From a virus (taxonomy: Duplodnaviria; Heunggongvirae; Uroviricota; Caudoviricetes): a stretch of DNA of 22,590 bases. How positions within the stretch are numbered: the stretch's first letter is position 1; each line of letters starts with the position of its first letter. The notes beneath the pieces are model-generated. The model was not told where the DNA came from. It worked only from the letters and a program-made list of their open reading frames with translations, and ran no database searches. Positions 1-22,590 of this stretch are shown one piece after another. Where the stretch lies: the IMG/VR virus record IMGVR_UViG_2585427750_000023, positions 1 through 22,590 of that record. One strand, given 5' to 3'. The position numbers were made by a program, and so were the translations under genes.

Positions 1-933
1 ATGGACAACGACAAAATTGATCAACACAGCGACGAAATTGAAGTTGAGAGCGAAGAAAAAGAGCGCGGCAAAAAAATAGAAATAGATGAAGACCGACTCC
101 CCTCCCGGGCGATGGCAATTCATGAGCATATCCGCCAGGATGGTGAAAAAGAGCTGGAACGCGACGCAATGGCGCTACTGTGGTCAGCCATTGCGGCGGG
201 GCTGTCGATGGGCGCTTCGCTACTGGCAAAAGGGATATTTCATGTCGAACTGGAAGGAGTGCCAGGCAGCTTCTTACTGGAGAATCTCGGTTATACCTTT
301 GGTTTTATTATCGTCATTATGGCCCGCCAGCAATTATTTACCGAAAACACCGTGACTGCGGTACTACCCGTCATGCAAAAACCGACAATGAGCAACGTCG
401 GCTTACTTATGCGATTATGGGGCGTCGTGCTGCTGGGTAATATTCTCGGGACAGGTATTGCTGCATGGGCATTTGAATATATGCCTATCTTCAATGAAGA
501 AACTCGCGATGCATTTGTCAAAATCGGCATGGATGTGATGAAGAACACCCCCAGCGAGATGTTTGCCAACGCGATCATTTCCGGCTGGCTGATCGCCACT
601 ATGGTTTGGATGTTTCCTGCTGCGGGTGCGGCAAAGATTGTGGTGATTATATTGATGACCTGGCTTATTGCACTGGGTGACACCACCCACATCGTTGTCG
701 GTTCTGTTGAAATCCTCTATCTGGTGTTTAACGGCACGCTGCACTGGAGCGATTTCATCTGGCCCTTCGCACTACCTACTTTAGCGGGGAACATCTGCGG
801 CGGCACCTTTATCTTCGCGTTAATGAGTCATGCACAGATTCGTAACGACATGAGCAACAAGCGTAAAGCAGAAGCACGCCAAAAAGCAGAACGTGCGGAA
901 AACATTAAGAAAAATGATAAAAACCCAGCATAA
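1..933 (+). CDS. yfdC: Inner membrane protein YfdC, formate/nitrite transporter (FNT) family; host gene flanking the prophage
   Basis: 310-aa ORF starting at window position 1; multi-TM hydrophobic profile; sequence recognised as E. coli YfdC, the gene known to lie immediately upstream of argW. Confidence 0.88.
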   Translation: MDNDKIDQHSDEIEVESEEKERGKKIEIDEDRLPSRAMAIHEHIRQDGEKELERDAMALLWSAIAAGLSMGASLLAKGIFHVELEGVPGSFLLENLGYTFGFIIVIMARQQLFTENTVTAVLPVMQKPTMSNVGLLMRLWGVVLLGNILGTGIAAWAFEYMPIFNEETRDAFVKIGMDVMKNTPSEMFANAIISGWLIATMVWMFPAAGAAKIVVIILMTWLIALGDTTHIVVGSVEILYLVFNGTLHWSDFIWPFALPTLAGNICGGTFIFALMSHAQIRNDMSNKRKAEARQKAERAENIKKNDKNPA

Positions 934-1008
934 ATGGCGAGGGTTTAAGCAATCGAGCGGCAGCGTACTTACCCCGCAGTCCATTAGCGGGTATACTCAT
1001 GCCGCATT

Positions 1009-1083
1009 GTCCTCTTAGTTAAATGGATATAACGAGCCCCTCCTAAGGGCTAATTGCAGGTTCGATTCCTGCAGGGGACACCA
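1009..1083 (+). tRNA. argW: tRNA-Arg (anticodon CCU), integration target of the prophage
   Basis: 75-nt cloverleaf read by hand: acceptor stem GTCCTCT/AGGGGAC (one G-U), anticodon stem AGCCC/GGGCT with loop CTCCTAA (anticodon CCT), T-arm GCAGG-TTCGATT-CCTGC, discriminator A plus encoded CCA; candidate -10 TATACT at 992..997. Confidence 0.93.
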
Positions 1084-1244
1084 TTTATCAGTTCGCTCCC
1101 ATCCGTACCAGTCCGCAAAATCCCCTGAATATCAAGCCTTCCGTAGATTCACAGTTCGTAATGGTTCGCGTCAGATCGTTGACAGCCGCACTCCATGACG
1201 GGTAAAAAGTGGATAAAATAATTTTACCCACCGGATTTTTACCC

Positions 1245-2402
1245 ATGCTCACCGTTAAGCAGATTGAAGCAGCAAAGCCGAAAGAAAAACCATACCGCCT
1301 ACTCGATGGTAATGGCCTGTACCTTTATGTCCCTGTGTCAGGGAAAAAGGTATGGCAGCTTCGCTACAAGATTGACGGTAAGGAGAAAATCCTGACCGTA
1401 GGAAAATATCCGCTAATGACTTTGCAGGAGGCAAGGGATAAAGCATGGACTGCGAGGAAAGACATCTCGGTTGGCATCGATCCGGTAAAAGCGAAAAAGG
1501 CTTCGTCTAACAACAATTCCTTTAGTGCGATTTACAAGGAATGGTACGAGCACAAGAAGCAAGTCTGGTCAGTAGGCTATGCAACTGAACTTGCAAAAAT
1601 GTTTGATGACGACATTTTACCTATCATCGGCGGCCTTGAAATTCAGGATATTGAGCCGATGCAACTGCTGGAAGTAATCCGCAGATTTGAAGATCGCGGC
1701 GCAATGGAGCGAGCCAACAAAGCACGCAGAAGATGCGGCGAGGTTTTCCGTTACGCTATTGTCACTGGTAGGGCTAAATATAACCCGGCACCTGACCTTG
1801 CAGACGCCATGAAAGGATACCGCAAGAAGAACTTCCCGTTTCTTCCTGCAGACCAGATCCCGGCATTCAACAAAGCACTGGCAACATTTTCAGGAAGCAT
1901 CGTATCGCTCATTGCGACCAAAGTTTTACGCTACACAGCCCTAAGAACGAAAGAGCTTCGTTCCATGCAATGGAAGAACGTCGATTTTGAAAACAGGATT
2001 ATCACTATCGACGCCAGTGTGATGAAGGGACGCAAAATTCATGTGGTTCCTATGTCAGACCAGGTGGTTGAACTTCTCACTACGCTAAGCTCAATCACCA
2101 AACCAGTATCAGAGTTTGTTTTTGCCGGACGCAACGATAAGAAGAAGCCAATCTGCGAGAACGCGGTGCTACTTGTGATTAAACAAATCGGCTATGAGGG
2201 TCTGGAAAGCGGTCACGGATTCAGGCATGAATTCAGCACGATTATGAACGAGCACGAATGGCCTGCTGACGCTATTGAAGTGCAACTTGCACATGCCAAC
2301 GGCGGATCTGTGCGCGGGATTTACAACCATGCTCAGTATCTAGATAAGCGCAGAGAAATGATGCAGTGGTGGGCGGAATGGCTTGATGGGAAGGTGGAGT
2401 GA
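1245..2402 (+). CDS. intS: Prophage tyrosine integrase (P4/CPS-53 IntS-like, N-terminal DUF4102-type arm-binding domain)
   Basis: 385-aa ORF from ATG 1245 (MLTVKQIEAAKPKEKPYRLLDG...), recognised as IntS-type integrase; directly downstream of argW in the same orientation. The ORF-track start at 1209 is a GTG extension and is not preferred. Confidence 0.88.
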   Translation: MLTVKQIEAAKPKEKPYRLLDGNGLYLYVPVSGKKVWQLRYKIDGKEKILTVGKYPLMTLQEARDKAWTARKDISVGIDPVKAKKASSNNNSFSAIYKEWYEHKKQVWSVGYATELAKMFDDDILPIIGGLEIQDIEPMQLLEVIRRFEDRGAMERANKARRRCGEVFRYAIVTGRAKYNPAPDLADAMKGYRKKNFPFLPADQIPAFNKALATFSGSIVSLIATKVLRYTALRTKELRSMQWKNVDFENRIITIDASVMKGRKIHVVPMSDQVVELLTTLSSITKPVSEFVFAGRNDKKKPICENAVLLVIKQIGYEGLESGHGFRHEFSTIMNEHEWPADAIEVQLAHANGGSVRGIYNHAQYLDKRREMMQWWAEWLDGKVE

Positions 2403-2581
2403 TCCACCTTAACTACTATCTAAGAGCACAAAGCCTTGCAATCCAGTGCAAAGCTTTGTGTGTCTCAGTTTTGTCTGCCATCACATGGAGATAATTAACC
2501 TATAACGCACATAGATGGTTGATGTTAATAAAAGCGCTGATCATCTCCTTAAGAGTATTTTAAGAGCATTTGAGTTATTAG

Positions 2582-2609
2582 CATGGAGGCGTATTGCCTC
2601 CATGTTTTT
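2582..2609 (+). terminator. Intrinsic terminator in the int-tailspike spacer (stem CATGGAGGC / GCCTCCATG, loop GTATT, then TTTTT on + strand)
   Basis: Perfect 9-bp inverted repeat 2582..2590 / 2596..2604 followed by T5 at 2605..2609; A-run on the other side, so it may act weakly in the tailspike direction too. Confidence 0.6.
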
Positions 2610-2610
2610 A

Positions 2611-4848
2611 CTACCATGTCGCATCTATGTAGAACGTTGGAGATGTAGTGGTGGACCCTTCAATCGATATTTGTCCTGTTGAAGCATTAATGGTGGCCAT
2701 TGCCATGCCAAATGAAACGCCATCAGCAGTGAACGGTACAGGGACATTTTTGGTTACTTTTGGTCTGCACCACCTCGGAAGCGTTAGAACAGTATTGCCA
2801 TTCGCAAATGAAGTGGCTGCCAGTTCAATATTAATTGAATTGGCAGTTAAACTTGACGGTGCCTGTACTGTTACGTTTGTTCCAGCCCACCATTGAACAG
2901 CTGCTCTTGGCGTGTAATCAACACGCGACCACCAGTCGATAATGGCAGAGCAGATAATTTCCGCATACAGACGATACCCTAACTGGCTTTGGTGAATGTC
3001 ATCACGCAGAAGTGGGTCGTATTGCGTGTTGAAATACTCTGGATATGGGGCCGGGAGCTGGTGAGTTGTTGTTACACAAATGACGTTATTGCCATATTTC
3101 ATCATCTGGCGTTTACCAGCTTCTCGCAACTCTGCGACACCGTCGTAGTTAGAAGATGGCTGGCCAGCCCCTCCAATAAATGACTGGCTATACCACATCC
3201 ACGGCTCAACCCAAACAGGGATACGACCAAGGCCATTGCAATATAAGACAAACTCATCTATCAATGACGCCATATAATCGCCGTTTTGGTTTGCCTGCCC
3301 TTCGTTAGTTCCGGCAACCATAATAACGATGTAAGCATCACCCGGCCCCTGAGCCTTCAGGAGATCTAACTGTTGCCTCATTGTCTGTCCGGCAACTGCC
3401 TTGTTTACAATGCTATGTGAACGGTGGCCGTTCGCTCCATCCATTAATTGCGGAATGTACGAGCTGAACGCGGAAATGAAATCCTCAGCTGTACTATCAC
3501 CGTGGATAAGGATATTAAGTGGAGGCTTACCGTGCACGCCATTATCAGAGGTGTAGCTGCATAATCCAGTTACACGCGCAGCACCTCCAGATGCCGTGGT
3601 CAGTGCAACAAACCCAACTTCGTATACATCCCCTACATCAGCAGTATCAAAGGGCAAACGTATCCCAACGCCATTCATCGTTATCTGCGCCCAGTTTTTA
3701 CCTTGCAGTGATACGCCAACGGTTGCTTTGCCCGGGGCGTACGACAGTAAACCTCCTGGCAGCGGGAATGGAGTTCCTTCTGCTACTGGACCACCAATTG
3801 GTTTCTGTCTATAAGACCACTGTGTAGCACCTGGTGCCCCATAGAACATCATCCAACCACCAGAGCATCGCAGAACAATCCCAACTTCTGAGGCGGCCTG
3901 AGATTCCATACGAATATGTGCAGAAATATGCTCTCCAATATCTATTGGTGCGAACAGGCCTGTTGTACGGTCAGTAGTTAAGGGGAAGATAGCTGCGCTA
4001 TCTGAGGATATGGTGACTTCACCTTCATAGAAGAACGTGTCACCATTTATGGAATAAACTTTACAATCTGACCATTCCACTCGCTTCATGCGAATAGGGT
4101 TTCGGTTGAGGATGGCCTGCTTAGCCAGATAATCCACTTCTCCACCGGTTGCTTTAAAGTTCAGGTGCGTAAATTCAAACGTACCCTCCCCCTCGTACTG
4201 CAACGATTTAAACAGTGAGTACAGATCACTGTCGAATCTCAGGGTGACATTTTTATCAATGATTACTTTACTGTTCGCAAGGAAAGAAGCGTTAGCAGCT
4301 GTAGACGGTACGGTGTACACCATCTGATTTTTTGAATGATTAGAGAAGTAAACATACCCGTAGGTCGCAACACTATCGCGCCACGCCTGGACTACGTTAG
4401 AATTATCATAACTTGGAATTTTTGTGATCGACTGCAAAACAAGATCTTCCTGTGAGATAGCTCCGTTTACCAGATTAACACCTCCTTGAGATGCAAGATC
4501 TTGCCTGAGTTGGTCAGGGTCATACTTCAGCACATTCGAAAAATAGAACTGCTGCGCACCATACGCATCATAAACAGCCATAGAATGGCCTTGCACGGTT
4601 ACGAATTTGGCAATCTGTCCGTTATATACCGGATATCCAGCAGCGTTAATGATGATTGGTTGCGAAACAGGAACGTGAGAACCATCTTCGTTCTCTACAT
4701 AAACCTGAATCTGGTTTTCAGTATTTACCGGGTCAGTGTCAATTTTACCGATATAAATTTTGCCATTGGCTACGGCTTTAAAAGAACGCGCCATAGTGAA
4801 GAGTTGCGAAGGCATCGATACGATCACATTGGCTGTAATGTCTGTCAT
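2611..4848 (-). CDS. Tailspike protein: P22-family head-binding N-terminal domain fused to a divergent receptor-binding region containing an SGNH/GDSL-hydrolase (esterase) motif set
   Basis: 745 aa; N-terminus [11 protein letters not shown]...[20 protein letters not shown]...[13 protein letters not shown] matches the conserved P22 gp9 head-binding domain; further downstream [11 protein letters not shown] (aa 447-455), GTNE (513-516) and DDIH (616-619) match SGNH blocks I, III and V; RBS GGAG 8 nt upstream of ATG. Confidence 0.85.
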
Positions 4849-4906
4849 TTAATTTGCTCCAGAGACAAGGAATCGCCGCAGCGTGGCCACGGTGAATTTT
4901 GGGCAT

Positions 4907-4929
4907 AAAAAAACCCAGCCGAAGCTGGG
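4907..4929 (-). terminator. Rho-independent terminator between ant and tailspike (minus strand: CCCAGC-UUCG-GCUGGG followed by U7)
   Basis: Perfect 6-bp GC stem 4914..4919 / 4924..4929 with CGAA/UUCG tetraloop, run of 7 A on + strand (U on - strand transcript) at 4907..4913, about 20 nt downstream of the ant stop. Confidence 0.75.
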
Positions 4930-4948
4930 TCGTTGCGTTGGTTATCTG

Positions 4949-5827
4949 TCAGTAGTTATGTACTGAAGGAGGTAATTCTTTATTCTTAAGTCTCATCCAT
5001 GCGGAAAGATTCGTTGGTCCGTCTGGCTCATTAATATCAACATCTCGTGTGTGGTTTATTAAAACGTCTCTCGCCATTCCGATAACATACGAGAATTCAT
5101 GACCGTAGTCGTAGCATCTTCCGGAATAGTTCGATTGAATTTGTTTTAATGCCGGATACAGTTCGCGGAATAATGCCTGTGAACGGTTAGCATAATCCCA
5201 TAGCCATACAAGGCTGTTTGCTTCTTTTGCAGAAAGCTCGTTTGCTTTCTTCTCTTGTTTGCCGATAAACTCGCCTTCAAGCACTACCCTGTGGATGTAC
5301 TCTACGGCCAGCGGGATTTGTTCAATTGAAAGTTCATCAATGCTGTCAATACCAAAACGCTGATGAACCATATTGTATGCATCGTCATAGCGAAGTCCTT
5401 TCTTTCCTACCAGCATGTTTACTGCATCGCGTAGCGGCGTTCTTTCCTCAACAGTGGTTTTCTTGCCTTTCACATACTCGCCATGTTTGCGAATTGAAGG
5501 TAGAACTTCTGCTGTTACCCACTTGCGGAATTTGTGCGGGACCGAACCTTTATTGACAGCATCGCGGCAGCGCAGAACCAATGTATACATACCTGATTCG
5601 CTCACAATGCTTAGATTCTGCTCACCACCAAGGGTGTAACTTAAAGTTACTCCCTTTTCATCGTCATCAAGTGCAGTAAGCGCCTTGCGTGAGTTAGTCA
5701 GGGTTAAAGCATCACAAACATCTTTTGCTACAAACCACGGCTCACCGCATTTGTTGATGACGAGGATTTCACTGTCGCCGAATTTGAAGATGGTGAAATC
5801 GTTTTGTGCCTTTGCTATACTTTTCAT
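4949..5827 (-). CDS. ant: Antirepressor Ant (Bro-N domain N-terminus, P22 Ant-like)
   Basis: Bro-N signature [28 protein letters not shown] at the N-terminus; preferred start ATG at 5827 with AGGA 9 nt upstream; the ORF-track extension to 5893 begins with TTG and is less likely. Confidence 0.8.
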
Positions 5828-5895
5828 GTCAATATTTCCTAATCCGATTTGTTGATACCGAAGCCCTGACTGTTCCCGCAGTTGGGGCTTCAACT
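5828..5895 (+). ncRNA. Candidate sar-like antisense RNA covering the ant ribosome-binding site (hypothesis)
   Basis: Extended -10 TGcTATACT on + strand at 5813..5821 predicts a start near 5828 directly opposite the ant start; an 11-bp hairpin at 5862..5889 is fully paired only on the + strand transcript (two G-U pairs that become mismatches on the mRNA strand); predicted length about 68 nt. Confidence 0.3.
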
Positions 5896-6093
5896 TTCTG
5901 CTCTATCAGTTATATCTTTCCCTTCATATACTTCACCTATATTGCTAATGCTGGCAGAACATCCAAGATGCTTGTATCTTATGATGTCCAACACGCAGTC
6001 ACTACACAGCATCCGACCTGTTTCTTTAGAGTAAATGTATGTTTGATCAGCGTCTGATTCGCTAATGCCGCAGAAACAACATTCTTTACTCAT
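5890..6093 (-). CDS. Hypothetical small zinc-ribbon-like protein (two CxxC pairs) encoded between arc and ant
   Basis: 67-aa [12 protein letters not shown]...RMLCSDCV with Cys pairs about 21 residues apart; SD GAGGGG 8 nt upstream; start ATG overlaps arc stop in an ATGA. Confidence 0.6.
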
Positions 6094-6230
6094 ACCGTTA
6101 TCCCCTCTCTCTTCAGGCTGTCCATCACCCGTTTAATTACTTCTGCACTAAATGAGCGACACTCCTCCTTTGCTTTTTCTTCAAGAATTTTTTCTAGCTT
6201 CTCTGGCATACGCAGTGTTTTAACCTTCAT
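6090..6230 (-). CDS. arc: Arc-like ribbon-helix-helix transcriptional repressor (below the ORF-track size cutoff)
   Basis: Hand-translated 46-aa [49 protein letters not shown], resembling P22 Arc (..FNLRWPREV..NGRSVNSEIYQRVMESFKKEG..); SD GGAGG 5 nt upstream of ATG at 6230. Confidence 0.75.
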   Translation of the reverse strand: MKVKTLRMPEKLEKILEEKAKEECRSFSAEVIKRVMDSLKREGITV

Positions 6231-6242
6231 TGTATCCTCCGT

Positions 6243-6317
6243 TGTATGTGGTACGCATACATAGTATTTAGGTACGCATTGATAGTCAATAGATACCTAC
6301 ATATCCTGTGGTAAAAA
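6243..6317. promoter_or_regulatory. Divergent immI control region: Pant-like promoter (minus strand -35 TTGACT 6284..6289, 17-bp spacer, -10 TACTAT 6261..6266), Pmnt-like extended -10 (TGgTAAAAA 6309..6317, + strand), and two operator-like dyads
   Basis: Dyad 1 TGTATG-N7-CATACA at 6243..6261 over the predicted Pant start; dyad 2 AGGTA-cgc-ATTGA-tag-TCAAT-aga-TACCT at 6270..6298 over the Pant -35; 9-bp direct repeat GGTACGCAT at 6250 and 6271. Confidence 0.55.
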
Positions 6318-6335
6318 ATTATTCAGGATGCGCCG

Positions 6336-6584
6336 ATGTCTGATCGTAAGTACAAAAACCCTCAAGTGAATCTGAGGCTTCCTGTAGAGATAAAGGAACG
6401 TCTTATTGAACTGGCTGAGGCTAATTCTCGTTCATTAAATGCTGAGATGGTCGCGGCACTTGAAGCGTGGACCGAAAAAAATAAACACATTCAAGCACTA
6501 GACCTTGCAACTATAGCATCACGATTGATAGATCTTGAACACGATGTTGAGACGCTAAAGACCATGTATGGTAAGGATAAATAA
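6336..6584 (+). CDS. mnt: Mnt-like ribbon-helix-helix repressor
   Basis: 82 aa; N-terminal RHH motif NLRLPVEIKERLIELAEANSRSLNAEMV similar to P22 Mnt/Arc; C-terminal helical tail; AGGA RBS; divergent from arc. Confidence 0.85.
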   Translation: MSDRKYKNPQVNLRLPVEIKERLIELAEANSRSLNAEMVAALEAWTEKNKHIQALDLATIASRLIDLEHDVETLKTMYGKDK

Positions 6585-6586
6585 AT

Positions 6587-6865
6587 ATGACAGATACCAA
6601 AGTGAACTTCAGAGAAACCATCTTCAAGGACTCAAGTGATGCTGTAAATGAGTATGCTGATGGATTTGCTTACTCGTCTTTTGGGGATGTCGGAGCAAGA
6701 TTTGGTTCAATAGCATTTTTTAAGCATGTTTCAGACTGGGTTAATAATGAGGAGATTCAGCCAGTTAGATACCAAATTGCCAACATTCGCATGAGTGAAA
6801 ATCAACTTCTTGAACTGGCTAAGTATATAGTTTCTCAACACGAAGAATCAAAAAAATTAAGCTGA
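6587..6865 (+). CDS. Hypothetical protein, first gene downstream of mnt (start 2 nt after mnt stop)
   Basis: 92-aa ORF with AAGGA upstream inside the mnt 3' end; no recognisable motif. Confidence 0.55.
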   Translation: MTDTKVNFRETIFKDSSDAVNEYADGFAYSSFGDVGARFGSIAFFKHVSDWVNNEEIQPVRYQIANIRMSENQLLELAKYIVSQHEESKKLS

Positions 6866-6872
6866 CAGAGCC

Positions 6873-7433
6873 ATGATTTCTTTCCCTGCCGTAAATGCTG
6901 ATCATGCAGCGGAGAAAAAGAGAACTCTTGGTCGTATGGGGTCGACAGGTGGCATAGGAGAAAAGTCCAATGCTTCGCCTCCAGTTACCAAGAATGATAT
7001 AACCAAAAACAATAATATCGCTTATCTTGGAAAACAATACACTGAGGAGCATGCTATGGGCAGCCCATCAAGAGAAGAGATTGACGCGAAGCTTGGTCAA
7101 AACAAAGCAGAAATTGAGTTAATATCTGCTAACATGCGCGCTGAAATTTCAGCTTTCAGAGAATTCCAATCTAAGCAATTTACAGCTATGAATCAGTCCC
7201 TTAATGAAATTAAGGGACAGATATTCGCTAGCAATGGCGAAGTTGCAGGGCTCAAAGGTCAAATTGATGGCATTAAAACATCCATGACCGCGACCCAATG
7301 GCTCGTTGGTGCGGTTCTCGCTATGCTTGCGGTAATCATAACGCTTCCGCAGATTCAATCTTACTTCAAGGTTTCTGAGCCGACTGCGAAGGAAGCCGCT
7401 AGTGAAACCCATGATACCAAAATAAAGCAGTGA
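6873..7433 (+). CDS. Hypothetical coiled-coil protein with a single C-terminal transmembrane anchor; alternative start at 7056 (125 aa) with SD GAGGAG
   Basis: Heptad-like region EIDAKLGQNKAEIELISANMRAEISAFREFQ..., then hydrophobic helix WLVGAVLAMLAVIITLPQI; the 6873 start has a weak RBS, the internal ATG at 7056 has GAGGAG 6 nt upstream. Confidence 0.5.
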   Translation: MISFPAVNADHAAEKKRTLGRMGSTGGIGEKSNASPPVTKNDITKNNNIAYLGKQYTEEHAMGSPSREEIDAKLGQNKAEIELISANMRAEISAFREFQSKQFTAMNQSLNEIKGQIFASNGEVAGLKGQIDGIKTSMTATQWLVGAVLAMLAVIITLPQIQSYFKVSEPTAKEAASETHDTKIKQ

Positions 7434-7461
7434 TCTTACCAATAAAACCTGGGAGGACAAC

Positions 7462-7689
7462 ATGAAGCAATGGCTCATCATAATTGCTGTTTTTTTGCTC
7501 ATTTACACTGTTTTCCCAACATTAAAAGCACCAATGCAAATAATTTCACTAGCAATAATTGCGATTGGTGCTTTCATTGCTGTAGCCGTACTTGTGTTTA
7601 AGGTTTTAAAGTTTTTAGTTTGGCTATCAAAAGATGATGGATGCAAAGTTCATCAAGAAAAAGAAGGCAAAATAACCAAAGTTGACTAA
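7462..7689 (+). CDS. Hypothetical small membrane protein (two predicted TM helices)
   Basis: 75-aa ORF with strong RBS GGGAGG 6 nt upstream; two hydrophobic segments (about aa 5-22 and 26-52); stop overlaps the convergent gp16 stop. Confidence 0.6.
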   Translation: MKQWLIIIAVFLLIYTVFPTLKAPMQIISLAIIAIGAFIAVAVLVFKVLKFLVWLSKDDGCKVHQEKEGKITKVD

Positions 7690-9809
7690 CTGTCACTAGC
7701 GAGCCATGTAATAATCCCCGTGCGGGCAATGGTTTTTGCTTCATCTGTTGATAAGGTTTTCTCCCATCTCTTAAATGCCCCAGATTGCATCAGTTTCCTT
7801 TCTATTACGCGTCTCACTTCTGCTCTGTCTACTGGTGCGTTTTGCAGGCGAAATAGCATTGATTTAAACTCAGGAGAAGACAGTAGAGCATCAGCAGCCT
7901 TTATCCTGCTTGTTTTCCCTGACATCAATGCGGACGTTATCACCCCTGTTGCGCCTACACCAGGAAGACCAGATAAGCTTGTAATACCTTCCGCCGCAGC
8001 AGCTTTTGAGGCTATTCCATAAATTTTTGCGAGACTACCCTTTTCTTTCAGAAAGTTATTAACTTGCTGATCCACAAGACTACTAGCATACTGCTTACCA
8101 GTATTGAGTCTATTCATAGCCTTAGCTGCTTGATAAATCGTATCAAGGCGCTTTGATGCATCTGTGCCAATAGCATCACGGAGAGCCTTCATATTGGCCC
8201 CATTGCGTGACATTCCGTTATACCATTTTACAAATCCATCAACTCCTAATTGCTGACCAGGTGATTTGGCATAGCTGGTAAATGCTTTATTCATTGAGGT
8301 GAGCGCAACTTCCTGCCGCATATCCTTTGGAATCGACTTCATTAATTGCCTAAAGTCGCCACCGTTTCCTTTTGCCATATTAACAACAGCACTTTCAACT
8401 TTTGGAATTGCTGATTGCTGAAGTTTTCTACCCAAGACGGTTACAGCATCATCTTCAATGGATTTTCGTTTTTTTACCAACTCCTTACCAAGCGTCCATA
8501 ATTCCCCTGCGCCATATTTTTCTGCGACAGCCTGTTGGTCATCTGTTATGGCTGCATATAACTTTTTAAGAACACCTGTTTCTTCATCCTTGAATGGACC
8601 AGAGCCTTTGCCAATAGCTTGTCCAACCTGCTTTCTAGCGAGATCTAAACGCCCATACGTTGGCAAGGTGTTTGGATCAAGTCGGTTCAATGTCCGCTTC
8701 ATTATTGGAGATAATTCATCAATTCCACCTATGTCATCAGCAAAATCCTCTAAAAAATTCAATGTATTAGTTGCCTCAATCCGGTCTCTTACAGGAACCT
8801 TTTCGGCAATTTTGTTGTAGATGTTATCTGACTGATTTTGTAATGATGAAATGGTTTTATCAAAATTATCTGCAAGCCTGTCAGAAACCAGTTGCTTATC
8901 AAGGCTTCCCCCAAATGAAGTTATCATTTCATCAGCTTTTCTTCCTAATTCAGTAATAAAACGCTTATGCGCCTCACTAATCTCCGTTCCAGGAAGACTT
9001 GCCACTGCATTATCAAGAGCCCTGACAGCAGGATTATTAGAGATCATGCCTGGAGTGGCATAATTTTCCAGTTCTAGCTCACGAATAGCATTTATCGCGT
9101 TAAAATCAGGATTAACTTCATCGGCGAAATCTTGAATAGCACGTTGCCCACCAATAAATTTATTATCCATTGCGCCAGCAGCTTTCTTTAACGTTGCTTT
9201 AGATGATTTACTACCCATCCCTACGGATGAACGATAAATATCCCCGGCACTATTTTTAATTTTTCCTGCAATCTTCCCAAGCGCTGGACCAACAATCTCG
9301 GCTACAGGGCCAGCCACAGCACCAATAGCAGCTCCGGAAGCAACATCGCTATTTGTTCCATTGGCTACAATAGCCCCTTCTCCAGCACCAAGCCCTGCGG
9401 CGGCAGCCAGCCTTGCCGCCCCTTTCGGAACCTGAGAAATAATCCCACCACCACTAACAAATGGCGCTGCTTGTCCAACAAACTCACCAACATCTTGTGC
9501 GGTTGATGGTTTTGCCGCTAACTTCTGCTGTAGAGACTGAATTGCGGCTTGCTCTTCTGGTGTCATATCCTGAAACAGGCCAACACCTTTACCAACATCC
9601 ATCAATCCACTGAGAACGCCATACATAAAACGGTCGAAACCGTTAGCATTATTAACAACATTTTCCTGTCTGGAATTTTCCTCTGGTGAAACCAAAGGAG
9701 ATTGCTGCTGTTCTGGTTGGGAATCAAGCACAAAGCCATCAGGAAGTTGTGAGTTATCAGGCTGTTCATCCAGAACAAACCCCTCTGGTAAACCTACATT
9801 GGTTGCCAT
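7686..9809 (-). CDS. Ejection (injection) protein, P22 gp16-like
   Basis: 707-aa ORF at the gp16 position in P22 synteny (last gene of the 7/20/16 trio); Gly/Ala-rich segments; start overlaps gp20 stop. Confidence 0.75.
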   Translation of the reverse strand: MATNVGLPEGFVLDEQPDNSQLPDGFVLDSQPEQQQSPLVSPEENSRQENVVNNANGFDRFMYGVLSGLMDVGKGVGLFQDMTPEEQAAIQSLQQKLAAKPSTAQDVGEFVGQAAPFVSGGGIISQVPKGAARLAAAAGLGAGEGAIVANGTNSDVASGAAIGAVAGPVAEIVGPALGKIAGKIKNSAGDIYRSSVGMGSKSSKATLKKAAGAMDNKFIGGQRAIQDFADEVNPDFNAINAIRELELENYATPGMISNNPAVRALDNAVASLPGTEISEAHKRFITELGRKADEMITSFGGSLDKQLVSDRLADNFDKTISSLQNQSDNIYNKIAEKVPVRDRIEATNTLNFLEDFADDIGGIDELSPIMKRTLNRLDPNTLPTYGRLDLARKQVGQAIGKGSGPFKDEETGVLKKLYAAITDDQQAVAEKYGAGELWTLGKELVKKRKSIEDDAVTVLGRKLQQSAIPKVESAVVNMAKGNGGDFRQLMKSIPKDMRQEVALTSMNKAFTSYAKSPGQQLGVDGFVKWYNGMSRNGANMKALRDAIGTDASKRLDTIYQAAKAMNRLNTGKQYASSLVDQQVNNFLKEKGSLAKIYGIASKAAAAEGITSLSGLPGVGATGVITSALMSGKTSRIKAADALLSSPEFKSMLFRLQNAPVDRAEVRRVIERKLMQSGAFKRWEKTLSTDEAKTIARTGIITWLASDS

Positions 9810-11128
9810 TGTCCGTTCCTATAAATGAGTTTCTGACCAGTTTTAGGGTTCGTTGCCGTCGCGCCTTCTGATATCCCACTTGGCGCAGCTTTTGTCTGCC
9901 CATTACCACCTTGTGGTGTAGGCTGCGCTGGGACATCGTCAAATAGCTTGGCCTTCCTTCTCCCTAAGCTTTTTTTCAGCCCTTGAGGAATAGTATCTCC
10001 ATACGTATCCAGATATTCGTCTACCTGCTGGTTAAACTGCTGCCCCATAGCGTTGGCGTTAATTTTGGCTGCGTTAACAATGTTATCCCTCGCTTCCTGT
10101 GACAAGCCATTCCCTGCATTAAGCTGGTCTACATATCCTTTTATCTGCCCCCATATGCCATCAGAGCGCATGACCTGAACCTGTTCACCTTCGCGAACAA
10201 CTGACTGAGGGTCGAGAGACTTCATGTAATTAAAGATAATCCCAAGTTGGGCAGCGCCAGTATTTACCTTGCTAAGGGCTTGCAGAGAGTTTGCCGCCGC
10301 TCTGACAGAGTTATAATTTTTGCCAAAATTGGTAATATCAGAATTTAATCCCTTAATTAAGTCTGCTGACGGCTTACCTTTTTGCCCTAGCTCCATTAGC
10401 TTCAATCCCATCTCATCTGAGTGCATTTGTGCCCGCTGAGCCCTGTCTAGTTGAGCGTTTTGGATATTTGCCCATCCTCTCGCGTTCTCCATGTCAGCCT
10501 GACGGATGCTTTCATCCAATCGCCCTTTCTCAAGTTGGCGACCAACCATCTTGTCCTGAACATTGAAGTAGTCAATCGGACCAAGCGCAGCCATCCCAAG
10601 GTGATCAACAAACTCACCAAATCCTGAAGGATTCTGCTGATACATCTGAGCAACGCTGTTAGGGTCAACACCGACGCGAGTCAGTTCCTTGGCGTTGTTT
10701 TGCAGCCATGATTGCATTGCTTCTGGAGACGATGACGCAAGGCGTGCGCCAGCTGCTAATGTACCGATAGAATTGCGCTGGTCTTCATCAATGAATCCCA
10801 TGCCTTTACGAACGGATTCAATCTGGTCTGGATATTGAGTAGCCAAATTACGCAAAGCACTGCGATCACCAGACGCATAAGCATTAGCGTATGCCTGCTG
10901 AAATTCTTTCTGCCGCTGAGCCTGCTTTTCCTGCTGAAAAACACTCGCTATACCTGAAAGACCTTGCAAAGCAGTCAGCCCAACATTGTTGGCGCCTGAA
11001 CGCTCAAAATCATTGTTCTGCCTGATAAGCTGAAGCGTATTGCCGATGTCATTTACGCTAGGAGCGTTTGAGTTGACGCCACCGATACCAGCCAACAATC
11101 CGCCATTTGATCCTTGCCAAGTAGCCAT
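9794..11128 (-). CDS. Ejection protein, P22 gp20-like
   Basis: 444-aa ORF by synteny; RBS AAGGGG 5 nt upstream. Confidence 0.75.
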   Translation of the reverse strand: MATWQGSNGGLLAGIGGVNSNAPSVNDIGNTLQLIRQNNDFERSGANNVGLTALQGLSGIASVFQQEKQAQRQKEFQQAYANAYASGDRSALRNLATQYPDQIESVRKGMGFIDEDQRNSIGTLAAGARLASSSPEAMQSWLQNNAKELTRVGVDPNSVAQMYQQNPSGFGEFVDHLGMAALGPIDYFNVQDKMVGRQLEKGRLDESIRQADMENARGWANIQNAQLDRAQRAQMHSDEMGLKLMELGQKGKPSADLIKGLNSDITNFGKNYNSVRAAANSLQALSKVNTGAAQLGIIFNYMKSLDPQSVVREGEQVQVMRSDGIWGQIKGYVDQLNAGNGLSQEARDNIVNAAKINANAMGQQFNQQVDEYLDTYGDTIPQGLKKSLGRRKAKLFDDVPAQPTPQGGNGQTKAAPSGISEGATATNPKTGQKLIYRNGQWQPM

Positions 11129-11137
11129 GATTACCCC

Positions 11138-11833
11138 TTAAAACAACGAGCCAAGCAGGCCAAGCCCGCCACCAATTGCCGCTCCTAATCCAGTACCAAG
11201 TCCGGGGACAATAGAGCCAAGAGCGGCACCAGTCATAGCTCCTGAAGCTCCGCCGCTAATTGCTGTCTGAAGGCCTGATGGTTTATTGGCGTTAGCAGCG
11301 GCAAGTGCTGCGCTTTGCTGCGCAATGCTGCTCATGTTGTTGGCGTATGTCTGCCCGGCATTCGCCTGACCTTGCAGCGCACCAAGGCCGATGTTTGCCA
11401 GATTGTTGTAGTTGCTCATCTGGTTCGACAACCACGACTGACCGAGAGTCGGGGCAATCGTGGCCAGTTGATTGCTTGTGGCTGTCGAGCCAAGTCCTCC
11501 CGTCGCCTCCGCAGCAGCAAGACTCTGGTAACGCGCCTGACCTGCAAGGTCTTTATACTGCTGAGAGTTGTAATACTGATTAAGTGCCTGCCCCTGACCT
11601 TCTAAACTGGAAAGATTCTGCAACTGGTTAACATACTGCTCCGCAAGAGGCGTGAGCGGAGCAAGTTTTTTCATGATCGTCTGCCACTGCTGATTTTGCA
11701 GGTCTGCGGTATACTTCTGAGCTTCTGCTGCATACTTTGCGCTTTTATCAGAGCTGCCACCTTTCCCGCCTTTTTCAGGGCAATAAGGTTCCTCGCCGCG
11801 CAGTTTTCTGCCCAGCTTAAATGCATATAACAT
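11138..11833 (-). CDS. Ejection protein, P22 gp7-like
   Basis: 231 aa; N-terminus MLYAFKLGRKLRGEE... recalled as gp7-like; Gln/Ala-rich middle and Gly-rich hydrophobic C-terminus. Confidence 0.78.
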   Translation of the reverse strand: MLYAFKLGRKLRGEEPYCPEKGGKGGSSDKSAKYAAEAQKYTADLQNQQWQTIMKKLAPLTPLAEQYVNQLQNLSSLEGQGQALNQYYNSQQYKDLAGQARYQSLAAAEATGGLGSTATSNQLATIAPTLGQSWLSNQMSNYNNLANIGLGALQGQANAGQTYANNMSSIAQQSAALAAANANKPSGLQTAISGGASGAMTGAALGSIVPGLGTGLGAAIGGGLGLLGSLF

Positions 11834-11835
11834 GG

Positions 11836-12291
11836 CTATCTCCCGTGATTCAGGAAGTCGATTAGTTCTTCGCGTGTTGCGCTGTAAAAAGTCACGTCAT
11901 CCACGCCTTTGAAGTATTTCTTGATGGTTCCTACACGCTTAAGGCCAATCATTGCGCAGTACATCTGCCCGTGGCGGAATTTGCGTGCAGCGAACGATGT
12001 GACGCACTGAACGGTGGTGTTAGTCAGAATGTATCGCCAGAACGCCAGCCCGATTTCCTTGCTGAATCCACGAACCTCTGGCAGGTACATGGCGTGGCAA
12101 TCGAATGTCAGCGGCTGAATCTCCTGATAGTAAACAATGCCGCCGAACTGCCCGTGCACGTTCACCTCAAAGTAACGGCATTCAGGCTTGTAGTCGTATC
12201 CATCACCGTTGTTGCTCCCGGCAATAATGTCAGGGTGATTTCCGACAGCTTCGATCAGGTCGATGTTTCGCGTTGGTTTGAATGTAATCAT
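11836..12291 (-). CDS. P22 gp14-like protein (tail/ejection accessory)
   Basis: 151-aa ORF at the gp14 position, tightly packed between gp26 and gp7. Confidence 0.7.
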   Translation of the reverse strand: MITFKPTRNIDLIEAVGNHPDIIAGSNNGDGYDYKPECRYFEVNVHGQFGGIVYYQEIQPLTFDCHAMYLPEVRGFSKEIGLAFWRYILTNTTVQCVTSFAARKFRHGQMYCAMIGLKRVGTIKKYFKGVDDVTFYSATREELIDFLNHGR

Positions 12292-12992
12292 CAGTCAATC
12301 AGCCCATGTAATCTAAGTGCCGTTTCAAGCGCCAGAATACGCTGCCGCGCCTGCTGCAAACCTGTAGCGAGAGCCGCGACTTCGGATTGTGTGTACGTAG
12401 TGCCGACCGTGTATGACTGGTTAGCGTTGAATGAGCCAAGAAGAGGTGTACCTGTGGCTGCAGTCCATCCGGTCTGCCTTGCTCCAACGACCTGAATTCC
12501 ATCAACTGAATATGATGTTTTTACATCCAGCGGTGACGCAAGAGACTGCGATTCGGTTACGGTTTTCGATACGTAATCACTCTTAATGCCAGAGACATCG
12601 TTTTCTACGTTATCCAGTCTTTGGTCAACAGTGACCAGATGCGCCTGAATATCGATAACCTCATCCAGCAAGTAATCAACATCGCTACGCAGTACGACTA
12701 TCTTCCCTTCGGCAGTTGTTAACCTGACCTCAAGTAGATTTATCGCTTTTGTGTTTGCGGTGATTCTTGCATCGTGATCTGCCAGTTCGACGTCCTGTTC
12801 ATCGTTTTTTACCTGGGCATCGTAAGCGCCCTGACCAGCCTGATTTGCCTTCCCGGCAATTGCACCGACATCAGCTCCCTGATTTATGACATACAGCAGG
12901 TAAGACTGGCTGAATATATTGCGTGGCAAAATTGAAGCATCAAGGAGCGTAGCCTGAACCACGACAGGAGCATTCAGTGATGAATCAGCCAT
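12291..12992 (-). CDS. Tail needle protein (P22 gp26-like)
   Basis: 233 aa; N-terminus [50 protein letters not shown] and trimeric coiled-coil-like middle closely match recalled P22 gp26; TAATG stop/start overlap with gp10. Confidence 0.85.
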
Positions 12993-14410
12993 TACTCAAT
13001 CCTTATCTGGCAGCCAGACAGAGTGACAGGTGACTTCGTGATAACGCGCAATTTGAAGCCAACATTTTTCCTGATGCGCCCGACTCGCTTCCACAAAACG
13101 CGCTTGTCGTAAACGAACGGTTCATTCTGCTCAATCATCTGCTCACGACCGTAATTTATGCCGTCAGTGGTTGCAGAGAGGAACAGGCGGTCGGCGTACT
13201 GCGCAACGCCAGTTGACGATTCAACTTCAAGGTCGAAAACTCTGGCGTTATCCGCTTTGAACAGTGGAGTAAACAGCATGTGTTCTTGCTGTAGCCCATA
13301 CTGGCTGCTGATGTCGAACTGCAATTTCCCGGTCACGGATTCCAGCTTATCGCCGCACGTTATCTGATTGCCTTCGTAAATGAAGTCGATAGCGCGGTAC
13401 ACATCGTCATACAGTCCTGTTTTCAGCACACACCATTGCGGACCATTGGCGCTTGAAGATGCGTCGTACACGAGGACGTGACGCGTAAGATGGATAATCA
13501 GCAGTTCATGCGCATCAAATCGCAGCGATTCCATCACACCATCAGCCAGTTCATCAGCAGTGTAGGAGCGTAGTATTTTCTCAATGCTCGCGCTGGCGAT
13601 TGGTGATACCTGACCGGAACCGATGATATACACAGACGGCGCACCTGTTGCCGGATTGCTGATGAACGCATACGAATCAGCGAATGGCGTTTTGCAGTAA
13701 GTCCCGGCGATGCCTTTTTGCACCATCAGCGATGGCTGTGCGACATACAAAGCGGCACCAACAGTGGTTGCACCTGTCAGGGAAAAATATTCAATCGTCG
13801 ATGAACCAAAGCAGACGATGAAGTCTCGCCATGTTCCGATGCCGATAATACCGTCAGGCTGAGACTCGGCACGATATTGTGCACTGTATCGGTCAGGGTG
13901 CGATTCGTCTTCAAGGTCAGTGATAAACCATGAATCAGTTCCGTCTTTTGACCACGCATAACGCCCACGTAAGCGTGTAATGTCGCGGACTGAACCTAAC
14001 TCATACTGAGTGAATCCGCTGTCTGTAGGCCAGTTTGAGACTGTTTTAACCGTGCCATCATAGCGATACTCGACCAGTTGACCATTAACGCCTACCGCCT
14101 GAGATGTTCGACCATGCGCCATTGATACGCGACCACTTCCGGCAACATCACCGACCTCGCTTTCGCCCTTATACAACTTGCCACCGCAAACGCGATAAAC
14201 AGCATTCTGCGCCATGTTGTACTCGACACCGCGCGATACACCATTCACATCAGAACGTTTGGCAATGCCCGGGAATGAGCGAAGATATCCGCTGCTGTTC
14301 AGGATTTCTTTGGGCGTAGCCAGCATATTCACTGGCAGATAGTCGATATAGTCGGCGTTTCGAAAGTCTTTGCCGACACCTTTCATAAGCGGAAGTTGCT
14401 GAATCGGCAT
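12992..14410 (-). CDS. Tail hub / head-completion protein (P22 gp10-like)
   Basis: 472 aa; N-terminus [49 protein letters not shown] matches recalled gp10. Confidence 0.85.
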
Positions 14411-14419
14411 TTATTCACC

Positions 14420-14881
14420 TCACGTACTCGGATCATCTTTCTCGATGTAAAACCGATTCCACGTAAACGCGCTTTTGTTACCACTACCGCGAGGCATGTC
14501 ATTTCGCCGCTCAAGTGGTGGTATTTTGGTTAAAGCGATGCAAATTGTCTGGTATGCACTGTCAGCAGCGGTAAGGAGAGCGTCTGACGGCTGAATGACG
14601 TTATCCATGCACACTTGCACAGCGAGTTTCAAGGCGACGCCATCATTTGCCCATGCAGGGATACCTGAATCATCGTCAGGTAACGGCATGATGCCGTTTT
14701 CTGTATCAGCAAACTGATATCCAAGCTCGATACCTTTAGCCTGCCATGCTGCCATCATGTCTTCGAGGTCATTAATGGCATCTTCAATTGCCTGAGGGTC
14801 AGCATCTGTCAACGTGGCATTGGAATACAGCCCGGCTTTTCGTAAAGCCTTAAGAACGAGATCACCCTTCGTTTTCGCCAT
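14420..14881 (-). CDS. Head-to-tail adaptor protein (P22 gp4-like)
   Basis: 153 aa; TKGDLVLKALRKAGLYSNATLTDADPQAIEDAINDLEDMMAAW matches recalled gp4 pattern. Confidence 0.83.
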   Translation of the reverse strand: MAKTKGDLVLKALRKAGLYSNATLTDADPQAIEDAINDLEDMMAAWQAKGIELGYQFADTENGIMPLPDDDSGIPAWANDGVALKLAVQVCMDNVIQPSDALLTAADSAYQTICIALTKIPPLERRNDMPRGSGNKSAFTWNRFYIEKDDPST

Positions 14882-15050
14882 CTTCTTCCGCCTTAGCCAC
14901 TTTATGCTTCGTTGCGGTTTCTTCAGGAGTTTTTACCCAGCCTTTTTTCAGGTGAGATTTAACTTCTTCGTCATCAACAATGATGTAATCGACAGCAAAC
15001 TGACCGCAGGTGATCATGTTGCCAGGCTTATAGAGCATTGTTCGTGCCAT
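14862..15050 (-). CDS. Hypothetical small protein between coat and gp4
   Basis: 62-aa ORF from ATG 15050 with strong RBS GGAGAAG; the ORF-track 75-aa version starts with TTG inside the coat terminator hairpin and is not preferred; overlaps the gp4 start by 20 nt. Confidence 0.5.
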   Translation of the reverse strand: MARTMLYKPGNMITCGQFAVDYIIVDDEEVKSHLKKGWVKTPEETATKHKVAKAEEDGENEG

Positions 15051-15060
15051 TGTCTTCTCC

Positions 15061-15084
15061 CAATAAAAATGGGGCCGAAGCCCC
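15061..15084 (-). terminator. Intrinsic terminator/attenuator immediately after the coat gene (minus strand GGGGC-UUCG-GCCCC then AUUUUUAUU)
   Basis: 5-bp GC stem 15071..15075 / 15080..15084 with UUCG tetraloop, U-rich tract 15061..15070 on the minus-strand transcript, 7 nt after the coat stop. Confidence 0.7.
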
Positions 15085-15091
15085 ACCAAAA

Positions 15092-16345
15092 TTACTGCCC
15101 GGCAATAACGATGCCCGTATATTCAGGAACCAGTACAGAGCAACCGTACAGAGTGGTGAAACGCGCAGTGGTTACACCTTTGATGTGGTCGAAGGCGTAA
15201 GACATGATCAGCGTAGCGCCCTGCTCGGTGGTTGCTGTCATTACCTGTGGCCCCTGACCAGTCGGGAACGCCAGTTTGCCGTACATCAGCTCAACAGAAC
15301 CATCAGCCCAGAACAGGTTAGCCGGTGCGGCATTTTTGTTGAGAATGGTAATTGCTGCACCATTTGCCGCGTTAGCATCAACGTTTGCATATGGTCGGCT
15401 GGCGACATCCGCGTTGTCAGGCGGCAGAATTTTCGGGGAGATAGTTACTGTCGTTCCGCTTACTGCCAGAACGCGGAATACCTGCGGCTGCCCGGTGGTA
15501 TCTTTGGTGATCTGGTGTACGGAATTCACGCCAGCAATGGTGAACGCATCGCCAACCTGCAAACCAGATGCAGATACCGTAATGGTCCCCTGTCGGTTAT
15601 CCACTGGCATATCGTTGGCATCTTTCGCTTCAACCTTGTGCGCAGGTTCAGCCGCCAGCGTCAGGGAAGTTGCTGTACCCTTCGGAACACGACCAGAAAT
15701 ATCGGTCTTGTAGCTATCGAAGGACGCAACCGGAGGGATCTGCGCTTTTTCGTATGCTGTCAGGGTTGCGCCCTGAGCATAGGCACGGTGACCAAGCTCG
15801 CCAGCAAGGTCTTTGTAGTTGAAGGGGTTCCAGAAAGAGCGACGGTTGATACCCTGAGGTACACCAATCGCCGTCATGGTGGCATCAATACCTGCCGCAC
15901 AGTTCCACAAATCACGGCCCTGTGAACCTGTGGTTGAGTCAGCCATCGTGATCACGTTAGTAGCACGCTGCGTGACCATGGAAATCAGGTCAGAGTCAAT
16001 CTGTGCAGCAAGGCGCATACCTGCGGCGCGACCAGCTTCAGTTTTATGTTCCGGGTCACGCATTTCACGCGCATCCAGAGTGTACAGAATGTTTTTCGGC
16101 TCCTTGAACACAGAAGGAACAAGGCGCTGAACCAGTGCTGTTGGCGTTTTGCCGCTGAGGTCTAGGCCTTCCTCAATGTTCATGTGGTAATGCTGCGGAC
16201 GATACAGAACATCACCTGCTCGCTGCATTGCTGTATCACCGGGACGGAATTTTTTAGCGTTACGGGAAACTACGCAGGCGGCCTCAAAGCCTTCAACGTA
16301 GTTTTCGAACATGATTTCAAGGTCTTTTGCTAATTGGTTAGCCAT
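15092..16345 (-). CDS. Major capsid (coat) protein, P22 gp5-like
   Basis: 417 aa; C-terminal half (..RPYANVDANAANGAAITILNKNAAPANLFWADGSVEL..) resembles recalled P22 coat; position between scaffold and gp4. Confidence 0.88.
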   Translation of the reverse strand: MANQLAKDLEIMFENYVEGFEAACVVSRNAKKFRPGDTAMQRAGDVLYRPQHYHMNIEEGLDLSGKTPTALVQRLVPSVFKEPKNILYTLDAREMRDPEHKTEAGRAAGMRLAAQIDSDLISMVTQRATNVITMADSTTGSQGRDLWNCAAGIDATMTAIGVPQGINRRSFWNPFNYKDLAGELGHRAYAQGATLTAYEKAQIPPVASFDSYKTDISGRVPKGTATSLTLAAEPAHKVEAKDANDMPVDNRQGTITVSASGLQVGDAFTIAGVNSVHQITKDTTGQPQVFRVLAVSGTTVTISPKILPPDNADVASRPYANVDANAANGAAITILNKNAAPANLFWADGSVELMYGKLAFPTGQGPQVMTATTEQGATLIMSYAFDHIKGVTTARFTTLYGCSVLVPEYTGIVIAGQ

Positions 16346-16363
16346 GCTTAATGCTCCGATAGG

Positions 16364-17257
16364 TTATTTTTTTGCCTTTTTAGCGGCGAAATACGGCGTC
16401 CAGTCACCAGTTTCCAGCGCCCTGGCTTTCAGTTTGTCGAGGTTATTGATTACTGCGCCGTTGCTCCCCTTAACTGTCGGGGTTGTGGCTGCCGTGGTTT
16501 TTGCTTTTGGCATGATTCTGGCCTTCGATTCGATACGTTCCAGCAGACGACCAATTGCTACGGGGTTGGTAGCTTCTGCCAGTTGCTTGCGCAGTTCAGC
16601 GTTGCGACCGAGTGCCAGAACAACGATTTCCGGCTTCTCTGACTCAAACAGGATCGCGTTTTGTGTCTCGATGGGGATTTCCTCGAGTACGGCCTGTTCA
16701 GCTTCCTGATAGCCAGGAACCTTGAGAGCCTTAACACGTTGCTGATATTTGGATAATCGCTCTTGATAGGCAGCCTGAAGCTCCTGCTCCTTCTGCTTGC
16801 GAGCCATCTCCTGTTGCTGGTATTTGCCGTTGTCCTCCGCCCACTTAGCCATGCGTTGCTGGTAGATTTCTTCATCGAAACCGATGTCCTCATCATCCAG
16901 TTTTGGCATTCGCGGTGGTTGAGTGATTACCGGCTGCTGCTCGACGGGTTTCTGAGACTGACGCATCAGCTCTTTCAGTTCGCGGTCTTTCTCTTTAATC
17001 GTCTTGCGCAGGTGTTTTACCAGTCCATGCTCTGCGCCATCTTCGCTGGTTGGCGAATCCAGCTTTTCGTCACCAAAGTAGAATTCCTGCTCTGATTCGT
17101 CGTCATCAGTTTCAGTAGCTTCCTCTGTATCATTGCCGGAGGACTCACTGCCATCTTCTGTTTCGACTTCTTCAGCCAGTTCGACATCATCAGGAATCTG
17201 CTCTGACGCGTCGGTTTCGATTTCAACTTCTGGTGTGTTTTCTGCCATCTGGTCCAT
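16364..17257 (-). CDS. Scaffolding protein (P22 gp8-like)
   Basis: 297 aa; acidic N-terminus, long charged helical middle, basic C-terminal helix-turn-helix-like tail; position between portal and coat. Confidence 0.8.
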   Translation of the reverse strand: MDQMAENTPEVEIETDASEQIPDDVELAEEVETEDGSESSGNDTEEATETDDDESEQEFYFGDEKLDSPTSEDGAEHGLVKHLRKTIKEKDRELKELMRQSQKPVEQQPVITQPPRMPKLDDEDIGFDEEIYQQRMAKWAEDNGKYQQQEMARKQKEQELQAAYQERLSKYQQRVKALKVPGYQEAEQAVLEEIPIETQNAILFESEKPEIVVLALGRNAELRKQLAEATNPVAIGRLLERIESKARIMPKAKTTAATTPTVKGSNGAVINNLDKLKARALETGDWTPYFAAKKAKK

Positions 17258-17347
17258 TTGTTACCCCTGTTTACTCGATGTTCAGCCCATCGGAAGGCAA
17301 TAGGGTGCCAGGCCTCATAAAGACAGCCATTGCACGTTATGGGTTAA

Positions 17348-19546
17348 TTACTGCTGTGGTTGTTGCTGAGTTGATTTTTGCAGGATGCTGCTGATGTCCA
17401 TGCGCTGCGCATGGCCCTGTGCCTGACTTTTCAGGACAAGCTCTGCATCAGCACGGGCATTATCTCCTTGCTGTTGCTGGAACTGTCCGAGCAGTTTCAG
17501 AGCCTCGCGGATATCAGATTTCTGCTGACTATCGGCAGATGCGAGTATTTTCACAACATTTGCCGCTGCAACCTGAGCATCAGTCTGTGCCTGGAATGCT
17601 TTAACCTGAATGGCTGCCTGTTCGTTCTGCGCTTTCTGCAATTCAGCCTGACCAGCAAGAAGCTGACCTTGCGCTGCAACCATAGCCGGATCTGGCTGAC
17701 TGGCCTGTTGTTGTTTCGCCTGTTCAACCATCTGCTGTTCTTCAGGCGTTCTCGGCTTGATAACGCCAGACAGAAGCAACTGATTGCGGTTGTATTCTTT
17801 AAGGTCGTCCATCCCTTCGCCGTCCATATTGTCGAGAATCATCGACGATACAAGGTCGTGCTTCGGCGTTCCTGGTGGGATAAGTGCCAGCATGGAAAGT
17901 AACGACTTAACCGTTGCATCACGGCGAGTAGCGAACGACTGACCGACATCGACAGTCACTTCATAGTTGCCCTGCGAAAGGTCATTAAGAGCGATAACCT
18001 GGCCTGTCTGACGGTCAACCACTTCACCAGTCATCAGCGCCACGTCATCGCTGCCGTCCTCATTAACGATACGCATCGGCGTATCACTGCCATAGACCTC
18101 ACGTGCCATAGAAAGCCACACGACGCCAGCGCGACGCATGGATTTAGCCATGTTGTCCATGTAGATATAGGACTGCGTATCCATCCGGTTAAAGATGCTA
18201 TCAACGGTATCGGTGGCGACGTTGCTCGGCATGTTCTCAATCTGCGACGCACCTGTAATTTGCTGAATAGCCGTTCCGGTGTACTGCAATAGCCCAGCAA
18301 GAGCAGGAGGCATTTGTGTCGGAGGTGTATAACTACTTACCTGAGCCTGCGCAGTAATATCGCCGTTTTTGTTTTTCAGACTGACCATCGGCAGGAACGC
18401 CGGGCGCTTTTTGTTGCGCTCCGCCCAATGAGTGGCGAGAGGACCAGGAATCATGTCAACATCAACTACAGGAATGCCATCACCGCCAGCCTGAGTAGCG
18501 TTATCTGCAATCATAGAAACCATCAGGTTCTCAAGACGCTGTGCATCCATCGCTTTTGCTGCGTGACCTTCGATTCGCTCCTGATTATCAACAAATGAGC
18601 GACGCCCATATACCGGGATGAGTGGAATATGTTCGCCTGGAATACGCTTCGGTTCTTCCAGCCATTCAGCGCCAGACAGAAGTCCGCAATAAACGCGGCG
18701 CTTCTTCACCGTTCGCTCGCCAATCAGTTCGAATGCACCATCGGTCAGCTCGTCGACAATATCTTTGATTTGCTCTTCATCATAGATTGCCGTTTCTCCG
18801 CTAACAGGGTTGCGCCACGCCGTGAGCTTCACCTTCTCTATGCGGACTTCGTAGTAACGTCCAACATAGATGGCATCGGGCGTTGACCAGTCATACTGAG
18901 TACCAGTGTCATCACGAGAAAGACTTGCTGCGATGGAATCAGGGTATTCAGCCTCGAACGCTTTAGGCGTCATGGAGAACATTTCCATAGCCCACATAGC
19001 ATCAGAGCGGTCATATTGCTTGCTGTCCTGATCGAAGAAGACGCATGTCGCCGGGTCGTAAACAGGAAGAAGGCTGATGCGTCGCTGCTCGTTACTTGGG
19101 TCCATTTCATCTTCGTAATCGGCACACATGCGGAAACAACCAAATCCGCCTGTTACAGCATCATCAAATGCGTTATCACACGCTTCGCCACCGGATGTTT
19201 CCTGATAGTCAGCGCGGAATTTGCCGTTCATCTTTTCGGCTAACGCTTCCGATGCCTTATCGTCCTTCGGCCTGAATTTAACGCTGATGCGATTCTGTCG
19301 ATACTCGCCAATGATGCGATCACATTCACGGGAAATCTTATTCAGTTCAAAGCGCGGGTAATGCTCAAACCTGCCCTCATCAAATGAGTAACCAGCGTTT
19401 GTACTGCCTTCCCACTGTGCGCCGGACACCCGGACGAAACGTTGAGCCTCAATAATCTGCTCACGCATATCCTGCGTTGCTGACCAGGCATTATCAAAGT
19501 TGCACAGCACCTTGCGATGCCAGTCAGTCATCTTTTTTTCTGCCAT
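17348..19546 (-). CDS. Portal protein (P22 gp1-like) with long C-terminal helical barrel
   Basis: 732 aa; ..GEHIPLIPVYG.. core and C-terminal PRTPEEQQMVEQAKQQQASQPDPAMVAAQGQLLAGQAELQKAQN match recalled P22 portal. Confidence 0.9.
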   Translation of the reverse strand: MAEKKMTDWHRKVLCNFDNAWSATQDMREQIIEAQRFVRVSGAQWEGSTNAGYSFDEGRFEHYPRFELNKISRECDRIIGEYRQNRISVKFRPKDDKASEALAEKMNGKFRADYQETSGGEACDNAFDDAVTGGFGCFRMCADYEDEMDPSNEQRRISLLPVYDPATCVFFDQDSKQYDRSDAMWAMEMFSMTPKAFEAEYPDSIAASLSRDDTGTQYDWSTPDAIYVGRYYEVRIEKVKLTAWRNPVSGETAIYDEEQIKDIVDELTDGAFELIGERTVKKRRVYCGLLSGAEWLEEPKRIPGEHIPLIPVYGRRSFVDNQERIEGHAAKAMDAQRLENLMVSMIADNATQAGGDGIPVVDVDMIPGPLATHWAERNKKRPAFLPMVSLKNKNGDITAQAQVSSYTPPTQMPPALAGLLQYTGTAIQQITGASQIENMPSNVATDTVDSIFNRMDTQSYIYMDNMAKSMRRAGVVWLSMAREVYGSDTPMRIVNEDGSDDVALMTGEVVDRQTGQVIALNDLSQGNYEVTVDVGQSFATRRDATVKSLLSMLALIPPGTPKHDLVSSMILDNMDGEGMDDLKEYNRNQLLLSGVIKPRTPEEQQMVEQAKQQQASQPDPAMVAAQGQLLAGQAELQKAQNEQAAIQVKAFQAQTDAQVAAANVVKILASADSQQKSDIREALKLLGQFQQQQGDNARADAELVLKSQAQGHAQRMDISSILQKSTQQQPQQ

Positions 19547-19547
19547 A

Positions 19548-20963
19548 TCAACCTACACCACAAGGAATTGAGTAACTGGAATAGTCGGGTTGCGCAGCCG
19601 ACTCCGGGCAATGCATACACATCATCAATGCATCAGCCAGGTTAGGAGATGGAATACCGAGCTTCTGCTTCATTTCGACCTTAGTCATAAGCTCCAGCTT
19701 CCCGTTGTTATTGAATTTGCGCTGAATCTGCGTCAGTTCTGCAAACAGCTTCTCCAGCATCTTCTCGCCTATTGCTTCTTTGTCGAAACTCAGCATGTCG
19801 TCGGGGTCTGCATACTCACCGTGGACAACCGCCCGATATGTCAGATAAAGCCTGTCAGCCAGCGCGTAATAGAATTGCGCTCGCTTATTGCGGAACACAT
19901 CACCAATAGTGCGAACGTTGTCGCCCTGTACGACTTCATCAGCCCATGCTCCGGCCTGATACGGTGCATCTTCATCGAATGGCGATTCGCTGCCCTTGAA
20001 CATCGTGGCGGTGATTTTCTTGCCGGAGAACGCTTCCGTTGTCTGTCTGCGTAGCCCGGCACCAACACCATCACCATCCCACAGGTAATGGTCAGCGCCG
20101 TCTTCAATCGCCAGCGAAGTAGCCCAGTCAGCACCCTCGTTGATGTCCATCAGCAGGCCTTCGGCAATGCGCTTAACAACCGAACCGTGACGCGATGCAT
20201 AACCTTTAGCATCCGGCCCTGTATCTGACGGGTCATGTGCAGAAACAACAGCGCCTTTCGCTTTCCATCCTAGTTTCTTGTGCGCATCGGTTGCGGCTTC
20301 AAGCCATTCACGTTTGATGATTGCCATATCACTTGCGCTTACTGGCTCACCAAGCCAGATGTGACGATACAGGGTCGGATTTCTGCGTTTACACTCTTCC
20401 ATCTCCAGACGGAGAACTTCAGGAAAGTGCGGGTTGTCGGTGTAGTTCACCGTCAGCAGGCAAATATCATCTGGAGGATTTACGGCGAATCGCTGATAGG
20501 TATCGTCGAGGATGTTTTTCGGGTTAAAGCTCACCCATATTTCGGAAAATGGCTTGCGGATGGTTGGTATCAGGATATCCCATGATTCCTTCGTTACCGC
20601 TTCCGCTTCCTCCACCCAGCAGATATCAATGCCTTCTAGCGATTTAATCTTCGTCGGGTTGTTTTTGATGCCGTAGAACATGAATTCAGCATTCGTTCCG
20701 AGATGACGAATCATTGAACGCTGAATTTCAAACTCAGCCGAATACCCTTCCCGCTCTATGGTGTCTTCAAGCAACCGGATTACCGAATCGCTGATACTGT
20801 TTTGCAGTTCACGAGCACAGAGAATACGCACTGGCTGCCGACGCGCCGCTTCAACAAGCAGCCTCGCAATTGCCCATGATTTACCGCTACCTCGACCGCC
20901 TTTGGCGACTTTGTAGCGATGCGCCTCAATGAACGGTTCAAAGATAGGATTAATCGAGGTCAT
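19548..20963 (-). CDS. Terminase large subunit (Sf6 gp2-type)
   Basis: 471 aa; Walker A KGGRGSGKS near N-terminus, nuclease-type C-terminal half; N-terminus MTSINPIFEPFIEAHRYKVAKGG recalled as Sf6 gp2; ATGA overlap with small terminase. Confidence 0.9.
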   Translation of the reverse strand: MTSINPIFEPFIEAHRYKVAKGGRGSGKSWAIARLLVEAARRQPVRILCARELQNSISDSVIRLLEDTIEREGYSAEFEIQRSMIRHLGTNAEFMFYGIKNNPTKIKSLEGIDICWVEEAEAVTKESWDILIPTIRKPFSEIWVSFNPKNILDDTYQRFAVNPPDDICLLTVNYTDNPHFPEVLRLEMEECKRRNPTLYRHIWLGEPVSASDMAIIKREWLEAATDAHKKLGWKAKGAVVSAHDPSDTGPDAKGYASRHGSVVKRIAEGLLMDINEGADWATSLAIEDGADHYLWDGDGVGAGLRRQTTEAFSGKKITATMFKGSESPFDEDAPYQAGAWADEVVQGDNVRTIGDVFRNKRAQFYYALADRLYLTYRAVVHGEYADPDDMLSFDKEAIGEKMLEKLFAELTQIQRKFNNNGKLELMTKVEMKQKLGIPSPNLADALMMCMHCPESAAQPDYSSYSIPCGVG

Positions 20964-21385
20964 TTTCCGAATAGAGTGCTCATCGGTGATGTTTCAATCT
21001 GGATTGCGCCGCCGTCTTTGCCGACAAGCTCATTAGTTACCTTGTCGCCATACTTACGTGGATTCATTCGGGCCAGCGCCCATTTGCGGGTATCAACGCG
21101 AAGTCTTGCCTTTGCCACCTCAGCAGCATCTGGAATCGCATTGTCAGCAATTTCGAATATCTCTTCGAAAATAGAATCAGCTCGTGCCTCAGTTGCCTTC
21201 GCGTACTTGTCTCTAAATTCGTCATGCTCTGACAGCCAGCGAAATACAGTAGCCTTTGCTGGCATGCCGGGGCGCTTGCAAACCTTAACCAGACTTTCCC
21301 CGGAGGCAAGCAGCGCACAGATATCATCAGCCACCTCCGGCAGGTAATCCGAAGGGCGACCGACGTTCTTTTTCTCAGTCGCCAT
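20960..21385 (-). CDS. Terminase small subunit (Sf6 gp1-type)
   Basis: 141 aa; GRPSDYLPEVADDICALLASGESLVKVCKRPGMP helix-turn-helix N-terminus recalled as Sf6 gp1-like; immediately upstream of and overlapping the large terminase. Confidence 0.85.
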   Translation of the reverse strand: MATEKKNVGRPSDYLPEVADDICALLASGESLVKVCKRPGMPAKATVFRWLSEHDEFRDKYAKATEARADSIFEEIFEIADNAIPDAAEVAKARLRVDTRKWALARMNPRKYGDKVTNELVGKDGGAIQIETSPMSTLFGK

Positions 21386-21464
21386 ATTGATTATTTCCCT
21401 TCTGCTTGCTTATCCCATTCATCGCGGAATTTGGATGGGTTGTCGAAACCTTGAGTTGCCATGT

Positions 21465-21707
21465 TTATGCTCCGGTAGTGAACAGGTCTAACGCTTCCTT
21501 CGATTTACGCACCGCTTCGATAGTGCGGTTCGTGATATCTGAATTAGCGCCGCCTGACTGGAAGTGAATTTTGAATAGCTCAAGCTTCAGCACGTCAGTG
21601 CCAATGAACTGAAATGCTTCTTCTGCGGCTGCGTTCTGGTTCATGACCAGTTTGTAAATCTCTAACTTGAATTTCTGTTCTTCAGTCATGGGAATAATCT
21701 CTGCCAT
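21465..21707 (-). CDS. Hypothetical small protein at the P22 orf80 position (between rha and terminase)
   Basis: 80-aa ORF with GGAG RBS 7 nt upstream. Confidence 0.55.
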   Translation of the reverse strand: MAEIIPMTEEQKFKLEIYKLVMNQNAAAEEAFQFIGTDVLKLELFKIHFQSGGANSDITNRTIEAVRKSKEALDLFTTGA

Positions 21708-22065
21708 TGTTGGCTCCGTTTATCCGTTAAAAGGGATATCAGTTAAGTTATCCCGTGTAGGGTATAAGCCATTGTCGAGACCACTCATTGAATGGTCTCT
21801 GCAATAACCGATGTCTTTCCATCAGTCCGCCACCACAAAGAATCTTTTTTGCCATAAGGCAGGGGGTTCATCTTTCAGTGGCTGCCAGTGTTATTTCCCC
21901 ACTTACTGGCTTGGGTTGTTTCGCTGTACTGCCGTTAACTGGTGGCGCACAGATTTAGTTAAATCCGTTCTCGCCTGAACTATCTTTTACATACCCGGAT
22001 TGTGGGGATGTAAATCACGGTTTCATTATCAAGCCCACCAGTGGATGGGCTTTGTGATGGCATCT

Positions 22066-22590
22066 TCAATTAATCAGCAATTCGGGCTGCGTCACCTGCA
22101 AGATGTATTCATGCTCGACAGCCAGGACACGCTTCTCTTTCTTCCGTTCGTTCATTAACCGACTGCCGATCGTACCTTTCAGCTTTGAGCGTGTTTCTTT
22201 GATGGCGTAGCGGTGCTGCATTTCTTCGCCAATTGCCATGCGGCGGCTCAGTTGCTCTGCCATCCAGTTGAATGCCGCGATATAGCTCTCCTTGATTGCC
22301 GCAGCAGCTTTCCCGGTGAACCCCATCACAACCATGATCCAGCCATCTTTCGTCAGGCTGTACATCGGGCGAACCTTGCCCTGCTCATCGATATAATCAG
22401 CCGACGCAAAATTGCGTTGGCTAAACTCACGCGAGCAATCAGCCTTAACCTGCTCGATTTTCCTGAGAACATCACCGTGTCGCTTGCCGAAGTACTTGGC
22501 AATTTTTCTGGATGTGGTAACGACCTCTCCGTTTTTGGCTTGCACCATTTCTCGGAAGTCGAAGGCTGGAATAACTGAATGATTATTCAT
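22066..22590 (-). CDS. Rha-family phage regulatory protein; start codon lies exactly at the window edge, so completeness is uncertain
   Basis: N-terminal KIAKYFGKRHGDVLRKIE motif typical of the Phage_pRha domain; 174 aa to the in-window ATG. Confidence 0.7.
   Translation of the reverse strand: MNNHSVIPAFDFREMVQAKNGEVVTTSRKIAKYFGKRHGDVLRKIEQVKADCSREFSQRNFASADYIDEQGKVRPMYSLTKDGWIMVVMGFTGKAAAAIKESYIAAFNWMAEQLSRRMAIGEEMQHRYAIKETRSKLKGTIGSRLMNERKKEKRVLAVEHEYILQVTQPELLIN

Follow-up and report, generated by a model that had tools for sequence, protein, structure and literature searches.

The DNA analysed herein is very probably the attL-proximal, late-gene half (1069-22590) of a temperate P22-like podovirus of the genus Lederbergvirus, located at the 3' end of E. 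coli argW, and no evidence contradicting this identity was observed. The window, i.e. the whole stretch of 22,590 nucleotides, was compared gene by gene with the reference phages Sf6, CUS-3, P22 and HK620 using tblastn and blastp. The element is a new mosaic combination of a known kind, made of modules already known from other coliphages and prophages, and its tailspike carries a rare SGNH-esterase receptor-binding module.

Integration site and extent of the element

From attL, the gene order runs through int, the tailspike gene, a complete P22-style immI region, three cargo ORFs, the ejection genes, the head-completion genes, the head genes, and TerL and TerS to rha (Table 1). Every gene from 1084 onward is a P22-like phage gene according to Pfam, PHROGs and tblastn; the Pfam and PHROG assignments cover all virion genes, and all ORFs in the window have the lengths of their homologues. 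yfdC (Pfam Form_Nir_trans) occupies 1-933, and the attachment site is the 3' end of the host gene argW; E. coli PEC301, Nord122, CM2010 and K-12 show the same yfdC-argW-intS arrangement. The first-pass annotation had described a mosaic P22-like prophage at argW, which the tRNA, attL, int and the per-gene comparisons bear out. Its start at 1009 is revised here, as phage-only DNA runs from 1084 and the att core from 1069.

The att core CTGCAGGGGACACCA (1069-1083) was found as a single copy in a search of the window, with no second core there, and attR therefore lies outside the window. The annotation of phiv205-1 places attL at the same position as the core at 1069..1085, and the 17-bp att of Kapi1 matches this core (PMC8787464). 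A promoter-like site (1195-1222) lies within the attL arm, and PintS has been reported to overlap attL (PMC2951348). The int gene starts 161 nt beyond the tRNA, at ATG 1245 and not at the GTG at 1209, giving 385 aa as in CUS-3 and K-12; its product is 98-99% identical to Int of Sf6, CUS-3 and HK620 and matches K-12 IntS at 382 of 385 residues. Judged by sequence, int and attL are the characterised KplE1/HK620/Sf6/CUS-3 module. As described previously for this DNA, int is transcribed away from the tRNA and is convergent with the tailspike gene. In the published KplE1/HK620/Sf6/Kapi1 arrangement, attP lies between int and the excisionase gene (PMC2951348, PMC8787464), and xis is therefore expected at the unseen end, in agreement with the earlier placement of attP upstream of int and xis at the far end. 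Integration very probably proceeded via the IntS/KplE1-type recombination module, in which a core of 15-17 bp, identical in attP and the argW 3' end, regenerates the tRNA and int is left at the left end with its own promoter overlapping attL. By analogy, a TorI/HkaC-type excisionase would be encoded at the unseen right end, with xis presumably at attR. Further literature behind the identification of the element as a whole comprises PMC2629481 and PMC10883804.

The source is E. coli assembly GCA_000713895.1, contig JOQD01000001.1 (330,158 bp), whose locus L030 is 100% identical to window 1-14848. The window stops at 22590 because this contig stops, the two ends being ~87 bp apart by coordinate offset; therefore, as recognised at first pass, prophage intactness cannot be judged from the window. 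No lysis, replication or immC genes occur within 1069-22590, also as stated there, rha being the last gene. These genes, together with attR and xis, are placed beyond the contig end, and we infer that the prophage is complete and inducible.

Table 1. Features of the window, with positions, strand and supporting evidence
Feature	Position	Strand	Evidence
argW, tRNA-Arg(CCT)	1009..1083	+	ARAGORN; Rfam tRNA 63.4 bits; identical to K-12 argW
attL core CTGCAGGGGACACCATT	1069..1085	none	Equals Sf6 and HK620 attP core
attL phage arm, int promoter region	1084..1244	+	157/161 nt identical to experimentally mapped K-12 KplE1 attL
int, IntS-type tyrosine integrase, 385 aa	1245..2402	+	Pfam Arm-DNA-bind_3, Phage_int_M, Phage_integrase
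Tailspike, 745 aa	2611..4848	-	PF09008 220 bits; phrog_17606 full length
Intrinsic terminator after ant, P22 t-ant position	4912..4931	-	8-bp GC-rich stem, then TTTTTT
ant antirepressor, 292 aa from ATG	4949..5827	-	Pfam Bro-N and P22_AR_C; phrog_245
sar antisense RNA	5829..5895	+	Rfam RF00262, 71.6 bits against gathering score 43, full model
67-aa Cys-rich ORF (CxxC...CxxC), between arc and ant	5890..6093	-	phrog_7150 full length
arc, 46-aa ribbon-helix-helix repressor	6090..6230	-	Pfam Arc 37 bits; 38% to P22 Arc
Overlapping divergent promoter-like sites, P22 Pant/Pmnt positions	6261..6307	both	Consensus matches only
mnt-like Arc-family repressor, 82 aa	6336..6584	+	Pfam Arc 40 bits; 95% to CUS-3 mnt
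Three "ant moron" cargo ORFs (92, 186, 75 aa)	6587..7689	+	phrog_4231, phrog_5820, phrog_7294; GC 40%
gp16-position ejection protein, 707 aa, fifth sequence type	7686..9809	-	phrog_6704 full length; syntenic position
gp20 ejection protein, 444 aa	9794..11128	-	Pfam Inj_translocase; tblastn, blastp
gp7 ejection protein	11138..11833	-	Pfam P22_gp7 438 bits; 94% to Sf6
gp14	11836..12291	-	Pfam DUF2824; 93-99% to all four reference phages
gp26 tail needle, 233 aa, without knob	12291..12992	-	95% CUS-3, 92% HK620, 62% P22
gp10 head-completion (tail hub) protein	12992..14410	-	Pfam Phage_stabilise 992 bits
gp4 head-completion protein, CUS-3-type	14420..14881	-	Pfam P22_Tail-4
62-aa ORF, between coat and gp4	14862..15050	-	96% to CUS-3 stretch including ECRS218_0017
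Coat, CUS-3-type	15092..16345	-	Pfam P22_CoatProtein; 95% CUS-3, 29% P22
Scaffolding protein, CUS-3-type	16364..17257	-	99% CUS-3, 33% Sf6
Portal, 732 aa, CUS-3-type	17348..19546	-	Pfam P22_portal 566 bits
Terminase large subunit (TerL)	19548..20963	-	Pfam Terminase_3; 100% CUS-3 over full length
Terminase small subunit (TerS), Sf6/HK620-type	20960..21385	-	Pfam PF20901 Sf6_terminase, 151 bits
DUF2560 protein, P22 orf80 / HK620 hkbM homologue	21465..21707	-	Pfam DUF2560; 95-96%, four reference phages
rha-family regulator, 174 aa, start codon at window end	22066..22590	-	Pfam Phage_pRha

Mosaic composition and alternative readings

The virion module is put together by recombination from parts that other coliphages and prophages are known to carry. 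These parts comprise CUS-3-type gp4, coat, scaffold and portal, a TerL common to CUS-3, Sf6 and HK620, an Sf6/HK620-type TerS, a knob-less needle of the CUS-3/HK620 type, Sf6-like gp7 and gp20 N-terminus, and a distinct gp16 that goes with a gp20 C-terminus of its own, together with a complete P22-style immI switch (mnt / arc-sar-ant) and a tailspike that joins a conserved head-binding domain to an SGNH-esterase receptor module. The gp16-position protein is 21-24% identical to gp16 of CUS-3, HK620, P22 and Sf6, the alignments being significant only for CUS-3 (E 1e-9) and HK620 (E 3e-6), and shows a weak match to phrog_770 "DNA transfer protein". In gp20, the N-terminal 250 aa are Sf6-like (77%) and the C-terminus is different. 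In a 400-nt tile map, each segment is 92-100% identical in some known prophage: int and the tailspike are matched by PEC301, 4800-10400 by strain 100117 at 96-100% (100% from ~5200), the head genes by CUS-3, Nord122 and CM2010, TerS by Sf6, HK620 and Nord122, and rha by CM2010 and phiv205-1. In no phage record or complete RefSeq E. coli genome does a single place match 80% or more of the window, so that no isolated, viable phage with exactly this mosaic has been observed.

The first-pass annotation had combined Sf6-type packaging genes with P22-type head-completion proteins, portal C-terminus and needle, and several of its observations stand. TerS shares 91% identity with both Sf6 gp1 and the HK620 protein (30% with CUS-3), and TerL matches Sf6 gp2 at 100% over residues 1-453 and has no match in P22; the immI layout is P22-like, and the tailspike receptor domain is unlike those of P22, Sf6, HK620 and CUS-3. 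The portal C-terminal 133 aa also align with P22 over their whole length at 49%, and with Sf6 over 69 aa only, yet they are 100% identical to CUS-3. Likewise, the needle has in common with P22 only its short knob-less 233-aa architecture, and it aligns with the Sf6 needle over the N-terminal 141 aa only (51%). Identities to CUS-3 far exceed those to P22 for gp4 (100% vs 41%; 42% for both Sf6 and HK620), the portal (99% vs 35%; Sf6 55%, HK620 56%), the coat (95% vs 29%; no tblastn match in Sf6) and the needle (95% vs 62%). The gp10 assigned to P22 is conserved in all four reference phages and is not diagnostic, being nearer the coliphages (99% in Sf6, CUS-3 and HK620) than P22 (93%). The typing as originally given is thus ruled out by the per-gene amino acid identities, and we consider it highly improbable. 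Instead, the head module as a whole is, on these comparisons, CUS-3-type, and within the packaging and head block TerS is the sole element that is of Sf6 but not CUS-3 type.

It is rather unlikely that the element is a defective remnant like K-12 CPS-53/KplE1, with the late genes kept and the early region or attR deleted or rearranged. K-12 does carry a 10-kb cryptic remnant at the same att site, the early half is out of view beyond the contig end, and other argW prophages decay, phiv205-1 having transposases in the tailspike region and Nord122 a truncated tailspike. However, the 21.5 kb of phage DNA contain no truncated ORFs, IS elements or frameshifts, and in relatives with the same right end (L028, 99.8%, and CM2010) the lysis, Q, nin and replication genes follow intact. 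The contig is also expected to break at the rha/lysis block, because the identical Rha and ~98% identical rha/lysis-side DNA occur in many lambda-like prophages; the public collection has the identical Rha protein in 12,794 blocks, lambda-like prophages included. That short reads of two P22-like prophages in one genome were merged into a chimeric contig is scarcely credible. The source is a draft assembly whose contig break falls in repeated phage DNA, and P22-like prophages can sit at other sites, e.g. beside torT in strain 100117, but all junctions fall at gene or domain boundaries and every reading frame is intact. Moreover, several junctions occur independently elsewhere: PEC301 has int-tailspike, strain 100117 has immI-cargo-gp16-gp20, Nord122 has orf75-gp16 and an Sf6-type TerS combined with CUS-3-type heads, and L028 has TerL-TerS-DUF2560-rha; a second contig also records the exact tailspike protein.

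The immI region, cargo ORFs and tailspike

The P22-like immI region reported at first pass is present in full, with mnt, divergent promoter-like sites, arc, sar, ant and the terminator. Ant has an N-terminal Bro-N domain and a C-terminal half 85% identical to P22 Ant (blastp), and its length equals that of the strain 100117 homologue. In P22, sar regulates ant. The promoter-like sites read TTGACT-17-TACTAT on the - strand and TTGATA-17-TATCCT on the + strand, and the mnt-like repressor is 32% identical to P22 Mnt. The 67-aa Cys-rich ORF has a 100% identical counterpart in CUS-3, where it is not annotated, and no match to it was found in Pfam or PADLOC. The three cargo ORFs belong to phrogs of unknown function, have no PADLOC match and are 100% identical to the strain 100117 prophage; the 186-aa ORF has a coiled-coil and one C-terminal TM segment, and the 75-aa ORF, at the sieA/hkcB position, has two hydrophobic segments.

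The tailspike consists of a P22 head-binding domain (residues 1-113) followed by a receptor module of a beta-sandwich, an SGNH esterase domain and a C-terminal beta-sandwich. The SGNH domain scores 19.7 bits, under the Pfam gathering threshold of 32.9; its SGNH blocks are invariant across 34 homologues, and Foldseek best matches to the AlphaFold2 model (pLDDT 89.6) are CE2 carbohydrate esterases, an acetylxylan esterase and TesA. Beyond the N-terminal head-binding domain, no sequence match to solved phage esterase tailspikes was detectable. These results suggest that the tailspike might de-O-acetylate a surface polysaccharide.

Comparison with known phages and prophages

CUS-3 (CP000711; E. 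coli K1 RS218, at argW) shares the att site and a near-identical attL flank from window 1054, with int at 99%, mnt at 95%, the orf67 stretch at 100%, and gp14, needle, gp10, gp4, coat, scaffold, portal and TerL at 95-100% (aa); by megablast, 58% of the window matches at 95.6%. It differs in TerS, ant (47-48%), gp16 (24%) and the gp20 N-terminal region (44%), in an endosialidase tailspike receptor domain where the window has the SGNH module, in its neuO region, which is missing from the window, and in the cargo ORFs. Sf6 and HK620 have the same att core, int (98-99%), TerS, TerL (98-100%), gp10 and gp14 (98-99%), with gp7 and the gp20 N-terminus close in Sf6 and the needle close in HK620. In contrast, they have the Sf6 head type (portal 55-56%, scaffold 33%, gp4 42%, coat without a tblastn match), other tailspike receptor domains, and O-antigen modification genes adjoining int that the window lacks; Sf6 has a knobbed needle and no immI, and HK620 has immI remnants only. 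In P22 the genes from TerS through to the tailspike stand in the same order, and P22 shares the mnt, arc, sar and ant organisation of immI, the Ant C-terminal half, the needle architecture and the tailspike head-binding domain (75%), whereas its integrase and att site, its TerS/TerL (no match) and its portal, coat and gp4 are different, and sieA is replaced in the window by unrelated cargo ORFs.

The E. coli prophages in PEC301, 100117, Nord122 and CM2010-0578/1, and phage phiv205-1, each have at least one window segment at 96-100% nucleotide identity, but none of them matches as much as 80% of the window. PEC301 shares yfdC, argW, int and the tailspike but has P22-type heads; Nord122 shares orf75, gp16, heads and TerS and differs in its truncated tailspike; the 100117 prophage adjoins torT, not argW, its needle is knobbed and its TerS is a different one. 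With regard to the tailspike, G7C gp63.1 is an SGNH-esterase tailspike of another phage. Like that protein and the esterase tailspikes described for the Schitoviridae Moo19 and B2 (PMC11654681), the present tailspike carries a predicted SGNH hydrolase domain, not a beta-helix glycosidase. The catalytic blocks are conserved and the fold matches carbohydrate esterases, whereas the module here, unlike in other SGNH-esterase tailspikes, is mounted on a P22 head-binding adaptor.

Gene order and attachment site

From position 1084 to the end of the window only phage genes are found, and their order is that of a canonical P22-like late operon. On the minus strand, from 21385 to 2611, TerS, TerL, portal, scaffold, coat, gp4, gp10 and gp26 are followed by gp14, gp7, gp20, gp16, the 'ant moron' (the interval from gene 16 to the tailspike) and the tailspike, which is the synteny of P22-like phages (genus Lederbergvirus). 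The gene assignments, based on Pfam, PHROGs and tblastn, are listed in the table below. As the first-pass annotation, made from the sequence alone, had stated, the window contains no lysis, replication or immC genes. A search for repeats within the window returned just short matches consistent with chance.

Features of the prophage window and the adjoining host DNA
Feature	Position	Strand	Basis or remark
yfdC, host gene, formate/nitrite-transporter family	1-933		Pfam
tRNA-Arg(CCT), argW	1009-1083		ARAGORN and Rfam; identical to K-12 argW
int	1245-2402	+	
tailspike	2611-4848	-	
ant	4949-5827	-	
sar RNA	5829-5895	+	Rfam RF00262
67-aa Cys-rich ORF	5890-6093	-	
arc	6090-6230	-	
mnt	6336-6584	+	
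three cargo ORFs	6587-7689	+	
gp16	7686-9809	-	
gp20	9794-11128	-	
gp7	11138-11833	-	
gp14	11836-12291	-	
needle gp26	12291-12992	-	
gp10	12992-14410	-	
gp4	14420-14881	-	
small 62-aa ORF	14862-15050	-	
coat	15092-16345	-	
scaffold	16364-17257	-	
portal	17348-19546	-	
TerL	19548-20963	-	
TerS	20960-21385	-	
DUF2560 protein	21465-21707	-	
rha	22066-22590	-	

The attachment site is of a well-known type. The 15 nt at 1069-1083, CTGCAGGGGACACCA, form the argW 3' end and are identical to the attP core that is annotated in Sf6 and HK620; with the following TT (1069-1085) they equal the attL annotated in phage phiv205-1, and the 17-bp att described for phage Kapi1 has this same sequence, CTGCAGGGGACACCA(TT) (PMC8787464). 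No second core was found in the window with 2 mismatches allowed; the sole copy is attL, and attR therefore lies outside the window. The 161-nt stretch from the tRNA to the int ATG is identical at 157 of 161 positions to the attL of KplE1 (CPS-53), the K-12 cryptic prophage at argW, and the integrase, whose gene lies beside attL and points the same way as the tRNA, is identical to K-12 IntS at 382 of 385 residues. The yfdC-argW-intS context is annotated likewise in E. coli PEC301, Nord122, CM2010-0578/1 and K-12. Within the attL arm, a promoter-like site is recognized at 1195-1222 by consensus match only; in the KplE1 module, the intS promoter has been placed experimentally inside attL, the excisionase TorI acts from the opposite end, and the module is common to CUS-3, HK620 and Sf6 (PMC2951348). 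In Kapi1, attP lies between int and xis, so that the two genes come to occupy opposite ends of the prophage (PMC8787464). By homology to these modules, the earlier proposal that attP lies upstream of int and that xis would be at the far end is correct, and such an arrangement is already textbook for this phage group.

Two further features of the layout were observed. The int and tailspike genes are convergent and about 200 nt apart (2403-2610), as in PEC301, and no O-antigen-modification or other lysogenic-conversion genes occur in this interval, whereas the same position is occupied by oac in Sf6, gtrABC in P22 and CM2010, and neuO in CUS-3. In addition, a 79-nt spacer alone (21386-21464) separates the DUF2560 gene from TerS, where Sf6, HK620 and P22 carry an hkbN/orf59c homologue that is absent here.

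Module types, mosaic origin and completeness

Each protein of the window was compared with its counterparts in the four reference phages by tblastn and blastp, and the amino-acid identities are given in the following table.

Amino-acid identity of window proteins to those of the four reference phages
Protein	Sf6	CUS-3	P22	HK620
TerS	91%	30%	no match	91%
TerL	100% (aa 1-453)	100% (full length)	no match	98%
portal	55%	99%	35%	56%
scaffold	33%	99%	no match	33%
coat	no match	95%	29%	no match
gp4	42%	100%	41%	42%
gp10	99%	99%	93%	99%
gp14	98%	99%	93%	99%
needle gp26	51% (N-terminal 141 aa)	95%	62%	92%
gp7	94%	83%	83%	88%
gp20, N-terminal 209-250 aa	77%	44%	47%	44%

The packaging genes had been regarded as Sf6-type, and this view is right given the TerS and TerL identities to Sf6 and the match of TerS to PF20901 (Sf6_terminase; 151 bits, cut-off 27). 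Downstream, gp4, coat, scaffold and portal constitute a CUS-3-type head module, joined to a small terminase that is not of the CUS-3 type (30% vs 91% to Sf6 and HK620). The first-pass annotation had further assigned the needle, gp10, gp4 and the portal C-terminus to the P22 type; here the head, head-completion and needle modules prove to be of the CUS-3 and not of the P22 type, and its interpretation as a whole is therefore only partly supported. The assignment of gp4 does not hold (41% to P22 vs 100% to CUS-3), and gp10, together with gp14, is not diagnostic because both are conserved across all four reference phages, gp10 being in fact slightly less similar to P22 (93%) than to the others (99%). 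The last 133 residues of the portal do align end to end with P22, at 49% and better than the remainder of the protein does, but the same residues are 100% identical to CUS-3, and the whole portal is of the CUS-3 and not of the P22 type (99% vs 35%). Similarly, the needle shares the 233-aa knob-less architecture of P22, but its sequence is that of CUS-3 (95% vs 62%).

The ejection proteins are more divergent. The gp20 protein is chimeric, with an N-terminal 250 aa resembling Sf6 and a C-terminus without a match in any of the four reference phages; this C-terminus travels with the gp16 type of the window and is 100% identical in E. coli strain 100117. The gp16 protein (707 aa) has no Pfam family, is labeled 'hypothetical protein' by PGAP, and shows 21-24% identity to the gp16 of P22, Sf6, CUS-3 and HK620, significant only for CUS-3 and HK620, a divergence that fits the published finding that gp16 types are mutually just 22-26% identical (PMC10883804).

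A mosaic map, obtained by comparing the window in 400-nt tiles, assigns these modules to different relatives. Window positions 1-4800, covering the host flank, int and tailspike, match E. coli PEC301 at 96-100%, a strain whose head genes are otherwise P22-type. Positions 4800-10400, from ant to the gp20 N-terminus, match a prophage in strain 100117 at 96-100%, reaching 100% from about 5200 onward; this relative differs in adjoining torT and not argW, and in possessing a knobbed needle and a different TerS. At its locus (L008; NZ_CM128596.1 3021701-3053522) no integrase is seen at the tailspike end, and its position next to torT and this absence indicate that a different integration module is used. 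The head-gene tiles match CUS-3, Nord122 and CM2010 at 88-100%, mostly 96-100%, the TerS tiles match Sf6, HK620 and Nord122, and the rha tiles match CM2010 and phiv205-1. Since at least 80% of the window is not covered in one place by any phage record or by any complete RefSeq E. coli genome, the exact module combination is, as judged from these comparisons, new, and all of its parts are already known. Such a new mix of known parts is as expected for P22-like phages.

Several other explanations of the window must be weighed. A different phage lineage, or an island that is not a phage, was rejected on the Pfam and PHROG content and the best matches: the Pfam families matched are P22_portal, P22_CoatProtein, P22_Tail-4, Phage_stabilise, P22_gp7, Inj_translocase and Head_binding, and the top megablast matches are all Lederbergvirus genomes (phiv205-1, CUS-3, Kapi1, Sf101, Sf6 and HK620). 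The original description of a mosaic P22-like prophage is confirmed. An assembly chimera was judged improbable, since a number of the junctions are seen again in independent genomes.

Whether the prophage is complete or a remnant depends on sequence past the right end. A locus found through the exact tailspike protein, in contig JOQD01000001.1 (GCA_000713895.1), is 100% identical to window 1-14848, and from the offset in coordinates the end of the window, at the rha start codon, falls at about position 330,071 of 330,158. The source contig thus stops about 87 bp past the window, which puts attR and the early region out of reach. Exact-protein look-ups returned the identical Rha protein in 12,794 blocks and the identical TerS in 1,850 blocks, and led to other genomes only; the rha DNA with its lysis-side flank is about 98% identical in many lambda-like prophages with identical Rha. 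Because this DNA is so often repeated, it probably broke the short-read assembly, and the Kapi1 authors reported the same assembly trouble at this locus (PMC8787464). The ORFs of the window all match the lengths of their homologues and no IS elements were found, and relatives with the same right end (the related prophage locus L028, 99.8%, and CM2010) have intact lysis, Q, nin and replication genes beyond it. On these grounds a complete prophage is quite probable, and a remnant would be a rather unlikely reading.

Overall, this is an ordinary prophage: its combination of modules is new, but both the phage group and the attachment site are very well known. The prophage shows cleanly how modules are swapped at the borders of genes and domains; those exchanged here are TerS, the needle, gp16 together with the gp20 C-terminus, the 'ant moron' and the receptor domain of the tailspike. 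As one more recombinant in a well-studied and famously mosaic group, at a well-characterized attachment site, it has little at stake; solely the SGNH-type tailspike and the uncharacterized membrane ORFs at the sieA position are worthy of follow-up.

The immunity I region and its cargo ORFs

Ten types of 'ant moron' have been described in sixteen genomes (PMC2629481). In the present study, the P22 layout of this interval was recovered: between gene 16 and the tailspike, mnt and an arc-ant operon are transcribed divergently, and sar lies at the 5' end of ant. The Mnt-like repressor (82 aa; Pfam Arc family) is 32% identical to P22 Mnt, and Arc (46 aa; Pfam Arc, 37 bits) is 38% identical to P22 Arc; divergent promoter-like sites overlap at 6261-6307, and a strong terminator follows ant at 4912-4931. 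The sar antisense RNA, encoded on the strand opposite to ant, abuts the ant start codon and overlaps the 3' end of the 67-aa ORF. Because Rfam detects it at full length (71.6 bits vs a gathering score of 43), this coliphage module seems to have kept the antisense control of ant known from P22. Ant itself is a domain chimera (Pfam Bro-N and P22_AR_C), with a Bro-N N-terminal half unlike that of P22 Ant and a C-terminal 171 aa that are 85% identical to it. With mnt, arc, sar, ant, the promoter-like sites and the terminator all present, the immI organization had been correctly recognized as P22-style, and the gp16-tailspike interval holds a complete P22-style immunity I switch.

The operon also contains an extra ORF of 67 aa, inserted between arc and ant. 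Its product is a zinc-ribbon-like CxxC...CxxC protein, and the ORF shares an ATGA overlap with the stop codon of arc; CUS-3 has a 100% identical stretch that is not annotated there, and the ORF matches phrog_7150 (unknown function) but no Pfam family. Downstream of mnt, the three cargo ORFs (GC 40%) encode proteins of 92 aa, 186 aa (coiled-coil, one TM segment) and 75 aa (two hydrophobic segments), all in PHROG families of unknown function. No PADLOC match was obtained for the cargo ORFs, the 67-aa ORF or arc. The 75-aa ORF converges on gp16, overlapping its stop codon, at the position of sieA in P22 and hkcB in HK620. The cargo ORFs may have a superinfection-exclusion function; at the sieA position, the small membrane ORFs might supply a new function of this kind, matched to the divergent gp16/gp20 pair.

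A predicted SGNH esterase tailspike

The P22 head-binding domain takes up residues 1-113 of the tailspike (PF09008, 220 bits) and is 75-94% identical to that of the four reference phages, and the remaining approximately 620 residues have no match in P22, Sf6, CUS-3 or HK620, in agreement with the earlier remark that the tailspike is different again. In a tblastn search of 50,697 phage records, the receptor module nowhere exceeded 29% identity, the best match being an Aeromonas phage, and among solved-structure (PDB) sequences the match was confined to the N-terminal head-binding domain. Among 5,426 complete E. coli genomes, the whole tailspike gene region occurs in 9, and the receptor module occurs on another N-terminus in 4 more. 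In a large protein collection, the module is found behind at least four N-terminal adaptors, namely the P22 head-binding (PF09008), TSP1/Gp66 N-terminal (PF18668), T7 fibre N-terminal (PF03906) and tail-collar (PF12571) types.

The region of about residues 445-630 of the 745-aa protein has the features of an SGNH/GDSL hydrolase. Blocks I (GDS), II (G), III (GxN) and V (DxxH), corresponding to G450-D451-S452, G487, G513-T514-N515, and D616 and H619 in full-length numbering, are invariant in 34 aligned homologues with identity down to 24%. PF13472 (GDSL_2) scores 19.7 bits on the tailspike, below the gathering score of 32.9; the same family is precomputed on many homologues of the module, some of which are named 'SGNH/GDSL hydrolase family protein' by PGAP. 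In the AlphaFold2 model (mean pLDDT 89.6), the SGNH alpha/beta/alpha fold is present, and Foldseek returned CE2 esterase 2waa, acetylxylan esterase 7toh, TesA and sialic-acid esterase 7pzh at a probability of 1.00, with target-normalized TM-scores of 0.6-0.76 for single-domain SGNH enzymes. The receptor module is thus predicted to be an SGNH/GDSL esterase flanked by beta-sandwich domains and not a beta-helix glycosidase, and from sequence and model together we infer that the tailspike is a putative polysaccharide O-acetyl esterase.

Herein, we tentatively hypothesize that this P22-like virion carries a tailspike that modifies its receptor, in which the SGNH module recognizes and de-O-acetylates E. 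coli O-antigen or capsule rather than acting as a depolymerase, a proposal to which we would give slightly less than an even chance. If it is true, the receptor-modifying esterase would be the first such tailspike characterized in Lederbergvirus; our literature search found no description of an SGNH tailspike in a P22-like phage. The SGNH module on a P22 head-binding adaptor, in some 9-13 of the complete E. coli genomes, is the most useful by-product of the analysis and would be a tractable candidate for non-depolymerizing receptor recognition in P22-like phages. Among known systems, the predicted tailspike would work like the esterase tailspikes of other podophages, such as gp63.1 of phage G7C. 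Esterase tailspikes are likewise reported for the podophages Moo19 and B2 (PMC11654681).

Follow-up and report, generated by a model that had tools for sequence, protein, structure and literature searches.

A 208-bp int-tailspike gap in a P22-like prophage of Escherichia coli as the probable scar of a lost acetyltransferase-type cassette

The spacer between the integrase gene (int) and the tailspike gene of a P22-like (Lederbergvirus-type) prophage of E. coli is probably the downstream flank of int joined to the decayed 3′ end and the terminator of a lost acetyltransferase-type cassette. The analysed stretch of DNA, called the window in the following, comprises 22,590 nucleotides (IMG/VR record IMGVR_UViG_2585427750_000023). 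An earlier note on this DNA had described the spacer as an empty cargo slot. No gene is present here, but the slot is not clean: positions 2518-2610 can be read as a cassette remnant followed by a terminator. The note had proposed to look for a deletion scar at this junction, and such a scar was found by comparing 2518-2610 with the cassette type of prophage XJ55. The feature is a decayed moron slot, which reflects ordinary phage mosaicism and adds a new example to a well-known kind of mosaic junction. The scar itself was previously unnoted.

The features of the locus are as follows.

1-933: yfdC of E. coli, at the start of the window
1009..1083, plus strand: tRNA-Arg(CCT) gene argW, detected by ARAGORN; its 3′ end carries the prophage attL core
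1245..2402, plus strand: IntS-type tyrosine integrase, 385 aa from the ATG at 1245, transcribed away from attL
2403..2506, plus strand: standard 3′ flank of the integrase module, non-coding, assigned by DNA similarity
2427..2460, plus strand: hairpin 1, assigned by its fold and as homologue of an HK620 terminator
2507..2517, no strand: joint between integrase flank and putative cassette remnant, given by the ends of homology
2518..2581, plus strand: putative decayed 3′ remnant of an SGNH/GDSL gene, by collinear alignment to L026 5382-5317
2582..2609, plus strand: predicted rho-independent terminator (hairpin 2 and five U), by fold and homology
2611..4848, minus strand: tailspike, 745 aa, stop codon at 2611-2613, assigned by Pfam, phrog_17606 and AlphaFold

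The int reading frame is open from a GTG at 1209 and has its stop at 2402. Its product matches the Pfam families Phage_integrase (1.6e-39), Phage_int_M and Arm-DNA-bind_3, its DNA is 96-97% identical to int of HK620, Sf6 and CUS-3, and the same span is annotated as intS in PEC301. In phiv205-1, attL is annotated at the equivalent of 1069-1085, and in the CUS-3 record 176 nt separate the attL core from int. Phages of this group have attP upstream of int, as seen in the records of HK620, Sf6 and Kapi1 and as stated in the Kapi1 paper (10.1101/2021.04.09.439263). Therefore, int is the first gene after attL in the prophage and faces the end of the late operon. Behind the tailspike, the prophage continues with the ant/arc/mnt immunity-I region, followed by ejection proteins, tail accessory factors, coat, scaffold, portal and terminase. 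The best coverage of the window by any complete E. coli genome was 75%.

The int and tailspike genes are convergent, and the 208-bp spacer (2403-2610) has a GC content of 38% compared with 46-48% in the flanking genes. ORF, Pfam and PHROG checks agree with the earlier description of a gap without an ORF. No ORF of at least 60 aa lies within it and none is credible, including any small functional ORF of the kind that the note had named as a counterargument: the gap ORFs of 20-55 aa have neither a Shine-Dalgarno sequence nor a Pfam or PHROG match. A promoter scan found no promoter-like site in the gap, which likewise contains no intact cargo gene with its own promoter. Searching 2250-2750 against Rfam with E up to 10 returned only sub-threshold noise, nothing near the threshold of any family.

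By position, the gap lies between the 3′ end of an IntS-type int beside argW and the 3′ end of a convergent tailspike gene. The note took this position for a conversion-gene slot, naming Sf6 and K-12 CPS-53, and the relatives bear this out: eight of them carry cargo at the homologous position, where surface-polysaccharide modification genes such as Sf6 oac and yfdGHI of K-12 CPS-53 are found. The record annotations give the following contents.

Sf6, between int and tailspike: oac, with its own promoter and terminator
HK620, between int and tailspike: O-antigen modification protein
CUS-3, between int and tailspike: phase-variable neuO
HF4s, between int and tailspike: gtrABC
K-12 CPS-53, directly after intS: yfdG/yfdH/yfdI (gtr-type)
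611R6, between int and tailspike: OafA/YrhL-type acetylase
683R2, between int and tailspike: SGNH esterase-like gene
E. coli CAU16175, between int and tailspike: 374-aa membrane protein

Slots without a gene also occur in Kapi1 (171 bp) and Dewey (239 bp), so that the lack of a gene is in itself nothing exceptional. The match pattern of Dewey recurs in Louie and CurroJimenez. For Kapi1, a small ORF between tailspike and int was reported to match an acyltransferase (10.1101/2021.04.09.439263), which would be a parallel case of decay.

The left half of the gap (2403-2506) is the ordinary flank of an IntS integrase with a putative terminator hairpin for the int transcript. Positions 2403-2483, including hairpin 1, match approximately 2400 of 5426 complete E. 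coli genomes, among them K-12, downstream of intS. Similarity to the individual relatives ends at 2395 in Sf6, at 2403 in Kapi1, at 2438 within hairpin 1 in CUS-3 and at 2483 in K-12 and HK620, and the CAU16175 type stays similar to the window up to 2506. These differing end points indicate that the slot is bounded by variable recombination joints and not by a fixed insertion site. K-12 CPS-53 (L007 6180-6255) and HK620 (L005 38240-38297) share a stretch with ATCGATCGATT after hairpin 1. It lies upstream of their O-antigen modification genes, is absent from the window, and may be a regulatory region of these cargo operons.

Hairpin 1 has 14-bp arms with one mismatch and folds with -20.8 kcal/mol on the plus strand (z -3.5) and -26.1 kcal/mol on the minus strand (z -5.6). 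Its homologue in HK620 is annotated as 'terminator for prophage excision transcript' (38289..23). The tail is U-rich and imperfect (GUGUCUCAGUUUUGUCU), with no clean U-run. Among its variants, two stem positions show C>T changes that preserve pairing, as U-G, on the plus strand but not on the minus strand; few variants are informative for covariation, and the HK620 copy has two mismatches. Support for the structure comes from the fold energy and wide conservation, and we regard hairpin 1 as a putative terminator of the int transcript.

The origin of the right half was recognized by comparison with XJ55 (E. coli, NZ_CP098229; also L025 and L026), a siphovirus-type prophage with a receptor-binding part 81% identical to that of the window tailspike. 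The XJ55 tailspike gene is followed, in convergent orientation, by a 227-aa SGNH/GDSL gene with a signal peptide and a 354-aa Acyl_transf_3 (AT3) gene, and this pair looks like a split version of OafA-type acetyltransferases. Positions 2518-2610 are collinear with the sequence right after the tailspike stop in L026 and XJ55, where the terminator comes first and then the end of the SGNH gene. Within this stretch, 2518-2581 corresponds to the last ~21 codons of the SGNH gene (ending in KVELNKSMAPFPYGTFYRTFK and the stop), with ~73% identity over ~64 nt and three frame-breaking indels. The L026 counterpart is the coding 3′ end of the 227-aa Lipase_GDSL_2 protein. Without the hairpin, the alignment score is 33 compared with 20.8 +/- 2.2 for shuffled sequences (maximum 30 among 200; 5.5 sd above), and with the hairpin it is 52 compared with 21.5 +/- 2.5. 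Moreover, the stretch sits exactly where collinearity predicts.

All that remains in frame is VDVNKS/VELNKS, and no catalytic motif is left. The GDS, Gly, Asn and DxxH blocks of an SGNH domain are missing; the DNA corresponds to ~21 codons after block V and is frameshifted. Judged from the alignment, 2518-2581 is a probable remnant of an AT3 + SGNH cassette and not a member of this class. The homology is confined to the DNA level; the SGNH C-terminus, used as a protein query against the gap, gave nothing. Only one cassette type (XJ55/L025/L026) matches the gap DNA, and the flanks of the AT3-SGNH genes in L030 and L035, which have closer tailspikes, share no DNA with the gap.

Immediately behind this stretch, hairpin 2 (2582-2604) forms nine perfect pairs with a loop of 5 (-20.7 kcal/mol, z -5.0) and is followed by TTTTTA. 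The plus strand thus has a stem-loop with U-tract, whereas its minus-strand counterpart folds with -16.7 kcal/mol and has no U-tract. The minus-strand sequences after the two hairpins are CUAAUAAC (behind hairpin 2) and CUCUUAGA, neither of which contains a U-tract, and a bidirectional terminator was rejected for this missing minus-strand tract. Fold energies and T-run agree with the two hairpins and the intrinsic terminator at 2582..2609 in the earlier note, which had left the strand unstated; it is the plus strand.

Hairpin 2 has a homologue in L026 and XJ55, where it follows the stop codon of the SGNH gene. Comparing the two distinct sequences, the stem differs from that of L026 by two compensatory pair changes (C-G to T-A, A-T to C-G), and the tail TTTTTAC is conserved between the window and L026/XJ55. 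This argues that hairpin 2 is a maintained terminator of the cargo-sense transcript. An annotated terminator of oac occupies the same relative position in Sf6. The terminator assignment is corrected accordingly to the lost cargo, in int sense: 2582-2609 is predicted to be the int/cargo-sense terminator derived from the lost cassette and not that of the tailspike or the late transcript. The consensus terminator scan did not list 2582-2609, probably because a G-U/A-U extension of the stem uses two of the five T. The region agrees with the scan's stated rules if the 9-bp stem is used, and such scans can miss terminators whose tail pairs with upstream A/G. If both hairpins act as predicted, int-sense transcription would meet two plus-strand terminators in a row and end before it could proceed in antisense through the tailspike gene. 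Today, the region would most likely be only a buffer between convergent transcription units.

Positions 2403-2517 have no match in the XJ55/L026 locus. Homology to the int flank extends no further than 2506, and that to the XJ55 cassette begins at 2518, possibly at ~2500 in the MAFFT alignment. With int flank, a joint of ~11 nt, the 3′ stump of the cassette and the terminator, the whole gap is accounted for. A 9-nt exact inverted repeat ACATAGATG (2509-2517 and 2622-2630) coincides with the joint. It is part of a 25-nt, 76% inverted repeat and links the joint with the last tailspike codons; it might be microhomology of a rearrangement, or chance (about 0.1 expected).

Other sources of the gap sequence were searched for by tblastn and tblastx. 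Sf6 Oac, the HK620 O-modification protein and K-12 GtrA/B/S gave nothing beyond the shared int flank, and the same holds for the 374-aa protein of CAU16175, the CUS-3 neuO region and the small ORFs of Kapi1 and Dewey. At blastn sensitivity, 2470-2625 has no relatives among GenBank phages.

We propose that the right half (2518-2610) would have come with the receptor-binding module of the tailspike, as the stump of a convergent SGNH gene with its terminator from an Acyl_transf_3 + SGNH (split OafA-like) cassette. One recombination or deletion with its joint at ~2507-2517 would have eliminated the cassette promoter together with the AT3 gene and all but the end of the SGNH gene. The substrate of the lost cassette was presumably the O-antigen. 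The same structure would arise from a later in-place deletion or from a truncated import, with a single illegitimate crossover inside the SGNH gene as the module was acquired. No P22-like prophage with an intact XJ55-type cassette beside this tailspike was found, and both routes therefore fit the data. Either of them would make the right half the relic of a cassette that had formerly bordered the tailspike module.

The distribution of the gap allele adds to this picture. Every occurrence of the right half, in 3 complete genomes and 5 IMG/VR contigs, accompanies this tailspike. All nine copies of the tailspike allele with a readable flank share the same short gap, which is invariant from ~2492 to 2610. 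The block of tailspike, gap and hairpin 1 occurs in prophages at argW and, in two genomes, next to ybhB (bio-ybhB region). The latter copies belong to P22-like prophages of GPEC1240 (L009 5917-6211), where an annotated 84-bp 3′ fragment of intS is still attached, and A30 (L008 about 6001-6189). An identical gap is present in a metagenomic 47-kb phage contig (L016, ~7230-7460) with a tailspike that is only 84% identical; there is no integrase gene at this place, and again a short intS 3′ fragment is attached. From these contexts it follows that int end, gap and tailspike moved together into phages with another integration module. The junction was formed once and then passed around as a block, and the loss event would have happened once, before the tailspike spread to argW and ybhB prophages. 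The identity of the gap across copies is a sign of recent spread and no proof of selection.

The tailspike itself combines the P22 head-binding domain (aa 1-113; Head_binding PF09008, E 6e-66) with a receptor-binding part made of a jelly-roll and an SGNH esterase domain (GDS452, G487, N515, D616, H619), and phrog_17606 matches the full-length protein. The motifs GDS452, G487, GTN515 and D616xxH619 recur unchanged in all of 34 homologues with identities down to 38% and provide the Ser-Asp-His triad together with the oxyanion Gly and Asn of SGNH enzymes. The Pfam GDSL_2 match is below the cutoff (19.7 vs 32.9 bits), and homologues are named SGNH/GDSL hydrolase. In the AlphaFold model (pLDDT 87.3), the best Foldseek matches are CE2 carbohydrate esterases, an acetyl-xylan esterase and sialate O-acetylesterases. 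The esterase-type tailspike of the earlier note is consistent with the invariant SGNH residues and with the modelled similarity to CE2/sialate O-acetylesterases, and an SGNH esterase fold of deacetylase type is reasonably supported by the model.

According to the protein database, the receptor-binding part (aa 117-745) is a mobile module that occurs in combination with four kinds of adaptor at the N-terminus, namely P22 Head_binding (PF09008), TSP1/Gp66 N-terminal (PF18668), T7-type fibre (PF03906) and tail-collar (PF12571). Its hosts are E. coli, Enterobacter, Shewanella and others. No relative was found in the GTDB species representatives, and GenBank phages gave only matches of 23-29% identity and one 59-residue match (95%) at the extreme C-terminus.

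Three cassettes were found beside related tailspikes. An intact AT3-SGNH gene of 660 aa lies 35 nt downstream of a P22-type tailspike with 95% identity (L035 6274-8256), an Enterobacter relative with a 91% identical tailspike has a 595-aa AT3-SGNH gene (L030 5806-7593), and the split AT3 + SGNH cassette accompanies the 81% identical receptor-binding module (L026 5320-7639). All three are convergent to the tailspike and located 30-35 nt from its stop codon, in three phage backbones, and the acetyltransferases are mutually 22-31% identical in amino acids. Four other relatives of the tailspike have no acetyltransferase neighbour. The XJ55-type cassette is rare (1/5426 complete genomes). Its SGNH protein had no match in IMG/VR and, in GenBank phages, matched only 683R2 (30%), the slot of which has no DNA in common with the gap apart from the int flank. 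An IS5-family element (ISKpn26-like; L027 10669-11649) lies between the AT3 and SGNH genes in XJ55 and L025. The AT3 gene of L025 is truncated to 172 aa, that of XJ55 has the full 354 aa, and the L026 cassette is uninterrupted; the insertion shows cargo decay at the same kind of site.

It is a rather unlikely idea that esterase tailspikes and convergent AT3(+SGNH) acetyltransferases recur as 'erase and write' pairs. The adjacency could equally reflect a general habit of AT3 morons to settle beside any tailspike, as in Sf6 and 611R6. If selection maintained the pairing, the prophage would place an acetyl group on the host polysaccharide, and this group would govern whether its own acetyl-removing spike gains access. 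The effect would be superinfection exclusion or receptor provision, and the window lineage would represent a natural loss-of-writer variant.

Three other readings of the gap were weighed against that of a joined integrase flank and cassette stump. We consider it improbable that the slot is pristine and was never occupied, with the 208 bp representing natural 3′ ends and the similarity to XJ55 arising by chance or from a shared 3′ UTR of the tailspike. The short gap in all nine readable copies of the tailspike allele, the short gaps of other Lederbergviruses and the lack of a protein-level signal in the remnant would fit such a history. However, in L026/XJ55 the aligned stretch is part of a coding sequence that is annotated and supported by Pfam, the alignment is contiguous with a homologous terminator and the tailspike end, and the 5.5 sd above shuffles were obtained with no positional weighting. 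The U-tract of the terminator also faces the wrong way for a terminator belonging to the tailspike. This last point likewise concerns the reading of the hairpins as mainly terminators of the late, tailspike-sense operon, i.e. as a bidirectional block and not a relic, to which we assign a low probability. It is true that both stems fold on the minus strand (-26.1 and -16.7 kcal/mol), that HK620 has a late-transcription terminator annotated after the tailspike gene and that a stop to Q-modified late transcription before it becomes antisense to int would be useful. But the minus strand lacks a U-tract behind either stem, whereas the tailspike's own terminators in the flanks of L018 and L024 have U-tracts facing the tailspike sense, and the coding-sequence homology of 2518-2581 would be left unexplained.

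A small functional product is highly improbable, be it the 55-aa ORF at 2515-2682, the 31-aa ORF at 2399-2494 or a small RNA ending at 2582-2609. The ORFs exist, and the longer one is intact in every copy of the gap, but this conservation is uninformative because the copies are nearly identical. Neither ORF has a Shine-Dalgarno sequence at its start or a Pfam/PHROG match. The 55-aa ORF was rejected as a real gene: its frame is a chimera that strings together the remnant, the stem of the terminator and tailspike codons read in antisense, and in L026 a stop codon closes the homologous frame ahead of the hairpin. Annotators have called small ORFs in the gaps of Kapi1 and Dewey; these are, however, unrelated to the gap sequence. 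A small RNA could end at the terminator, which has ~100 nt of AT-rich sequence in front of it, but the gap has neither a promoter-like site nor an Rfam family. The joined flank and cassette stump remains the preferred reading.

At this point we want to return to the suggestion that the phage reads rather than writes an acetyl modification. No writer was detected in the slot or in the visible 22.6 kb: none of the large ORFs of the window gave a match to the Acyl_transf_3, Gtr or GT2 families, and no AT3 domain was found. The statement is, however, lineage-specific, as the relatives with 95%, 91% and 81% identity keep an AT3(+SGNH) gene, and 'does not write' holds for the slot and the visible 22.6 kb only, which cover one half of the prophage. 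Three plus-strand ORFs of 92, 186 and 75 aa (phrog_4231, phrog_5820 and phrog_7294, families with no annotated function) lie at 6587-7689 between mnt and the gp16-like ejection gene. They are the sole remaining candidates in the window for a function expressed by the lysogen. The equivalent position carries hkcB/hkcC in HK620 and sieA in P22.

For the int-tailspike locus, no conversion function would be written from the slot, and lysogens are predicted not to be seroconverted from it. The ancestors of the window lineage would have been phages in which an acetyl-removing tailspike was combined with a gene for acetyl addition. The window prophage is a natural comparison partner for the 95% identical lineage with the intact AT3-SGNH gene, by which the relation of writing and erasing can be tested. 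The wider reach of these findings is restricted to the recurrent adjacency of eraser and writer; otherwise they describe routine moron decay in P22-like phages.

Compared with known systems, Sf6 oac is similar in integrase family, argW attachment and orientation, and in having a cargo-sense terminator between the stops of cargo and tailspike. Its cargo is an Acyl_transf_3-type O-acetyltransferase, the family of the first gene of the presumed lost cassette. In Sf6, however, the gene is intact, whereas the window keeps ~64 nt of what appears to be the partner SGNH gene and the terminator, and the Sf6 slot and the gap have no DNA in common except for the int 3′ end. Kapi1, Dewey, Louie and CurroJimenez are argW/IntS-type phages that likewise have a slot with no conversion gene, but their gap sequences are unrelated to that of the window beyond the int end. 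Salmonella OafA and OafB are fused AT3-SGNH acetyltransferases of the O-antigen. The same two-domain logic, a membrane AT3 domain with a periplasmic SGNH domain, is seen in the OafA/OafB-like fused versions convergent to the 95% and 91% identical tailspikes; in contrast, nothing functional of this kind is left in the window.

SGNH receptor-binding proteins are common in temperate phages, including Klebsiella phages (PMC13123978). The window tailspike resembles these proteins and the esterase tailspike gp63.1 of phage G7C (Prokhorov 2017, as cited in PMC13123978) in carrying an SGNH esterase on a tail spike that is predicted to deacetylate, not cut, the polysaccharide. It differs from gp63.1 in having no detectable sequence relation outside the adaptor domains: PDB sequence and profile searches match 4qnl only in the N-terminal adaptor region. 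The XJ55-type locus has another backbone (TipJ, tape-measure genes and a TSP1/Gp66-type adaptor) and another chromosomal site. Its cassette is complete, though IS5-interrupted in XJ55, and its DNA is collinear with the window over the 3′ end of the tailspike gene, the terminator and the last SGNH codons.

Follow-up and report, generated by a model that had tools for sequence, protein, structure and literature searches.

A conserved stem-loop 3' of intS lies at a recurrent recombination junction between lambdoid and P22-like phage genomes

Results

Gene content around the hairpin

The stretch of DNA analysed here (the window) is 22,590 nucleotides long, and its features around the hairpin are collected in Table 1. 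Its integration module is recognisably the standard argW-type module of KplE1, HK620 and Sf6, with attP upstream of int. The homology with the HK620 attP/int region (blastn, covering 1069-2450) begins at window position 1069, inside the 3' end of the tRNA gene, which places attL there, and the HK620 attP annotation also has attP upstream of int. Putative TorI-type sites, GTTCG (1154), GTTCG (1164) and GATCG (1174), precede a putative PintS made up of TTGACA (1179-1184), an 18-nt spacer and TAAAAA (1203-1208). The modules of KplE1 (CPS-53), HK620, Sf6 and CUS-3 are like that of the window in their insertion at argW, their IntS-type integrase and a PintS that has TorI sites and overlaps attL. 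In KplE1, for which this layout has been described, intS is under auto-repression and hardly expressed (Panis et al. 2010, PMC2951348). That account treats the promoter/attL side only and the 3' hairpin is absent from it. K-12 CPS-53 has the same hairpin 3' of intS as the window. The window intS, with its TGA stop codon at 2400-2402, is 96-97% identical in DNA to K-12 CPS-53 intS and HK620 int.

The whole of 2350-2680 is covered in just 2 of 5426 complete E. coli genomes. The PDB matches of the tailspike are limited to the N-termini of the Sf6 and P22 tailspikes. Beyond it in this P22-like prophage follow an Ant-like gene and virion genes on the - strand.

Table 1. Features of the window from its first gene to the tailspike gene
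Feature	Position	Strand	Remarks
yfdC	1-933		Pfam Form_Nir_trans; first gene of the window
tRNA-Arg (CCT), argW	1009-1083	+	ARAGORN; attL core in tRNA 3' end
PintS region, KplE1/HK620 type	1154-1208	+	Assigned by sequence match to the layout of Panis et al. 2010
intS-type (P4-like) tyrosine integrase, 385 aa	1245-2402	+	Pfam Arm-DNA-bind_3, Phage_int_M, Phage_integrase
Variable spacer, int stop to hairpin	2403-2426	+	Unrelated in Salmonella relatives; nucleotide diversity 0.20
Conserved stem-loop	2427-2460	+	Arms 2427-2440 and 2447-2460; loop 2441-2446; C2435·A2452 mismatch
T-rich tail TGTCTCAGTTTTGTCT	2461-2476	+	Homology to nearly all other phages stops at 2471-2476
Rare intergenic segment	2477-2580		Goes with the tailspike module of the window; right-flank cluster R5, common to 8 loci
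Canonical intrinsic terminator	2581-2610	+ (int-sense)	GCATGGAGGC-GTATT-GCCTCCATGT, then TTTTT
Convergent tailspike, 745 aa	2611-4848	-	Pfam Head_binding, residues 1-113; P22-type head-binding N-terminus

Geometry and stability of the hairpin

The hairpin starts 24 nt 3' of the intS stop. Its arms, CACAAAGCCTTGCA and TGCAAAGCTTTGTG, enclose the loop ATCCAG, and the 14-bp stem with one mismatch, the 6-nt loop and the moderately T-rich tract after it are exactly as the initial annotation had described them. The single mismatch lies on the + strand, where 6 of the 13 pairs are G-C. RNA folding, which had been proposed as a check, gave -15.9 kcal/mol (z = -5.0) for the + strand and -19.7 kcal/mol (z = -6.0) for the - strand, and none of 200 shuffles folded as well. 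The - strand fold is the stronger because the C·A mismatch becomes G·U there. Hairpins with a stem of at least 14 bp, at most one mismatch and a loop of 3-10 nt occur twice in the 22.6-kb window (2427-2460 and 7192-7222), and none of this quality occurs in 100 dinucleotide shuffles of the window. The hairpin is far beyond chance.

The stem can be extended to 2423-2465 by a G·U pair, a bulge and three further pairs. On the + strand its layout is then 3 bp, bulge, 9 bp, C·A and 5 bp, and on the - strand the extended helix has 20 bp and -26.7 kcal/mol. A U run begins 8-9 nt past the core stem, or 3 nt past the extended one. Each arm is nearly palindromic by itself (CAAAGCCTTG and CAAAGCTTTG, or CAAAGCYTTG), and the arms are therefore also direct repeats, 20 bp apart, a relation that the initial annotation had overlooked. 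A plain hairpin model leaves these near-palindromes unexplained.

Distribution and conservation

Window positions 2350-2476 match 164 phage records and 2618 of the 5426 complete E. coli genomes, including K-12 CPS-53 intS. A 65-nt query centred on the hairpin finds 212 places in 208 phage records, which amounts to one copy each. The carriers include lambda, 434, 21, phi80, P22, L, ST64T, SfII, BTP1 and HK542, together with mEp phages, Stx phages and Cronobacter ENT47670. The element is common to thousands of E. coli and Salmonella prophages and not private to the prophage of the window. The initial annotation had named a lack of conservation in related prophages as a refutation of its idea; the hairpin is conserved in 208 phage records and in about half of the complete E. 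coli genomes.

The conserved unit is the 34-nt hairpin with the T-rich tail to about 2476, or some 34-52 nt overall. Two P22-like phages of Salmonella, Emek and g341c, share only about 64% identity with the window in their int DNA and have an unrelated spacer between stop and hairpin, and yet their hairpin and tail are about 90% identical, C·A mismatch included. In a set of 40 close relatives, the two arms have nucleotide diversities of 0.084 and 0.097, and int third codon positions have 0.095; the values are 0.14 for the loop, 0.20 for the spacer and 0.25 for the tail. The arms are thus under moderate constraint. Of 102 distinct versions, 78 have a T-rich run, which lies on the int-sense side only. 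About one quarter of otherwise identical IntS modules have no hairpin or a 20-bp internal deletion, and therefore the element is dispensable. In several of the deficient modules, the 20 bp were deleted between the two direct repeats, and one IntS module without the element has a lambda tI-like hairpin in its place.

Covariation was analysed in 42 distinct versions that had been chosen without selection for the hairpin sequence. Paired positions make up 86.6% on the + strand and 92.2% on the - strand, and the difference is wholly due to a single position, C·A or G·U by strand, that is conserved in 38 of 42 versions. Covariation above background was not found in these 42 versions, its score being reached by 409 of 500 shuffles on the + strand and 277 of 500 on the - strand. 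Since none of the covariation measures rises above the shuffled controls, what is conserved in the stem is its sequence. Compensations are isolated (SfII, the L014 group, L052 and L010). In SfII, one C-G pair has become U-A and four pairs are G·U on the sense strand, with 13 of 14 pairs on the + strand versus 10 of 14 on the - strand. In the L014 group, two double changes have left an inverted repeat of 9-10 bp perfect, and the direct-repeat relation is lost; in L052 and L010 the mismatch is repaired. A homologous hairpin was not found in the IntS homologues of Dryocola, Pantoea, Erwinia and Xenorhabdus, which therefore add no covariation power; the Xenorhabdus homologues have unrelated terminator-like hairpins at the same position.

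An Rfam search of 2300-2750 (evalue mode) gave chance-level matches only, with no matching family. A literature search with the hairpin sequence string returned unrelated primers only. The element is unmentioned in what searches on retroregulation in P22 and phi80 returned, in the epsilon34 and oac1b papers, in BTP1 transcriptomics and in the Kapi1 paper.

Relation to lambda tI/sib and to other phages

The lambda copy lies at 27475-27508 in int-sense orientation, is 97% identical and stands 29 nt past the U tract of tI/sib. Along int transcription, the order in lambda is the int stop, the attP core, the tI/sib hairpin, 29 nt and the conserved hairpin. The tI/sib hairpin is ATTAGCGCAAG...CTTGCGCTAAT followed by T6 (about 27578-27538), and the conserved one is CACAAAGCCTCGCA-ATCCAG-TGCAAAGCTTTGTG (27508-27475), followed by unrelated sequence without a T tract. 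On folding, lambda sib shows its known geometry: 6 bp at the base, in which the U tract takes part, and 12 bp above, with a mismatch between them. The second hairpin folds as an independent structure beside it. The lambda HindIII site at 27479 falls in arm 2 of this second hairpin, and the genetically defined sib/tI is the neighbouring hairpin and not the conserved element. By alignment, the window hairpin is the homologue of sib's neighbour and not of sib. We therefore reject it as a sib/tI homologue, as it aligns to lambda 27475-27508 and tI/sib is separate at about 27543-27578.

The two hairpins are alike in being int-sense stem-loops distal to int with an internal mismatch and a similar overall stem length. 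However, tI/sib is a canonical terminator whose stem is extended by read-through, whereas the element is no canonical terminator. In addition, the action of sib in lambda depends on its separation from int by attP in the prophage. In the window, tRNA/attL (1009-1083) comes first, then PintS, intS (1245-2402) and the hairpin. Since attL and PintS are upstream of intS, the hairpin stays linked to int in phage and prophage, and lambda-type integration-dependent retroregulation therefore cannot operate here. The idea that the hairpin serves sib-like retroregulation of int thus holds for the neighbourhood, a 97% identical copy being found 29 nt from lambda tI/sib, but fails on the hairpin, which is a different one, and on the position of attL.

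A comparison with the attP-proximal region of relatives had also been proposed, and it places homologues near att in lambda, 434, L and SfII. Past the annotated tI of 434 come the fossil remains of an intS 3' end (its last ~84 nt), a spacer and the hairpin. In mEp234, Sf101 and Stx-1717, another integrase lies on the opposite strand, and the intS fossil and the hairpin are found just past attP. In phage L, which is P22-like, and in SfII, the element lies between attP and gtrA. The intS 3' fossils upstream of the hairpin in 434, mEp234, Sf101 and Stx phages point to the 3' flank of intS-type genes, where it lies in the window, as its original home; this arrangement indicates that other int-att cassettes were placed upstream later. 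The b-region side of attP in lambda would then hold the fossil of the end of an IntS-type module.

Junctions and reassortment of flanking modules

Homology between phages repeatedly begins or ends at the element, with edges at 2420-2429 and 2471-2476. In phage comparisons the right edge is constant at 2471-2476, just past the T-rich tail. The left edge is variable, at 2319 in 434, at 2343-2345 in Stx-1717, mEp234 and Sf101 and at 2422-2425 in other prophages. A search with the hairpin alone found 120 viral contigs, of which 55 are without any intS remnant; at least 8 unrelated upstream contexts occur.

For a junction test, we used 165 loci with at least 130 nt on both sides. They fall into 10 unrelated left-flank clusters and 58 unrelated right-flank clusters, with 73 combinations among them. 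For two left and two right flanks, all four possible pairings are present in 27 cases, which is a positive four-gamete test. Moreover, hybrid versions exist in which an E. coli-type upstream part is joined to a Salmonella-type loop or tail (L022, L020 and L148). The four-gamete cases and the hybrids mean that recombination has recurred at or within the element. Thus, the element is a recurrent recombination junction between phage genomes.

Scoring as a terminator

The element has been labelled before. In HK620 (AF335538, 38289..23) it was annotated in 2001 as 'terminator for prophage excision transcript', and in SfII (KC736978) and phage L (MW013503) the same element is labelled a putative rho-independent terminator. 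These annotations concern the same homologous sequence at the same place relative to int or att. The element was thus already known, being annotated in HK620 in 2001 and present in lambda. However, the labels are in silico only, and the element fails canonical scoring in every context.

We scored it by the d'Aubenton-Carafa criteria with a threshold of d > 0. In the window, d is -38 for the core, -60 for the 2423-2465 extension, -11 in the best case and about -40 on the - strand. The value of Y is 0.47 for the hairpin (34 nt) versus 0.68-0.70 for control terminators in the window. The first 8 nt past the core stem are UGUCUCAG, so that no U tract stands directly (0-2 nt) after the stem. Among 128 distinct versions with flanks, the core passes in 0% on either strand; with the most favourable stem extension, 20% pass on the + strand and 4% on the - strand. 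A consensus terminator scan left the hairpin unreported. We therefore reject a canonical intrinsic terminator, since both the G+C-rich stable stem and the adjacent U tract are missing. The earlier view that the hairpin is atypical as an intrinsic terminator agrees with d values of -38 to -60 in the window and below 0 for the core in 128 of 128 versions.

A second hairpin followed by T5 (2581-2605) folds with -17.6 to -19.4 kcal/mol (z = -6.9) and has d = +11.9 on the + strand and -29.6 on the - strand; the terminator at 4931-4912 scores d = +21. The int-sense terminator of the prophage is likely to be this second hairpin (2581-2610), 120 nt past the element. In K-12 Term-seq data (Adams 2021 tables), no 3' end is found from argW (2,466,383) to yfdI/ryeG (2,470,466), in a region where intS is barely expressed and the power is low. 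These data are weak evidence because intS is auto-repressed.

Discussion

The idea that short conserved sequences between modules serve as boundary sequences, or linkers, in lambdoid phages goes back to early work (Susskind & Botstein 1978; Clark et al. 2001; both as cited in passages of PMC3029335). Later authors noted that such sequences are seldom identifiable at mosaic joints (PMC3029335). What we find at 2427-2476 is a conserved short sequence with unrelated flanks on both sides and with reassorted flanking modules, and in these respects it is like the lambdoid boundary sequences. However, the linker concept demands no fold, whereas the element is also a stable inverted repeat with a directional tail. 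We suggest that it is a conserved module-boundary element of lambdoid and P22-like phages, in which the junction role goes together with that of an RNA insulator. Belief and doubt are about evenly balanced in our view of this combined reading. The element is a stem-loop CACAAAGCCTTGCA-N6-TGCAAAGCTTTGTG, usually followed by TGTCYCNNTTTTGTCTCA, and would mark the distal edge of the int/att module, where interchangeable DNA joins. Examples of the joined DNA are conversion genes (gtr, oac), tail fibres, the b region of lambda and, in the window, the tailspike. In the individual phage, the element may form a stable 3' stem-loop on int-sense RNA and may act as a leaky non-canonical terminator and/or as a barrier to 3' exonucleases. 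The downstream module would in this way be insulated from int or host read-through. In the window, such an insulator would be largely redundant because of the canonical + strand terminator at 2581-2610. Hints for the sense strand are the T-rich tail on the int-sense side only, the 13 of 14 pairs kept by SfII on the + strand, the inverted repeat kept by the L014 group, the Xenorhabdus hairpins in the same position and the terminator labels in the HK620, SfII and L records. Against the reading stand the failed terminator scoring, the lambda copy without a T tract, the missing covariation, with a conserved mismatch that is C·A in sense RNA and G·U in antisense RNA, the dispensability of the element, its near-palindromic arms and the Term-seq interval without a 3' end, in which intS is barely expressed.

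The alternative that we take most seriously, though we think it unlikely, is that the element is purely an evolutionary linker or relic. It would have no role in the phage life cycle and would persist and stay uniform only as viable recombinants formed at shared sequence spread, as recombinases of the Red, Erf or RecT type need merely a few tens of bp of homology. The reassorted flanks and the hybrid versions are consistent with this, as are the missing covariation and the failed terminator scoring. The element is also dispensable, given that about 25% of IntS modules are without it and 20-bp deletion variants exist; arm diversity is about equal to that of int third codon positions, and a canonical terminator is present downstream in the window. 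However, variability in the arms is 2-3 times lower than in the non-coding spacer, loop and tail next to them. A stable inverted repeat (z about -5 to -6) is unexpected for neutral sequence, and pairing is retained in the divergent SfII and L014 group. Some form of recognition of the duplex DNA has also been considered. The arms may form two near-palindromic 10-14 bp sites (TGCAAAGCYTTGYR) for a dimeric protein, with centres 20 bp apart and the loop as a variable spacer, which would fit direct repeats two helical turns apart and a stem conserved as sequence without covariation around a varying 6-nt middle. We regard such a site as improbable. The known sites of the module, GTTCG/GATCG/GTCCG for TorI and the TAAA arm site of IntS, are absent from the element, which also lies outside the minimal attP and the 115-bp gtr switch region. 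In addition, the L014 group keeps the inverted and not the direct symmetry, the conserved tail is asymmetric, and there is no consistent partner protein because the element adjoins four or more unrelated integrase types.

Three further readings concern transcripts. An RNase III (or other double-strand-specific) processing site on int-sense RNA, the idea of the initial annotation, would destabilise or mature the int transcript in a sib-like manner. The extended stem has about the dimensions of lambda sib (6 bp, mismatch, 12 bp), and 38 of the 42 unbiased versions share the internal mismatch. A sib-like topology is also possible in lambda, 434, P22/L and SfII, where attP stands between int and the element. 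But attP is upstream of int in the window and in all IntS-type modules, where processing would be equal in phage and prophage. The groove of the enzyme fits about 22 bp versus a continuous helix of 14 bp here, and the genetically defined sib/tI of lambda is the neighbouring hairpin; we give this reading little credence. We are similarly doubtful that the - strand is the functional one, with late-operon read-through RNA from the tailspike side forming a perfect 14-bp helix as a 3' end or barrier before antisense int. Pairing is higher on this strand (92.2% versus 86.6%) and its fold more stable, a U-rich run stands directly after the hairpin on it in P22-type and g341c contexts, and the tailspike converges on the hairpin in the window. 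However, the core has d < 0 on the - strand in all versions and 4% pass with extension; the - strand tail in the window is CUCUUAGAUAG and the conserved tail is on the + side. The downstream gtr, oac and lambda ea genes are mostly co-oriented with int, so that little - strand transcription is expected, and SfII favours the + strand. Least probable is a CII-activated - strand promoter with the box TTGC-N6-TTGC (2451 to 2438), as labelled in 434 and 21 GenBank records. The window has the box, as do 42 of 49 distinct hairpins, and its annotation in 434 and the 21 records was made by pattern. In lambda pRE and pI, the -10 element is 12-13 nt from the CII box. No -10 is found at 12-13 nt here, the nearest candidate, GATAGT, being 17 nt away, and conservation ends at the hairpin base on the -10/+1 side, where the spacer is unrelated in Salmonella. 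A TTGCA...TGCAA stem with a 6-nt loop leaves the box needing just one specific loop base, and a CII-activated transcript antisense to int makes little regulatory sense.

Other readings were set aside on more direct grounds. We reject a CII promoter for want of a conserved and correctly spaced -10. A TorI or IntS arm site is rejected because the published motifs (Panis 2010, PMC2951348) are absent from 2427-2476, the TorI-type sites lying at 1154-1178 upstream of intS. The L014 group, with inverted but not direct symmetry kept, weakens a tandem operator model. The element is no part of a gtr phase-variation switch, as it lies outside the 115-bp switch region. It is also no terminator of an interrupted tRNA gene, since in the window it stands 1.3 kb past argW, with int in between. 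In the phage L record, the tRNA-like fragment at attP is on the strand opposite to int and the element. Together with the P22 map, this suggests that thrW, once rebuilt, is read in the direction of int rather than of the element. An integron attC-like cassette site or a MITE is rejected since there is no consistent integrase partner, and a cassette site or mobile repeat is further disfavoured because each phage has a single copy (212 places in 208 records).

The first interpretation of this hairpin is thus kept in part: it is conserved, atypical as a terminator and truly linked to the sib region, but it is not sib, and sib-type control is impossible here. For annotation, this means that the hairpin should be taken neither for a sib-like int regulator nor for an established terminator, but for a widespread boundary element. 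To the study of phage evolution it offers a case, unusually clear and countable, in which integration modules have been reassorted many times against cargo or tail modules at a short conserved sequence. The element would also render the decades-old boundary-sequence model experimentally testable in lambda, P22 or HK620.

The uniformity of the stem sequence, mismatch included, across unrelated contexts is a puzzle. Possibly, the stem sequence itself, with its conserved C·A mismatch and near-palindromic arms, is recognised by some factor of host or phage, be it an RNase, an RNA-binding protein or a DNA-binding dimer. Alternatively, it may serve as a dedicated linker for recombination that phage recombinases keep uniform. 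We think this reading, in either form, quite unlikely. If it were true, an element of about 50 bp, shared from lambda to P22 and lying next to sib, would actively drive the exchange of cargo or tail modules against integration modules.

Variants and replacements of the int-distal hairpin

The conserved stem-loop distal to intS (2427-2460) is absent, shortened or found beside other types of integrase gene in some other phages. In the IMG/VR contig L031, a hairpin like the tI/sib hairpin of lambda (CATTAGCGCAAG...TTGCGCTAATTTTTTG) stands in its place directly past the IntS stop, while the IntS gene is otherwise identical. Thus, the two int-distal hairpins seem interchangeable. Further variants (the L072 group, L033, L083, L035 and L062) have a deletion of the 20 bp that separate the two CAAAGCYTTG direct repeats and keep one single palindrome (e.g., CACAAAGCCTTGTGTG), which resembles the outcome of slippage or recombination involving the self-similar arms. 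In phages whose integrase is of the lambda or 2851 type, the last ~60-110 nt of an intS gene persist as a fossil, with attP (or tI) on one side and the hairpin on the other. These fossils are traces of integrase-module replacement.

The inner stem and first loop base create a CII-box-like motif, found in 42 of the 49 distinct hairpins; GenBank entries for phages 434 and 21 label it, by pattern, as CII binding sites. In lambda (locus L226, where 480-485 corresponds to lambda 27479-27484), the classical HindIII site at 27479 lies inside arm 2 of the hairpin copy. Because HindIII cuts within this arm, cloned att or sib fragments ending there would be missing the intact hairpin.

Features of the window and intS fossils at compared loci (d, d'Aubenton-Carafa terminator score)
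Feature	Locus	Positions	Strand	Details
Repeats and putative promoter	Window	1154-1208		GTTCG, GTTCG, GATCG; then TTGACA, 18-nt spacer, TAAAAA
TTGC-N6-TTGC motif	Window	2438-2451	-	CII-box-like
Canonical intrinsic terminator	Window	2581-2610	+	GCATGGAGGC-GTATT-GCCTCCATGT, then TTTTT; d = +11.9
Strong intrinsic terminator	Window	4912-4931	-	GACCCAGC-TTCG-GCTGGGTT, then TTTTT
Long near-perfect inverted repeat	Window	7192-7222		TCAGTCCCTTAAT-GAA-ATTAAGGGACAGA
intS fossil	L003 (phage 434)	2404-2623 (region with the fossil)
intS fossil	L104, L105, L103

Transcription signals and the neighboring tailspike gene

The repeats and putative promoter upstream of intS reproduce the layout described for KplE1, with its TorI I3-I5 sites and PintS promoter, and therefore intS is probably repressed both by its own product and by the recombination directionality factor (RDF). 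The canonical terminator is oriented to stop int-sense transcription, and it ends at a distance of 1 nt from the stop codon of the tailspike gene. Scored in the tailspike orientation, this hairpin is without a U tract (d = -30). The strong minus-strand terminator separates the ant-like gene from the tailspike gene, the site at which P22-like phages have their known ant/gene 9 terminator.

Matches to the tailspike (2611-4848, minus strand) are confined to residues 1-113 (Pfam Head_binding; the Sf6 and P22 N-termini in the PDB), and the remaining ~630 aa have no sequence match in Pfam or PDB. Within this remainder, a 14-residue SGNH/GDSL-like block, judged by eye, may point to a receptor-modifying domain of esterase type. 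Among 5426 complete E. coli genomes, only 2 contain the 2350-2680 segment in full.

Besides the int-distal hairpin, the window has a sole other long near-perfect inverted repeat, and this falls within a plus-strand ORF (6873-7433).

Follow-up and report, generated by a model that had tools for sequence, protein, structure and literature searches.

A P22-type prophage tailspike with a predicted esterase module probably directed at the surface polysaccharide of Escherichia coli O88

The tailspike considered here probably carries an esterase module that strips acetyl groups off the surface polysaccharide of E. coli O88. More specifically, we argue, with a probability of roughly three in four, that it is an O88-specific spike which deacetylates the O-antigen without cleaving the chain, combines a P22-type adaptor with a receptor cassette, and belongs to a prophage integrated at argW. 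An esterase tailspike is in itself confirmatory rather than surprising, since such spikes are already known in other phages; what is new is that, among complete E. coli genomes, the cassette is confined to those of O88.

The prophage and its tailspike gene

The window, that is, the whole stretch of viral DNA that was analyzed, comprises 22,590 nucleotides. The following features define the setting of the tailspike gene:

1009..1083, plus strand: tRNA-Arg(CCT) gene argW, the prophage attachment site (ARAGORN; yfdC-argW-intS synteny)
1209..2402, plus strand: prophage integrase (PF00589, PF22022, PF13356; ORF list)
2611..4848, minus strand: tailspike gene, 745 aa plus stop (ORF list and translation)

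The best explanation for this gene is that it encodes the spike of a prophage that is P22-like (Lederbergvirus, CUS-3-type) and has argW as its integration site. Indeed, phiv205-1, CUS-3 and Kapi1 show 95-96% identity to the window across 57-62% of its length; the tailspike gene has ant and arc upstream and int and argW downstream, and it comes last in the late operon of a genome of P22 type, as in Lederbergvirus. The 209 bp between the integrase and the tailspike stop codon hold no Pfam-recognizable gene, with a 55-aa ORF (2515..2682, plus strand) that begins there lying outside the Pfam scan. The tailspike ORF is matched over its full length by phrog_17606, and its homologs at 95-99% identity bear the annotation "phage tailspike protein"; no NCBIfam model matches the protein.

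A P22-type adaptor and the mosaic junction

The N-terminal part of the protein comprises three elements:

4510..4848, minus strand: P22-type head-binding (virion attachment) domain, aa 1-113 (PF09008, E=6e-66)
4501..4521, minus strand: mosaic junction, aa 110-116, around the YDPDQ motif (DNA and protein identity break-points)
4432..4509, minus strand: linker or neck, aa 114-139, with short helices (AF2 pLDDT 35-59 in the monomer model)

The original prediction had assigned the first ~110 residues to the P22-family head-binding domain, placed a junction at about aa 110-120, the usual tailspike recombination point, and held the remainder to be unlike the P22, Sf6 and HK620 tailspikes; all of this is borne out. 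Besides the Pfam match, the domain finds Sf6 gp14 (7sg7) in the PDB at 4e-65, together with the P22 and HK620 structures, and its DNA is 87-96% identical to that of CUS-3, HK620, Sf6 and epsilon34. The DNA identity to CUS-3, HK620 and Sf6 extends no further than nt 329-348 of the gene and, conversely, the identity to homologs that have other adaptors sets in at aa 110-114. In a PDB search with the single protein sequence, only the N-terminal domain was matched, the matches ending at aa 115-121, and the AF2 model of the tailspike monomer lacks a beta-helix, the fold that, as a right-handed trimer, typifies P22-like tailspikes. The linker that follows the junction may have a part in trimerization.

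The SGNH hydrolase domain

Downstream of the junction, the enzymatic assignment concerns one domain and four sequence blocks:

2914..3537, minus strand: SGNH/GDSL hydrolase (esterase) domain, aa 438-645
3493..3501, minus strand: block I, G450-D451-S452, with Ser452 as predicted nucleophile (invariant, n=42; aligned to GDS of TesA, Ser10)
3388..3390, minus strand: block II, Gly487, predicted oxyanion hole (invariant; aligned to the block II glycine of TesA, ISGDT)
3304..3312, minus strand: block III, G513-T514-N515, with Asn515 as predicted oxyanion hole (invariant; aligned to GGND of TesA)
2992..3003, minus strand: block V, D616-D-I-H619, predicted Asp and His of the triad (D616 and H619 invariant; DGIH of TesA in a sub-threshold second segment)

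Across 42 homologs sharing 24-98% identity, no other region of the tailspike is as well conserved as the SGNH domain, and GDS450-452, G487, GTN513-515, D616 and H619 are invariant in all of them. A profile built from this domain only matches E. coli TesA (E=3.6e-6) with all four blocks in register; the whole-family profile, when run against the PDB, reaches TesA weakly. Residues 438-645 show the three-layer alpha/beta/alpha fold of SGNH hydrolases and, as had been anticipated, the fold search of the tailspike retrieved such hydrolases, including CE2 and CE3 carbohydrate acetyl-esterases and the esterase spike of phage G7C; in Foldseek, the two-domain CE2 esterases align over 420-440 columns. 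The protein in the window itself scores under the Pfam gathering cut-off for PF13472 (19.7 versus 32.9 bits, E=1.3e-3). The same model matches 34 of the 42 relatives at E<=0.01 (best E=1e-13), and half of the remote relatives scanned (5/10) score above the cut-off. The domain is a divergent member of the superfamily, with an assignment that follows from the fold and motif tests and not from the Pfam score.

Blocks I, III and V had been proposed to occur in this order, with Ser452, Asn515, Asp616 and His619 as candidate catalytic residues, and both the order and the residues hold in the TesA alignment and across the homologs; likewise, GTNE (aa 513-516, 3301-3312) and DDIH (aa 616-619, 2992-3003) lie where they had been placed. 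For the block I motif, the residues stood but the DNA range had to be corrected: [11 protein letters not shown] corresponds to aa 446-456 and DNA 3481-3513, whereas the range given earlier, 3481-3501, spans only GDSTAED (aa 450-456). Some members of the family carry the label "SGNH/GDSL hydrolase family protein" from the NCBI pipeline.

Flanking domains and the mobile cassette

The esterase domain is framed by three further units:

4099..4431, minus strand: alpha/beta subdomain, aa 140-250 (AF2 pLDDT about 90; D198 invariant)
3538..4098, minus strand: beta-sandwich resembling ConA and galectins, aa 251-437, predicted to bind carbohydrate as the partner of the esterase
2614..2913, minus strand: C-terminal beta-sandwich, aa 646-745 (AF2 pLDDT about 95, seven strands)

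The first two lie within some 330 residues (aa 114-445) that the original prediction had left undescribed. Pfam returned no match, even at E<=5, for aa 121-445 alone or for aa 641-745 alone. The half with the beta-sandwich appears, by sequence, to depend on an SGNH domain as its obligate neighbor, being almost always directly N-terminal to one. An extra C-terminal domain of ~105 aa had also been proposed; its existence is upheld (about 100 aa, confidently predicted as a beta-sandwich), but it is not extra, being integral to the cassette and found in all full-length homologs.

Residues 114-745 constitute one cassette, always transferred whole between virion adaptors, of which there are at least five: P22-like, epsilon15-like, T7-like, TSP1/Gp66-type, and those of large myoviruses. 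Enterobacter homologs have cassettes at 91% identity, and hosts of homologs also include Pseudescherichia and Shewanella. At the DNA level, no deposited phage in the phage collection has an intact cassette, and tblastn of the cassette against this collection yielded nothing closer than distant relatives from phages of Aeromonas and Enterobacter and a relic in phage ESCO9, which has kept the last 59 aa of the C-terminal domain.

Association with serogroup O88

Thirteen of the 5426 complete E. coli genomes carry the cassette, and all 13 are found within the 25 genomes that are O88 by wzx/wzy (hypergeometric p ~1e-25 to 1e-30, for the 12 carriers found by megablast), an association that comes in part from related isolates, with SRY149, SRY157 and SRY206 being near-identical. 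Among the carriers, which include the O88 lysogens PEC301 and GPEC1240, the cassette occurs on no fewer than three phage backbones, integrated at several different sites; NCTC9088 is an O88 genome without the cassette. The predicted receptor of the tailspike is the O88 O-antigen. A conserved glycan, such as ECA or colanic acid, was considered as receptor in view of the 91%-identical Enterobacter homologs, and was rejected because, in E. coli, the cassette is strictly limited to O88.

The O88 cluster begins with genes for two WbbJ/CatB-like hexapeptide acetyltransferases (O-acetyltransferase-like); it also encodes manCB, and rmlBAC together with a non-RmlD reductase. This gene content suggests that the O88 O-antigen is acetylated and contains 6-deoxyhexose and mannose; hexapeptide transferases can also perform N-acetylation.

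Proposed mechanism and alternatives

The mode of action can be envisaged as follows. The P22 head-binding domain (aa 1-113) would attach the spike to the virion, and the three-part receptor cassette (aa 114-745), consisting of the alpha/beta subdomain with the lectin-like beta-sandwich, the SGNH serine esterase, and the C-terminal beta-sandwich, would replace the usual beta-helix depolymerase. The cassette would bind the O-acetylated O88 O-antigen of E. coli and, by virtue of the predicted Ser452-His619-Asp616 triad and an oxyanion hole formed by Gly487 and Asn515, would hydrolyze the O-acetyl esters while leaving the sugar backbone intact. Cycles of binding, deacetylation and release by the presumably trimeric spike could then, as in a ratchet, carry the virion through the layer of O-antigen as far as the outer membrane; they would also keep it detachable from debris. 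This would be the mechanism described for G7C gp63.1 and PP99 gp55.

One could imagine, instead, a bifunctional spike, with the SGNH domain serving as an accessory esterase and the glycanase needed for entry residing either in the ConA-like domain, as a GH16- or PL7-like enzyme, or at the subunit interface of the trimer. The ConA-like fold is common to GH16 and PL7 enzymes, and the AF2 model, being that of a monomer only, leaves room for an inter-subunit glycanase site; for the epsilon15 tailspike, a 2026 preprint reports an esterase domain that protrudes from a barrel-shaped section of the trimer. Still, we consider this arrangement improbable. A regular-expression search of the whole tailspike found neither the GH16 motifs ExDxxE and ExDxE nor the PL7 signatures R-x-E-L-R, Q-I/V-H and YFKAG, which, along with the missing beta-helix, agrees with the earlier statement that no glycosidase module is recognizable. 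In the PIDIGE strand, a proline takes the position of the nucleophile Glu and D303 is not conserved; more generally, conservation in the beta-sandwich half is sparse as compared to the SGNH domain. Non-catalytic lectins and carbohydrate-binding modules (ECA2234, CBM66, galectins, GH43 accessory domains) match the beta-sandwich as well as or better than glycanases do, and in 8 of 10 remote relatives the SGNH domain directly follows this half, which is the layout of CE2 esterases.

A slightly smaller chance can be given to the view that the SGNH domain addresses something other than acetyl groups of the O-antigen, namely, another acyl substituent, capsule, colanic acid or ECA, or that it serves as a non-catalytic binding module. 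SGNH enzymes do have broad substrate ranges, the close Enterobacter cassettes could indicate a conserved glycan, and O-acetylation of O88 is predicted from gene content. However, the confinement of all carriers to O88 genomes speaks against ECA and colanic acid, the two O-acetyltransferase-like genes of the O88 cluster point to acetyl groups, and the finding that nucleophile, oxyanion-hole residues, Asp and His never vary, even down to 24% identity, favors catalysis over mere binding. Finally, the domain might be a receptor-modifying acetyltransferase and not a hydrolase, as in OatA, PatB and AlgX, which are transferases with the SGNH fold; to this we attach very little weight.

Implications

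Deacetylating spikes are known from N4-like, T7-like and Vi phages and from Klebsiella prophages; the literature searchable here contains no description of such a spike on a P22-type virion or of one linked to E. coli O88. The predicted deacetylating spike would be a further example of a pattern now becoming apparent, in which temperate phages frequently alter surface glycans without depolymerizing them. Since the P22 adaptor is interchangeable, the cassette offers a clean swap system, in which one and the same virion could be equipped with a glycosidase or an esterase spike to examine how non-cutting spikes aid infection; the strict O88 association, in turn, could be exploited for serogroup-specific binding and as a typing reagent. 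A bolder version of the hypothesis, to which we give even odds, is that a P22-type podovirus crosses the O-antigen purely by deacetylation, using a previously undescribed cassette that is unrelated in sequence to gp63.1, passes intact between phage lineages, at least five in number, and specifically recognizes acetylated O88 and related O-antigens in other genera. Were this true, P22 and Sf6, with the best-understood tailspikes, could be used to discriminate between receptor-destroying scissors and force-generating ratchets.

Relation to known systems

G7C gp63.1 (PDB 4QNL), the spike of an N4-like podovirus, is an essential O-antigen deacetylase (PMC10743462), and its working mode is the one proposed for the O88-linked tailspike. 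Membership in the gp63.1 family was, however, rejected because no sequence similarity between the two proteins is detectable (BLASTP E>1; hhalign probability 1.9%), so that the likeness is at the level of fold and predicted function only. By sequence, neither a lectin-like domain before the SGNH domain nor a beta-sandwich after it was found in gp63.1. The adaptors differ as well (TSP1/Gp66-type in gp63.1, P22 head-binding domain here), as do the phages, G7C being a lytic member of Schitoviridae and the prophage a temperate Lederbergvirus. Pectobacterium phage PP99 gp55, which resembles gp63.1 by HHpred, has been demonstrated in experiments to remove O-acetyl groups from 6-deoxy-L-talose (6dTal), the side chain in a Man-Man-Gal O-polysaccharide (PMC6989608), and the gene content of the O88 cluster suggests a chemically similar substrate, an acetylated 6-deoxyhexose/mannose polysaccharide. 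PP99 is a T7-like lytic phage, and its gp55 was not retrieved in the tblastn search with the cassette.

Among the SGNH receptor-binding proteins of Klebsiella prophages, two are active esterases on pNP-acetate, with specificity inferred from serotype association (PLoS Biol 2026, PMC13123978). As in the present case, the phages are temperate and an SGNH domain replaces the beta-helix depolymerase; compared by description, though, the Klebsiella proteins are tail fibers with a brush-like C-terminal SGNH architecture that correspond to capsule K-types, whereas here a P22-type tailspike corresponds to an O-antigen serogroup. With the tailspikes of P22, Sf6, HK620 and CUS-3, the protein shares the head-binding domain, a gene located last in the late operon, and the junction near aa 110-116, but the receptor-binding parts of the first three are trimeric beta-helix endoglycosidases and that of CUS-3 is an endosialidase, as opposed to the predicted SGNH esterase. 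The succession of a beta-sandwich and an SGNH domain is the same in CE2 esterases (2WAA, 2WAB) and in YxiM (2O14), which align over the same 420-440 Foldseek columns. These are soluble bacterial enzymes that act on plant polysaccharides and share only 10-12% identity with the tailspike, which, beyond their layout, has a virion adaptor, the alpha/beta subdomain and the C-terminal beta-sandwich.

The tailspike and its SGNH domain

By its predicted activity, the tailspike of the window belongs to a functional type already known, the deacetylating spikes. Its gene lies in the following setting:

1009-1083, tRNA-Arg(CCT)
1209-2402, integrase
2611..4848, minus strand, tailspike ORF (745 aa)

The original prediction of an SGNH-esterase spike was built on three motifs, all of which are present: block I ([11 protein letters not shown], aa 446-456), GTNE (aa 513-516, DNA 3301-3312) and DDIH (aa 616-619, DNA 2992-3003). 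The only correction, a minor one, concerns the DNA range assigned to block I, 3481-3501, which spans GDSTAED alone (aa 450-456). Ser452 precedes Asn515 by 63 residues, and Asn515 precedes His619 by 104. Since an ordered GDS...GxN...DxxH at such spacing also arises in 294 of 100,000 shuffles of the tailspike protein, the motif trio alone is suggestive, not conclusive.

The Pfam match to PF13472 (aa 450-627) is sub-threshold (19.7 bits vs a cut-off of 32.9); despite this score, the SGNH assignment is settled by the conservation among homologues and by a profile alignment with E. coli thioesterase I (TesA), the archetypal SGNH enzyme. The homologue search returned 85 proteins, and 42 of these, with identity down to 24%, were aligned. 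Invariant in all 42 are G450-D451-S452 (block I), G487 (block II), G513-T514-N515 (block III), and D616 and H619 of block V, so that the SGNH region shows by far the densest conservation in the protein; PF13472 matches 34 of the aligned members at E<=0.01 (best 1e-13). A profile of the SGNH domain only aligns with TesA at E=3.6e-6, with GDS, G and GxN(D) in register and DxxH in a weaker second segment. The order and identity of the blocks, as originally proposed, are thereby borne out, and the domain has an intact predicted Ser-His-Asp triad and oxyanion hole. Several family members have already been named 'SGNH/GDSL hydrolase family protein' by NCBI's pipeline, and the PHROGs entry for the family, phrog_17606, lists its function as unknown.

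The half preceding the SGNH domain

The original prediction skipped aa 114-437. In a monomer model of aa 121-445 (pLDDT 85), this half comprises a small alpha/beta subdomain (~aa 140-250) and a beta-sandwich (~aa 251-437). An exhaustive search with aa 114-437 alone against 1.84 billion representative proteins yielded just 27 relatives. Since PF13472 lies immediately after the matched region in 8 of the 10 remote relatives scanned (26-39% identity), the beta-sandwich appears to be an obligate partner of the esterase; CE2 enzymes likewise pair a beta-sandwich with an esterase domain. It is most simply read as a polysaccharide-binding module.

Could this half, instead, cleave the polysaccharide? 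The ExDxxE, ExDxE and PL7 signature motifs are absent from the whole 745-aa protein, and the sole GH16-like strand, PIDIGE (aa 301-306), has Pro at the nucleophile position and a D303 that is not conserved; the claim that there is no recognisable glycosidase module thus holds for the GH16/PL7 motifs sought. A P22-type beta-helix receptor domain was rejected, and the monomer models contain no depolymerase fold. These models are of the monomer, and a glycanase-type active site could in principle still form between the subunits of the trimer. Under the preferred, lectin-like reading, the tailspike consists of a virion adaptor, a lectin-like domain, the SGNH domain and a C-terminal beta-sandwich.

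A mobile cassette in a P22-like prophage

The DNA of the window forms the left end of a Lederbergvirus prophage of the CUS-3/phiv205-1/Kapi1 type, inserted at argW. Its gene order is yfdC, tRNA-Arg(CCT), integrase, tailspike, ant and arc, followed by the genes for ejection, tail, head and terminase proteins. The expected P22-family head-binding domain occupies aa 1-113 (PF09008, E=6e-66), and the match to the solved structures of the Sf6 gp14, P22 and HK620 tailspikes is confined to aa 1-121. At the proposed mosaic junction, 87-96% DNA identity to CUS-3, HK620, Sf6 and epsilon34 ends (gene nt 329-348). In pairwise alignments, identity to homologues with other N-termini starts mostly at aa 110-114 (118-141 in a few) and extends through the final residue. 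Hence the beta-sandwich at the C-terminus (aa 646-745; pLDDT ~95; without a Pfam match), in the original prediction an extra domain of ~105 aa, is integral to the cassette (aa 114-745).

This cassette is joined to diverse adaptors, namely, the P22 head-binding domain (PF09008), the TSP1/Gp66 N-terminal domain (PF18668), the T7 tail-fibre N-terminus (PF03906), tail-collar fibre N-termini (PF12571) and Calx-beta repeats. The phage backbones differ widely as well: an 800-aa version is found in an epsilon15/phiV10-like prophage adjoining yfgI, and one of 659 aa in a metagenomic myovirus contig of 152 kb that resembles Justusliebigvirus (L007, 6001-7980). Among the hosts are E. coli, Enterobacter (91% identity), Pseudescherichia, Buttiauxella and Shewanella, and phages of Aeromonas and Enterobacter encode distant relatives.

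Escherichia phage vB_EcoM_ESCO9 (OM386654.1; L002, 3320-3680), a Justusliebigvirus grown on rough K-12 DH5a, retains a remnant of the cassette left by a deletion, at the position occupied by the intact 659-aa form in the metagenomic contig. An 82-aa ORF, annotated 'endo-N-acetylneuraminidase', combines an adaptor with [17 protein letters not shown] (window aa 135-151); beyond a frameshifted internal deletion, the C-terminal 58-59 aa of the cassette remain (95% identity). In E. coli GPEC1240 (L001, 8653-10890), a spike of 99% identity resides in a degraded P22-like prophage at bio/ybhB (lambda att), not argW; several structural genes there are truncated (pseudogenes of gp4, Rz and DUF2560), with the tailspike gene intact amid the decay. 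E. coli NADC1036 carries one tail gene twice, at NZ_CP076264.1 2791571-2793223 (chromosome) and at 2014-3666 of NZ_CP076267.1, a 38.7-kb circular record filed as 'plasmid' that looks like an excised, circularised prophage copy.

Between the integrase and the tailspike stop (window 2403-2610, 209 bp), no O-antigen conversion gene of the gtr/oac type was found among Pfam-recognisable genes; the sole ORF of >=50 aa that starts there (2515..2682, +, 55 aa) is mostly an antisense overlap with the tailspike. The lysogen is apparently not protected through receptor alteration from this locus. P22, Sf6 and Sf101 presumably have an O-antigen-modifying gene (gtr or oac type) at the corresponding position. 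Elsewhere in the window, Pfam matches are lacking for a 92-aa ORF of the immI/arc region (6587-6865, +) and a 707-aa ORF at the P22-type ejection protein position (7686-9809, -); a 186-aa ORF of the immI/arc region (6873-7433, +) has only a weak, CCDC90-like coiled-coil match (E=2e-4).

Association with the O88 antigen

Among 5426 complete E. coli genomes, the cassette is restricted to O88 hosts. Megablast detected it in 12 of them, and sensitive blastn added a 13th carrier, XJ55 (72% DNA and 82% protein identity, different adaptor). The O-antigen cluster of the carrier PEC301 is O88; its wzx-GT-wzy-GT segment, used as a query, retrieved 25 genomes at >=99% identity, which include 13/13 carriers, and five variants at ~94.7%. 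The hypergeometric p is ~4e-30 for 12/12 and ~2e-25 with three near-identical isolates collapsed. Carrier isolates were obtained from chicken, horse, pig, cattle and humans. Their cassettes lie in three or more phage backbones and at several integration sites (argW, yfgI, the bio/att-lambda region and a fourth site), so that the association is not a single clonal event. The five genomes with the ~94.7% cluster (H100-H104), in which the wzy annotation reads hypothetical protein or generic polymerase, all lack the cassette; their antigen may be a sub-variant of O88 that goes unrecognised by the window spike.

The first two genes of the O88 cluster encode hexapeptide-repeat proteins with similarity to sugar O-acetyltransferases (WbbJ, WcaF, CatB), and the cluster also has rmlB, rmlA, rmlC, a short-chain reductase other than RmlD, and manC/manB. 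This gene content fits an O-acetylated repeat with a 6-deoxyhexose and mannose. In PEC301, insertion sequences flank the cluster (L005, 6539-7675 and L004, 11165-12139), where ISEc1 separates galF from the first acetyltransferase gene and ISApl1 separates ugd from wzzB; ISEc1, just upstream of the acetyltransferase genes, could affect their expression.

Proposed mechanism and precedents

The SGNH-esterase interpretation is supported, and to it we add the prediction of O88 as the receptor and the anatomy of the cassette. The spike, which should be trimeric given its P22 head-binding domain, would bind acetylated O88 repeats and hydrolyse the O-acetyl ester; weaker affinity for the deacetylated product would free it for rebinding deeper in the O-antigen layer, and repeated release would carry the virion to the outer membrane, leaving the chains unshortened. 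In the searchable literature, we found no work linking Lederbergvirus/P22-like spikes to SGNH esterases or any phage protein to O88, earlier descriptions being possible.

At the sequence level, the spike falls outside the family of G7C gp63.1 (BLASTP, E>1; hhalign, probability 1.9%). The same model of binding and deacetylation has been proposed for gp63.1, the activity of which is essential and appears processive (PMC10743462). A close functional precedent for the predicted O88 deacetylation is PP99 gp55, which deacetylates the side-chain 6-deoxy-L-talose of an O-polysaccharide with a Man-Man-Gal backbone (PMC6989608). Esterase activity has been measured for the SGNH spikes or fibres of the Shigella phages Moo19 and B2 (PMC11654681) and for two SGNH receptor-binding proteins of Klebsiella prophages (PMC13123978).

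Follow-up and report, generated by a model that had tools for sequence, protein, structure and literature searches.

A very probable sar antisense RNA opposite the antirepressor gene of a P22-like Escherichia coli prophage

The interval 5828-5896 (+) of the viral DNA analysed here, a stretch of 22,590 nucleotides that we call the window, very probably encodes the sar RNA of the mnt-arc-ant immunity-I region of a P22-like prophage inserted at argW in E. coli. An earlier note on this DNA had proposed a sar-like antisense RNA opposite the ant start codon and ribosome-binding site (RBS), and the proposal is borne out by a full-length match to the Rfam sar family (RF00262), located at the same position as the sar annotated in P22 and epsilon34. 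This match, at 5829-5895 (+), covers positions 1-68 of the 68 positions of the model and reaches 71.6 bits, 28 bits over the curated gathering score of 43, with an E value of 2.2e-13 for the 22,590-nt window; in the comparison of the window with all Rfam families, two matches exceeded the gathering score, one tRNA and sar. The element lies on the strand opposite the ant leader and its RBS, its predicted promoter, Psar, is placed by alignment within the first ant codons with a start adjoining the ant start codon, and it folds into two stem-loops, of which the 5' one carries an anti-Shine-Dalgarno sequence in its loop and the 3' one is the G+C-rich terminator hairpin of the family. The sar of the window is an ordinary member of a family that is already known: it has a curated description and was characterised by experiment in P22. 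The features of the region are collected in Table 1.

Table 1. Features of the sar-ant region and of its neighbourhood (window coordinates).
Feature	Positions	Strand	Basis
ant, antirepressor, target gene, 292 aa	4949..5827	-	Pfam Bro-N + P22_AR_C; phrog_245 "anti-repressor Ant"
GTGAAA, weak -35-like hexamer of Psar (17-nt spacing to the -10)	5793..5798	+	promoter scan
Psar extended -10 TGCTATACT, inside ant codons 2-5	5813..5821	+	sequence, promoter scan, P22/epsilon34 alignment
Predicted sar RNA, 68-69 nt	5828..5896	+	start G5828 and end 5895/5896 placed by P22 homology
Stem-loop I: 7-bp stem (5828-5834 with 5850-5856), 15-nt loop	5828..5856	+	folding
Stem-loop II, sar terminator hairpin: 14 bp, three G-U pairs, loop UCCC (5874-5877)	5860..5891	+	folding
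Post-hairpin tail AACUUU, weak U tract	5892..5897	+	identical to P22
67-aa ORF (ORF67) between arc and ant	5890..6093	-	phrog_7150, function unknown, E 3e-50
arc-like ribbon-helix-helix repressor, 46 aa, opening the ant operon	6090..6230	-	Pfam Arc PF03869, E 2.9e-9
Candidate Pant TTGACT-17-TACTAT, for arc, ORF67 and ant	6261..6289	-	promoter scan; role inferred from position only
mnt-like ribbon-helix-helix repressor, 82 aa, divergent from arc	6336..6584	+	Pfam Arc domain, E 3e-10

The window covers an E. coli prophage at its argW end, with yfdC, tRNA-Arg(CCT), intS and a tailspike gene, beyond which long ORFs of the - strand are ordered as the late genes of P22-like phages. In the region 1009-4848, tRNA-Arg(CCT) (argW) is followed by the integrase gene intS (1209-2402, +), which directly adjoins the tailspike gene (2611-4848, -), and no O-antigen modification genes are present between integrase and tailspike. 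The N-terminus of the tailspike is of the P22 head-binding type; for its C-terminal part, a GDSL/SGNH-like match was obtained that is weak and stays below threshold. The divergent arrangement of mnt and arc is common to P22, epsilon34 and CUS-3. Between these two genes (6231-6335) we observed a direct repeat of 21 nt (6250-6270, 6271-6291; each copy begins with GGTACGCAT), an 18-nt inverted repeat (6265-6282 and 6286-6303) and overlapping promoter-like sites at 6289..6261 (-) and 6279..6307 (+); these may represent Pant, Pmnt and the operators of Arc and Mnt. Downstream of mnt, the 'ant moron' contains small ORFs, one for a 92-aa protein (6587-6865, +; phrog_4231, function unknown) and, at 6873-7689 (+), two others of 186 aa and 75 aa, the latter hydrophobic.

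The ant gene begins at the ATG at 5827-5825 (-), which reads CAT at 5825-5827 on the + strand, and its Shine-Dalgarno sequence AGGAAA (5840-5835, -) is situated 7 nt upstream of this codon, so placed that its complement falls in loop I of the predicted RNA. The same start is used by RefSeq and in CUS-3, and ant likewise starts at an ATG in P22 and epsilon34. The gene directly upstream of ant is not arc but ORF67, whose stop codon TGA (5892-5890) lies within the sar hairpin. At the corresponding position, a hypothetical gene of 222 nt is annotated in the arc-ant slot of Emek and 611R6. ORF67 carries two CxxC motifs and is absent from the annotation of RefSeq NZ_CP024240; it matched no Pfam family and its PDB matches, RING-finger-like, were non-significant, leaving its assignment as a ClpX-type zinc finger unsupported.

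The extended -10 element that had been read on the + strand is present exactly at the proposed position, and a sigma-70 scan finds it in the context GTGAAA-17-TATACT with the TG extension at 5793-5821 (+); P22 has GTGTTA in the place of GTGAAA, at equal spacing. In the records of P22-pbi and epsilon34, the arc-ant interval is annotated with Psar, sar and the sar terminator, and sar starts at or beside the base that follows the ant start codon. The arrangement TTGCTATACT-N6-G of the window aligns exactly onto this annotated Psar and +1, the latter falling on G5828. By homology, sar would start at G5828, the base adjoining the ant start codon, and end at 5895/5896, in agreement with the start near 5828 and the length of about 68 nt that had been expected. 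Two points count against the sar reading at this level, the weak -35 of Psar and the ordinariness of the -10 motif taken alone: the window has a single occurrence of the 9-mer TGNTATACT, and 29 of 100 shuffled windows yield at least one match, so that the motif by itself is not beyond chance, unlike the whole sar element, whose Rfam E value over the window is significant. Among the relatives, 15 of the 17 types of ant-side flank described below have a TGn-TAnnnT element at constant spacing to the ant start codon, the other two having the hexamer only, and the TGn -10 is kept inside ant genes that otherwise differ. This conservation could partly stem from that of the Ant N-terminus (M-K/N-S-I-A). 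Convergent transcription from Pant affects Psar, a point of which our argument makes no use.

In the ViennaRNA fold of 5829-5897, positions 5860-5873 pair with 5878-5891 to form stem II, and the anti-Shine-Dalgarno sequence UUUCCU (5835-5840) sits in the loop of stem-loop I. The arms of the 11-bp hairpin that had been described at 5862..5889, AGCCCTGACTG (5862-5872) and CAGTTGGGGCT (5879-5889), lie where they had been placed, yet the helix extends beyond them to the 14 bp of 5860-5891, and the wobbles, of which two had been counted, are present but number three. The statement that the hairpin is fully paired only on the + strand holds. For the 69-mer of the + strand, the folding energy is -28.2 kcal/mol (z -6.55), which none of 200 shuffles equals, whereas its complement on the - strand reaches -18.3 kcal/mol (z -1.8) and shows an internal loop at the positions where the wobbles become C-A mismatches.

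The caution previously expressed on termination, that the tract following the hairpin is only moderately U-rich, was fair: the hairpin was not called as a terminator in our scan, the tail AACTTTCT having too few T. The failure of AACUUUCU to satisfy the consensus T-run rule is also to be counted against the sar reading. The doubt is eased, not removed, because stem II and the first six bases of the tail (AACUUU) are identical to those of P22, in whose record (P22-pbi) the hairpin is annotated as t-sar. Several relatives in the sar alignment have better U tracts than the window. By homology with P22, the transcript would end after stem II.

The conservation of the two stems was assessed on different sets of relatives. 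For stem II, five distant relatives were compared, namely the window, SPN3UB, a Klebsiella phage and the Edwardsiella phages GF-2 and Edno5. In this set, 98.6% of the cells of stem II are paired and four pairs are changed on both sides; shifting the partners by 1-3 columns lowers the pairing of the whole structure from 95% to 31-51%. G-U pairs fill 16 of the 70 stem-II cells (23%) and are mismatched as C-A on the ant mRNA strand. The structure is thus under selection, since distant relatives alter the sequence of the stem yet retain its pairing. Stem-loop I was out of register in the MAFFT alignments (20 and 9 sar variants), from which RNAalifold recovered stem II only; for stem I we therefore turned to alignment-free folding, in which the 5' domains from 120 viral contigs carrying the hairpin were each folded singly; the invariance of stem II in these contigs is the product of the exact search pattern and was not counted as evidence of conservation. 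All 33 distinct 5' domains, 30 to 34 nt long, form a stem anchored at their first base, with at least 10 different helix sequences, and each folds more stably than its own reverse complement. Most of them, that of the window included, present an anti-Shine-Dalgarno sequence of the UUCCU/CUCC type in or beside the terminal loop.

The comparison with P22 is close. In both phages, sar faces the ant leader and RBS on the opposite strand, starts beside the ant start codon from a promoter whose extended -10, TTGCTATACT, is situated inside ant codons 2-5, and consists of 68-69 nt forming two stem-loops. The linker, the 3' hairpin and the tail, ACCGAAGCCCUGACUGUU..GC.GUUGGGGCUUCAACUUU, are identical except at loop positions, and the alignment shows the same agreement, again loop positions excepted, over the segment ACCGAAGCCCTGACTGTT..GC.GTTGGGGCTTCAACTTT. 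Stem-loop I is different, GUCAAUA/UGUUGAU in the window against GUUGGU/ACUGAC in P22 with a loop 1 nt shorter in the window, since the ant leader that it mirrors is not the same. The gene that ends at the sar terminator is ORF67 in the window and arc in P22, and the Ant of the window, unlike that of P22, carries Bro-N at its N-terminus; against the Rfam model, the window scores 71.6 bits and P22 96. None of the differences in stem-loop I sequence, ORF67 or Bro-N touches a defining feature of the sar family.

At the homologous spot, RF00262 also matches epsilon34 (95.6 bits) and nine further phage loci, among them those of CUS-3 (84.6 bits), Kapi1 (72.4 bits), N7, 611R6, phiv205-1, S.Kent, Emek and SPN3UB. 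Kapi1, EC.P3 and PhiR12 are 98% identical to the window over 5790-5900, while CUS-3 has the same ORF67-side flank as the window with a different stem-loop I; Kapi1, unlike the window, has arc directly upstream, and its ant is annotated from a TTG that overlaps sar. The segment 5780-5900 is 100% identical in five complete E. coli genomes and finds a match in 648 of 5426 (about 12%). The sar RNA is unannotated in the records of Kapi1, EC.P3, PhiR12 and CUS-3 and in the RefSeq E. coli genome inspected, and it goes unmentioned in the papers on Kapi1, the nearest phage.

Further away, sar-like elements were observed in the Klebsiella phage ST101-KPC2phi6.1 (L011, 1220-1285), where the 38.6 bits obtained fall short of the Rfam gathering score, and in the Edwardsiella phages GF-2 and Edno5 (L006 and L010, about 1240-1310), in which Rfam gave no match at E<0.01. 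The Klebsiella and Edwardsiella elements share the TGn -10, a hairpin that shows compensatory changes and the start adjoining CAT. The sar family probably extends past the Rfam threshold.

Other readings of the interval have to be weighed against that of a sar RNA. The hairpin could act on the - strand, as an attenuator, a terminator or a stabiliser in the arc-ORF67-ant mRNA, the + strand RNA being irrelevant; it is located between ORF67 and ant, it overlaps the ORF67 stop codon, and its complement is still able to form an interrupted helix. On that strand, however, the fold is much weaker and carries C-A mismatches in place of the wobbles, the G-U pairs of the relatives allow pairing on the + strand only, no U tract follows the helix (GGUAUCAACAAAUC), and the conserved TGn -10 of the + strand, at its fixed distance, is left unexplained. 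We consider this reading highly improbable, and its terminator or attenuator form was rejected for the weakness of the fold and the missing U tract. The same interval might be coding, as an N-terminal extension of Ant beginning at the TTG at 5893, in which case promoter and hairpin would be incidental. An ORF of 314 aa, mechanically called, does span 4949-5893, and the Kapi1 record has an anti-repressor gene of 945 nt running across the region (L005 660-1604; window 5828-5893), but the upstream frame is not conserved: it meets a stop 15 codons upstream in P22 and 4 codons upstream in the variant L119, while the frame of CUS-3 is another one, closed by a stop 21 codons upstream, and the length of the 5' domain varies as reported above. 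Moreover, the annotated starts of P22, epsilon34, CUS-3 and RefSeq and the Shine-Dalgarno sequence 7 nt upstream all designate the ATG. With the frame interrupted or shifted in relatives, the extension was rejected and deserves hardly any credence; the TTG start of Kapi1, which carries the coding sequence through the whole sar element, is probably a mis-called start codon.

A different kind of objection arises from the mosaic nature of the 3' part of the element. Its linker, hairpin and tail (5857-5897), a module of about 40 nt, are invariant in sequence across P22-like phages with unrelated ant and upstream genes, and this one hairpin joins 17 types of ant-side flank and 23 of far-side flank, with 46 combinations at 128 loci, a set (including L014-L133) that was gathered with the exact hairpin pattern and is hence biased. 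The ant-side flank type of the window is itself combined with six different upstream-gene ends, and the mosaic joint agrees with the label "boundary sequence" given to the region in the CUS-3 record. These invariant 40 nt could mainly be a recombination joint for exchanges of ant and arc, the RNA surviving here as a relic with no regulatory role. Such a view is difficult to reconcile with distant relatives that change the stem sequence and keep its pairing, or with the joint conservation of promoter, +1 spacing and anti-Shine-Dalgarno loop; a recombination joint is compatible with an antisense function and does not replace it, and as a substitute for this function we judge it very nearly untenable. 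With the sar RNA retained as the preferred reading, the 3' module may nevertheless exceed termination: although we regard it as rather unlikely, it could be a preferred crossover point for antirepressor modules, and it could also allow the sar of a resident prophage to pair with the heterologous ant leader of an incoming phage, which would amount to a cross-phage control of antirepressor expression. The P22 sar and the ant leader of the window have only these 3' 40 nt in common.

The function of sar is known for P22 only, where the RNA base-pairs to the ant mRNA leader, masking the RBS and so preventing the translation of Ant (PMC7968456); the primary papers are those of Liao et al. 1987, Wu et al. 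1987 and Schaefer and McClure 1997, as they are cited in PMC2629481, which also annotates sar in epsilon34. During P22 infection, sar has been detected by small-RNA sequencing (PMC13397905). By analogy, we infer that sar is transcribed in the prophage of the window and represses ant. In the mechanism that we propose, a sigma-70 promoter with an extended -10 in the first ant codons would fire on the opposite strand to yield, from G5828, an RNA of 68-69 nt fully complementary to the 68 nt situated just upstream of the ant start codon, a perfect complementarity that follows from encoding in cis. The 5' stem-loop would display the anti-Shine-Dalgarno sequence UUUCCU in its loop, and the 14-bp G+C-rich 3' hairpin would terminate the transcript and probably stabilise it. 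Pairing with the arc-ORF67-ant mRNA would cover the ribosome-binding site of ant and block the translation of Ant, and would in this way limit how much antirepressor is made after the ant promoter has been at work.

Such an RNA has counterparts in the OOP RNA of lambda, directed against cII, and in the sas RNA of P22, which are, like sar, short and highly structured RNAs of the opposite strand ending at an intrinsic terminator hairpin and exerting a secondary control on a developmental regulator, without similarity to sar in sequence or model. Their modes of action are distinct: OOP promotes mRNA decay, sas regulates alternative translation and sar occludes the RBS of ant (reviews PMC5415839, PMC13397905).

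In conclusion, the sar of the window brings nothing new with regard to mechanism, and its significance is mainly for annotation. With about 12% of complete E. coli genomes matching, control of the antirepressor by sar is probably common among the P22-like prophages of this species.

Follow-up and report, generated by a model that had tools for sequence, protein, structure and literature searches.

The window, that is, the whole stretch of 22,590 nt of viral DNA that was analysed (IMGVR_UViG_2585427750_000023), carries an immI region with the canonical P22-type order of an Arc-type ribbon-helix-helix (RHH) repressor, an Ant antirepressor, a divergent Mnt-type repressor and sar, P22 being the reference. 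On the minus strand we found an arc-like ribbon-helix-helix repressor gene of 46 aa (6090..6230; Pfam Arc, 37 bits, E 2.9e-9), whose product is called 'Arc family DNA-binding protein' in the RefSeq annotation of the near-identical locus L002, and the antirepressor gene ant (4949..5827; 292 aa; Pfam P22_AR_C, E 3.6e-29, and Bro-N, E 6e-19), followed on its 3' side by an intrinsic terminator-like hairpin detected in a terminator scan (4912..4931, minus strand). A putative Pant promoter for this operon, TTGACT-17-TACTAT (6261..6289, minus strand), was recovered by consensus scan only and occupies the position of P22 Pant. The plus strand carries the full-length sar antisense RNA (5829..5895; Rfam RF00262, 71.6 bits for a gathering score of 43, E 2.2e-14) with the sar terminator hairpin inside it (5860..5891), a Psar-like promoter within the start of ant (5793..5821), also from the consensus scan and placed as P22 Psar, and the divergent mnt-like repressor gene of 82 aa (6336..6584; Pfam Arc/RHH, E 3.1e-10) with a Pmnt-like promoter from the promoter scan (6279..6307).

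The window shares with P22 immI its gene order, the divergent mnt, the types of repressor and antirepressor and the presence of sar and its terminator between arc and ant. In P22, however, arc is followed by sar and ant and by nothing else between them, as the original prediction had stated, and its end runs directly into the sar terminator (arc TAA-AGT-TGA), whereas the window has a 204-nt gene in that position. In addition, the window Arc is shorter (46 aa) and has another C-terminus, and the window Ant has a Bro-N N-terminal domain.

The inserted gene, ORF67 (5890..6093, minus strand; 67 aa, stop included), was present in the ORF list and matched PHROG 7150, and the coordinates and sequence of the predicted insertion, with its ATGA overlap and its own GAGGGG, were confirmed. 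Its ATG (6093..6091) overlaps the arc TGA (6092..6090), so that the ATGA spans 6093..6090, and the Shine-Dalgarno sequence GAGGGG (6102..6107, minus strand) lies within the 3' end of arc, 8 nt 5' of the start codon. At the other end, the G and A of its stop TGA (5892..5890) are inside the sar terminator hairpin and the 3' end of sar covers codon 67. The protein has two cysteine pairs, C5-x-x-C8 (codons 6081..6070) and C30-x-x-C33 (6006..5995), separated by a C8-C30 gap of 21 residues, and these C4 zinc-ribbon signatures, already recognised in the original prediction, proved invariant among its relatives. Predicted structure and invariant columns delimit a structured zinc-ribbon core of residues 1-43 (5965..6093), and pLDDT, dN/dS and polymorphism delimit a variable, predicted disordered tail of residues 44-67 (5893..5964), both on the minus strand. 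Two plus-strand ORFs (5806..6057 and 5882..6034) overlap the gene; the conserved frame is the minus-strand one. The promoter scan of the window gave no promoter-like site between arc and ORF67. Because it has neither a promoter nor a terminator of its own, ORF67 is not a classical moron, and yet, as in morons, its position is filled, empty or refilled among otherwise collinear relatives.

ORF67 is a conserved gene

Only 0.08% of random 67-mers drawn from the six-frame composition of the window contained two CxxC pairs 10-40 residues apart, and among the 178 open stretches of the window that span 50 aa or more, two show the pattern, ORF67 being one of them. The motif alone is thus suggestive, and conservation is decisive: ORF67 is almost certainly a real coding gene, because its frame, position and cysteines are conserved elsewhere. 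The search for homologues in other immI regions bore this out, with frame, position and all four cysteines kept in relatives at 31-38% identity from E. coli, Salmonella, Shigella and Klebsiella (BLASTP 37% over 41 aa, E 4e-11), so that the loss of reading frame or cysteine pattern that would have told against the original prediction was not seen. The relatives include a 63-aa family, shared by E. coli, Shigella, Klebsiella and Salmonella, and another of 68 aa from Salmonella. Every relative examined, in P22-like prophages of E. coli and Salmonella, starts in an ATGA or GTGA overlap with arc, ends in a TGA at the sar terminator and is followed by ant. The invariant residues of the alignment are M1, C5, C6, F7, C8, G9, S22, K23, T25, C30, C33, I37 and E57.

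The nearest phage is CUS-3, with 99.5% DNA identity, and it was the sole match to ORF67 in a tblastn search of 50,697 phage records. In the CUS-3 record (CP000711) the arc-ORF67 stretch (6505-6986) is labelled 'bsq2 boundary sequence', and there is no CDS for the arc homologue or for ORF67. CUS-3 has been described as apparently lacking arc (Villafane et al. 2008, PMC2629481); contrary to this, the stretch encodes a 46-aa Arc homologue (Pfam Arc, E 2.9e-9). The exact ORF67 protein was found on at least 1000 contigs, always as 'hypothetical protein', and its best PHROG, 7150 (E 3e-50), has no assigned function. Among 1.84 billion representatives searched exhaustively with phmmer, P0014 was the one true relative, and a dozen long fish Ig-repeat proteins were rejected as relatives, being compositional or repeat artefacts.

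Among complete E. coli genomes, 373 of 5,426 carry the ORF67 DNA. In 70 of these the identity is at least 99% and ORF67 is intact, and 304 of the 373 (O157:H7, O55:H7, O145) have 97.1% identity and one extra base that breaks the frame after codon 7 (MSKECCFLRH and a stop). No RefSeq PGAP CDS was present at the ORF67 sequence in the sampled rows from both identity classes of these genomes. This frameshift, the missing CDS in RefSeq and CUS-3 and the narrow taxonomic range of ORF67 would all fit an ORF without function, or in decay, that travels as a passenger in a recombination hotspot. We consider such decay very improbable, however, since the frame, start context, stop position and zinc ligands are maintained at 31-38% identity while synonymous sites between the sub-families are saturated, with a dN/dS of 0.34-0.5 in residues 1-45 and of about 1 in the tail. 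Furthermore, polymorphism within clusters is depleted in the core, both in ORF67 (4 of 43 core positions versus 7 of 24 tail positions, p=0.046) and in the related family B (5 of 44 versus 8 of 19, p=0.014), and viral and metagenomic contigs carry the intact allele most often. The left junction of the insertion, described below, had no match in GTDB species representatives, and the element is therefore strain-level prophage content.

Some rarer alleles were also noted. Two C5Y forms, P0029 (13 contigs) and P0037 (7 contigs), have lost the first predicted zinc ligand and retain Y-C-F-C-G, which counts against the reading proposed below. A protein from a Logan assembly (P0001, 112 aa) is a natural in-frame Arc::ORF67 fusion, as would result if the (GA)n tract at the 3' end of arc (...SLKRGGDGMSKECC...) had lost two bases. 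In E. coli O157:H7, a complete mnt-arc-ORF67-ant cassette (L003, 1522-3177; L004, 1525-3180) is found in a lambdoid prophage, flanked by tail genes L and K (C40 peptidase) and with the effector gene nleL next to it; its ORF67 has a +1 frameshift in a T-run (TGTTGTTTTTTGC) and in some strains arc is truncated too.

A variable slot between arc and sar

When the arc-ant junctions of related phages were aligned, two conserved flanks appeared around a variable insert. The left flank is the 3' end of arc, CTGAAGAGAGAGGGGnnnnnGGT(A/G)TGA, which includes the GAGGGG motif and is kept across all slot families, and the right flank is (A/C)(A/G)(G/T)TGAAGCCCC..., the sar terminator. Two independent censuses, one anchored on the sar terminator in IMG/VR (120 loci) and the other on the left junction in metagenomes (41 loci), gave the same repertoire for this slot, with about nine groups of small ORFs behind identical junctions. 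[quoted passage not shown] The other occupants are orf73 of Emek (E; L005, 642-863), weakly FlbD-like (PF06289, E 0.025), a 57-aa protein of phiv205-1 with a GTG start (F; L007, 681-854), an 89-aa protein of EC.P3 with an N-terminal TM helix and a coiled coil (G; L008, 684-953) and a second weakly FlbD-like protein of 80 aa (H; L048; PF06289, E 1.7e-4). In 37 loci the slot is empty, as in P22.

All the occupants start in the arc overlap and stop at the same TGA, supplied by the stem of the sar terminator, and unrelated slot proteins share their last one or two codons because of this common stop. Such shared ends would be expected if the cassettes were exchanged by recombination in their flanks. 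The occurrence of three ZBD-like lineages in one slot suggests, as far as sequence comparison goes, repeated selection for ZBD activity there, and argues that it is of particular use at this stage of the phage programme.

The original prediction had proposed that the small protein could modulate Ant or Arc. An operon-specific partner of this kind, a zinc ribbon that binds Ant or Arc and tunes either antirepressor activity and stability or Arc repression, its likeness to ClpX reflecting a shared interaction fold only, would agree with the strict arc-X-ant synteny seen even in the 31-38% identical relatives, with the predicted coupling of ORF67 translation to arc and with the Arc C-terminus ...SLKREGxxV common to all slot-bearing operons. 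This C-terminus is, however, also simply the left recombination junction. Moreover, ORF67 was found combined with four different Ant N-terminal types, so that a link to one Ant type was rejected, and unrelated proteins or nothing at all occupy the slot beside the same arc and ant types. In the O157:H7-type cassettes ORF67 is frameshifted while ant is intact, and arc too in L003, which indicates that ORF67 is dispensable there. An obligatory partnership is thus disfavoured and we regard a dedicated Ant or Arc partner as unlikely.

The region as a whole corresponds to the 'ant moron' of P22-like phages, described with the epsilon34 genome as a mosaic stretch running from the late-operon genes to the tailspike gene, with ten types in sixteen genomes (Villafane et al. 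2008, PMC2629481). That account concerns the same highly mosaic region, but at the level of the whole region, and is silent on any gene slot between arc and sar. In the window phage, the remainder of the 'ant moron' consists of three small genes after mnt and on its strand (6587-7689), none with an informative family match: a 92-aa gene (6587-6865, plus strand) directly 3' of mnt, a 186-aa gene with a coiled coil and a C-terminal TM segment (6873-7433, plus strand) and a 75-aa gene with two TM-like segments (7462-7689, plus strand). On the other side, the tailspike (2611-4848, minus strand) has the P22 head-binding domain (E 6e-66) and, in residues 450-627, a weak GDSL/SGNH esterase-like region (E 0.0013, below threshold); it differs from the tailspike of CUS-3, which is an endosialidase.

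Many related immI regions, the window not among them, carry a ClpP-like gene of 178 aa directly after mnt and on its strand (L130, 1967-2503, minus strand; L007, 1-169; L008, 1-172), with matches to Pfam CLP_protease and to the PHROG 'head maturation protease' (E 1e-20). It accompanies every type of occupied slot but seldom an empty one, being present in 12 of 31 loci with ZBD-like slot genes, in 6 of 16 with other occupants and in 2 of 29 with an empty slot. A specific link between the ZBD-like slot genes and this gene was rejected on the first two counts, and a second Clp-related gene in these regions remains a curious observation.

ORF67 resembles the zinc-binding domain of ClpX

A profile built from the ORF67 family only and searched against 177,635 distinct PDB sequences had ClpX as its top match (6vfs, residues 5-45), with E 0.0055 for a three-sequence profile and 0.0066 for a seven-sequence one, all four cysteines aligned and nothing else credible. 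By hhalign, the ORF67 family matched residues 1-65 of E. coli ClpX with E 8.5e-5 and slot family C with E 9e-6. Family C passes the Pfam zf-C4_ClpX model with 43 bits (threshold 27) and is 49% identical to E. coli ClpX residues 15-52; PHROG 5259 is its best match (1e-7) and the second match of ORF67 (E 6.7e-5). Below the Pfam threshold, relative B scored 12 bits and family D 18.9 bits (E 0.0015) with the same model; the NCBIfam matches of B and B2 were ClpX models only, at their N-termini (E 0.011 and 0.17), and the UniRef name of the relative P0020 is 'ClpX-type ZB domain-containing protein', an automatic label. Single-sequence searches of ORF67 were uninformative, giving UPF0167 alone in Pfam (E 0.26), no match in NCBIfam and, with zf-C4_ClpX (PF06689, gathering threshold 27 bits), no match even at E<=10.

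The structure prediction agreed with these profiles. We used the AlphaFold model from a seven-sequence alignment, as the single-sequence model was poor (pLDDT 56); it has a pLDDT of about 80 for residues 1-43, which form two beta-hairpins and a helix (31-43), and below 50 for residues 46-67. The order beta-hairpin, beta-hairpin, alpha-helix is that of the ZBD fold, and the two CxxC pairs are spaced as in ClpX-type ZB domains (about 19-22 residues), with C5, C8, C30 and C33, the putative zinc ligands, aligned to those of ClpX. Foldseek superposed the model on the crystal structure of the ClpX ZBD (2ds5_A) over all 43 residues, with a probability of 0.96, a TM score of 0.80 and an rmsd of 1.3 A.

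Small zinc ribbons are easily confused, and ORF67 might be no more than a C4 zinc ribbon of general type that works on nucleic acids or in some other unrelated role, for instance as a regulator of the sar/ant mRNA or a DNA binder, its ClpX match being a treble-clef convergence. The same Foldseek list also contains PHD, RING, ZZ and ribosomal zinc ribbons at similar E-values, and ORF67 on its own fails the Pfam ClpX model. Nevertheless, profiles made from sequence only pick ClpX specifically out of the whole PDB, the superposition on 2ds5 is far better than any other, neighbouring slot families reach or come near the Pfam ClpX threshold, and the non-cysteine signature, C-x-F-C-G-x-S ... I-C-x-x-C-V/I, is the ClpX one, with F7, G9 and I37 invariant in the ORF67 family together with the four cysteines. 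A generic ribbon therefore seems improbable. [quoted passage not shown]

ORF67 is thus a stand-alone ClpX-ZBD-like protein that falls outside the Pfam family by its curated threshold. It shares with the ClpX ZBD the C-x-F-C-G and I-C-x-x-C-V signature and the two beta-hairpins with a C-terminal helix, but it is not a ClpX: it is free-standing, with no AAA+ module (67 aa, ending in the sar terminator), the spacer between its cysteine pairs is 3 residues longer and its score is below the Pfam threshold, a disordered tail takes the place of the ClpX linker and it is encoded in a phage immunity operon. In the hhalign alignment ClpX F16 corresponds to F7 of ORF67 and I46 to I37, neither of which varies in the family; HMMER places the helix with no 3-residue gap, which makes the I46-I37 equivalence uncertain.

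Other phages also have ClpX-ZBD-like sequences in small or medium ORFs, namely phage P88 (L176, 1824-2156), PhiR44_2 and Bacillus phage G (gp258), which are unrelated. In P88 the ORF follows directly on parM-like partition genes and carries a wrong name, 'carboxylate-amine ligase'. Stand-alone proteins of the ZBD type may therefore be more widespread among phages, as a theme not yet characterised.

Expression of ORF67 and a possible decoy of ClpX

Transcription of ORF67 would start at Pant, and its translation would be coupled to that of arc, through the ATGA overlap and a shared Shine-Dalgarno sequence. ORF67 lies upstream of the duplex formed by sar and the mRNA, which extends into its last codon only, and its product should therefore appear whenever Arc does. 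The co-expression with the antirepressor that had been proposed holds insofar as both genes are in one operon; lying upstream of the sar target, however, ORF67 should follow arc rather than ant. Its synthesis would be expected in a burst after infection or induction and also from late read-through transcripts, in which PLATE has a role (PMC12111858).

In ClpX, F16 and I46 belong to a hydrophobic patch of the ZBD to which lambda-O, SspB, RssB and trigger factor bind, and the ZBD is required for the degradation of lambda-O (PMC7804408). [quoted passage not shown] Since a free ZBD inhibits in trans and the equivalents of F16 and I46 (F7 and I37) are invariant, a decoy function is plausible for ORF67. 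The free look-alike would capture degrons or adaptor tails whose usual docking site is the ClpX ZBD, such as those of lambda-O-type initiators, SspB and RssB, or could alternatively pair with the ZBD of ClpX itself. Either route would selectively blunt ZBD-dependent degradation by ClpXP, and as an outcome a phage or host protein would be stabilised or ClpXP-dependent host responses disabled, with the O-type replication initiator, Ant or Arc, sigma-S control and ClpXP-dependent defence triggers as candidates. Argued by analogy, this interference with ClpX is a serious if tentative possibility. Taken as a whole, our best explanation is that of a ClpX-ZBD look-alike, coupled to arc, that acts as a decoy against ClpXP and travels as an exchangeable cassette, and we hold it with only slightly more doubt than confidence.

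A conserved core joined to a fast-evolving disordered tail could also be the design of an adaptor or re-targeting factor, in which the core docks on ClpX, as a heterodimer or elsewhere, and the tail recruits a host or competitor-phage protein for ClpXP. The ClpX ZBD is reportedly a dimerisation module, as Wojtyra et al. are said to have found in 2003, which would suit such docking. A phage-encoded, adaptor-like modulator of ClpCP is known in gp53 of SPO1 (PMC6873191). The tail of ORF67 is short (about 24 aa), however, and not conserved between sub-families, and no target protein is known, so that an adaptor role appears quite unlikely.

Returning to the decoy, a bolder version would make the arc|sar junction a dedicated cassette-exchange site for small host-takeover or counter-defence genes acting in the first minutes of infection, where several independent lineages of ClpX-ZBD mimics were recruited to poison or re-target ClpXP. 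Their purpose would be to block ClpXP-triggered abortive-infection toxin-antitoxin(-chaperone) systems or to shield a phage protein such as an O-type initiator. We find this doubtful. Deletion of clpX abolishes the CmdTAC defence (10.1101/2024.02.24.581848), but the CmdTAC version of the idea is weakened because the degron is C-terminal and the ZBD may not be needed. In PADLOC-DB, ORF67, family B, family C and the neighbouring ClpP-like protein had no match at E<=1. For the anti-defence role that the original prediction had also suggested, ORF67 is a candidate and no more.

Significance and comparison with known systems

P22 immI is a textbook regulatory module, yet both ORF67 and the slot it occupies are undescribed in the searchable literature, where we found no account of a phage-encoded free ClpX ZBD, of ORF67 or of an arc|sar cassette slot. 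What is known already is the fold family, together with the automatic ClpX-type ZB label on P0020. If the decoy proposal is true, it would represent a new phage route to the control of host proteolysis, by mimicry of the protease's own docking domain, and would link antirepressor operons to the control of protein stability; ORF67 would then be a natural, compact and substrate-class-selective inhibitor of ClpXP, usable as a tool. In addition, the slot, with its conserved flanks and about nine groups of small ORFs, is a ready place to seek more host-interaction or counter-defence genes.

Among phage proteins that act on host proteases, T4 PinA and T7 Gp4.5 are inhibitors of Lon. Together with SPO1 gp53 they are comparable to ORF67 as small early phage proteins that re-program or inhibit an ATP-dependent protease of the host, but they have no sequence kinship with it, and to our knowledge none of the three copies a domain of the protease itself and none is aimed at ClpX. 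If the reading of ORF67 as a ClpX-ZBD mimic is true, it would be the first phage inhibitor that copies a domain of its target protease. A parallel for such a mechanism is mycobacterial ClpC2, an isolated N-terminal docking domain of a Clp ATPase that can titrate ligands off the full-length unfoldase (PMC10030653). ClpC2 differs from ORF67 in being a host gene of the ClpC N-domain family that titrates an antibiotic, whereas ORF67 is of the ClpX-ZBD type, is encoded by a phage and would be a decoy by proposal only.

What the first reader, a model, noticed from the sequence alone, without database searches (positions are those of the whole stretch)
6090..6230. Arc-like repressor gene missed by the ORF track
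The six-frame track omits ORFs shorter than about 60 aa. Hand translation of the minus strand from ATG 6230 (SD GGAGG) gives a 46-aa RHH protein clearly related to Arc. Its stop overlaps the start of the zinc-ribbon ORF, so the operon is arc-orf67-ant rather than arc-ant.
Basis: partly seen in the sequence, partly recalled or inferred. Interest (0 to 1): 0.4.

Follow-up and report, generated by a model that had tools for sequence, protein, structure and literature searches.

The report
Short Arc repressor in prophage immunity region
The 46-codon gene is real and encodes a short relative of the phage P22 Arc repressor in a standard prophage antirepressor-control region; current RefSeq annotation already names it, so it is ordinary, and the less charted part is the small zinc-binding gene that follows it.

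Summary
The minus-strand ORF 6090-6230 starts at ATG 6230, five bases after a GGAGG, and encodes 46 aa. Its TGA overlaps the ATG of ORF67 (ATGA). The protein passes Pfam's Arc threshold. It aligns without gaps to P22-type Arc (41% identity) but lacks Arc's six N-terminal residues. It is 46 aa in E. coli, Salmonella, Pectobacterium and metagenomes, with dN/dS 0.04-0.18.

The surroundings are a complete P22-type immI region: divergent mnt, back-to-back promoter-like sites, a near-invariant 58-bp promoter/operator core, sar antisense RNA (Rfam, 71.6 bits) and ant. The window is a CUS-3-like prophage of E. coli.

It is not new. RefSeq names this exact protein WP_001386205.1, "Arc family DNA-binding protein". 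The CUS-3 GenBank record leaves it unannotated, and a 2008 paper wrote that CUS-3 apparently lacks arc.

The arc-ORF67-ant order is supported by synteny, not by expression data. ORF67 is intact in 40 viral and metagenomic copies and has diverged homologues in the same slot. It is distantly related to the ClpX zinc-binding domain and is not annotated in the RefSeq records sampled. Its function is unknown.

The parts
6090..6230 (-). arc46: 46-aa Arc-family ribbon-helix-helix repressor gene
   Evidence: ORF and translation. Pfam Arc 37 bits. P22 Arc PDB hits. 41% identity to epsilon34 Arc. dN/dS 0.04-0.18. RefSeq WP_001386205.1 at identical coordinates.
6236..6240 (-). Shine-Dalgarno GGAGG, 5 nt upstream of the arc ATG
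   Evidence: Read directly from the sequence.
6261..6289 (-). Pant-like promoter: -35 TTGACT (6289-6284), 17-nt spacer, -10 TACTAT (6266-6261)
   Evidence: Consensus scan. Same position and orientation as Pant in the annotated epsilon34 immI. Invariant across diverged relatives.
6279..6307 (+). Pmnt-like promoter: -35 TTGATA (6279-6284), -10 TATCCT (6302-6307), back-to-back with Pant
   Evidence: Consensus scan; inferred by analogy with P22/epsilon34.
6243..6300 (.). 58-bp near-invariant promoter/operator core of the arc-mnt intergenic region
   Evidence: Alignment of 7 loci plus SEN22. The core is almost identical even where arc synonymous sites are saturated, while the flanks diverge.
6269..6299 (.). 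Candidate operator O1: inverted pair TAGGTAYNNATTGA (6269-6282 on +, 6286-6299 on -), 3 bp apart, covering both -35 hexamers
   Evidence: Inverted repeat. Exact pattern matches occur only here in the window. Which repressor binds it is not resolved.
6243..6261 (.). Candidate operator O2: palindrome TGTATGTGGTACGCATACA at the Pant -10/+1, the position Omnt occupies in P22/epsilon34
   Evidence: Flagged as a hairpin. It lies within the 21-bp tandem repeat. ATGCGTACC occurs exactly twice, 21 bp apart. Positional analogy.
5890..6093 (-). ORF67: 67-aa C4 zinc-ribbon protein, a divergent ClpX-type zinc-binding-domain relative; its start overlaps the arc stop (ATGA) and its stop is the TGA inside the sar terminator sequence
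   Evidence: phrog_7150 E 3.4e-50 and phrog_5259 E 6.7e-5. hhalign 79.8% to a bona fide zf-C4_ClpX cassette protein. Syntenic diverged homologues. Third-position-biased divergence.
6102..6107 (-). GAGGGG inside the arc codons for R-E-G, 8 nt upstream of the ORF67 ATG; a plausible SD for coupled translation
   Evidence: Read from the sequence. The same arc 3' end precedes all cassette types.
5829..5895 (+). sar antisense RNA, complementary to the ant ribosome-binding region and the last codons of ORF67
   Evidence: Rfam RF00262 71.6 bits against gathering 43. Two-hairpin fold at -28.2 kcal/mol, z = -6.0. Annotated equivalent in epsilon34.
5793..5821 (+). Psar-like promoter (GTGAAA, 17 nt, TATACT with an upstream TG)
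   Evidence: Consensus scan. Same place as the annotated Psar of epsilon34.
4949..5827 (-). ant antirepressor gene (292 aa from ATG 5827; Bro-N plus P22_AR_C domains)
   Evidence: Pfam. RefSeq annotation WP_001386203.1.
6336..6584 (+). mnt: 82-aa Mnt-like second RHH repressor, divergent from arc
   Evidence: Pfam Arc 40 bits. RefSeq annotation. Alignment with relatives.

Best explanation
Positions 6090-6230 (minus strand) encode a functional, naturally short (46 aa) Arc-type ribbon-helix-helix repressor. It belongs to the immunity-I (immI) region of a CUS-3-like, P22-like prophage integrated next to tRNA-Arg(CCT) in E. coli.

Proposed mechanism, by analogy with P22 (inferred, not shown here): Arc46 dimerises to form a two-stranded beta-ribbon from residues 2-8. 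It binds symmetric sites in the 58-bp conserved core that holds the back-to-back Pant and Pmnt promoters. It thereby shuts off its own operon, arc-ORF67-ant, after a burst of expression. The divergent Mnt-like repressor keeps Pant off in the lysogen. sar antisense RNA blocks ant translation.

Arc46 has different residues at the positions aligned to Arc's base-contacting residues (V3/T5/R7 against Q9/N11/R13). Its operator motifs are also different (GGTAC-type in place of the TAGA boxes). It therefore looks like a separate immI specificity type.

Between arc and sar/ant lies a swappable cassette slot. In this window it holds ORF67, a small C4 zinc-ribbon protein distantly related to the ClpX zinc-binding domain. 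ORF67 is probably translated by coupling to arc. Its function is unknown.
For: The gene is real and Arc-like:
- Pfam Arc hit above the gathering score.
- Ungapped match to P22 Arc PDB chains and 41% identity to epsilon34 Arc.
- The AF2 monomer model has an extended N-terminus, helix 10-23 and helix 29-41. With the 6-residue offset this is the Arc layout.
- Length and sequence are conserved.
- dN/dS is 0.04-0.18 across E. coli, Salmonella, Pectobacterium and metagenome alleles.
- RefSeq annotates the identical protein.

The immI context is complete:
- Divergent mnt and ant are present, as is sar RNA.
- Pant, Pmnt and Psar consensus sites fall at the P22-equivalent places (compared).
- The promoter/operator core is near-invariant with repeats found only there.

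A distinct specificity module:
- Three Arc N-terminal types each travel with their own intergenic sequences.
- SEN22 Arc has the identical first 10 residues, diverged helices and the same core.

The cassette slot and ORF67.
Against: - No binding, transcription or translation data exist for this protein.
- Arc46 lacks the residues that align to the first six of P22 Arc. From memory, those help DNA binding in P22.
- The operator assignment is unresolved. The Arc46 beta-strand type and the Mnt type always co-occur with the same core, so covariation cannot separate them.
- The candidate sites are imperfect palindromes mixed with a 21-bp direct repeat, unlike the P22 Oarc.
- The AF2 confidence is only moderate (pLDDT 64), as expected for a monomer model of an obligate dimer.
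- For ORF67, no Pfam hit appears at E up to 10 for the protein itself.
- The ORF67 model is poor and the fold search gave nothing significant.
- PGAP does not call ORF67.
- ORF67 is frameshifted in the O157:H7/O55:H7 lineage, and its Pectobacterium homologue has an internal stop.
Confidence: 0.85

Rival explanations
1. ORF67 is not a functional gene in this prophage. The 263 bp between arc and ant would then be a decaying cassette or a long leader, so the working operon is arc-ant with sar, as in P22.
For: PGAP does not annotate ORF67 in any sampled RefSeq record. It is frameshifted in about 300 O157:H7/O55:H7 genomes. The Pectobacterium homologue has an internal stop. Salmonella Arc46 loci carry only a short remnant in the slot. 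Variation within the allele is 2 synonymous to 3 non-synonymous changes, which is uninformative.
Against: ORF67 is intact in all 28 IMG/VR and 12 metagenome copies and in CUS-3/UTI89. It matches phrog_7150 over its full length. Homologues of 30-37% identity keep the start, stop, frame and four Cys at the same slot. Divergence is biased to third codon positions, for example 9/8/24. An ATGA overlap preceded by GAGG is shared by all cassette types. The O157 frameshift is one clonal event in a prophage remnant.
Confidence: 0.1
2. Arc46 is an RHH protein but does not act as the Pant autorepressor. It might act only with a partner, as an antitoxin-like or partition-type RHH, or only on Pmnt.
For: It lacks the N-terminal arm. 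It also gives weak hits to TraY, to 'partition protein ATPase' PHROGs and to TprA. The operator assignment is unresolved.
Against: Synteny with P22/epsilon34 arc is exact: divergent from mnt, first gene after the Pant-like promoter, upstream of sar and ant. No toxin or ParA partner is adjacent. The best family match is Arc, above threshold.
Confidence: 0.04
3. The 46-aa ORF is a truncated, decaying remnant of a 53-aa arc, or a chance ORF.
For: It is 7 residues shorter than P22 Arc, and short ORFs are frequent by chance. A 2008 comparison listed CUS-3 as lacking arc.
Against: The length is exactly 46 aa across genera. Purifying selection is strong. A strong SD is present. The Pfam hit is above gathering. 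SEN22 has an annotated 48-aa Arc with the same N-terminus. From memory, natural RHH repressors of about 45 aa exist (CopG).
Confidence: 0.01

Closest known systems
Phage P22 / epsilon34 Arc repressor (53 aa; PDB 1ARR, 1PAR, 1BDT)
   Same: Same Pfam family and the same beta-alpha-alpha layout. Identity is 41% over residues 5-43 without gaps, including the R-S-x-x-x-E helix-B start and the K/R-E-G tail. The gene position in immI is the same: first gene after Pant, divergent from mnt, upstream of sar and ant.
   Different: Arc46 is 7 residues shorter overall, with none aligned to P22's first six. The residues aligned to Q9/N11/R13 are V3/T5/R7. The operator region has GGTAC-type repeats in place of the 21-bp TAGA-box Oarc. 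In P22/epsilon34, arc stops just before the sar terminator sequence, whereas here a 67-codon ORF is interposed.
Salmonella phage SEN22 'Arc-like repressor' (48 aa, YP_009191472.1)
   Same: The first 10 residues (MKVKTLRMPE) are identical. The Mnt type is the same and the promoter/operator core is essentially identical. This is an already annotated phage example of the same short-N-terminus Arc type.
   Different: The helices are about 50% diverged. No cassette lies between arc and ant.
Phage CUS-3 (CP000711) and the UTI89 prophage
   Same: The mnt-arc46-ORF67-sar-ant module is the same, with 94.6% nucleotide identity. ORF67 is 100% identical at protein level.
   Different: The GenBank record annotates neither arc46 nor ORF67 (the region is called 'bsq2 boundary sequence'). 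The ant N-terminal domain and the tailspike differ. A second mnt-like gene is present.
Salmonella phage Emek arc-orf73-ant
   Same: An annotated small ORF lies between arc and ant with the same 4-nt overlap. The Arc C-terminus (...[10 protein letters not shown]) is shared.
   Different: The cassette (orf73, phrog_11805) is unrelated to ORF67. The Arc N-terminus is P22-type.
ClpX N-terminal C4 zinc-binding domain (Pfam PF06689), and the 60-aa 'ClpX C4-type zinc finger protein' WP_047668240 found in the same slot in E. coli 14EC047
   Same: ORF67 has CxxC-(21 residues)-CxxC followed by a helix. hhalign gives 79.8% probability, E 1.5e-5, to the 60-aa protein. Both hit phrog_5259. The best PDB hit of the family profile is the ClpX zinc-binding domain (6vfs_E residues 7-43, E 0.025). 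UniRef names the relative P0037 'ClpX-type ZB domain-containing protein'.
   Different: ORF67 itself gives no Pfam zf-C4_ClpX hit. The spacer between Cys pairs is 2 residues longer than in the 60-aa slot protein. It has no AAA+ module. No structural confirmation was obtained.

Membership tests
Arc / RHH repressors (Pfam PF03869) | Sequence match to the family model at or above the curated threshold | tested here: met
   37 bits against a cutoff of 20.4, E 2.9e-9, profile positions 9-46 of 50. PHROG 'Arc-like repressor' phrog_228, E 4.2e-8.
Arc / RHH repressors (Pfam PF03869) | Beta-strand, helix A, helix B topology in about 45-55 residues | tested here: met
   The AF2 model has an extended 1-9, helix 10-23 and helix 29-41 at pLDDT 64. 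The alignment to solved Arc chains is ungapped. The strand is expected to form only in the dimer, which was not modelled.
Arc / RHH repressors (Pfam PF03869) | Obligate dimer that binds DNA through an antiparallel beta-ribbon | not testable with these tools
   Needs biochemistry or multimer/DNA modelling.
P22-type immI Arc (functional role) | First gene of the Pant operon, divergent from mnt, upstream of sar and ant | tested here: met
   Gene order, sar and promoter-like sites match the annotated epsilon34 immI.
P22-type immI Arc (functional role) | A cognate symmetric operator overlapping Pant/Pmnt | tested here: inconclusive
   The conserved core contains an inverted 14-bp pair and a 19-bp palindrome. 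Assignment to Arc46 or Mnt could not be separated.
P22-type immI Arc (functional role) | N-terminal arm (P22 residues 1-6) preceding the beta-strand | tested here: not met
   Arc46 residue 1 aligns with P22 residue 7. No upstream start is available, because an in-frame TAG lies at 6299-6297. The arm is a P22 feature, not a family-defining one.
sar antisense RNA (Rfam RF00262) | Covariance-model match above gathering, antisense to the ant RBS | tested here: met
   71.6 bits against 43, full length 1-68, at 5829-5895 on the + strand. The ant ATG is at 5827. Fold z-score -6.0.
ClpX-type C4 zinc-binding domain (Pfam PF06689), for ORF67 | Four Cys arranged as CxxC...CxxC | tested here: met
   C5/C8 and C30/C33 are invariant in all five family members.
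ClpX-type C4 zinc-binding domain (Pfam PF06689), for ORF67 | Match to the Pfam model at the gathering score | tested here: not met
   ORF67 gives no hit at E up to 10. Four relatives hit only below threshold, best E 0.0052. The 60-aa slot protein of L004 passes with 42 bits against 27.
ClpX-type C4 zinc-binding domain (Pfam PF06689), for ORF67 | Profile-level homology to a bona fide member, or to the ClpX zinc-binding-domain structure | tested here: inconclusive
   hhalign 79.8%, E 1.5e-5. Family profile against PDB: ClpX 6vfs_E, E 0.025. Foldseek on a low-confidence model returned only generic treble-clef/RING hits with E above 0.1.

The most novel reading that the evidence does not exclude
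The small C4 zinc-ribbon genes coupled to arc (ORF67, orf68, orf63 and the 60-aa ClpX-type protein) may be free-standing mimics of the ClpX N-terminal zinc-binding domain. A P22-like prophage would express them together with Ant. They would compete with ClpX for adaptors or substrates, or recruit ClpX. That would add a proteolysis-level control over antirepressor, repressor or another ClpXP substrate to the known transcriptional (Arc, Mnt) and antisense (sar) layers of immI. One Salmonella relative even carries a ClpP-family gene beside mnt.
Probability: 0.12. Interest if true: 0.6.

Novelty: already known. Interest (0 to 1): 0.2.

Why it matters
For the arc gene the value is mainly housekeeping. 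CUS-3-type prophages, which are common in extraintestinal and enterotoxigenic E. coli, do have an Arc. This contradicts the CUS-3 GenBank annotation and a 2008 statement that they apparently lack one and must control ant differently. Their immI region therefore needs no unusual explanation.

Arc46 is also a natural Arc variant with none of the residues aligned to P22's first six and with its own operator set. That could interest people who use Arc as a folding and DNA-recognition model.

The more open point is ORF67. It is a conserved small gene that RefSeq did not annotate in any record sampled. It has ClpX-zinc-finger ancestry and sits in a recombination hot slot between arc and ant. Its function is untested.

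Tried and rejected
- A longer Arc was rejected. A 68-aa GTG-initiated form is on record for UTI89-type copies (P0009). In this window an in-frame TAG at 6299-6297 blocks it, the extension would lie over the promoter-like hexamers, and PGAP uses the 46-aa start.
- The exhaustive HMMER search with ORF67 returned mostly long TPR-repeat proteins. They match the C-terminal '[13 protein letters not shown]' stretch many times over. I judged these repeat-amplified chance matches. Only the 68-aa P0032 was a true relative.
- Structure prediction of ORF67 gave pLDDT 55, and Foldseek against PDB gave nothing below E 0.1. I did not use this as evidence for or against a ClpX fold.
- PDB phmmer with ORF67 alone gave weak RNF4 RING hits. 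I read these as generic treble-clef similarity.
- Assigning operators to Arc46 or Mnt by covariation failed. Every Arc46-type N-terminus found, SEN22 included, comes with the same Mnt N-terminus and the same core.
The viral and metagenome scans returned only 99-100% identical copies.
- Literature searches for stand-alone ClpX-type zinc fingers in prophages or immI found nothing relevant. The 2024 SieA paper does not treat arc in CUS-3.
- The 'terminator-like' hairpin at 6243-6261 on the + strand is better read as the palindromic operator candidate. No T-run terminator lies on the arc-ant coding strand.

Full report
**1. Observation**

On the minus strand, an ATG at 6230-6228 lies five bases after GGAGG (6240-6236). 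It opens a 46-codon frame that ends with TGA at 6092-6090. The product is [46 protein letters not shown]. The stop overlaps the ATG (6093-6091) of a 67-codon ORF at 5890-6093 that carries CxxC...CxxC. No longer form is possible: an in-frame TAG sits at 6299-6297 with no start codon before 6230, and that stretch holds the promoter-like hexamers.

**2. The gene is real and belongs to the Arc family**

- Pfam Arc (PF03869) scores 37 bits against a cutoff of 20.4, E 2.9e-9.
- phmmer against PDB sequences finds wild-type P22 Arc (1arq/1arr/1bdt/1par) at E 5.7e-4, and the engineered single-chain Arc 1u9p at 2.9e-8. Residues 5-43 align to Arc 11-49 without gaps.
- BLASTP against the epsilon34 Arc taken from its genome gives 41% identity and 72% positives over 39 residues, E 6e-11.
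- An AlphaFold2 monomer model has an extended N-terminus, helix 10-23 and helix 29-41. With the 6-residue offset this is the Arc layout. Confidence is moderate (pLDDT 64), as expected for half of an obligate dimer.
- Homologues in E. coli, Salmonella, Pectobacterium and metagenomes are nearly all exactly 46 aa, and their sources name them "Arc family DNA-binding protein".
- Across seven alleles, pairwise dN/dS is 0.04-0.18 while synonymous sites approach saturation.

**3. Context**

The window is a P22-like prophage (Lederbergvirus). Its closest phage record is CUS-3. It lies next to tRNA-Arg(CCT) and an integrase. Over 5800-6650 it is 100% identical to the chromosomes of E. coli O114:H49 90-9280 and ETEC-2264.

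The locus is a complete immunity-I region:

- ant at 4949-5827 (Bro-N plus P22_AR_C domains).
- sar antisense RNA at 5829-5895 on the + strand. Rfam RF00262 scores 71.6 bits against a gathering score of 43, and the fold z-score is -6.0.
- ORF67, then arc46.
- A divergent 82-aa Mnt-like RHH gene at 6336-6584.

Consensus scans place a Pant-like promoter (TTGACT, 17 nt, TACTAT; 6289-6261, minus strand). A Pmnt-like promoter lies back-to-back with it (6279-6307, + strand), and a Psar-like promoter is at 5793-5821. These match the layout annotated in epsilon34.

**4. Operators (inference)**

A 58-bp core (6300-6243) is almost invariant among loci whose arc synonymous sites are saturated, while the flanking leaders diverge. 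The core contains:

- An inverted pair of TAGGTAYNNATTGA, at 6269-6282 and 6286-6299, which spans both -35 hexamers.
- A 19-bp palindrome at 6243-6261 over the Pant -10/+1.
- ATGCGTACC exactly twice, 21 bp apart.

These exact motifs occur nowhere else in the window.

By position, the upstream site would block both promoters, which from memory is what Arc does in P22. The downstream site sits where Omnt sits in epsilon34. I could not test this assignment. The Arc46 beta-strand type and this Mnt type always travel together with this core, even in SEN22, whose Arc helices are about 50% diverged.

Three Arc N-terminal types (MKVKTLRMP, MEKEISKILVRMP and P22's MKGMSKMPQFNLRWP) each come with their own intergenic sequence. 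Arc46 therefore looks like a distinct immI specificity. In the ungapped alignment, V3/T5/R7 replace Arc Q9/N11/R13. That those three P22 residues contact bases is from memory of the Arc-operator crystal structure.

**5. Novelty of arc**

RefSeq PGAP annotates exactly this CDS as WP_001386205.1, "Arc family DNA-binding protein", in the identical E. coli genomes and in UTI89-type prophages. SEN22 has an annotated 48-aa Arc with the same first ten residues.

The gene was missed historically. The CUS-3 GenBank record covers it with a "bsq2 boundary sequence" feature and no CDS. [quoted passage not shown] The present analysis removes the need for that suggestion in the case of CUS-3. As a database object, however, the gene is already known.

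**6. The arc-ORF67-ant claim**

ORF67 is not annotated in the RefSeq records inspected or sampled, nor in CUS-3. The evidence nevertheless favours a real gene:

- It matches phrog_7150 over its full length, E 3.4e-50.
- It is intact in CUS-3/UTI89 with one synonymous difference, in 28 IMG/VR loci and in 12 metagenome loci.
- In the IMG/VR loci it follows two different Arc types (Arc46 in 16, the 50-aa type in 12) and precedes several Ant types. It therefore behaves as an independent cassette.
- Diverged homologues occupy the same slot with the same ATGA overlap and keep all four Cys. These are a 68-aa Salmonella protein (30-37% identity depending on the method) and a 63-aa metagenome protein (29%).
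- Divergence between family members is biased to third codon positions, for example 9/8/24.

The slot is variable. It is empty in P22/epsilon34, holds a short remnant in Salmonella Arc46 loci, or holds ORF67, orf68, orf63, a 60-aa bona fide zf-C4_ClpX protein, an unrelated orf73 (annotated in phage Emek) or an unrelated 57-aa ORF. In the eight loci read through the junction, the cassette ends at the TGA inside the conserved (A)GTGAAGCCCC, which is the 3' end of the sar terminator. Where the upstream sequence was read (this window, L010 and L018), the cassette starts just after a GAGGGG supplied by the arc codons for R-E-G. No terminator-like site lies on the coding strand between arc and ant.

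Counter-evidence exists. ORF67 carries a +1 frameshift in the O157:H7/O55:H7 lineage. There the whole mnt-arc-ORF67-ant module sits between lambdoid tail genes. The Pectobacterium homologue has an internal stop. Co-transcription and translation remain inferred.

**7. What ORF67 is**

- ORF67 alone gives no Pfam hit.
- Four of its five family members hit zf-C4_ClpX below threshold, best E 0.005.
- The family profile's best PDB match is the ClpX zinc-binding domain (6vfs_E residues 7-43, E 0.025).
- hhalign against the 60-aa Pfam-positive slot protein gives 79.8% probability, E 1.5e-5.
- Both proteins hit phrog_5259.
- UniRef names the relative P0037 "ClpX-type ZB domain-containing protein".
- The AF2 model is poor and the fold search is uninformative.

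I therefore call ORF67 a divergent ClpX-type C4 zinc ribbon with moderate confidence. I found no literature on such stand-alone proteins in immI. Any role in ClpXP-linked control of Ant or the repressors is speculation.

**8. Verdict**

The arc gene is an ordinary, already annotated member of a well-known family in a textbook regulatory region, so it scores low. The modest residual interest lies in three points: the correction of the CUS-3 "no arc" statement, the natural Arc variant without the P22 N-terminal residues and with its own operator set, and the conserved ORF67 cassette, which none of the inspected annotations records.

Noticed in passing
L018 1054-2709 and L019 554-2212 (E. coli O157:H7-type and O55:H7 chromosomes): In these genomes a whole mnt-arc(50 aa or truncated)-ORF67-sar-ant module sits inside a lambdoid prophage, between the minor tail protein L gene and a C40 peptidase gene. 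The immI module therefore moves as a unit into non-P22 phages. There ORF67 carries a +1 T insertion (TGTTGTTTCTGC becomes TGTTGTTTTTTGC) that destroys the first CxxC.
   Followed up: partly
L010 1968-2504 (Salmonella enterica assembly GCA_043203525.1): A 178-aa ClpP-family protease gene (PF00574) lies directly beside mnt in the P22-like prophage that carries the 68-aa ORF67 homologue. It is a single instance. It is suggestive given the ClpX-zinc-finger ancestry of the cassette, but it may be coincidence.
   Followed up: no
L009 1199-1357 (phage Emek arc) compared with window 6090-6130: Emek Arc is a chimera. Its N-terminal 38 residues are P22-type, and its C-terminal ...[14 protein letters not shown] matches Arc46. 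The DSLKREG(I/V)xV end occurs in the loci that carry a cassette or its remnant. P22/epsilon34, with an empty slot, end in ...SFKKEGRIGA. A recombination junction therefore lies inside arc.
   Followed up: partly
window 6360-6377, minus strand (inside mnt, antisense): A terminator-like hairpin plus T-run (CCTCAGATTCACTTGAGG GTTTTTGTAC) lies on the strand of the late operon, which reads leftward through immI toward the tailspike gene. It may relate to the proposed role of the 'ant moron' in setting read-through into the tailspike gene (PMC2629481).
   Followed up: no
window 5828-5893, minus strand: The mechanical ORF for ant starts at TTG 5893 (314 aa) and reads in frame through the sar region. 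RefSeq uses ATG 5827 (292 aa). Gene callers in two metagenome loci (L012, L013) made the same upstream extension, which creates false 4-nt overlaps with the cassette ORF.
   Followed up: partly
window 5890-5960 (ORF67 residues about 44-65): The C-terminal half of ORF67 ([22 protein letters not shown]) resembles a TPR-repeat consensus closely enough to pull in long TPR proteins with 4-9 matched stretches in an exhaustive HMMER search. I judged this a repeat-amplified chance similarity. This half is not conserved in the 63- and 68-aa homologues.
   Followed up: partly
window 2611-4848, minus strand: The tailspike ORF is 745 aa, with only the P22 head-binding domain recognised by Pfam (residues 1-113). 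In the genome that is 100% identical over 5800-6650 (NZ_CP024240), the annotated tailspike corresponds to window 2809-4848 (679 aa). The receptor-binding part may therefore differ between this window and that genome.
   Followed up: no
window 5806-6057, + strand: An 83-codon ORF (GTG start) runs antisense to ORF67 and through sar. An equivalent 101-codon ORF exists in UTI89 (L003 1442-1747). It is probably a by-product of the near-identical DNA. It was not examined in diverged relatives.
   Followed up: no
PDB entry 9pio chain G (hit): A recently solved 79-aa 'Arc family DNA-binding protein' matches Arc46 at E 0.0017. I did not establish what complex it belongs to.
   Followed up: no

Follow-up and report, generated by a model that had tools for sequence, protein, structure and literature searches.

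A 105-bp divergent spacer as the probable promoter-and-operator switch of the antirepressor module in a P22/CUS-3-type prophage

Genes and signals at the locus

The 105-bp spacer analyzed here separates two small divergent genes within a 22,590-nucleotide stretch of viral DNA, referred to below as the window (Table 1). The initial annotation described the spacer as an immunity I (immI)-type control region between Arc and Mnt homologues, and this assignment holds on the evidence of homology, Pfam matches, and solved structures, together with the presence of the sar RNA and the antirepressor gene ant downstream. The protein encoded to the left shares 38% identity with P22 Arc across 39 aa, with Arc structures as its best solved relatives. 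The protein encoded to the right, a ribbon-helix-helix domain with a C-terminal helical extension, aligns with P22 Mnt at 32% identity across 79 aa that include the C terminus, and its best solved relative is 1MNT. The DNA-contacting ribbons differ from those of P22: the Mnt homologue has a Gln-Asn-Arg ribbon, as in P22 Arc, in place of the His-Asn-Arg of P22 Mnt, and the ribbon of the Arc homologue, a protein without the N-terminal arm of P22 Arc, is Val-Thr-Arg. Both ribbons are conserved in arc-containing loci. The Arc-like ribbon, MKVKTLRMPE, is preserved through synonymous changes in alleles with only 59% identical gene DNA, and the Mnt-like ribbon is unchanged among the relatives listed, with PQVNLRMP occurring beside PQVNLRLP.

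The start codon of ant is likely the ATG at 5827, although in the ORF list the frame runs on to a TTG at 5893. The sar RNA match is full length, covers both hairpins, and is complementary to the stretch just upstream of the ant start codon. The Cys-rich 67-aa ORF between arc and ant had no match in a Pfam search. According to the ORF map, the Pfam matches, and the CUS-3 annotation, mnt diverges from arc, with ant farther along on the arc side, and the whole module is flanked by the DNA-injection genes and the tailspike gene, in the same order as in the annotated CUS-3 and P22 records. Thus, the spacer is most likely a promoter-and-operator switch through which two small repressor genes silence the antirepressor of a P22/CUS-3-type prophage.

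Table 1. Features of the control region and its surroundings, in window coordinates
Feature	Coordinates	Strand	Basis or remark
Tailspike gene	2611-4848	-	ORF map
ant antirepressor gene	4949-5827	-	Pfam Bro-N (7e-19) and P22_AR_C (4.2e-29); named ant in CUS-3
sar antisense RNA	5829-5895	+	Rfam RF00262, 71.6 bits against a gathering score of 43
Cys-rich 67-aa ORF between arc and ant	5890-6093	-	PHROG 7150 (unknown function), E=3e-50
arc-like gene	6090-6230	-	46 aa, ribbon-helix-helix fold, ribbon KVKTLRMP; Pfam Arc PF03869, E=2.9e-9
Divergent control region, arc/mnt spacer	6231-6335		105 bp
Shine-Dalgarno sequence of arc, GGAGGA	6235-6240	-	By inspection
Left dyad, TGTATG-N7-CATACA	6243-6261		7/9 symmetric pairs; three RTAY cores, at 6244, 6251, and 6257
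Box 1, GGTACGCAT	6250-6258	+	Core GTAC at 6251-6254; predicted Pant start, center of left dyad
Pant -10 hexamer, TACTAT	6261-6266	-	Consensus scan; start predicted near 6254
Box 2, TAGGTACGCAT	6269-6279	+	Core GTAC at 6272-6275; inside Pant spacer, abuts Pmnt -35
29-bp imperfect palindrome, AGGTAcgcATTGAtagTCAATagaTACCT	6270-6298		Center 6284; inner arms are the two -35 hexamers, outer arms boxes 2 and 3
Pmnt -35 hexamer, TTGATA	6279-6284	+	Consensus scan
Pant -35 hexamer, TTGACT	6284-6289	-	Consensus scan
Box 3, TAGATACCTA	6290-6299	+	Core ATAC at 6293-6296; inside Pmnt spacer
Pmnt -10 hexamer, TATCCT	6302-6307	+	Start predicted near 6314, in an A-run
Shine-Dalgarno sequence of mnt, AGGA	6325-6328	+	By inspection; 7 nt before ATG
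mnt-like gene	6336-6584	+	82 aa, ribbon PQVNLRLP; Pfam Arc, E=3.1e-10
DNA-transfer protein gene	7686-9809	-	ORF map

Back-to-back promoters and a conserved box repeated every 21 bp

Sequence and conservation together point to two sigma-70 promoters arranged back to back, with -35 hexamers that share a single base at 6284. The leftward promoter, Pant, had been proposed as TTGACT-17-TACTAT, and conservation agrees with this: AGTCAA, the complement of its -35 hexamer, is present in 24 of 26 representative relatives, and the -10 hexamer follows the pattern TAnnnT, as TACTAT or TAATAT, in 23 (CACTAT in L066 breaks it). From its predicted start, Pant would transcribe arc, the 67-aa ORF, and ant. The rightward promoter, by contrast, had been given as an extended -10 element, TGgTAAAAA, and did not withstand the comparison; the motif is present at 6309-6317, but TGnTA occurs in just 3 of the 26 representatives. 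Judged from the sequence, TTGATA-17-TATCCT at 6279-6307 is the likeliest mnt promoter instead. Its -35 hexamer is TTGATA or TTGCTA in 24/26 representatives, and 17 bp separate this hexamer from one at 6302-6307 that reads TAnnnT in 25/26, the inner bases varying and the information peaking at hexamer positions 1, 2, and 6. Pmnt would drive expression of the mnt-like maintenance repressor.

All of the symmetric and repeated motifs of the initial annotation were recovered where it had placed them within the spacer, with the left dyad over the predicted Pant start and the 29-bp palindrome over the Pant -35 hexamer, and its 9-bp direct repeat, GGTACGCAT, was confirmed at 6250-6258 and 6271-6279. 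To gauge chance occurrence, the spacer was shuffled 2,000 times with dinucleotide composition preserved. A perfect 6-bp dyad appeared in 29% of the shuffles, a palindrome with 10/14 symmetric pairs in 12%, and an exact 9-bp direct repeat in 3.5%, whereas a 21-bp tandem repeat such as that formed by 6250-6270 and 6271-6291 (16/21 matches) appeared in none. Hence, the dyads alone are not significant, and the tandem repeat is; of the two operator-like dyads, the existence and position stand, but neither exceeds chance within the spacer. Elsewhere in the 22.6-kb window, a search for further copies of the boxes, the dyad, or the motifs returned no exact copies and none beyond chance. A scan also flagged the left dyad on the plus strand as a terminator or RNA hairpin; this candidate was rejected because neither transcript should include the dyad: its right arm precedes the predicted Pant start, and the dyad in its entirety precedes Pmnt.

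The conserved repeat appears to be a box with an RTAY core, of the GGTACGCAT type, that recurs at 6251, 6272, and 6293, 21 bp apart. The core of box 1, which belongs to the first unit of the tandem repeat, is present in 21/26 representatives, that of box 2 in all 26, and that of box 3 in 25; box 2 is also the stretch of highest information outside the part used to anchor the alignment. In relatives, box 3 takes the form of TAGGTACGCA, a direct copy, TAGGTACCTA, a perfect 10-bp palindrome, or CACGTACCTA, and in many of them all three boxes are direct repeats. Most representatives preserve the 21-bp phasing; in L139, L144, and L070, boxes 1 and 2 are separated by 20 bp. The additional cores in the left dyad, at 6244 and 6257, are each found in 18/26. 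The region as a whole is constrained: the 65-bp core (6243-6307) is 77 to 100% identical in relatives, compared with just 52 to 78% for the flanking arc and mnt coding DNA. In comparison with the SEN22 and L007-type alleles, the conserved block begins exactly at 6243, and the leader to its left (6231-6242) differs.

Operators of ribbon-helix-helix proteins such as ParG, omega, MetJ, and CopG are usually arrays of short, regularly spaced 4-bp cores, in either orientation, that are bound by cooperative dimers (Zampini and Hayes 2012, PMC3413123). The spacer shows the hallmarks of such an array, with repeated RTAY cores that are regularly spaced, lie on one face of the DNA, and overlap promoter elements. 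The packing differs, however, because the cores in the known arrays are ∼7 to 9 bp apart, whereas the best three here are 21 bp apart, and the left dyad, with steps of 7 and 6 bp, is the only tighter cluster. A strict 7-bp heptad array, as in the omega operators, was considered and discarded; 7-bp phasing fits the cores at 6244, 6251, and 6257 only partly.

The arrangement could also be read as one operator per repressor, with the 19-bp left dyad (6243-6261) serving a Mnt-like tetramer, the 29-bp palindrome (6270-6298) serving the Arc-like protein, which would shut both promoters from there, and the shared GGTACGCAT being incidental. P22 offers a positional parallel, given that its Omnt lies over the Pant start and its Oarc in the promoter core, within both promoters, and symmetric elements occupy both places here. 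The left arm of the left dyad is precisely where the conserved block starts, and the symmetry improves in some variants: the left dyad reaches 8/9 symmetric pairs in several relatives (TGTATGC-GGTAC-GCATACA), and in L066 an altered right arm of the palindrome yields 10/11 pairs (GTACGTATTGA-tag-TCAACACGTAC). Longer arms of the palindrome, 6265-6282 and 6286-6303, are 78% complementary. Nevertheless, besides the chance level of both dyads, the inner arms of the palindrome, ATTGA/TCAAT, are accounted for by the -35 hexamers of the two promoters, TTGATA (plus strand) and TTGACT (minus strand), and its outer arms by boxes, so that two operators, one for each repressor, are just one possible reading of this symmetry. 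Furthermore, box 3 is a direct rather than an inverted copy of box 2 in many relatives, the same 9-mer would be part of both supposed operators even though the ribbons of the two proteins differ, and the boxes remain in loci that lack an Arc-like protein. We therefore regard this reading as possible but unlikely.

Assignment of the boxes to a repressor

Four loci in Providencia and Moellerella contain the mnt-like gene alone, with no arc or ant within 1.5 kb. The Mnt-like protein of these loci is ∼50% identical to that of the window and has the same ribbon. Upstream of the gene, the solitary loci keep GATACCTAC, GGTACGCAT, and GATACCTAA, spaced 10 to 11 bp apart, as well as TGTATAcaTATACA; the counterpart of box 2 is preserved as GGTACGCAT-TGATA and that of box 3 as GATACCTA. 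The Pant -35 hexamer is deleted, and a TTGATA-17-TAGAAT promoter stays. Because solitary mnt-like genes keep the boxes without arc or ant, the Mnt-like repressor is most likely the protein that reads the RTAY boxes, an assignment made from sequence comparison in which the four loci, being close relatives of one another, amount to about one independent observation. Two Xenorhabdus loci (L096 and L097) count against the assignment; their second gene encodes a Mnt paralogue with a Q/N/R ribbon, but their spacers have no RTAC boxes. A further point against it is the spacing: the half-sites of P22 Mnt are about one helical turn apart, and the 21-bp, two-turn spacing of the boxes would require a flexible tetramer.

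Among the arc-containing loci, no covariation was seen between the type of Arc ribbon (KVKTLRMP, SSVRFP, or VSVRMP) and the spacer sequence. Likewise, among the distinct arc-anchored loci listed (80 fetched), no Arc-like ribbon was paired with a different Mnt; all had PQVNLRLP or PQVNLRMP. With both ribbons conserved and the minor Arc variants not tracking the spacer, covariation cannot separate the sites of the two proteins.

The roles of the two proteins might instead be the opposite, such that the Arc-like protein (V, T, R) reads the GTAC-core boxes and the Mnt-like protein (Q, N, R) recognizes the TGTAT/ATACA arms together with the flanks that contain TAG. In P22, the Q/N/R ribbon of Arc reads TAGA boxes, and boxes 2 and 3 here start with TAGG and TAGA. 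The distant locus L102, in which both ribbons are Q/N/R, has ATACAT/ATGTAT palindromes and no GGTACG, and the TGTATAcaTATACA palindrome is kept in the solitary mnt-like loci. Specificity in ribbon-helix-helix proteins is set by ribbon residues 2, 4, and 6, and Thr at the central of these accompanies palindromic tetramers, ACGT in MetJ and TGCA in CopG (PMC3413123). The Arc-like ribbon has Thr at that position and GTAC is a palindromic tetramer, a match that favors this assignment. Conversely, the solitary loci, which have no Arc-like gene, keep three G(G/A)TAC(C/G) boxes, and their sole TAG lies inside the -10 hexamer; moreover, the boxes are the same in loci with a different Arc ribbon (SSVRFP and VSVRMP). 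On this evidence, the exchange of roles is improbable. The view that there are no dedicated operators at all, conservation being that of two promoters plus a recombination "boundary sequence" common to mosaic modules and the dyads and repeats being by-products, is the least credible, since even though the CUS-3 record labels 6505 to 6986 as "bsq2; boundary sequence," mosaic joints coincide with the limits of the core or lie close to them, and each dyad is within chance, conserved positions also occur outside the hexamers, in the spacers of both promoters and in the transcribed leader (6243-6248), the 21-bp phasing is mostly kept in a tandem repeat that no shuffle reproduced, and the spacer is flanked by two homologues of DNA-binding repressors with ribbons under purifying selection.

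Proposed switch and its relation to known immI modules

The reading in which a Mnt-like protein acts on the repeated boxes makes the spacer, on balance probably, the transcriptional switch of a CUS-3-type immI module in a P22-like prophage. The putative operators would be RTAY-core boxes with a consensus of about WGRTACGCA, exactly two helical turns apart: box 1 over the Pant start, where the cores at 6244 and 6257 flank it to form the left dyad, box 2 in the Pant spacer, and box 3 in the Pmnt spacer. The Mnt-like protein, probably a tetramer by analogy with P22 Mnt, would occupy the strong box 1 cluster together with box 2 and so block Pant in the lysogen; at higher concentrations, it would also fill the weaker box 3 and limit its own promoter. 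After infection, the Arc-like protein would be made first, from Pant, and then shut off Pant and possibly Pmnt through an overlapping site, for which the central -35 palindrome, the ATAG repeats, and the dyad arms are candidates. The sar RNA would provide added antisense control of ant. Prophage induction and cross-talk among prophages can be set off by an antirepressor; the module is present in ∼10% of complete E. coli genomes, and the switch would thus govern the antirepressor in about one genome in ten. Some of these strains match the window at 100% identity over the arc-spacer-mnt segment (6090-6584).

The module has the same genes in the same order as P22 immI, mnt diverging from arc and ant and the sar RNA lying antisense to the start of ant, and it likewise occupies a place in the late operon immediately ahead of the tailspike gene. 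The window differs from P22 in the additional 67-aa ORF between arc and ant and, above all, in the spacer. As the initial annotation had suspected, the sequences show no resemblance to the P22 operators beyond chance; the best ungapped alignments are 12/21 for Oarc, ATGATAGAAGCACTCTACTAT, and 9/17 for Omnt, AGGTCCACGGTGGACCT, scores seen in 40% and 63% of shuffles, respectively. Where P22 has two unrelated palindromes, the window uses one box three times. The promoter geometry is also different. In P22, Pant (1294-1322 of locus L004) and Pmnt (1299-1327) overlap completely, with the -10 hexamer of one over the -35 hexamer of the other and Oarc flanked by the hexamers of each promoter, and the starts expected from the hexamers as annotated are ∼37 bp apart; in the window, the -35 hexamers are back to back, the -10 hexamers lie outside, and the predicted starts are ∼60 bp apart. 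The gene set of P22 is thus joined here with different ribbons, boxes, and promoter geometry, which makes the locus a compact natural test case for the evolution of ribbon-helix-helix specificity and operator spacing. The spacer is an ordinary but distinct version of a known switch, and no new kind of mechanism is indicated.

The immI modules of Salmonella phage Emek and Escherichia phage 611R6 share the layout (mnt facing arc, a small ORF, and ant) and occupy the same slot, and the arc gene of 611R6 has its C-terminal half in common with that of the window. Yet the ribbons of both phages differ from those of the window, and their spacer repeats are entirely different: TAGTAC-c-GTACTA and CGTACTACTA in Emek and GTGAT/ATCAC in 611R6. 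Because ribbons and spacers both differ, the two seem to travel together as a specificity cassette. A more far-reaching proposal, which we consider doubtful, is that the two repressors have exchanged their ways of recognizing DNA in comparison with P22. The Mnt homologue would read the thrice-repeated WGRTACGCA, and the Arc homologue, with its Lys-Thr-x-Arg ribbon like those of MetJ, CopG, and omega, would read other, overlapping sites. If so, a single Mnt-type protein would grade both divergent promoters through boxes exactly two helical turns apart, and ribbon and spacer would be exchanged as a specificity cassette among P22-like prophages. The Mnt homologue would then be a natural counterpart of the Arc/Mnt hybrid that Knight and Sauer reportedly engineered, in which an Arc-type Gln/Asn/Arg ribbon was placed on the tetrameric Mnt scaffold.

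Literature searches found no experimental work on CUS-3-type immI operators, and one structure that had seemed relevant, PDB entry 9PIO, was set aside because it proved to belong to a study of a ClpXP substrate. The phages CUS-3 and HS-1 have been described as apparently lacking arc and controlling ant differently (Villafane et al. 2008, PMC2629481). The "ant moron" of the E. coli K1 phage CUS-3 (CP000711.1), of which E. coli RS218 is a lysogen, is essentially the same module as in the window, with 95.6% DNA identity over 5880-6581 and only a few bases different in the control region. Its record does not annotate the arc-like ORF, which falls inside the "bsq2 boundary sequence." With a conserved Arc homologue and a sar RNA in place, the published absence of arc from CUS-3-type phages appears to reflect an annotation gap. 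At the place of the 92-aa ORF of the window, CUS-3 has a second mnt paralogue.

Gene content and genomic slot of the module

Both ORFs that flank the arc-mnt spacer match the Pfam Arc ribbon-helix-helix domain. The 82-aa protein shares 32% identity with P22 Mnt over 79 residues, extending through the C-terminus, which is the oligomerization region in the definition of the P22 immunity I region (immI; mnt/arc/sar/ant), and 1MNT is its best solved relative. Identity between the 46-aa protein and P22 Arc is 38%, with Arc structures as the protein's best solved relatives. Downstream of arc, a 67-aa ORF without a Pfam match is followed by the sar RNA, the ant gene, and a tailspike gene of the P22 type that closes this side of the module. 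The sar RNA faces the ribosome-binding region of ant, along with the 3' end of the 67-aa ORF, on the opposite strand, and is not listed in the annotated records of the CUS-3-type module that were examined. The Ant antirepressor comprises Bro-N and P22_AR_C domains. In gene content, sar, and location, the module agrees with immI, and its gene set and genomic slot are those of that region. The divergent immI control region proposed in the initial annotation was right in kind, with Arc and Mnt homologs, sar, and ant all present. In phages Emek and 611R6, an unrelated 73-aa ORF occupies the slot of the 67-aa ORF (L103 1784-2005; L104 1783-2004).

Two features specific to P22, its completely overlapping promoters and its operator sequences, were sought in the window and not found; the latter result bears out the initial view that the sequences are distinct from the P22 operators. 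By analogy, the region would work like P22 immI, yet it is a distinct variant. In P22, the ant and mnt promoters (Pant and Pmnt) overlap along their whole length, one -10 falling on the other promoter's -35, whereas the predicted promoters of the window stand back to back. The window also differs from P22 in its repressor ribbons, in using one box three times at intervals of two helical turns with the first copy enclosed by a dyad, and in the extra ORF between arc and ant. In an Armatimonadia metagenome-assembled genome (L101, about 1400-1500), the spacer of a distant arc/mnt-like pair contains three GGACCACCGTGGTCC-type palindromes very similar to the operator of P22 Mnt, GGTCCACGGTGGACC.

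Features of the arc-mnt region, with the presence of each RTAY core among 26 representative spacers
Feature	Position	Strand	Details
sar antisense RNA	5829-5895	+	Rfam RF00262, full length, 71.6 bits (gathering score 43)
67-aa Cys-rich ORF	5890-6093	-	PHROG 7150, unknown function; between arc and ant
46-aa ORF (arc-like)	6090-6230	-	
arc-mnt spacer	6231-6335		between the 46-aa and 82-aa ORFs
Left dyad	6243-6261		TGTATG-N7-CATACA
RTAY core	6244		18/26
9-bp direct repeat	6250 and 6271		GGTACGCAT
RTAY core (box 1)	6251		21/26
RTAY core	6257		18/26
Leftward promoter	6289..6261	-	TTGACT-17-TACTAT
29-bp imperfect palindrome	6270-6298		centered at 6284
RTAY core (box 2)	6272		26/26
RTAY core (box 3)	6293		25/26
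Extended -10-like motif	6309-6317		TGgTAAAAA
82-aa ORF (mnt-like)	6336-6584	+	

Predicted back-to-back promoters and a repeated box

A sequence check confirmed all motifs named in the initial annotation, each at the position given there. Relative to 2000 dinucleotide-preserving shuffles of the spacer, the perfect 6-bp dyad (29% of shuffles) and the 10/14 palindrome (12%) are unremarkable, and the 9-bp direct repeat is uncommon (3.5%). Absent from that annotation is a tandem repeat of two 21-bp units, 6250-6270 and 6271-6291 (16/21 identical), which was matched by 0 of the 2000 shuffles.

Conservation was assessed in 26 representative spacers that differ pairwise at >5 positions. A consensus scan recovered the leftward promoter, Pant, whose -10 retains TAnnnT in 23 of them, and also yielded a rightward TTGATA-17-TATCCT (6279-6307). 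At 6302-6307, 25/26 representatives carry a TAnnnT hexamer (TATCCT, TATTCT, TAACAT, TACCAT, TAATCT, TAATAT, TACTAT, TAGTAT, or TACTCT), with TTGATA or TTGCTA 17 bp upstream in 24/26; by contrast, the TGnTA of the rightward extended -10 initially proposed is retained in only 3/26. Given these frequencies, Pmnt is likely TTGATA-17-TATCCT, the back-to-back partner of Pant, with base 6284 common to both -35 hexamers; the hexamers predict starts near 6254 (Pant) and near 6314 (Pmnt). The 29-bp palindrome is present, but its inner arms, ATTGAtagTCAAT, give TTGATA on one strand and TTGACT on the complementary strand and are explained by the back-to-back -35 hexamers.

Three of the RTAY cores, at 6251, 6272, and 6293, are spaced exactly 21 bp apart and lie within a longer box, which in the window reads GGTACGCAT in the first two copies and TAGATACCTA in the third. 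Relative to the predicted promoters, box 1 is at the Pant start, box 2 in the Pant spacer, and box 3 in the Pmnt spacer. In several relatives, box 3 is a direct copy, TAGGTACGCA; in L095, it is a perfect 10-bp palindrome, TAGGTACCTA; and in L066, it is CACGTACCTA, so that the right-hand palindrome reaches 10/11 symmetric pairs. In the 29-bp palindrome, the outer arms are thus boxes 2 and 3, the relative orientation of which varies across the family. Ribbon-helix-helix operators usually consist of short cores, regularly spaced, read in either orientation (PMC3413123). The initial reading had the right kind of region, with three details wrong or incomplete: which promoter serves mnt, what the palindrome consists of, and which element is repeated.

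Candidate readers of the boxes and a possible mechanism

The Mnt-like ribbon is PQVNLRLP in every relative in which it was read, apart from PQVNLRMP in L137, with Gln/Asn/Arg as in P22 Arc and not the His/Asn/Arg of P22 Mnt. The roles of these residues are as reported by Raumann et al. 1994 and Knight and Sauer 1989. In most loci, the Arc-like ribbon is KVKTLRMP, and its variants, SSVRFP and VSVRMP, do not track spacer changes among the related loci compared. Since, in addition, the same Mnt-like ribbon type partners every Arc-like locus, covariation cannot separate the sites of the two proteins.

Four Providencia and Moellerella loci (L088-L091) carry a solitary mnt-like gene, with neither arc nor ant within 1.5 kb, whose product is only ~50% identical to that of the window. 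Their upstream DNA (1405-1500) retains TGTATAcaTATACA, GATACCTAC, GGTACGCAT, and GATACCTAA, with three G(G/A)TAC(C/G) boxes at core spacings of 11 and 10 bp and a TTGATA-17-TAGAAT promoter; the Pant -35 half is deleted. Because these solitary loci retain the boxes without arc or ant, the Mnt-like protein is, at slightly better than an even chance, the predicted reader of the RTAY boxes. Against this assignment, L088-L091 are closely related and so count as about one observation, the L096 and L097 spacers lack RTAC boxes alongside a Q/N/R Mnt paralog, and boxes 21 bp apart have twice the separation of the P22 Mnt half-sites. Furthermore, the Arc-like ribbon has a central Thr, as do the ribbons of MetJ and CopG, whose targets are palindromic tetramers (PMC3413123), and GTAC is such a tetramer. 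The Arc-like protein could bind at the central -35 palindrome, at the ATAG repeats (6261, 6282, and 6289), or at the dyad arms. The sequence left of the TGTATAcaTATACA palindrome differs from genome to genome among L088-L091, as would be the case if this palindrome marked the edge of a mobile cassette.

The observations concern gene content and homology, the sar RNA, the pattern of conservation, and promoter-like hexamers; the mechanism that follows is proposed by analogy with P22. Upon infection, Pant would fire, producing the Arc-like protein and Ant, and the Arc-like protein, acting at a site in the core, would then turn off Pant and perhaps also Pmnt. In the lysogen, Mnt-like protein expressed from Pmnt would occupy box 2 together with the cluster of boxes at the start of Pant, keeping ant silent; at higher concentration, it could bind box 3, resulting in negative autoregulation. 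The sar RNA would add antisense control over ant translation.

Conservation, possible cassette exchange, and annotation

The related loci comprised 80 viral-contig loci anchored on the Mnt-like protein, 18 from bacterial genomes, and 80 for which an Arc-like protein was the anchor. Across the core (6243-6307), identity to the window is 77-100% in loci in which the coding DNA of arc and mnt reaches only 52-78%. Compared with phage SEN22 and L007-type alleles, the conserved block begins exactly at 6243, and the arc leader and gene to the left are diverged; the arc ribbon MKVKTLRMPE is nevertheless preserved, the base changes within it being synonymous. Phage 611R6 has only the C-terminal half of arc in common with the window, nearly identical (L104 2001-2262), and differs in the ribbon and the whole spacer, which is made of GTGAT/ATCAC repeats, implying a mosaic joint inside arc. 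Ribbon and spacer thus appear to behave as one exchangeable cassette. The 611R6 repeats resemble omega-type heptads.

Some phages carry two mnt paralogs in tandem (L020, L032 upstream of 2001; L001 4457-4986; L096, L097 1245-1740). In L020 and L032, the junction repeats ATTATTCAGGATG, which is also present upstream of the window's mnt, suggesting recombination-driven duplication at this site. At the second-mnt position, the window has a 92-aa ORF (6587-6865; PHROG 4231).

This regulatory region is ordinary and its prophage module common, with an unstudied operator specificity; no experimental work on this immI variant was found in the searchable literature. With arc-spacer-mnt as the query, 567 of 5426 complete E. 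coli genomes gave matches, 111 of which covered at least 80% of it. Over 5880-6581, the DNA is 95.6% identical to that of phage CUS-3, in whose GenBank record (CP000711.1) the arc-like ORF is uncalled, inside a "boundary sequence" feature. This gap accounts for the report that CUS-3 and HS-1 apparently lack arc (Villafane et al. 2008; PMC2629481), an absence not supported by the present analysis. "bsq2; boundary sequence" is the sole annotation at this locus (L001 3957-4438), where the 67-aa ORF is likewise uncalled. Among the RefSeq records listed, both spacer-flanking ORFs are named "Arc family DNA-binding protein". Mnt-like repressors are also called "partition protein ATPase" in RefSeq phage records, such as those of SEN22 (L002 2618-2875) and Emek (L103 2254-2496), and in PHROGs 795 and 2685; for an 80-85 aa ribbon-helix-helix protein, this label looks like a propagated misnomer.

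Follow-up and report, generated by a model that had tools for sequence, protein, structure and literature searches.

A mobile two-gene cassette and a separate gene at the sieA position in the mnt-to-gene-16 interval of an Escherichia coli P22-like prophage

The interval between the maintenance repressor gene mnt and the gene at the gp16 position of this P22-like prophage of Escherichia coli is a hotspot of accessory-gene diversity, and the three small genes that it holds belong to two elements, with ORF1 and ORF2 being a mobile two-gene cassette and ORF3 being a separate element that occupies the true sieA position. ORF1 to ORF3 are probably lysogen-expressed accessory genes with an anti-phage role, which we infer from position only. 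The explanation that best covers the whole, to which we give a probability of roughly one half, is that the cassette is a lysogen-expressed anti-phage device and that ORF3 is a candidate SieA-like entry blocker. The window referred to below is the whole 22,590-nt stretch analyzed here (IMG/VR record IMGVR_UViG_2585427750_000023).

The interval between mnt and gene 16

Integration at argW, which an earlier note on this DNA had put forward, is borne out by a tRNA-Arg(CCT) gene followed by an integrase gene (Table 1). The immI context is present, with ant, arc, the sar RNA recognized by Rfam, and divergent, overlapping Pant-like and Pmnt-like promoters, each agreeing with the consensus at 9 of 12 positions. 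Since the number of promoter matches is not above the shuffle expectation, the support for these two sites is their analogy with the annotated P22 immI promoters, and by this analogy the Pmnt-like site is presumed to be the start of an mnt-ORF1-ORF2-ORF3 transcript. The product of mnt carries the RefSeq name "Arc family DNA-binding protein," and the gene shows 95% DNA identity to mnt of CUS-3. Expression of mnt has been reported in an E. coli P22-like lysogen (PMC9928086).

All three ORFs lie on the same strand as mnt, as had been stated before, and from Pmnt to the ORF3 stop we found neither a terminator-like site nor a further promoter-like site, these calls being simple consensus scans with counts no higher than those of shuffled sequence. 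At its far end the interval is bounded by a convergent 707-aa gene in the position of the ejection protein gene 16. This gene had no match in a Pfam scan; its neighbors match Pfam Inj_translocase (gp20) and P22_gp7.

Table 1. Coordinates of the features discussed, numbered from the first letter of the window
Feature	Position	Strand	Description and evidence
tRNA-Arg(CCT)	1009-1083		argW; integrase gene follows
immI arm with ant and arc	4949-6230	-	the other arm of immI
ant	4949-5893	-	Pfam Bro-N and P22_AR_C
sar antisense RNA	5829-5895	+	Rfam RF00262, 71.6 bits
Cys-rich 67-aa ORF	5890-6093	-	phrog_7150; between arc and ant
arc	6090-6230	-	Pfam Arc
Pant-like/Pmnt-like pair	6261-6307	both	sigma-70 consensus scan; between arc and mnt
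Pant-like match	6289-6261	-	consensus scan
Pmnt-like match	6279-6307	+	consensus scan
mnt	6336-6584	+	ribbon-helix-helix maintenance repressor, first gene of the operon; Pfam Arc, E 3e-10
ORF1	6587-6865	+	92 aa, cassette partner; phrog_4231, E 3e-47
ORF2	6873-7433	+	186 aa, predicted tail-anchored coiled coil; phrog_5820, E 1e-96
ORF2 internal start (probable)	7043-7058	+	Shine-Dalgarno GAGGAG 7043-7048; in-frame ATG 7056 (Met62)
ORF2 transmembrane helix codons	7299-7361	+	about residues 143-163; hydropathy peak 2.18 over residues 137-165
ORF3	7462-7689	+	75 aa, two predicted transmembrane helices; phrog_7294, E 1e-50
gp16-position gene	7686-9809	-	707 aa; ORF list; convergent with ORF3, 4-nt overlap

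The earlier note had asked for a comparison of this slot across argW-integrated P22-like prophages. Between one and the same pair of flanks, the slot was seen with six or more different contents. The P22 counterpart of the region contains orf59a and sieA. With respect to the proposal that the gene cluster stands in a position equivalent to that of sieA, we find that it holds for the slot, which is the mnt-to-gene-16 interval of P22, and for ORF3, but not for ORF1 and ORF2, which match orf59a inside the mnt operon. SieA proteins are multi-pass inner-membrane proteins whose gene, in P22-like prophages, lies between genes 16 and 9; all three ORFs fall inside this interval, with ORF3 exactly in place, and ORF3 has only two predicted membrane helices in its 75 aa.

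The slot also has features of a moron, a term used for extra DNA that lies between genes adjacent in related phages and that deviates in G+C content (Juhala et al. 2000, quoted in PMC3594210). Varied contents lie here between the mnt and gp16 flanks, and the G+C content is 48% in the window as a whole but 37% in ORF1, 44% in ORF2, and 33% in ORF3. With respect to the promoter and terminator that a moron has of its own, consensus scans found no such sites flanking the cassette or ORF3, and the three genes appear from the sequence to use the mnt promoter instead.

Three genes in two elements

ORF1, which begins 2 nt past the mnt stop as first described, encodes an acidic (pI 5.0), soluble protein devoid of hydrophobic segments. 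It covers its PHROG profile over nearly the full length (positions 1 to 87 of 88), with ORF2 aligning to positions 2 to 187 of 200 and ORF3 to positions 1 to 75 of 75 of their respective profiles, all three families being annotated as "unknown function." These full-length matches, together with the dN/dS values, mark the ORFs as more than chance ORFs. Purifying selection is strong on ORF1 (dN/dS, 0.03 to 0.10) and moderate on the ORF2 core (about 0.24), with the N-terminal 61 codons of ORF2 showing a value of about 0.18 against the Serratia allele. ORF3 presents the weakest case for a gene of the three, with a dN/dS of 0.46 to 0.74 that is based on few substitutions and is only moderately below 1; its reading frame is intact in hundreds of contigs. 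The AlphaFold model of ORF1 (pLDDT, 73) has a three-strand beta meander and a C-terminal helix, and a fold search with this model returned no significant match. A profile search of 1.84 billion representatives assigned merely 8 clusters to the ORF1 family, all of them small stand-alone proteins, and yielded no fusion proteins that would hint at function.

ORF2 is predicted to be a tail-anchored coiled-coil protein of the inner membrane. It begins with a peptide specific to the type of partner; a disordered linker comes next, and a long, conserved helix then leads to the membrane helix at the C terminus. Its AlphaFold model is one long helix (residues 67 to 157) that runs into the hydrophobic segment, and this segment is the only one in the protein, in agreement with the single C-terminal anchor proposed earlier. 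The 23-residue tail behind the membrane helix is presumed to be periplasmic, a topology deduced from the lack of an N-terminal signal sequence. A coiled coil with a C-terminal anchor is a generic architecture that is also found in proteins unconnected with phage defense.

The alternative ORF2 start named in the earlier note, at Met62, has a strong Shine-Dalgarno sequence 6 nt upstream. Met62 is almost invariant in the alignment of the ORF2 family, and of 20 diverse homologues, 15 have a methionine directly ahead of the SREE(I/L)D motif. Among the 15 that have it, 10 show a Shine-Dalgarno-like motif upstream, against a background of 7.4%, although the loci are related to each other and this proportion overstates the independent support. 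Met62 is therefore a probable second translation start, which would give rise to a 125-aa isoform comprising the coiled coil and membrane anchor only.

The cassette was found in 9 of 5426 complete E. coli genomes; being this rare, it cannot matter for most P22-like prophages. At every locus an ORF2-like gene lies immediately downstream of the ORF1 homologue, in E. coli, Serratia, Morganella, Klebsiella, Yersinia, and Arsenophonus, with the Klebsiella partner resembling ORF2 in architecture and N-terminal motif only. We observe that, in about 18 of 20 distinct contexts, the pair, or an ORF2-like gene with another small partner, immediately follows the repressor gene of a prophage, a count that overstates the independent support since the loci are interrelated. 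In P22-like prophages this repressor is Mnt, whereas lambdoid prophages have cI there, which puts the cassette relatives in the rexAB slot: Mnt/Arc precedes the cassette in the window and at five further loci, and cI/HTH repressors precede it in HK97, HK542, a Klebsiella phage, Yersinia, and eleven further loci. The Yersinia copy follows cI without a terminator between them and is itself followed by a strong bidirectional terminator. Across these contexts the coiled-coil and membrane core of ORF2 is constant, while the upstream partner is of at least four types and the N-terminal peptide varies with the partner type. A profile comparison by hhalign makes partners of the ORF1 type remote homologues of those of the gp49/101-aa type (probability, 82%; E, 1e-5; 74 columns).

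ORF3 has a distribution of its own. The earlier description of it as a 75-aa protein with two membrane-spanning segments and a strong ribosome-binding site, ending convergently on gp16, is accurate. The protein has two hydrophobic helices and a lysine-rich C-terminal tail, the ribosome-binding site is GGGAGGA, and the overlap with the stop of the gp16-position gene is 4 nt. The gene is present in 34 of the 5426 E. coli genomes and lies beside the same gp16 allele whatever the contents of the slot, including three loci that have neither ORF1 nor ORF2. A tblastn search of ORF3 against 50,697 phage records, HK97 (NC_002167) among them, recovered two P22-like phages only. When different contexts are compared, homology upstream of ORF3 starts only about 20 bp before the start codon, at the ribosome-binding site, and the comparison revealed no conserved promoter belonging to ORF3. 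In all variants that we examined, the gene adjoining gp16 has a product of the membrane or envelope (SieA, hkcB, ORF3, one-helix proteins of 42 and 76 aa, and one signal-peptide protein), and this small gene varies with the type of gp16, independently of the cassette.

Comparison with known families and systems

The scans of Pfam, NCBIfam, and PADLOC returned nothing above threshold for ORF1 to ORF3, and PDB sequence-profile searches with both cassette families gave chance coiled-coil matches only. At a relaxed cutoff (E ≤ 1), PADLOC-DB, for which the presence of Rex models is unconfirmed, matched neither ORF1 nor ORF2 and gave ORF3 a chance-level hit to a "2TM effector" (E, 0.48). Together with the PHROG assignments, these searches uphold the view that none of the three is a virion protein or a known regulatory protein, with no characterized relative found for any of them. 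The suggestion that the genes might be undescribed stands insofar as we found no characterization; it does not stand with respect to sequence, since the ORF2 homologue HK97 gp48 was sequenced long ago. The published work on Tab is unrelated to these genes.

The closest likeness is to the HK97 gp49-gp48 pair. ORF2 shares phrog_5820 with gp48, as well as the core of the SREE(I/L)D coiled coil and membrane helix (BLASTP, 3e-21), and in both cases there is a small partner gene upstream, often overlapping, and the pair follows the repressor gene immediately and in the same orientation. Relatives of this pair in HK542/HK244 and in the Klebsiella phage ST15-VIM1phi2.1 are likewise uncharacterized pairs between cI and N. 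The two cases differ in that the N-terminal 60 to 85 residues of gp48 are unrelated to those of ORF2, and in that the repressor is cI there and Mnt (immI) here. Direct pairwise comparison of ORF1 with gp49 showed no similarity, and the two are linked by family-to-family profile comparison only. The literature on HK97 gp48/gp49, phage DUF1640, the immunity region of Degnan 2007, and accessory genes of P22-like immI yielded no functional study.

P22 SieA, which the prophage expresses as a protein of the inner membrane, resembles ORF3 in its place, since both abut gene 16 within the same mnt-to-gene-16 interval. It differs from the 75-aa, two-helix ORF3 in having 164 aa and several membrane helices, and sieA has its own promoter behind a terminator, whereas ORF3 lacks a conserved one. 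The conserved cytoplasmic motif of SieA, FxRYPxEAxxFNK (PMC10883804), was found by a regular expression in P22 SieA and in none of ORF1 to ORF3, and BLASTP of the three against P22 SieA (type A) gave no match at E ≤ 10. Furthermore, ORF1 to ORF3 show no similarity to orf59a, hkcB, or other proteins of the slot.

Lambda RexA/RexB offers a likeness in organization: two genes, cotranscribed with a repressor (here as judged by position and consensus scans), encode a soluble protein and a protein of the inner membrane. The lambda rex slot between cI and N is exactly where cassette relatives are found, and the layout of RexAB, with two genes behind the repressor and a terminator at the end, has its counterpart, by position and consensus scans, in the window (mnt-ORF1-ORF2, without a terminator-like site between them), in Yersinia (cI, cassette, strong terminator), and in HK97, HK542, and others. 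The ORFs showed no sequence relationship to RexA/RexB, as judged from PADLOC with its unconfirmed Rex content. RexB has four membrane helices and RexA about 280 aa, and the cassette differs from them with its single-pass, tail-anchored coiled coil and 92-aa partner. RexAB is known for abortive infection with membrane depolarization, by which T4 rII mutants, for example, are excluded.

Two further likenesses concern ORF2 and ORF3, respectively. The CCDC90-like family (PF07798, formerly DUF1640; MCUR1, CCDC90B, and yeast Fmp32) shares with ORF2 an architecture in which a coiled-coil stalk leads into a membrane helix at the C terminus, and some ORF2 copies are named "CCDC90 family protein" in RefSeq. 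The ORF2 match (21.5 bits; E, 2.4e-4) does not reach the gathering cutoff of 33.5 bits, and the weak matches seen in 9 of 10 members of the ORF2 family (best E, 8.6e-6) are all below it. These matches are limited to the low-complexity coiled-coil and membrane part, and the characterized CCDC90-like members are mitochondrial scaffold proteins. HK97 gp15, a small superinfection-exclusion protein that the prophage expresses and that resides in the inner membrane, is similar to ORF3 in size and kind; it differs in being a single gene of the YebO family (PMC3594210), and the tblastn search with ORF3 detected no sequence similarity to it. Its slot, a tail moron slot beside the tape measure gene (PMC3594210), also holds two further copies of the cassette, one in K. 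michiganensis and one at another locus.

Possible functions

Under our preferred explanation, all three genes would be transcribed from Pmnt in the lysogen. ORF1 would bind the N-terminal peptide of ORF2, ORF2 would oligomerize via its coiled coil in the inner membrane, and the pair would form an anti-phage device that protects the lysogen. For this pair, an abortive system in the style of RexAB, with a soluble partner and a membrane effector, would be likelier than a pure entry block, and the short isoform starting at Met62 may modulate full-length ORF2. ORF3 would be the candidate SieA-like entry blocker, with gp16-type ejection proteins as its target; P22 gp16 is among the proteins whose mutations permit escape from SieA exclusion (PMC10883804). 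The slot behind cI is a known mosaic hotspot that carries the abortive-infection systems rexAB and bstA (PMC8585504).

A broader reading, which we regard as possible but doubtful, is that ORF1-ORF2, HK97 gp49-gp48, and their relatives make up an unrecognized modular two-component prophage family. Such a family would combine a constant, isoform-regulated membrane effector with a swappable N-terminal peptide and at least four interchangeable small sensors, and would bring about abortive infection or exclusion from both lambdoid (rex) and P22-like (mnt) repressor operons. Separately, the envelope proteins adjoining gp16 (SieA, hkcB, ORF3, and others) would block the ejection conduit that gp16 forms part of, each being matched to a gp16 allele.

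The genes may instead be expressed in the lysogen without being anti-phage, with the cassette modulating the physiology of the host or the decision of the prophage itself between lysis and lysogeny, a prospect that we consider rather unlikely, although it is the likeliest of the rivals. A place behind repressor genes shows expression in the lysogen only and not purpose, PADLOC defense models match none of the three ORFs, and the sole family resemblance is to the CCDC90-like/DUF1640 proteins with their scaffold-type coiled coil and C-terminal anchor. ElaB and YqjD, tail-anchored E. coli proteins with membrane and stress functions, would be a parallel to the cassette, and for RexA and RexB themselves the title of a preprint proposes that they help the lysogen to enter lytic growth. 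Against this reading, the cassette also occurs in the tail-gene moron slot, which has nothing to do with regulation of the switch; the swapping of partners while the membrane core stays constant looks like the diversification of a sensor; and the characterized occupants found for the equivalent slots are mostly anti-phage (rexAB, bstA, sieA, and HK97 gp15).

We consider it improbable that the effect lies, at least in part, in RNA, with the Pmnt transcript running through ORF3 into the convergent 3' end of the gp16-position gene and acting there in antisense to exclude or dampen phages with the same gp16 sequence. The two genes do overlap convergently, without a terminator-like site between them, and there is a precedent in the P22-like prophage BTP1, whose lysogen-expressed antisense RNA STnc6030 covers the 3' end of an injection gene and blocks BTP1 itself (PMC7067206). 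This reading does not account for the purifying selection that ORF1 and ORF2 show as proteins, nor for the cassettes that lie behind cI with a strong terminator after them, and antisense action would be an additional effect at most.

That ORF1 to ORF3 form one three-component membrane module, as the earlier note had it, is very improbable and is largely refuted by the distribution of the genes across genomes and loci. The three are adjacent on one strand with tight spacing and no terminator-like site found between them, the order mnt-ORF1-ORF2-ORF3 is seen again with a second, diverged allele of the cassette, and the Morganella and Serratia pairs also have a small one-helix membrane gene after them. 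Despite this, ORF1 and ORF2 occur without ORF3 in Serratia, Klebsiella (K. michiganensis), Yersinia, Arsenophonus, and lambdoid contexts, ORF3 occurs without them at the three loci mentioned above and in 34 genomes versus 9, and the gene beside gp16 follows the type of gp16 and not the cassette. Least probable of all is a role of the cassette in the lytic cycle, as a holin accessory, lysis regulator, or XhlA-like hemolysin: the ORF2 layout of coiled coil and C-terminal anchor is XhlA-like, the dual start is reminiscent of the holin/antiholin pairs of lysis genes, and the same slot holds an "XhlA family" gene in another E. coli prophage (CP062910), but ORF2 has no Pfam XhlA match, its family aligns to that slot protein with an hhalign probability of 0.2%, the cassette lies within a lysis cassette at none of the examined loci, and its orientation is that of the repressor gene, opposite to the late operon.

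Genes in prophage repressor operons have repeatedly proved to be anti-phage, as with rexAB, bstA, sieA, and HK97 gene 15. An obscure cluster of an E. coli prophage is now tied to a wider family that includes a gene pair of the model phage HK97, and in this family certain features recur: two unrelated kinds of repressor ahead, the exchange of partners around a constant membrane core, and a conserved probable internal start. If the family is defensive, it would represent a new membrane-effector architecture, one with an easy experimental entry, given how simply lysogens and deletion mutants of HK97 can be made. Even if it has another role, it would be one of the most consistently lysogen-linked cassettes of enterobacterial prophages. 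In addition, the small envelope protein that adjoins gp16 and changes with the gp16 type provides a testable lead on how exclusion and ejection proteins may be matched in P22-like prophages.

The genes behind mnt and their surroundings

Every coordinate and property that the earlier note had given for ORF1 (92 aa), ORF2 (a 186-aa coiled-coil protein with a C-terminal membrane anchor) and ORF3 (75 aa) held on re-examination. All three are real genes, with ORF3 the less certain. We observe dN/dS values of 0.03-0.10 for ORF1, of 0.24 for the core of ORF2 and 0.18 for its N-terminal 61 codons versus the Serratia allele, and of 0.46-0.74, a figure with few changes behind it, for ORF3. Intact copies of ORF3 nevertheless occur in hundreds of contigs, and its match to phrog_7294 is full-length. 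PHROG memberships are firm, with all three families labelled as of unknown function, and PADLOC defence models matched none of the three. A search of 1.84 billion representatives puts the ORF1 family at 8 clusters, each of stand-alone proteins, and the ORF1 model (pLDDT 73) shows a three-strand meander and a C-terminal helix, for which a structural-neighbour search returned nothing significant. The AlphaFold model of ORF2 (mean pLDDT 63) has disordered residues 20-61, one long helix (67-157) running into the membrane segment and then a disordered tail. ORF2 resembles Pfam CCDC90-like/DUF1640 below threshold and in the coiled-coil/anchor region only; its RefSeq label 'CCDC90 family protein' is no guide to what it does.

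Features of the prophage end carrying the three genes
Feature	Position	Strand	Remarks
tRNA-Arg(CCT)	1009-1083		
Integrase gene	1209-2402		
Tailspike gene	2611-4848	minus	
ant	4949-5893	minus	immI
sar antisense RNA	5829-5895	plus	Rfam RF00262, full-length match, 71.6 bits, E 3e-14
67-aa Cys-rich ORF	5890-6093	minus	immI
arc	6090-6230	minus	immI
Pant-like and Pmnt-like promoter matches	6261-6307		overlapping
mnt	6336-6584	plus	immI
ORF1	6587-6865	plus	start 2 nt after mnt stop; acidic; no hydrophobic segment
ORF2	6873-7433	plus	single hydrophobic segment near residues 143-163
ORF3	7462-7689	plus	two hydrophobic helices; lysine-rich C-terminus; GGGAGGA ribosome-binding site
gp16-position gene	7686-9809	minus	707 aa
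gp20 and gp7 genes	beyond gp16-position gene	minus	

The window covers one end of a P22-like prophage whose integration site is argW. With argW and the tailspike gene as its immediate neighbours, the integrase gene shares a prophage end with the tailspike gene (1009-4848), an arrangement also seen in the comparison loci L006 and L008, apparently in CUS-3, and unlike that of the P22 prophage map. Within immI, the Rfam match lies antisense over the point where the 67-aa ORF meets ant; the antisense regulator sar, known from P22 immI, is thus conserved in this E. coli prophage. The 67-aa ORF, which P22 immI lacks, overlaps both arc and ant by 4 nt, carries a zinc-ribbon-like CCFC...CSDC pattern and gives a full-length match to phrog_7150 (E 3e-50) but none to Pfam; it may be an additional regulator of the antirepressor arm. 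The mechanical ant ORF has 314 aa and a TTG start, whereas the RefSeq product in matching genomes has 292 aa, which makes an internal ATG the probable true start.

Separate distribution of the ORF1-ORF2 pair and ORF3

ORF1, ORF2 and ORF3 are not one unit. Among 5426 complete E. coli genomes, the DNA of the pair (ORF1 and ORF2) is found in 9 and the window's gp16 allele in 43 (both at ≥80% of length covered), while ORF3 occurs in 34 and any part of the 6200-7800 query (the mnt/arc end or the ORF3/gp16 end) in 205. ORF3 adjoins the window's gp16 allele despite quite different genes in the slot between mnt and gene 16, for example in CP062910, LR883012 and phage E212, and homology between ORF3 contexts starts only ~20 bp 5' of its start, at the ribosome-binding site. 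Homologues of both members of the pair occur together without ORF3 in Morganella, in Arsenophonus, in a P22-like prophage of Serratia whose gp16 is of the P22 type, in a siphovirus-type prophage of Klebsiella michiganensis and in a lambdoid prophage of Yersinia. In L006, the same E. coli slot is filled by another allele of the pair that has diverged to 69% and 60% identity; the two alleles are near-identical from ~7255-7275 through ORF3 and gp16, which places a recombination junction within the ORF2 coding sequence, near residue 133. In a Morganella morganii prophage, an additional 92-aa gene (L009 5702-5980) with neither PHROG nor Pfam matches lies between mnt and the ORF1 homologue, so additional cargo can be accommodated in the mnt operon.

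With respect to P22, where the order is mnt, orf59a, terminator, PsieA, sieA and then convergent gene 16, the position of orf59a inside the mnt operon corresponds to that of ORF1/ORF2 and the position of sieA to that of ORF3. Neither the SieA motif nor similarity to SieA was found in ORF1, ORF2 or ORF3. In every P22-like variant examined (ORF3; L009 6754-6984; L016 5861-5989; L018 5235-5558; L027 4461-4844; L028 5940-6236; L050 2337-2831), gene 16 is abutted by a gene for a small membrane or envelope protein whose type changes with the gp16 type: two-helix ORF3, proteins of 76 aa and 98 aa that each combine one helix with a coiled coil, a 42-aa one-helix protein, hkcB, a signal-peptide protein or SieA. 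SieA-escape mutants of P22 are altered in gp16 and gp20 (PMC10883804), and ORF3 is, by analogy of position, a candidate functional analogue of SieA. The 707-aa gp16-position protein has no Pfam match and is labelled 'hypothetical' in RefSeq and 'transglycosylase' in phage E212; its 603-aa Serratia counterpart matches PF26808 (Phage_P22_gp16).

Repressor linkage, partners and start sites in the gp49-gp48 family

ORF2 is homologous to HK97 gp48 (BLASTP 3e-21, with phrog_5820 common to both), which in HK97 is encoded with the small gene 49 directly 3' of cI, the place of rexAB in lambda. The same layout directly behind cI is seen in HK542, a Klebsiella phage and many IMG/VR prophage contigs. Across ~20 distinct contexts of the pair, ~18 have a repressor-type gene immediately upstream on the same strand, a descriptive count because the loci are mutually related; the repressor is Mnt/Arc in six and cI, Peptidase_S24 or HTH in the rest (Pfam-confirmed for nine contexts, with locus Pfam tables or record annotation for most others). 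In the Yersinia prophage, the stretch from cI to the pair is free of terminators and a strong bidirectional terminator follows the pair. Two contexts, K. michiganensis and L045, depart from this pattern and carry the pair on the opposite strand beside the tape measure gene, in the tail-gene slot that holds exclusion gene 15 in HK97. The K. michiganensis slot (L012 2967-5759) is a multi-gene accessory island, lying between the tail tube genes and the tape measure gene, and also holds a YafO-family toxin gene and two unknown genes.

Family-wide, ORF2 conserves a core of an SREE(I/L)D motif, a coiled coil and a membrane helix, preceded by 40-90 variable residues predicted to be disordered. Upstream partners are of at least four types (ORF1, gp49/101-aa, 144-aa HK542 and CxxC zinc-ribbon), and a short N-terminal peptide of ORF2 varies with them: FPAVNAD, AAYAD or AVYAD with ORF1-type partners, VDAxxMPAYHEK with the 101-aa type and VxGGSxFEA with the HK542 type. 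From this covariation we infer that the partner binds the peptide. Profile comparison suggests that the ORF1 and gp49/101-aa types are remote homologues (hhalign probability 82%, E 1e-5, 74 columns); direct pairwise comparison of ORF1 with HK97 gp49 gave no similarity.

In the window, GAGGAG lies 6 nt 5' of an in-frame ATG at 7056 (Met62), while the ribosome-binding site of the first ATG, at 6873, is weak; the N-terminal extension is nevertheless coding, given its conserved motif and low dN/dS. Of 20 diverse family members, 15 have a Met 1-4 residues ahead of SREE(I/L)D, and in 10 of these an SD-like tetramer stands at -16 to -5, compared with 7.4% of all codon positions (binomial p ~1e-8, inflated by relatedness). 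An internal start is thus probable, and two ORF2 isoforms are likely, one full-length and one with the coiled coil and anchor only, lacking the putative partner-binding peptide. Regulation by such dual starts is known for holins and for P22 SieB/Esc.

Expected role in the lysogen

Position, linkage, architecture and selection are established by the data above. Our overall reading of function, to which we give a probability of about one half, is that all three genes would be expressed in the lysogen, with the pair anti-phage and ORF3 an analogue of SieA. Expression would come from Pmnt, since a scan found no terminator-like site in the mnt-ORF1-ORF2-ORF3 stretch and since a related E. coli lysogen does express mnt (PMC9928086). 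ORF2 would insert with its N-terminus cytoplasmic and its C-terminus outside and oligomerise via the coiled coil, ORF1 would bind the N-terminal peptide, and the pair would act as a soluble-partner/membrane-effector abortive mechanism, preferred over a simple entry block because partner swapping around a constant membrane core fits it better. Characterised occupants found for equivalent slots are mostly anti-phage, with rexAB and bstA behind cI (PMC8585504), sieA next to gene 16 (PMC10883804) and the exclusion protein HK97 gp15 in the tail slot (PMC3594210), and by this analogy we rate an anti-phage role as the likeliest.

A lysogen function other than defence, in physiology or switch control, is somewhat unlikely. 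An antisense-RNA effect on gp16 is improbable and would be an addition at most: with the 4-nt convergent overlap of ORF3 and the gp16-position gene (7686-7689) and no terminator-like site found, Pmnt transcripts would enter the 3' end of gp16 antisense, resembling the exclusion RNA STnc6030 of prophage BTP1 (PMC7067206). The earlier note's interpretation, a three-gene candidate exclusion or anti-phage module at the membrane, is partly supported; its single unit is very improbable, being contradicted by the separate distribution of ORF3 and the pair. A lytic-cycle role of the XhlA kind is likewise very improbable, with an hhalign probability of 0.2% and the wrong orientation and location.

That a prophage repressor operon at a mosaic hotspot carries accessory genes is in itself well known. 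What appears to be undescribed in the literature searched is the link of the E. coli cluster to the HK97 gp49-gp48 family, the recurrence of this family behind both Mnt and cI repressors, and its swappable partners together with a conserved, probable internal start.
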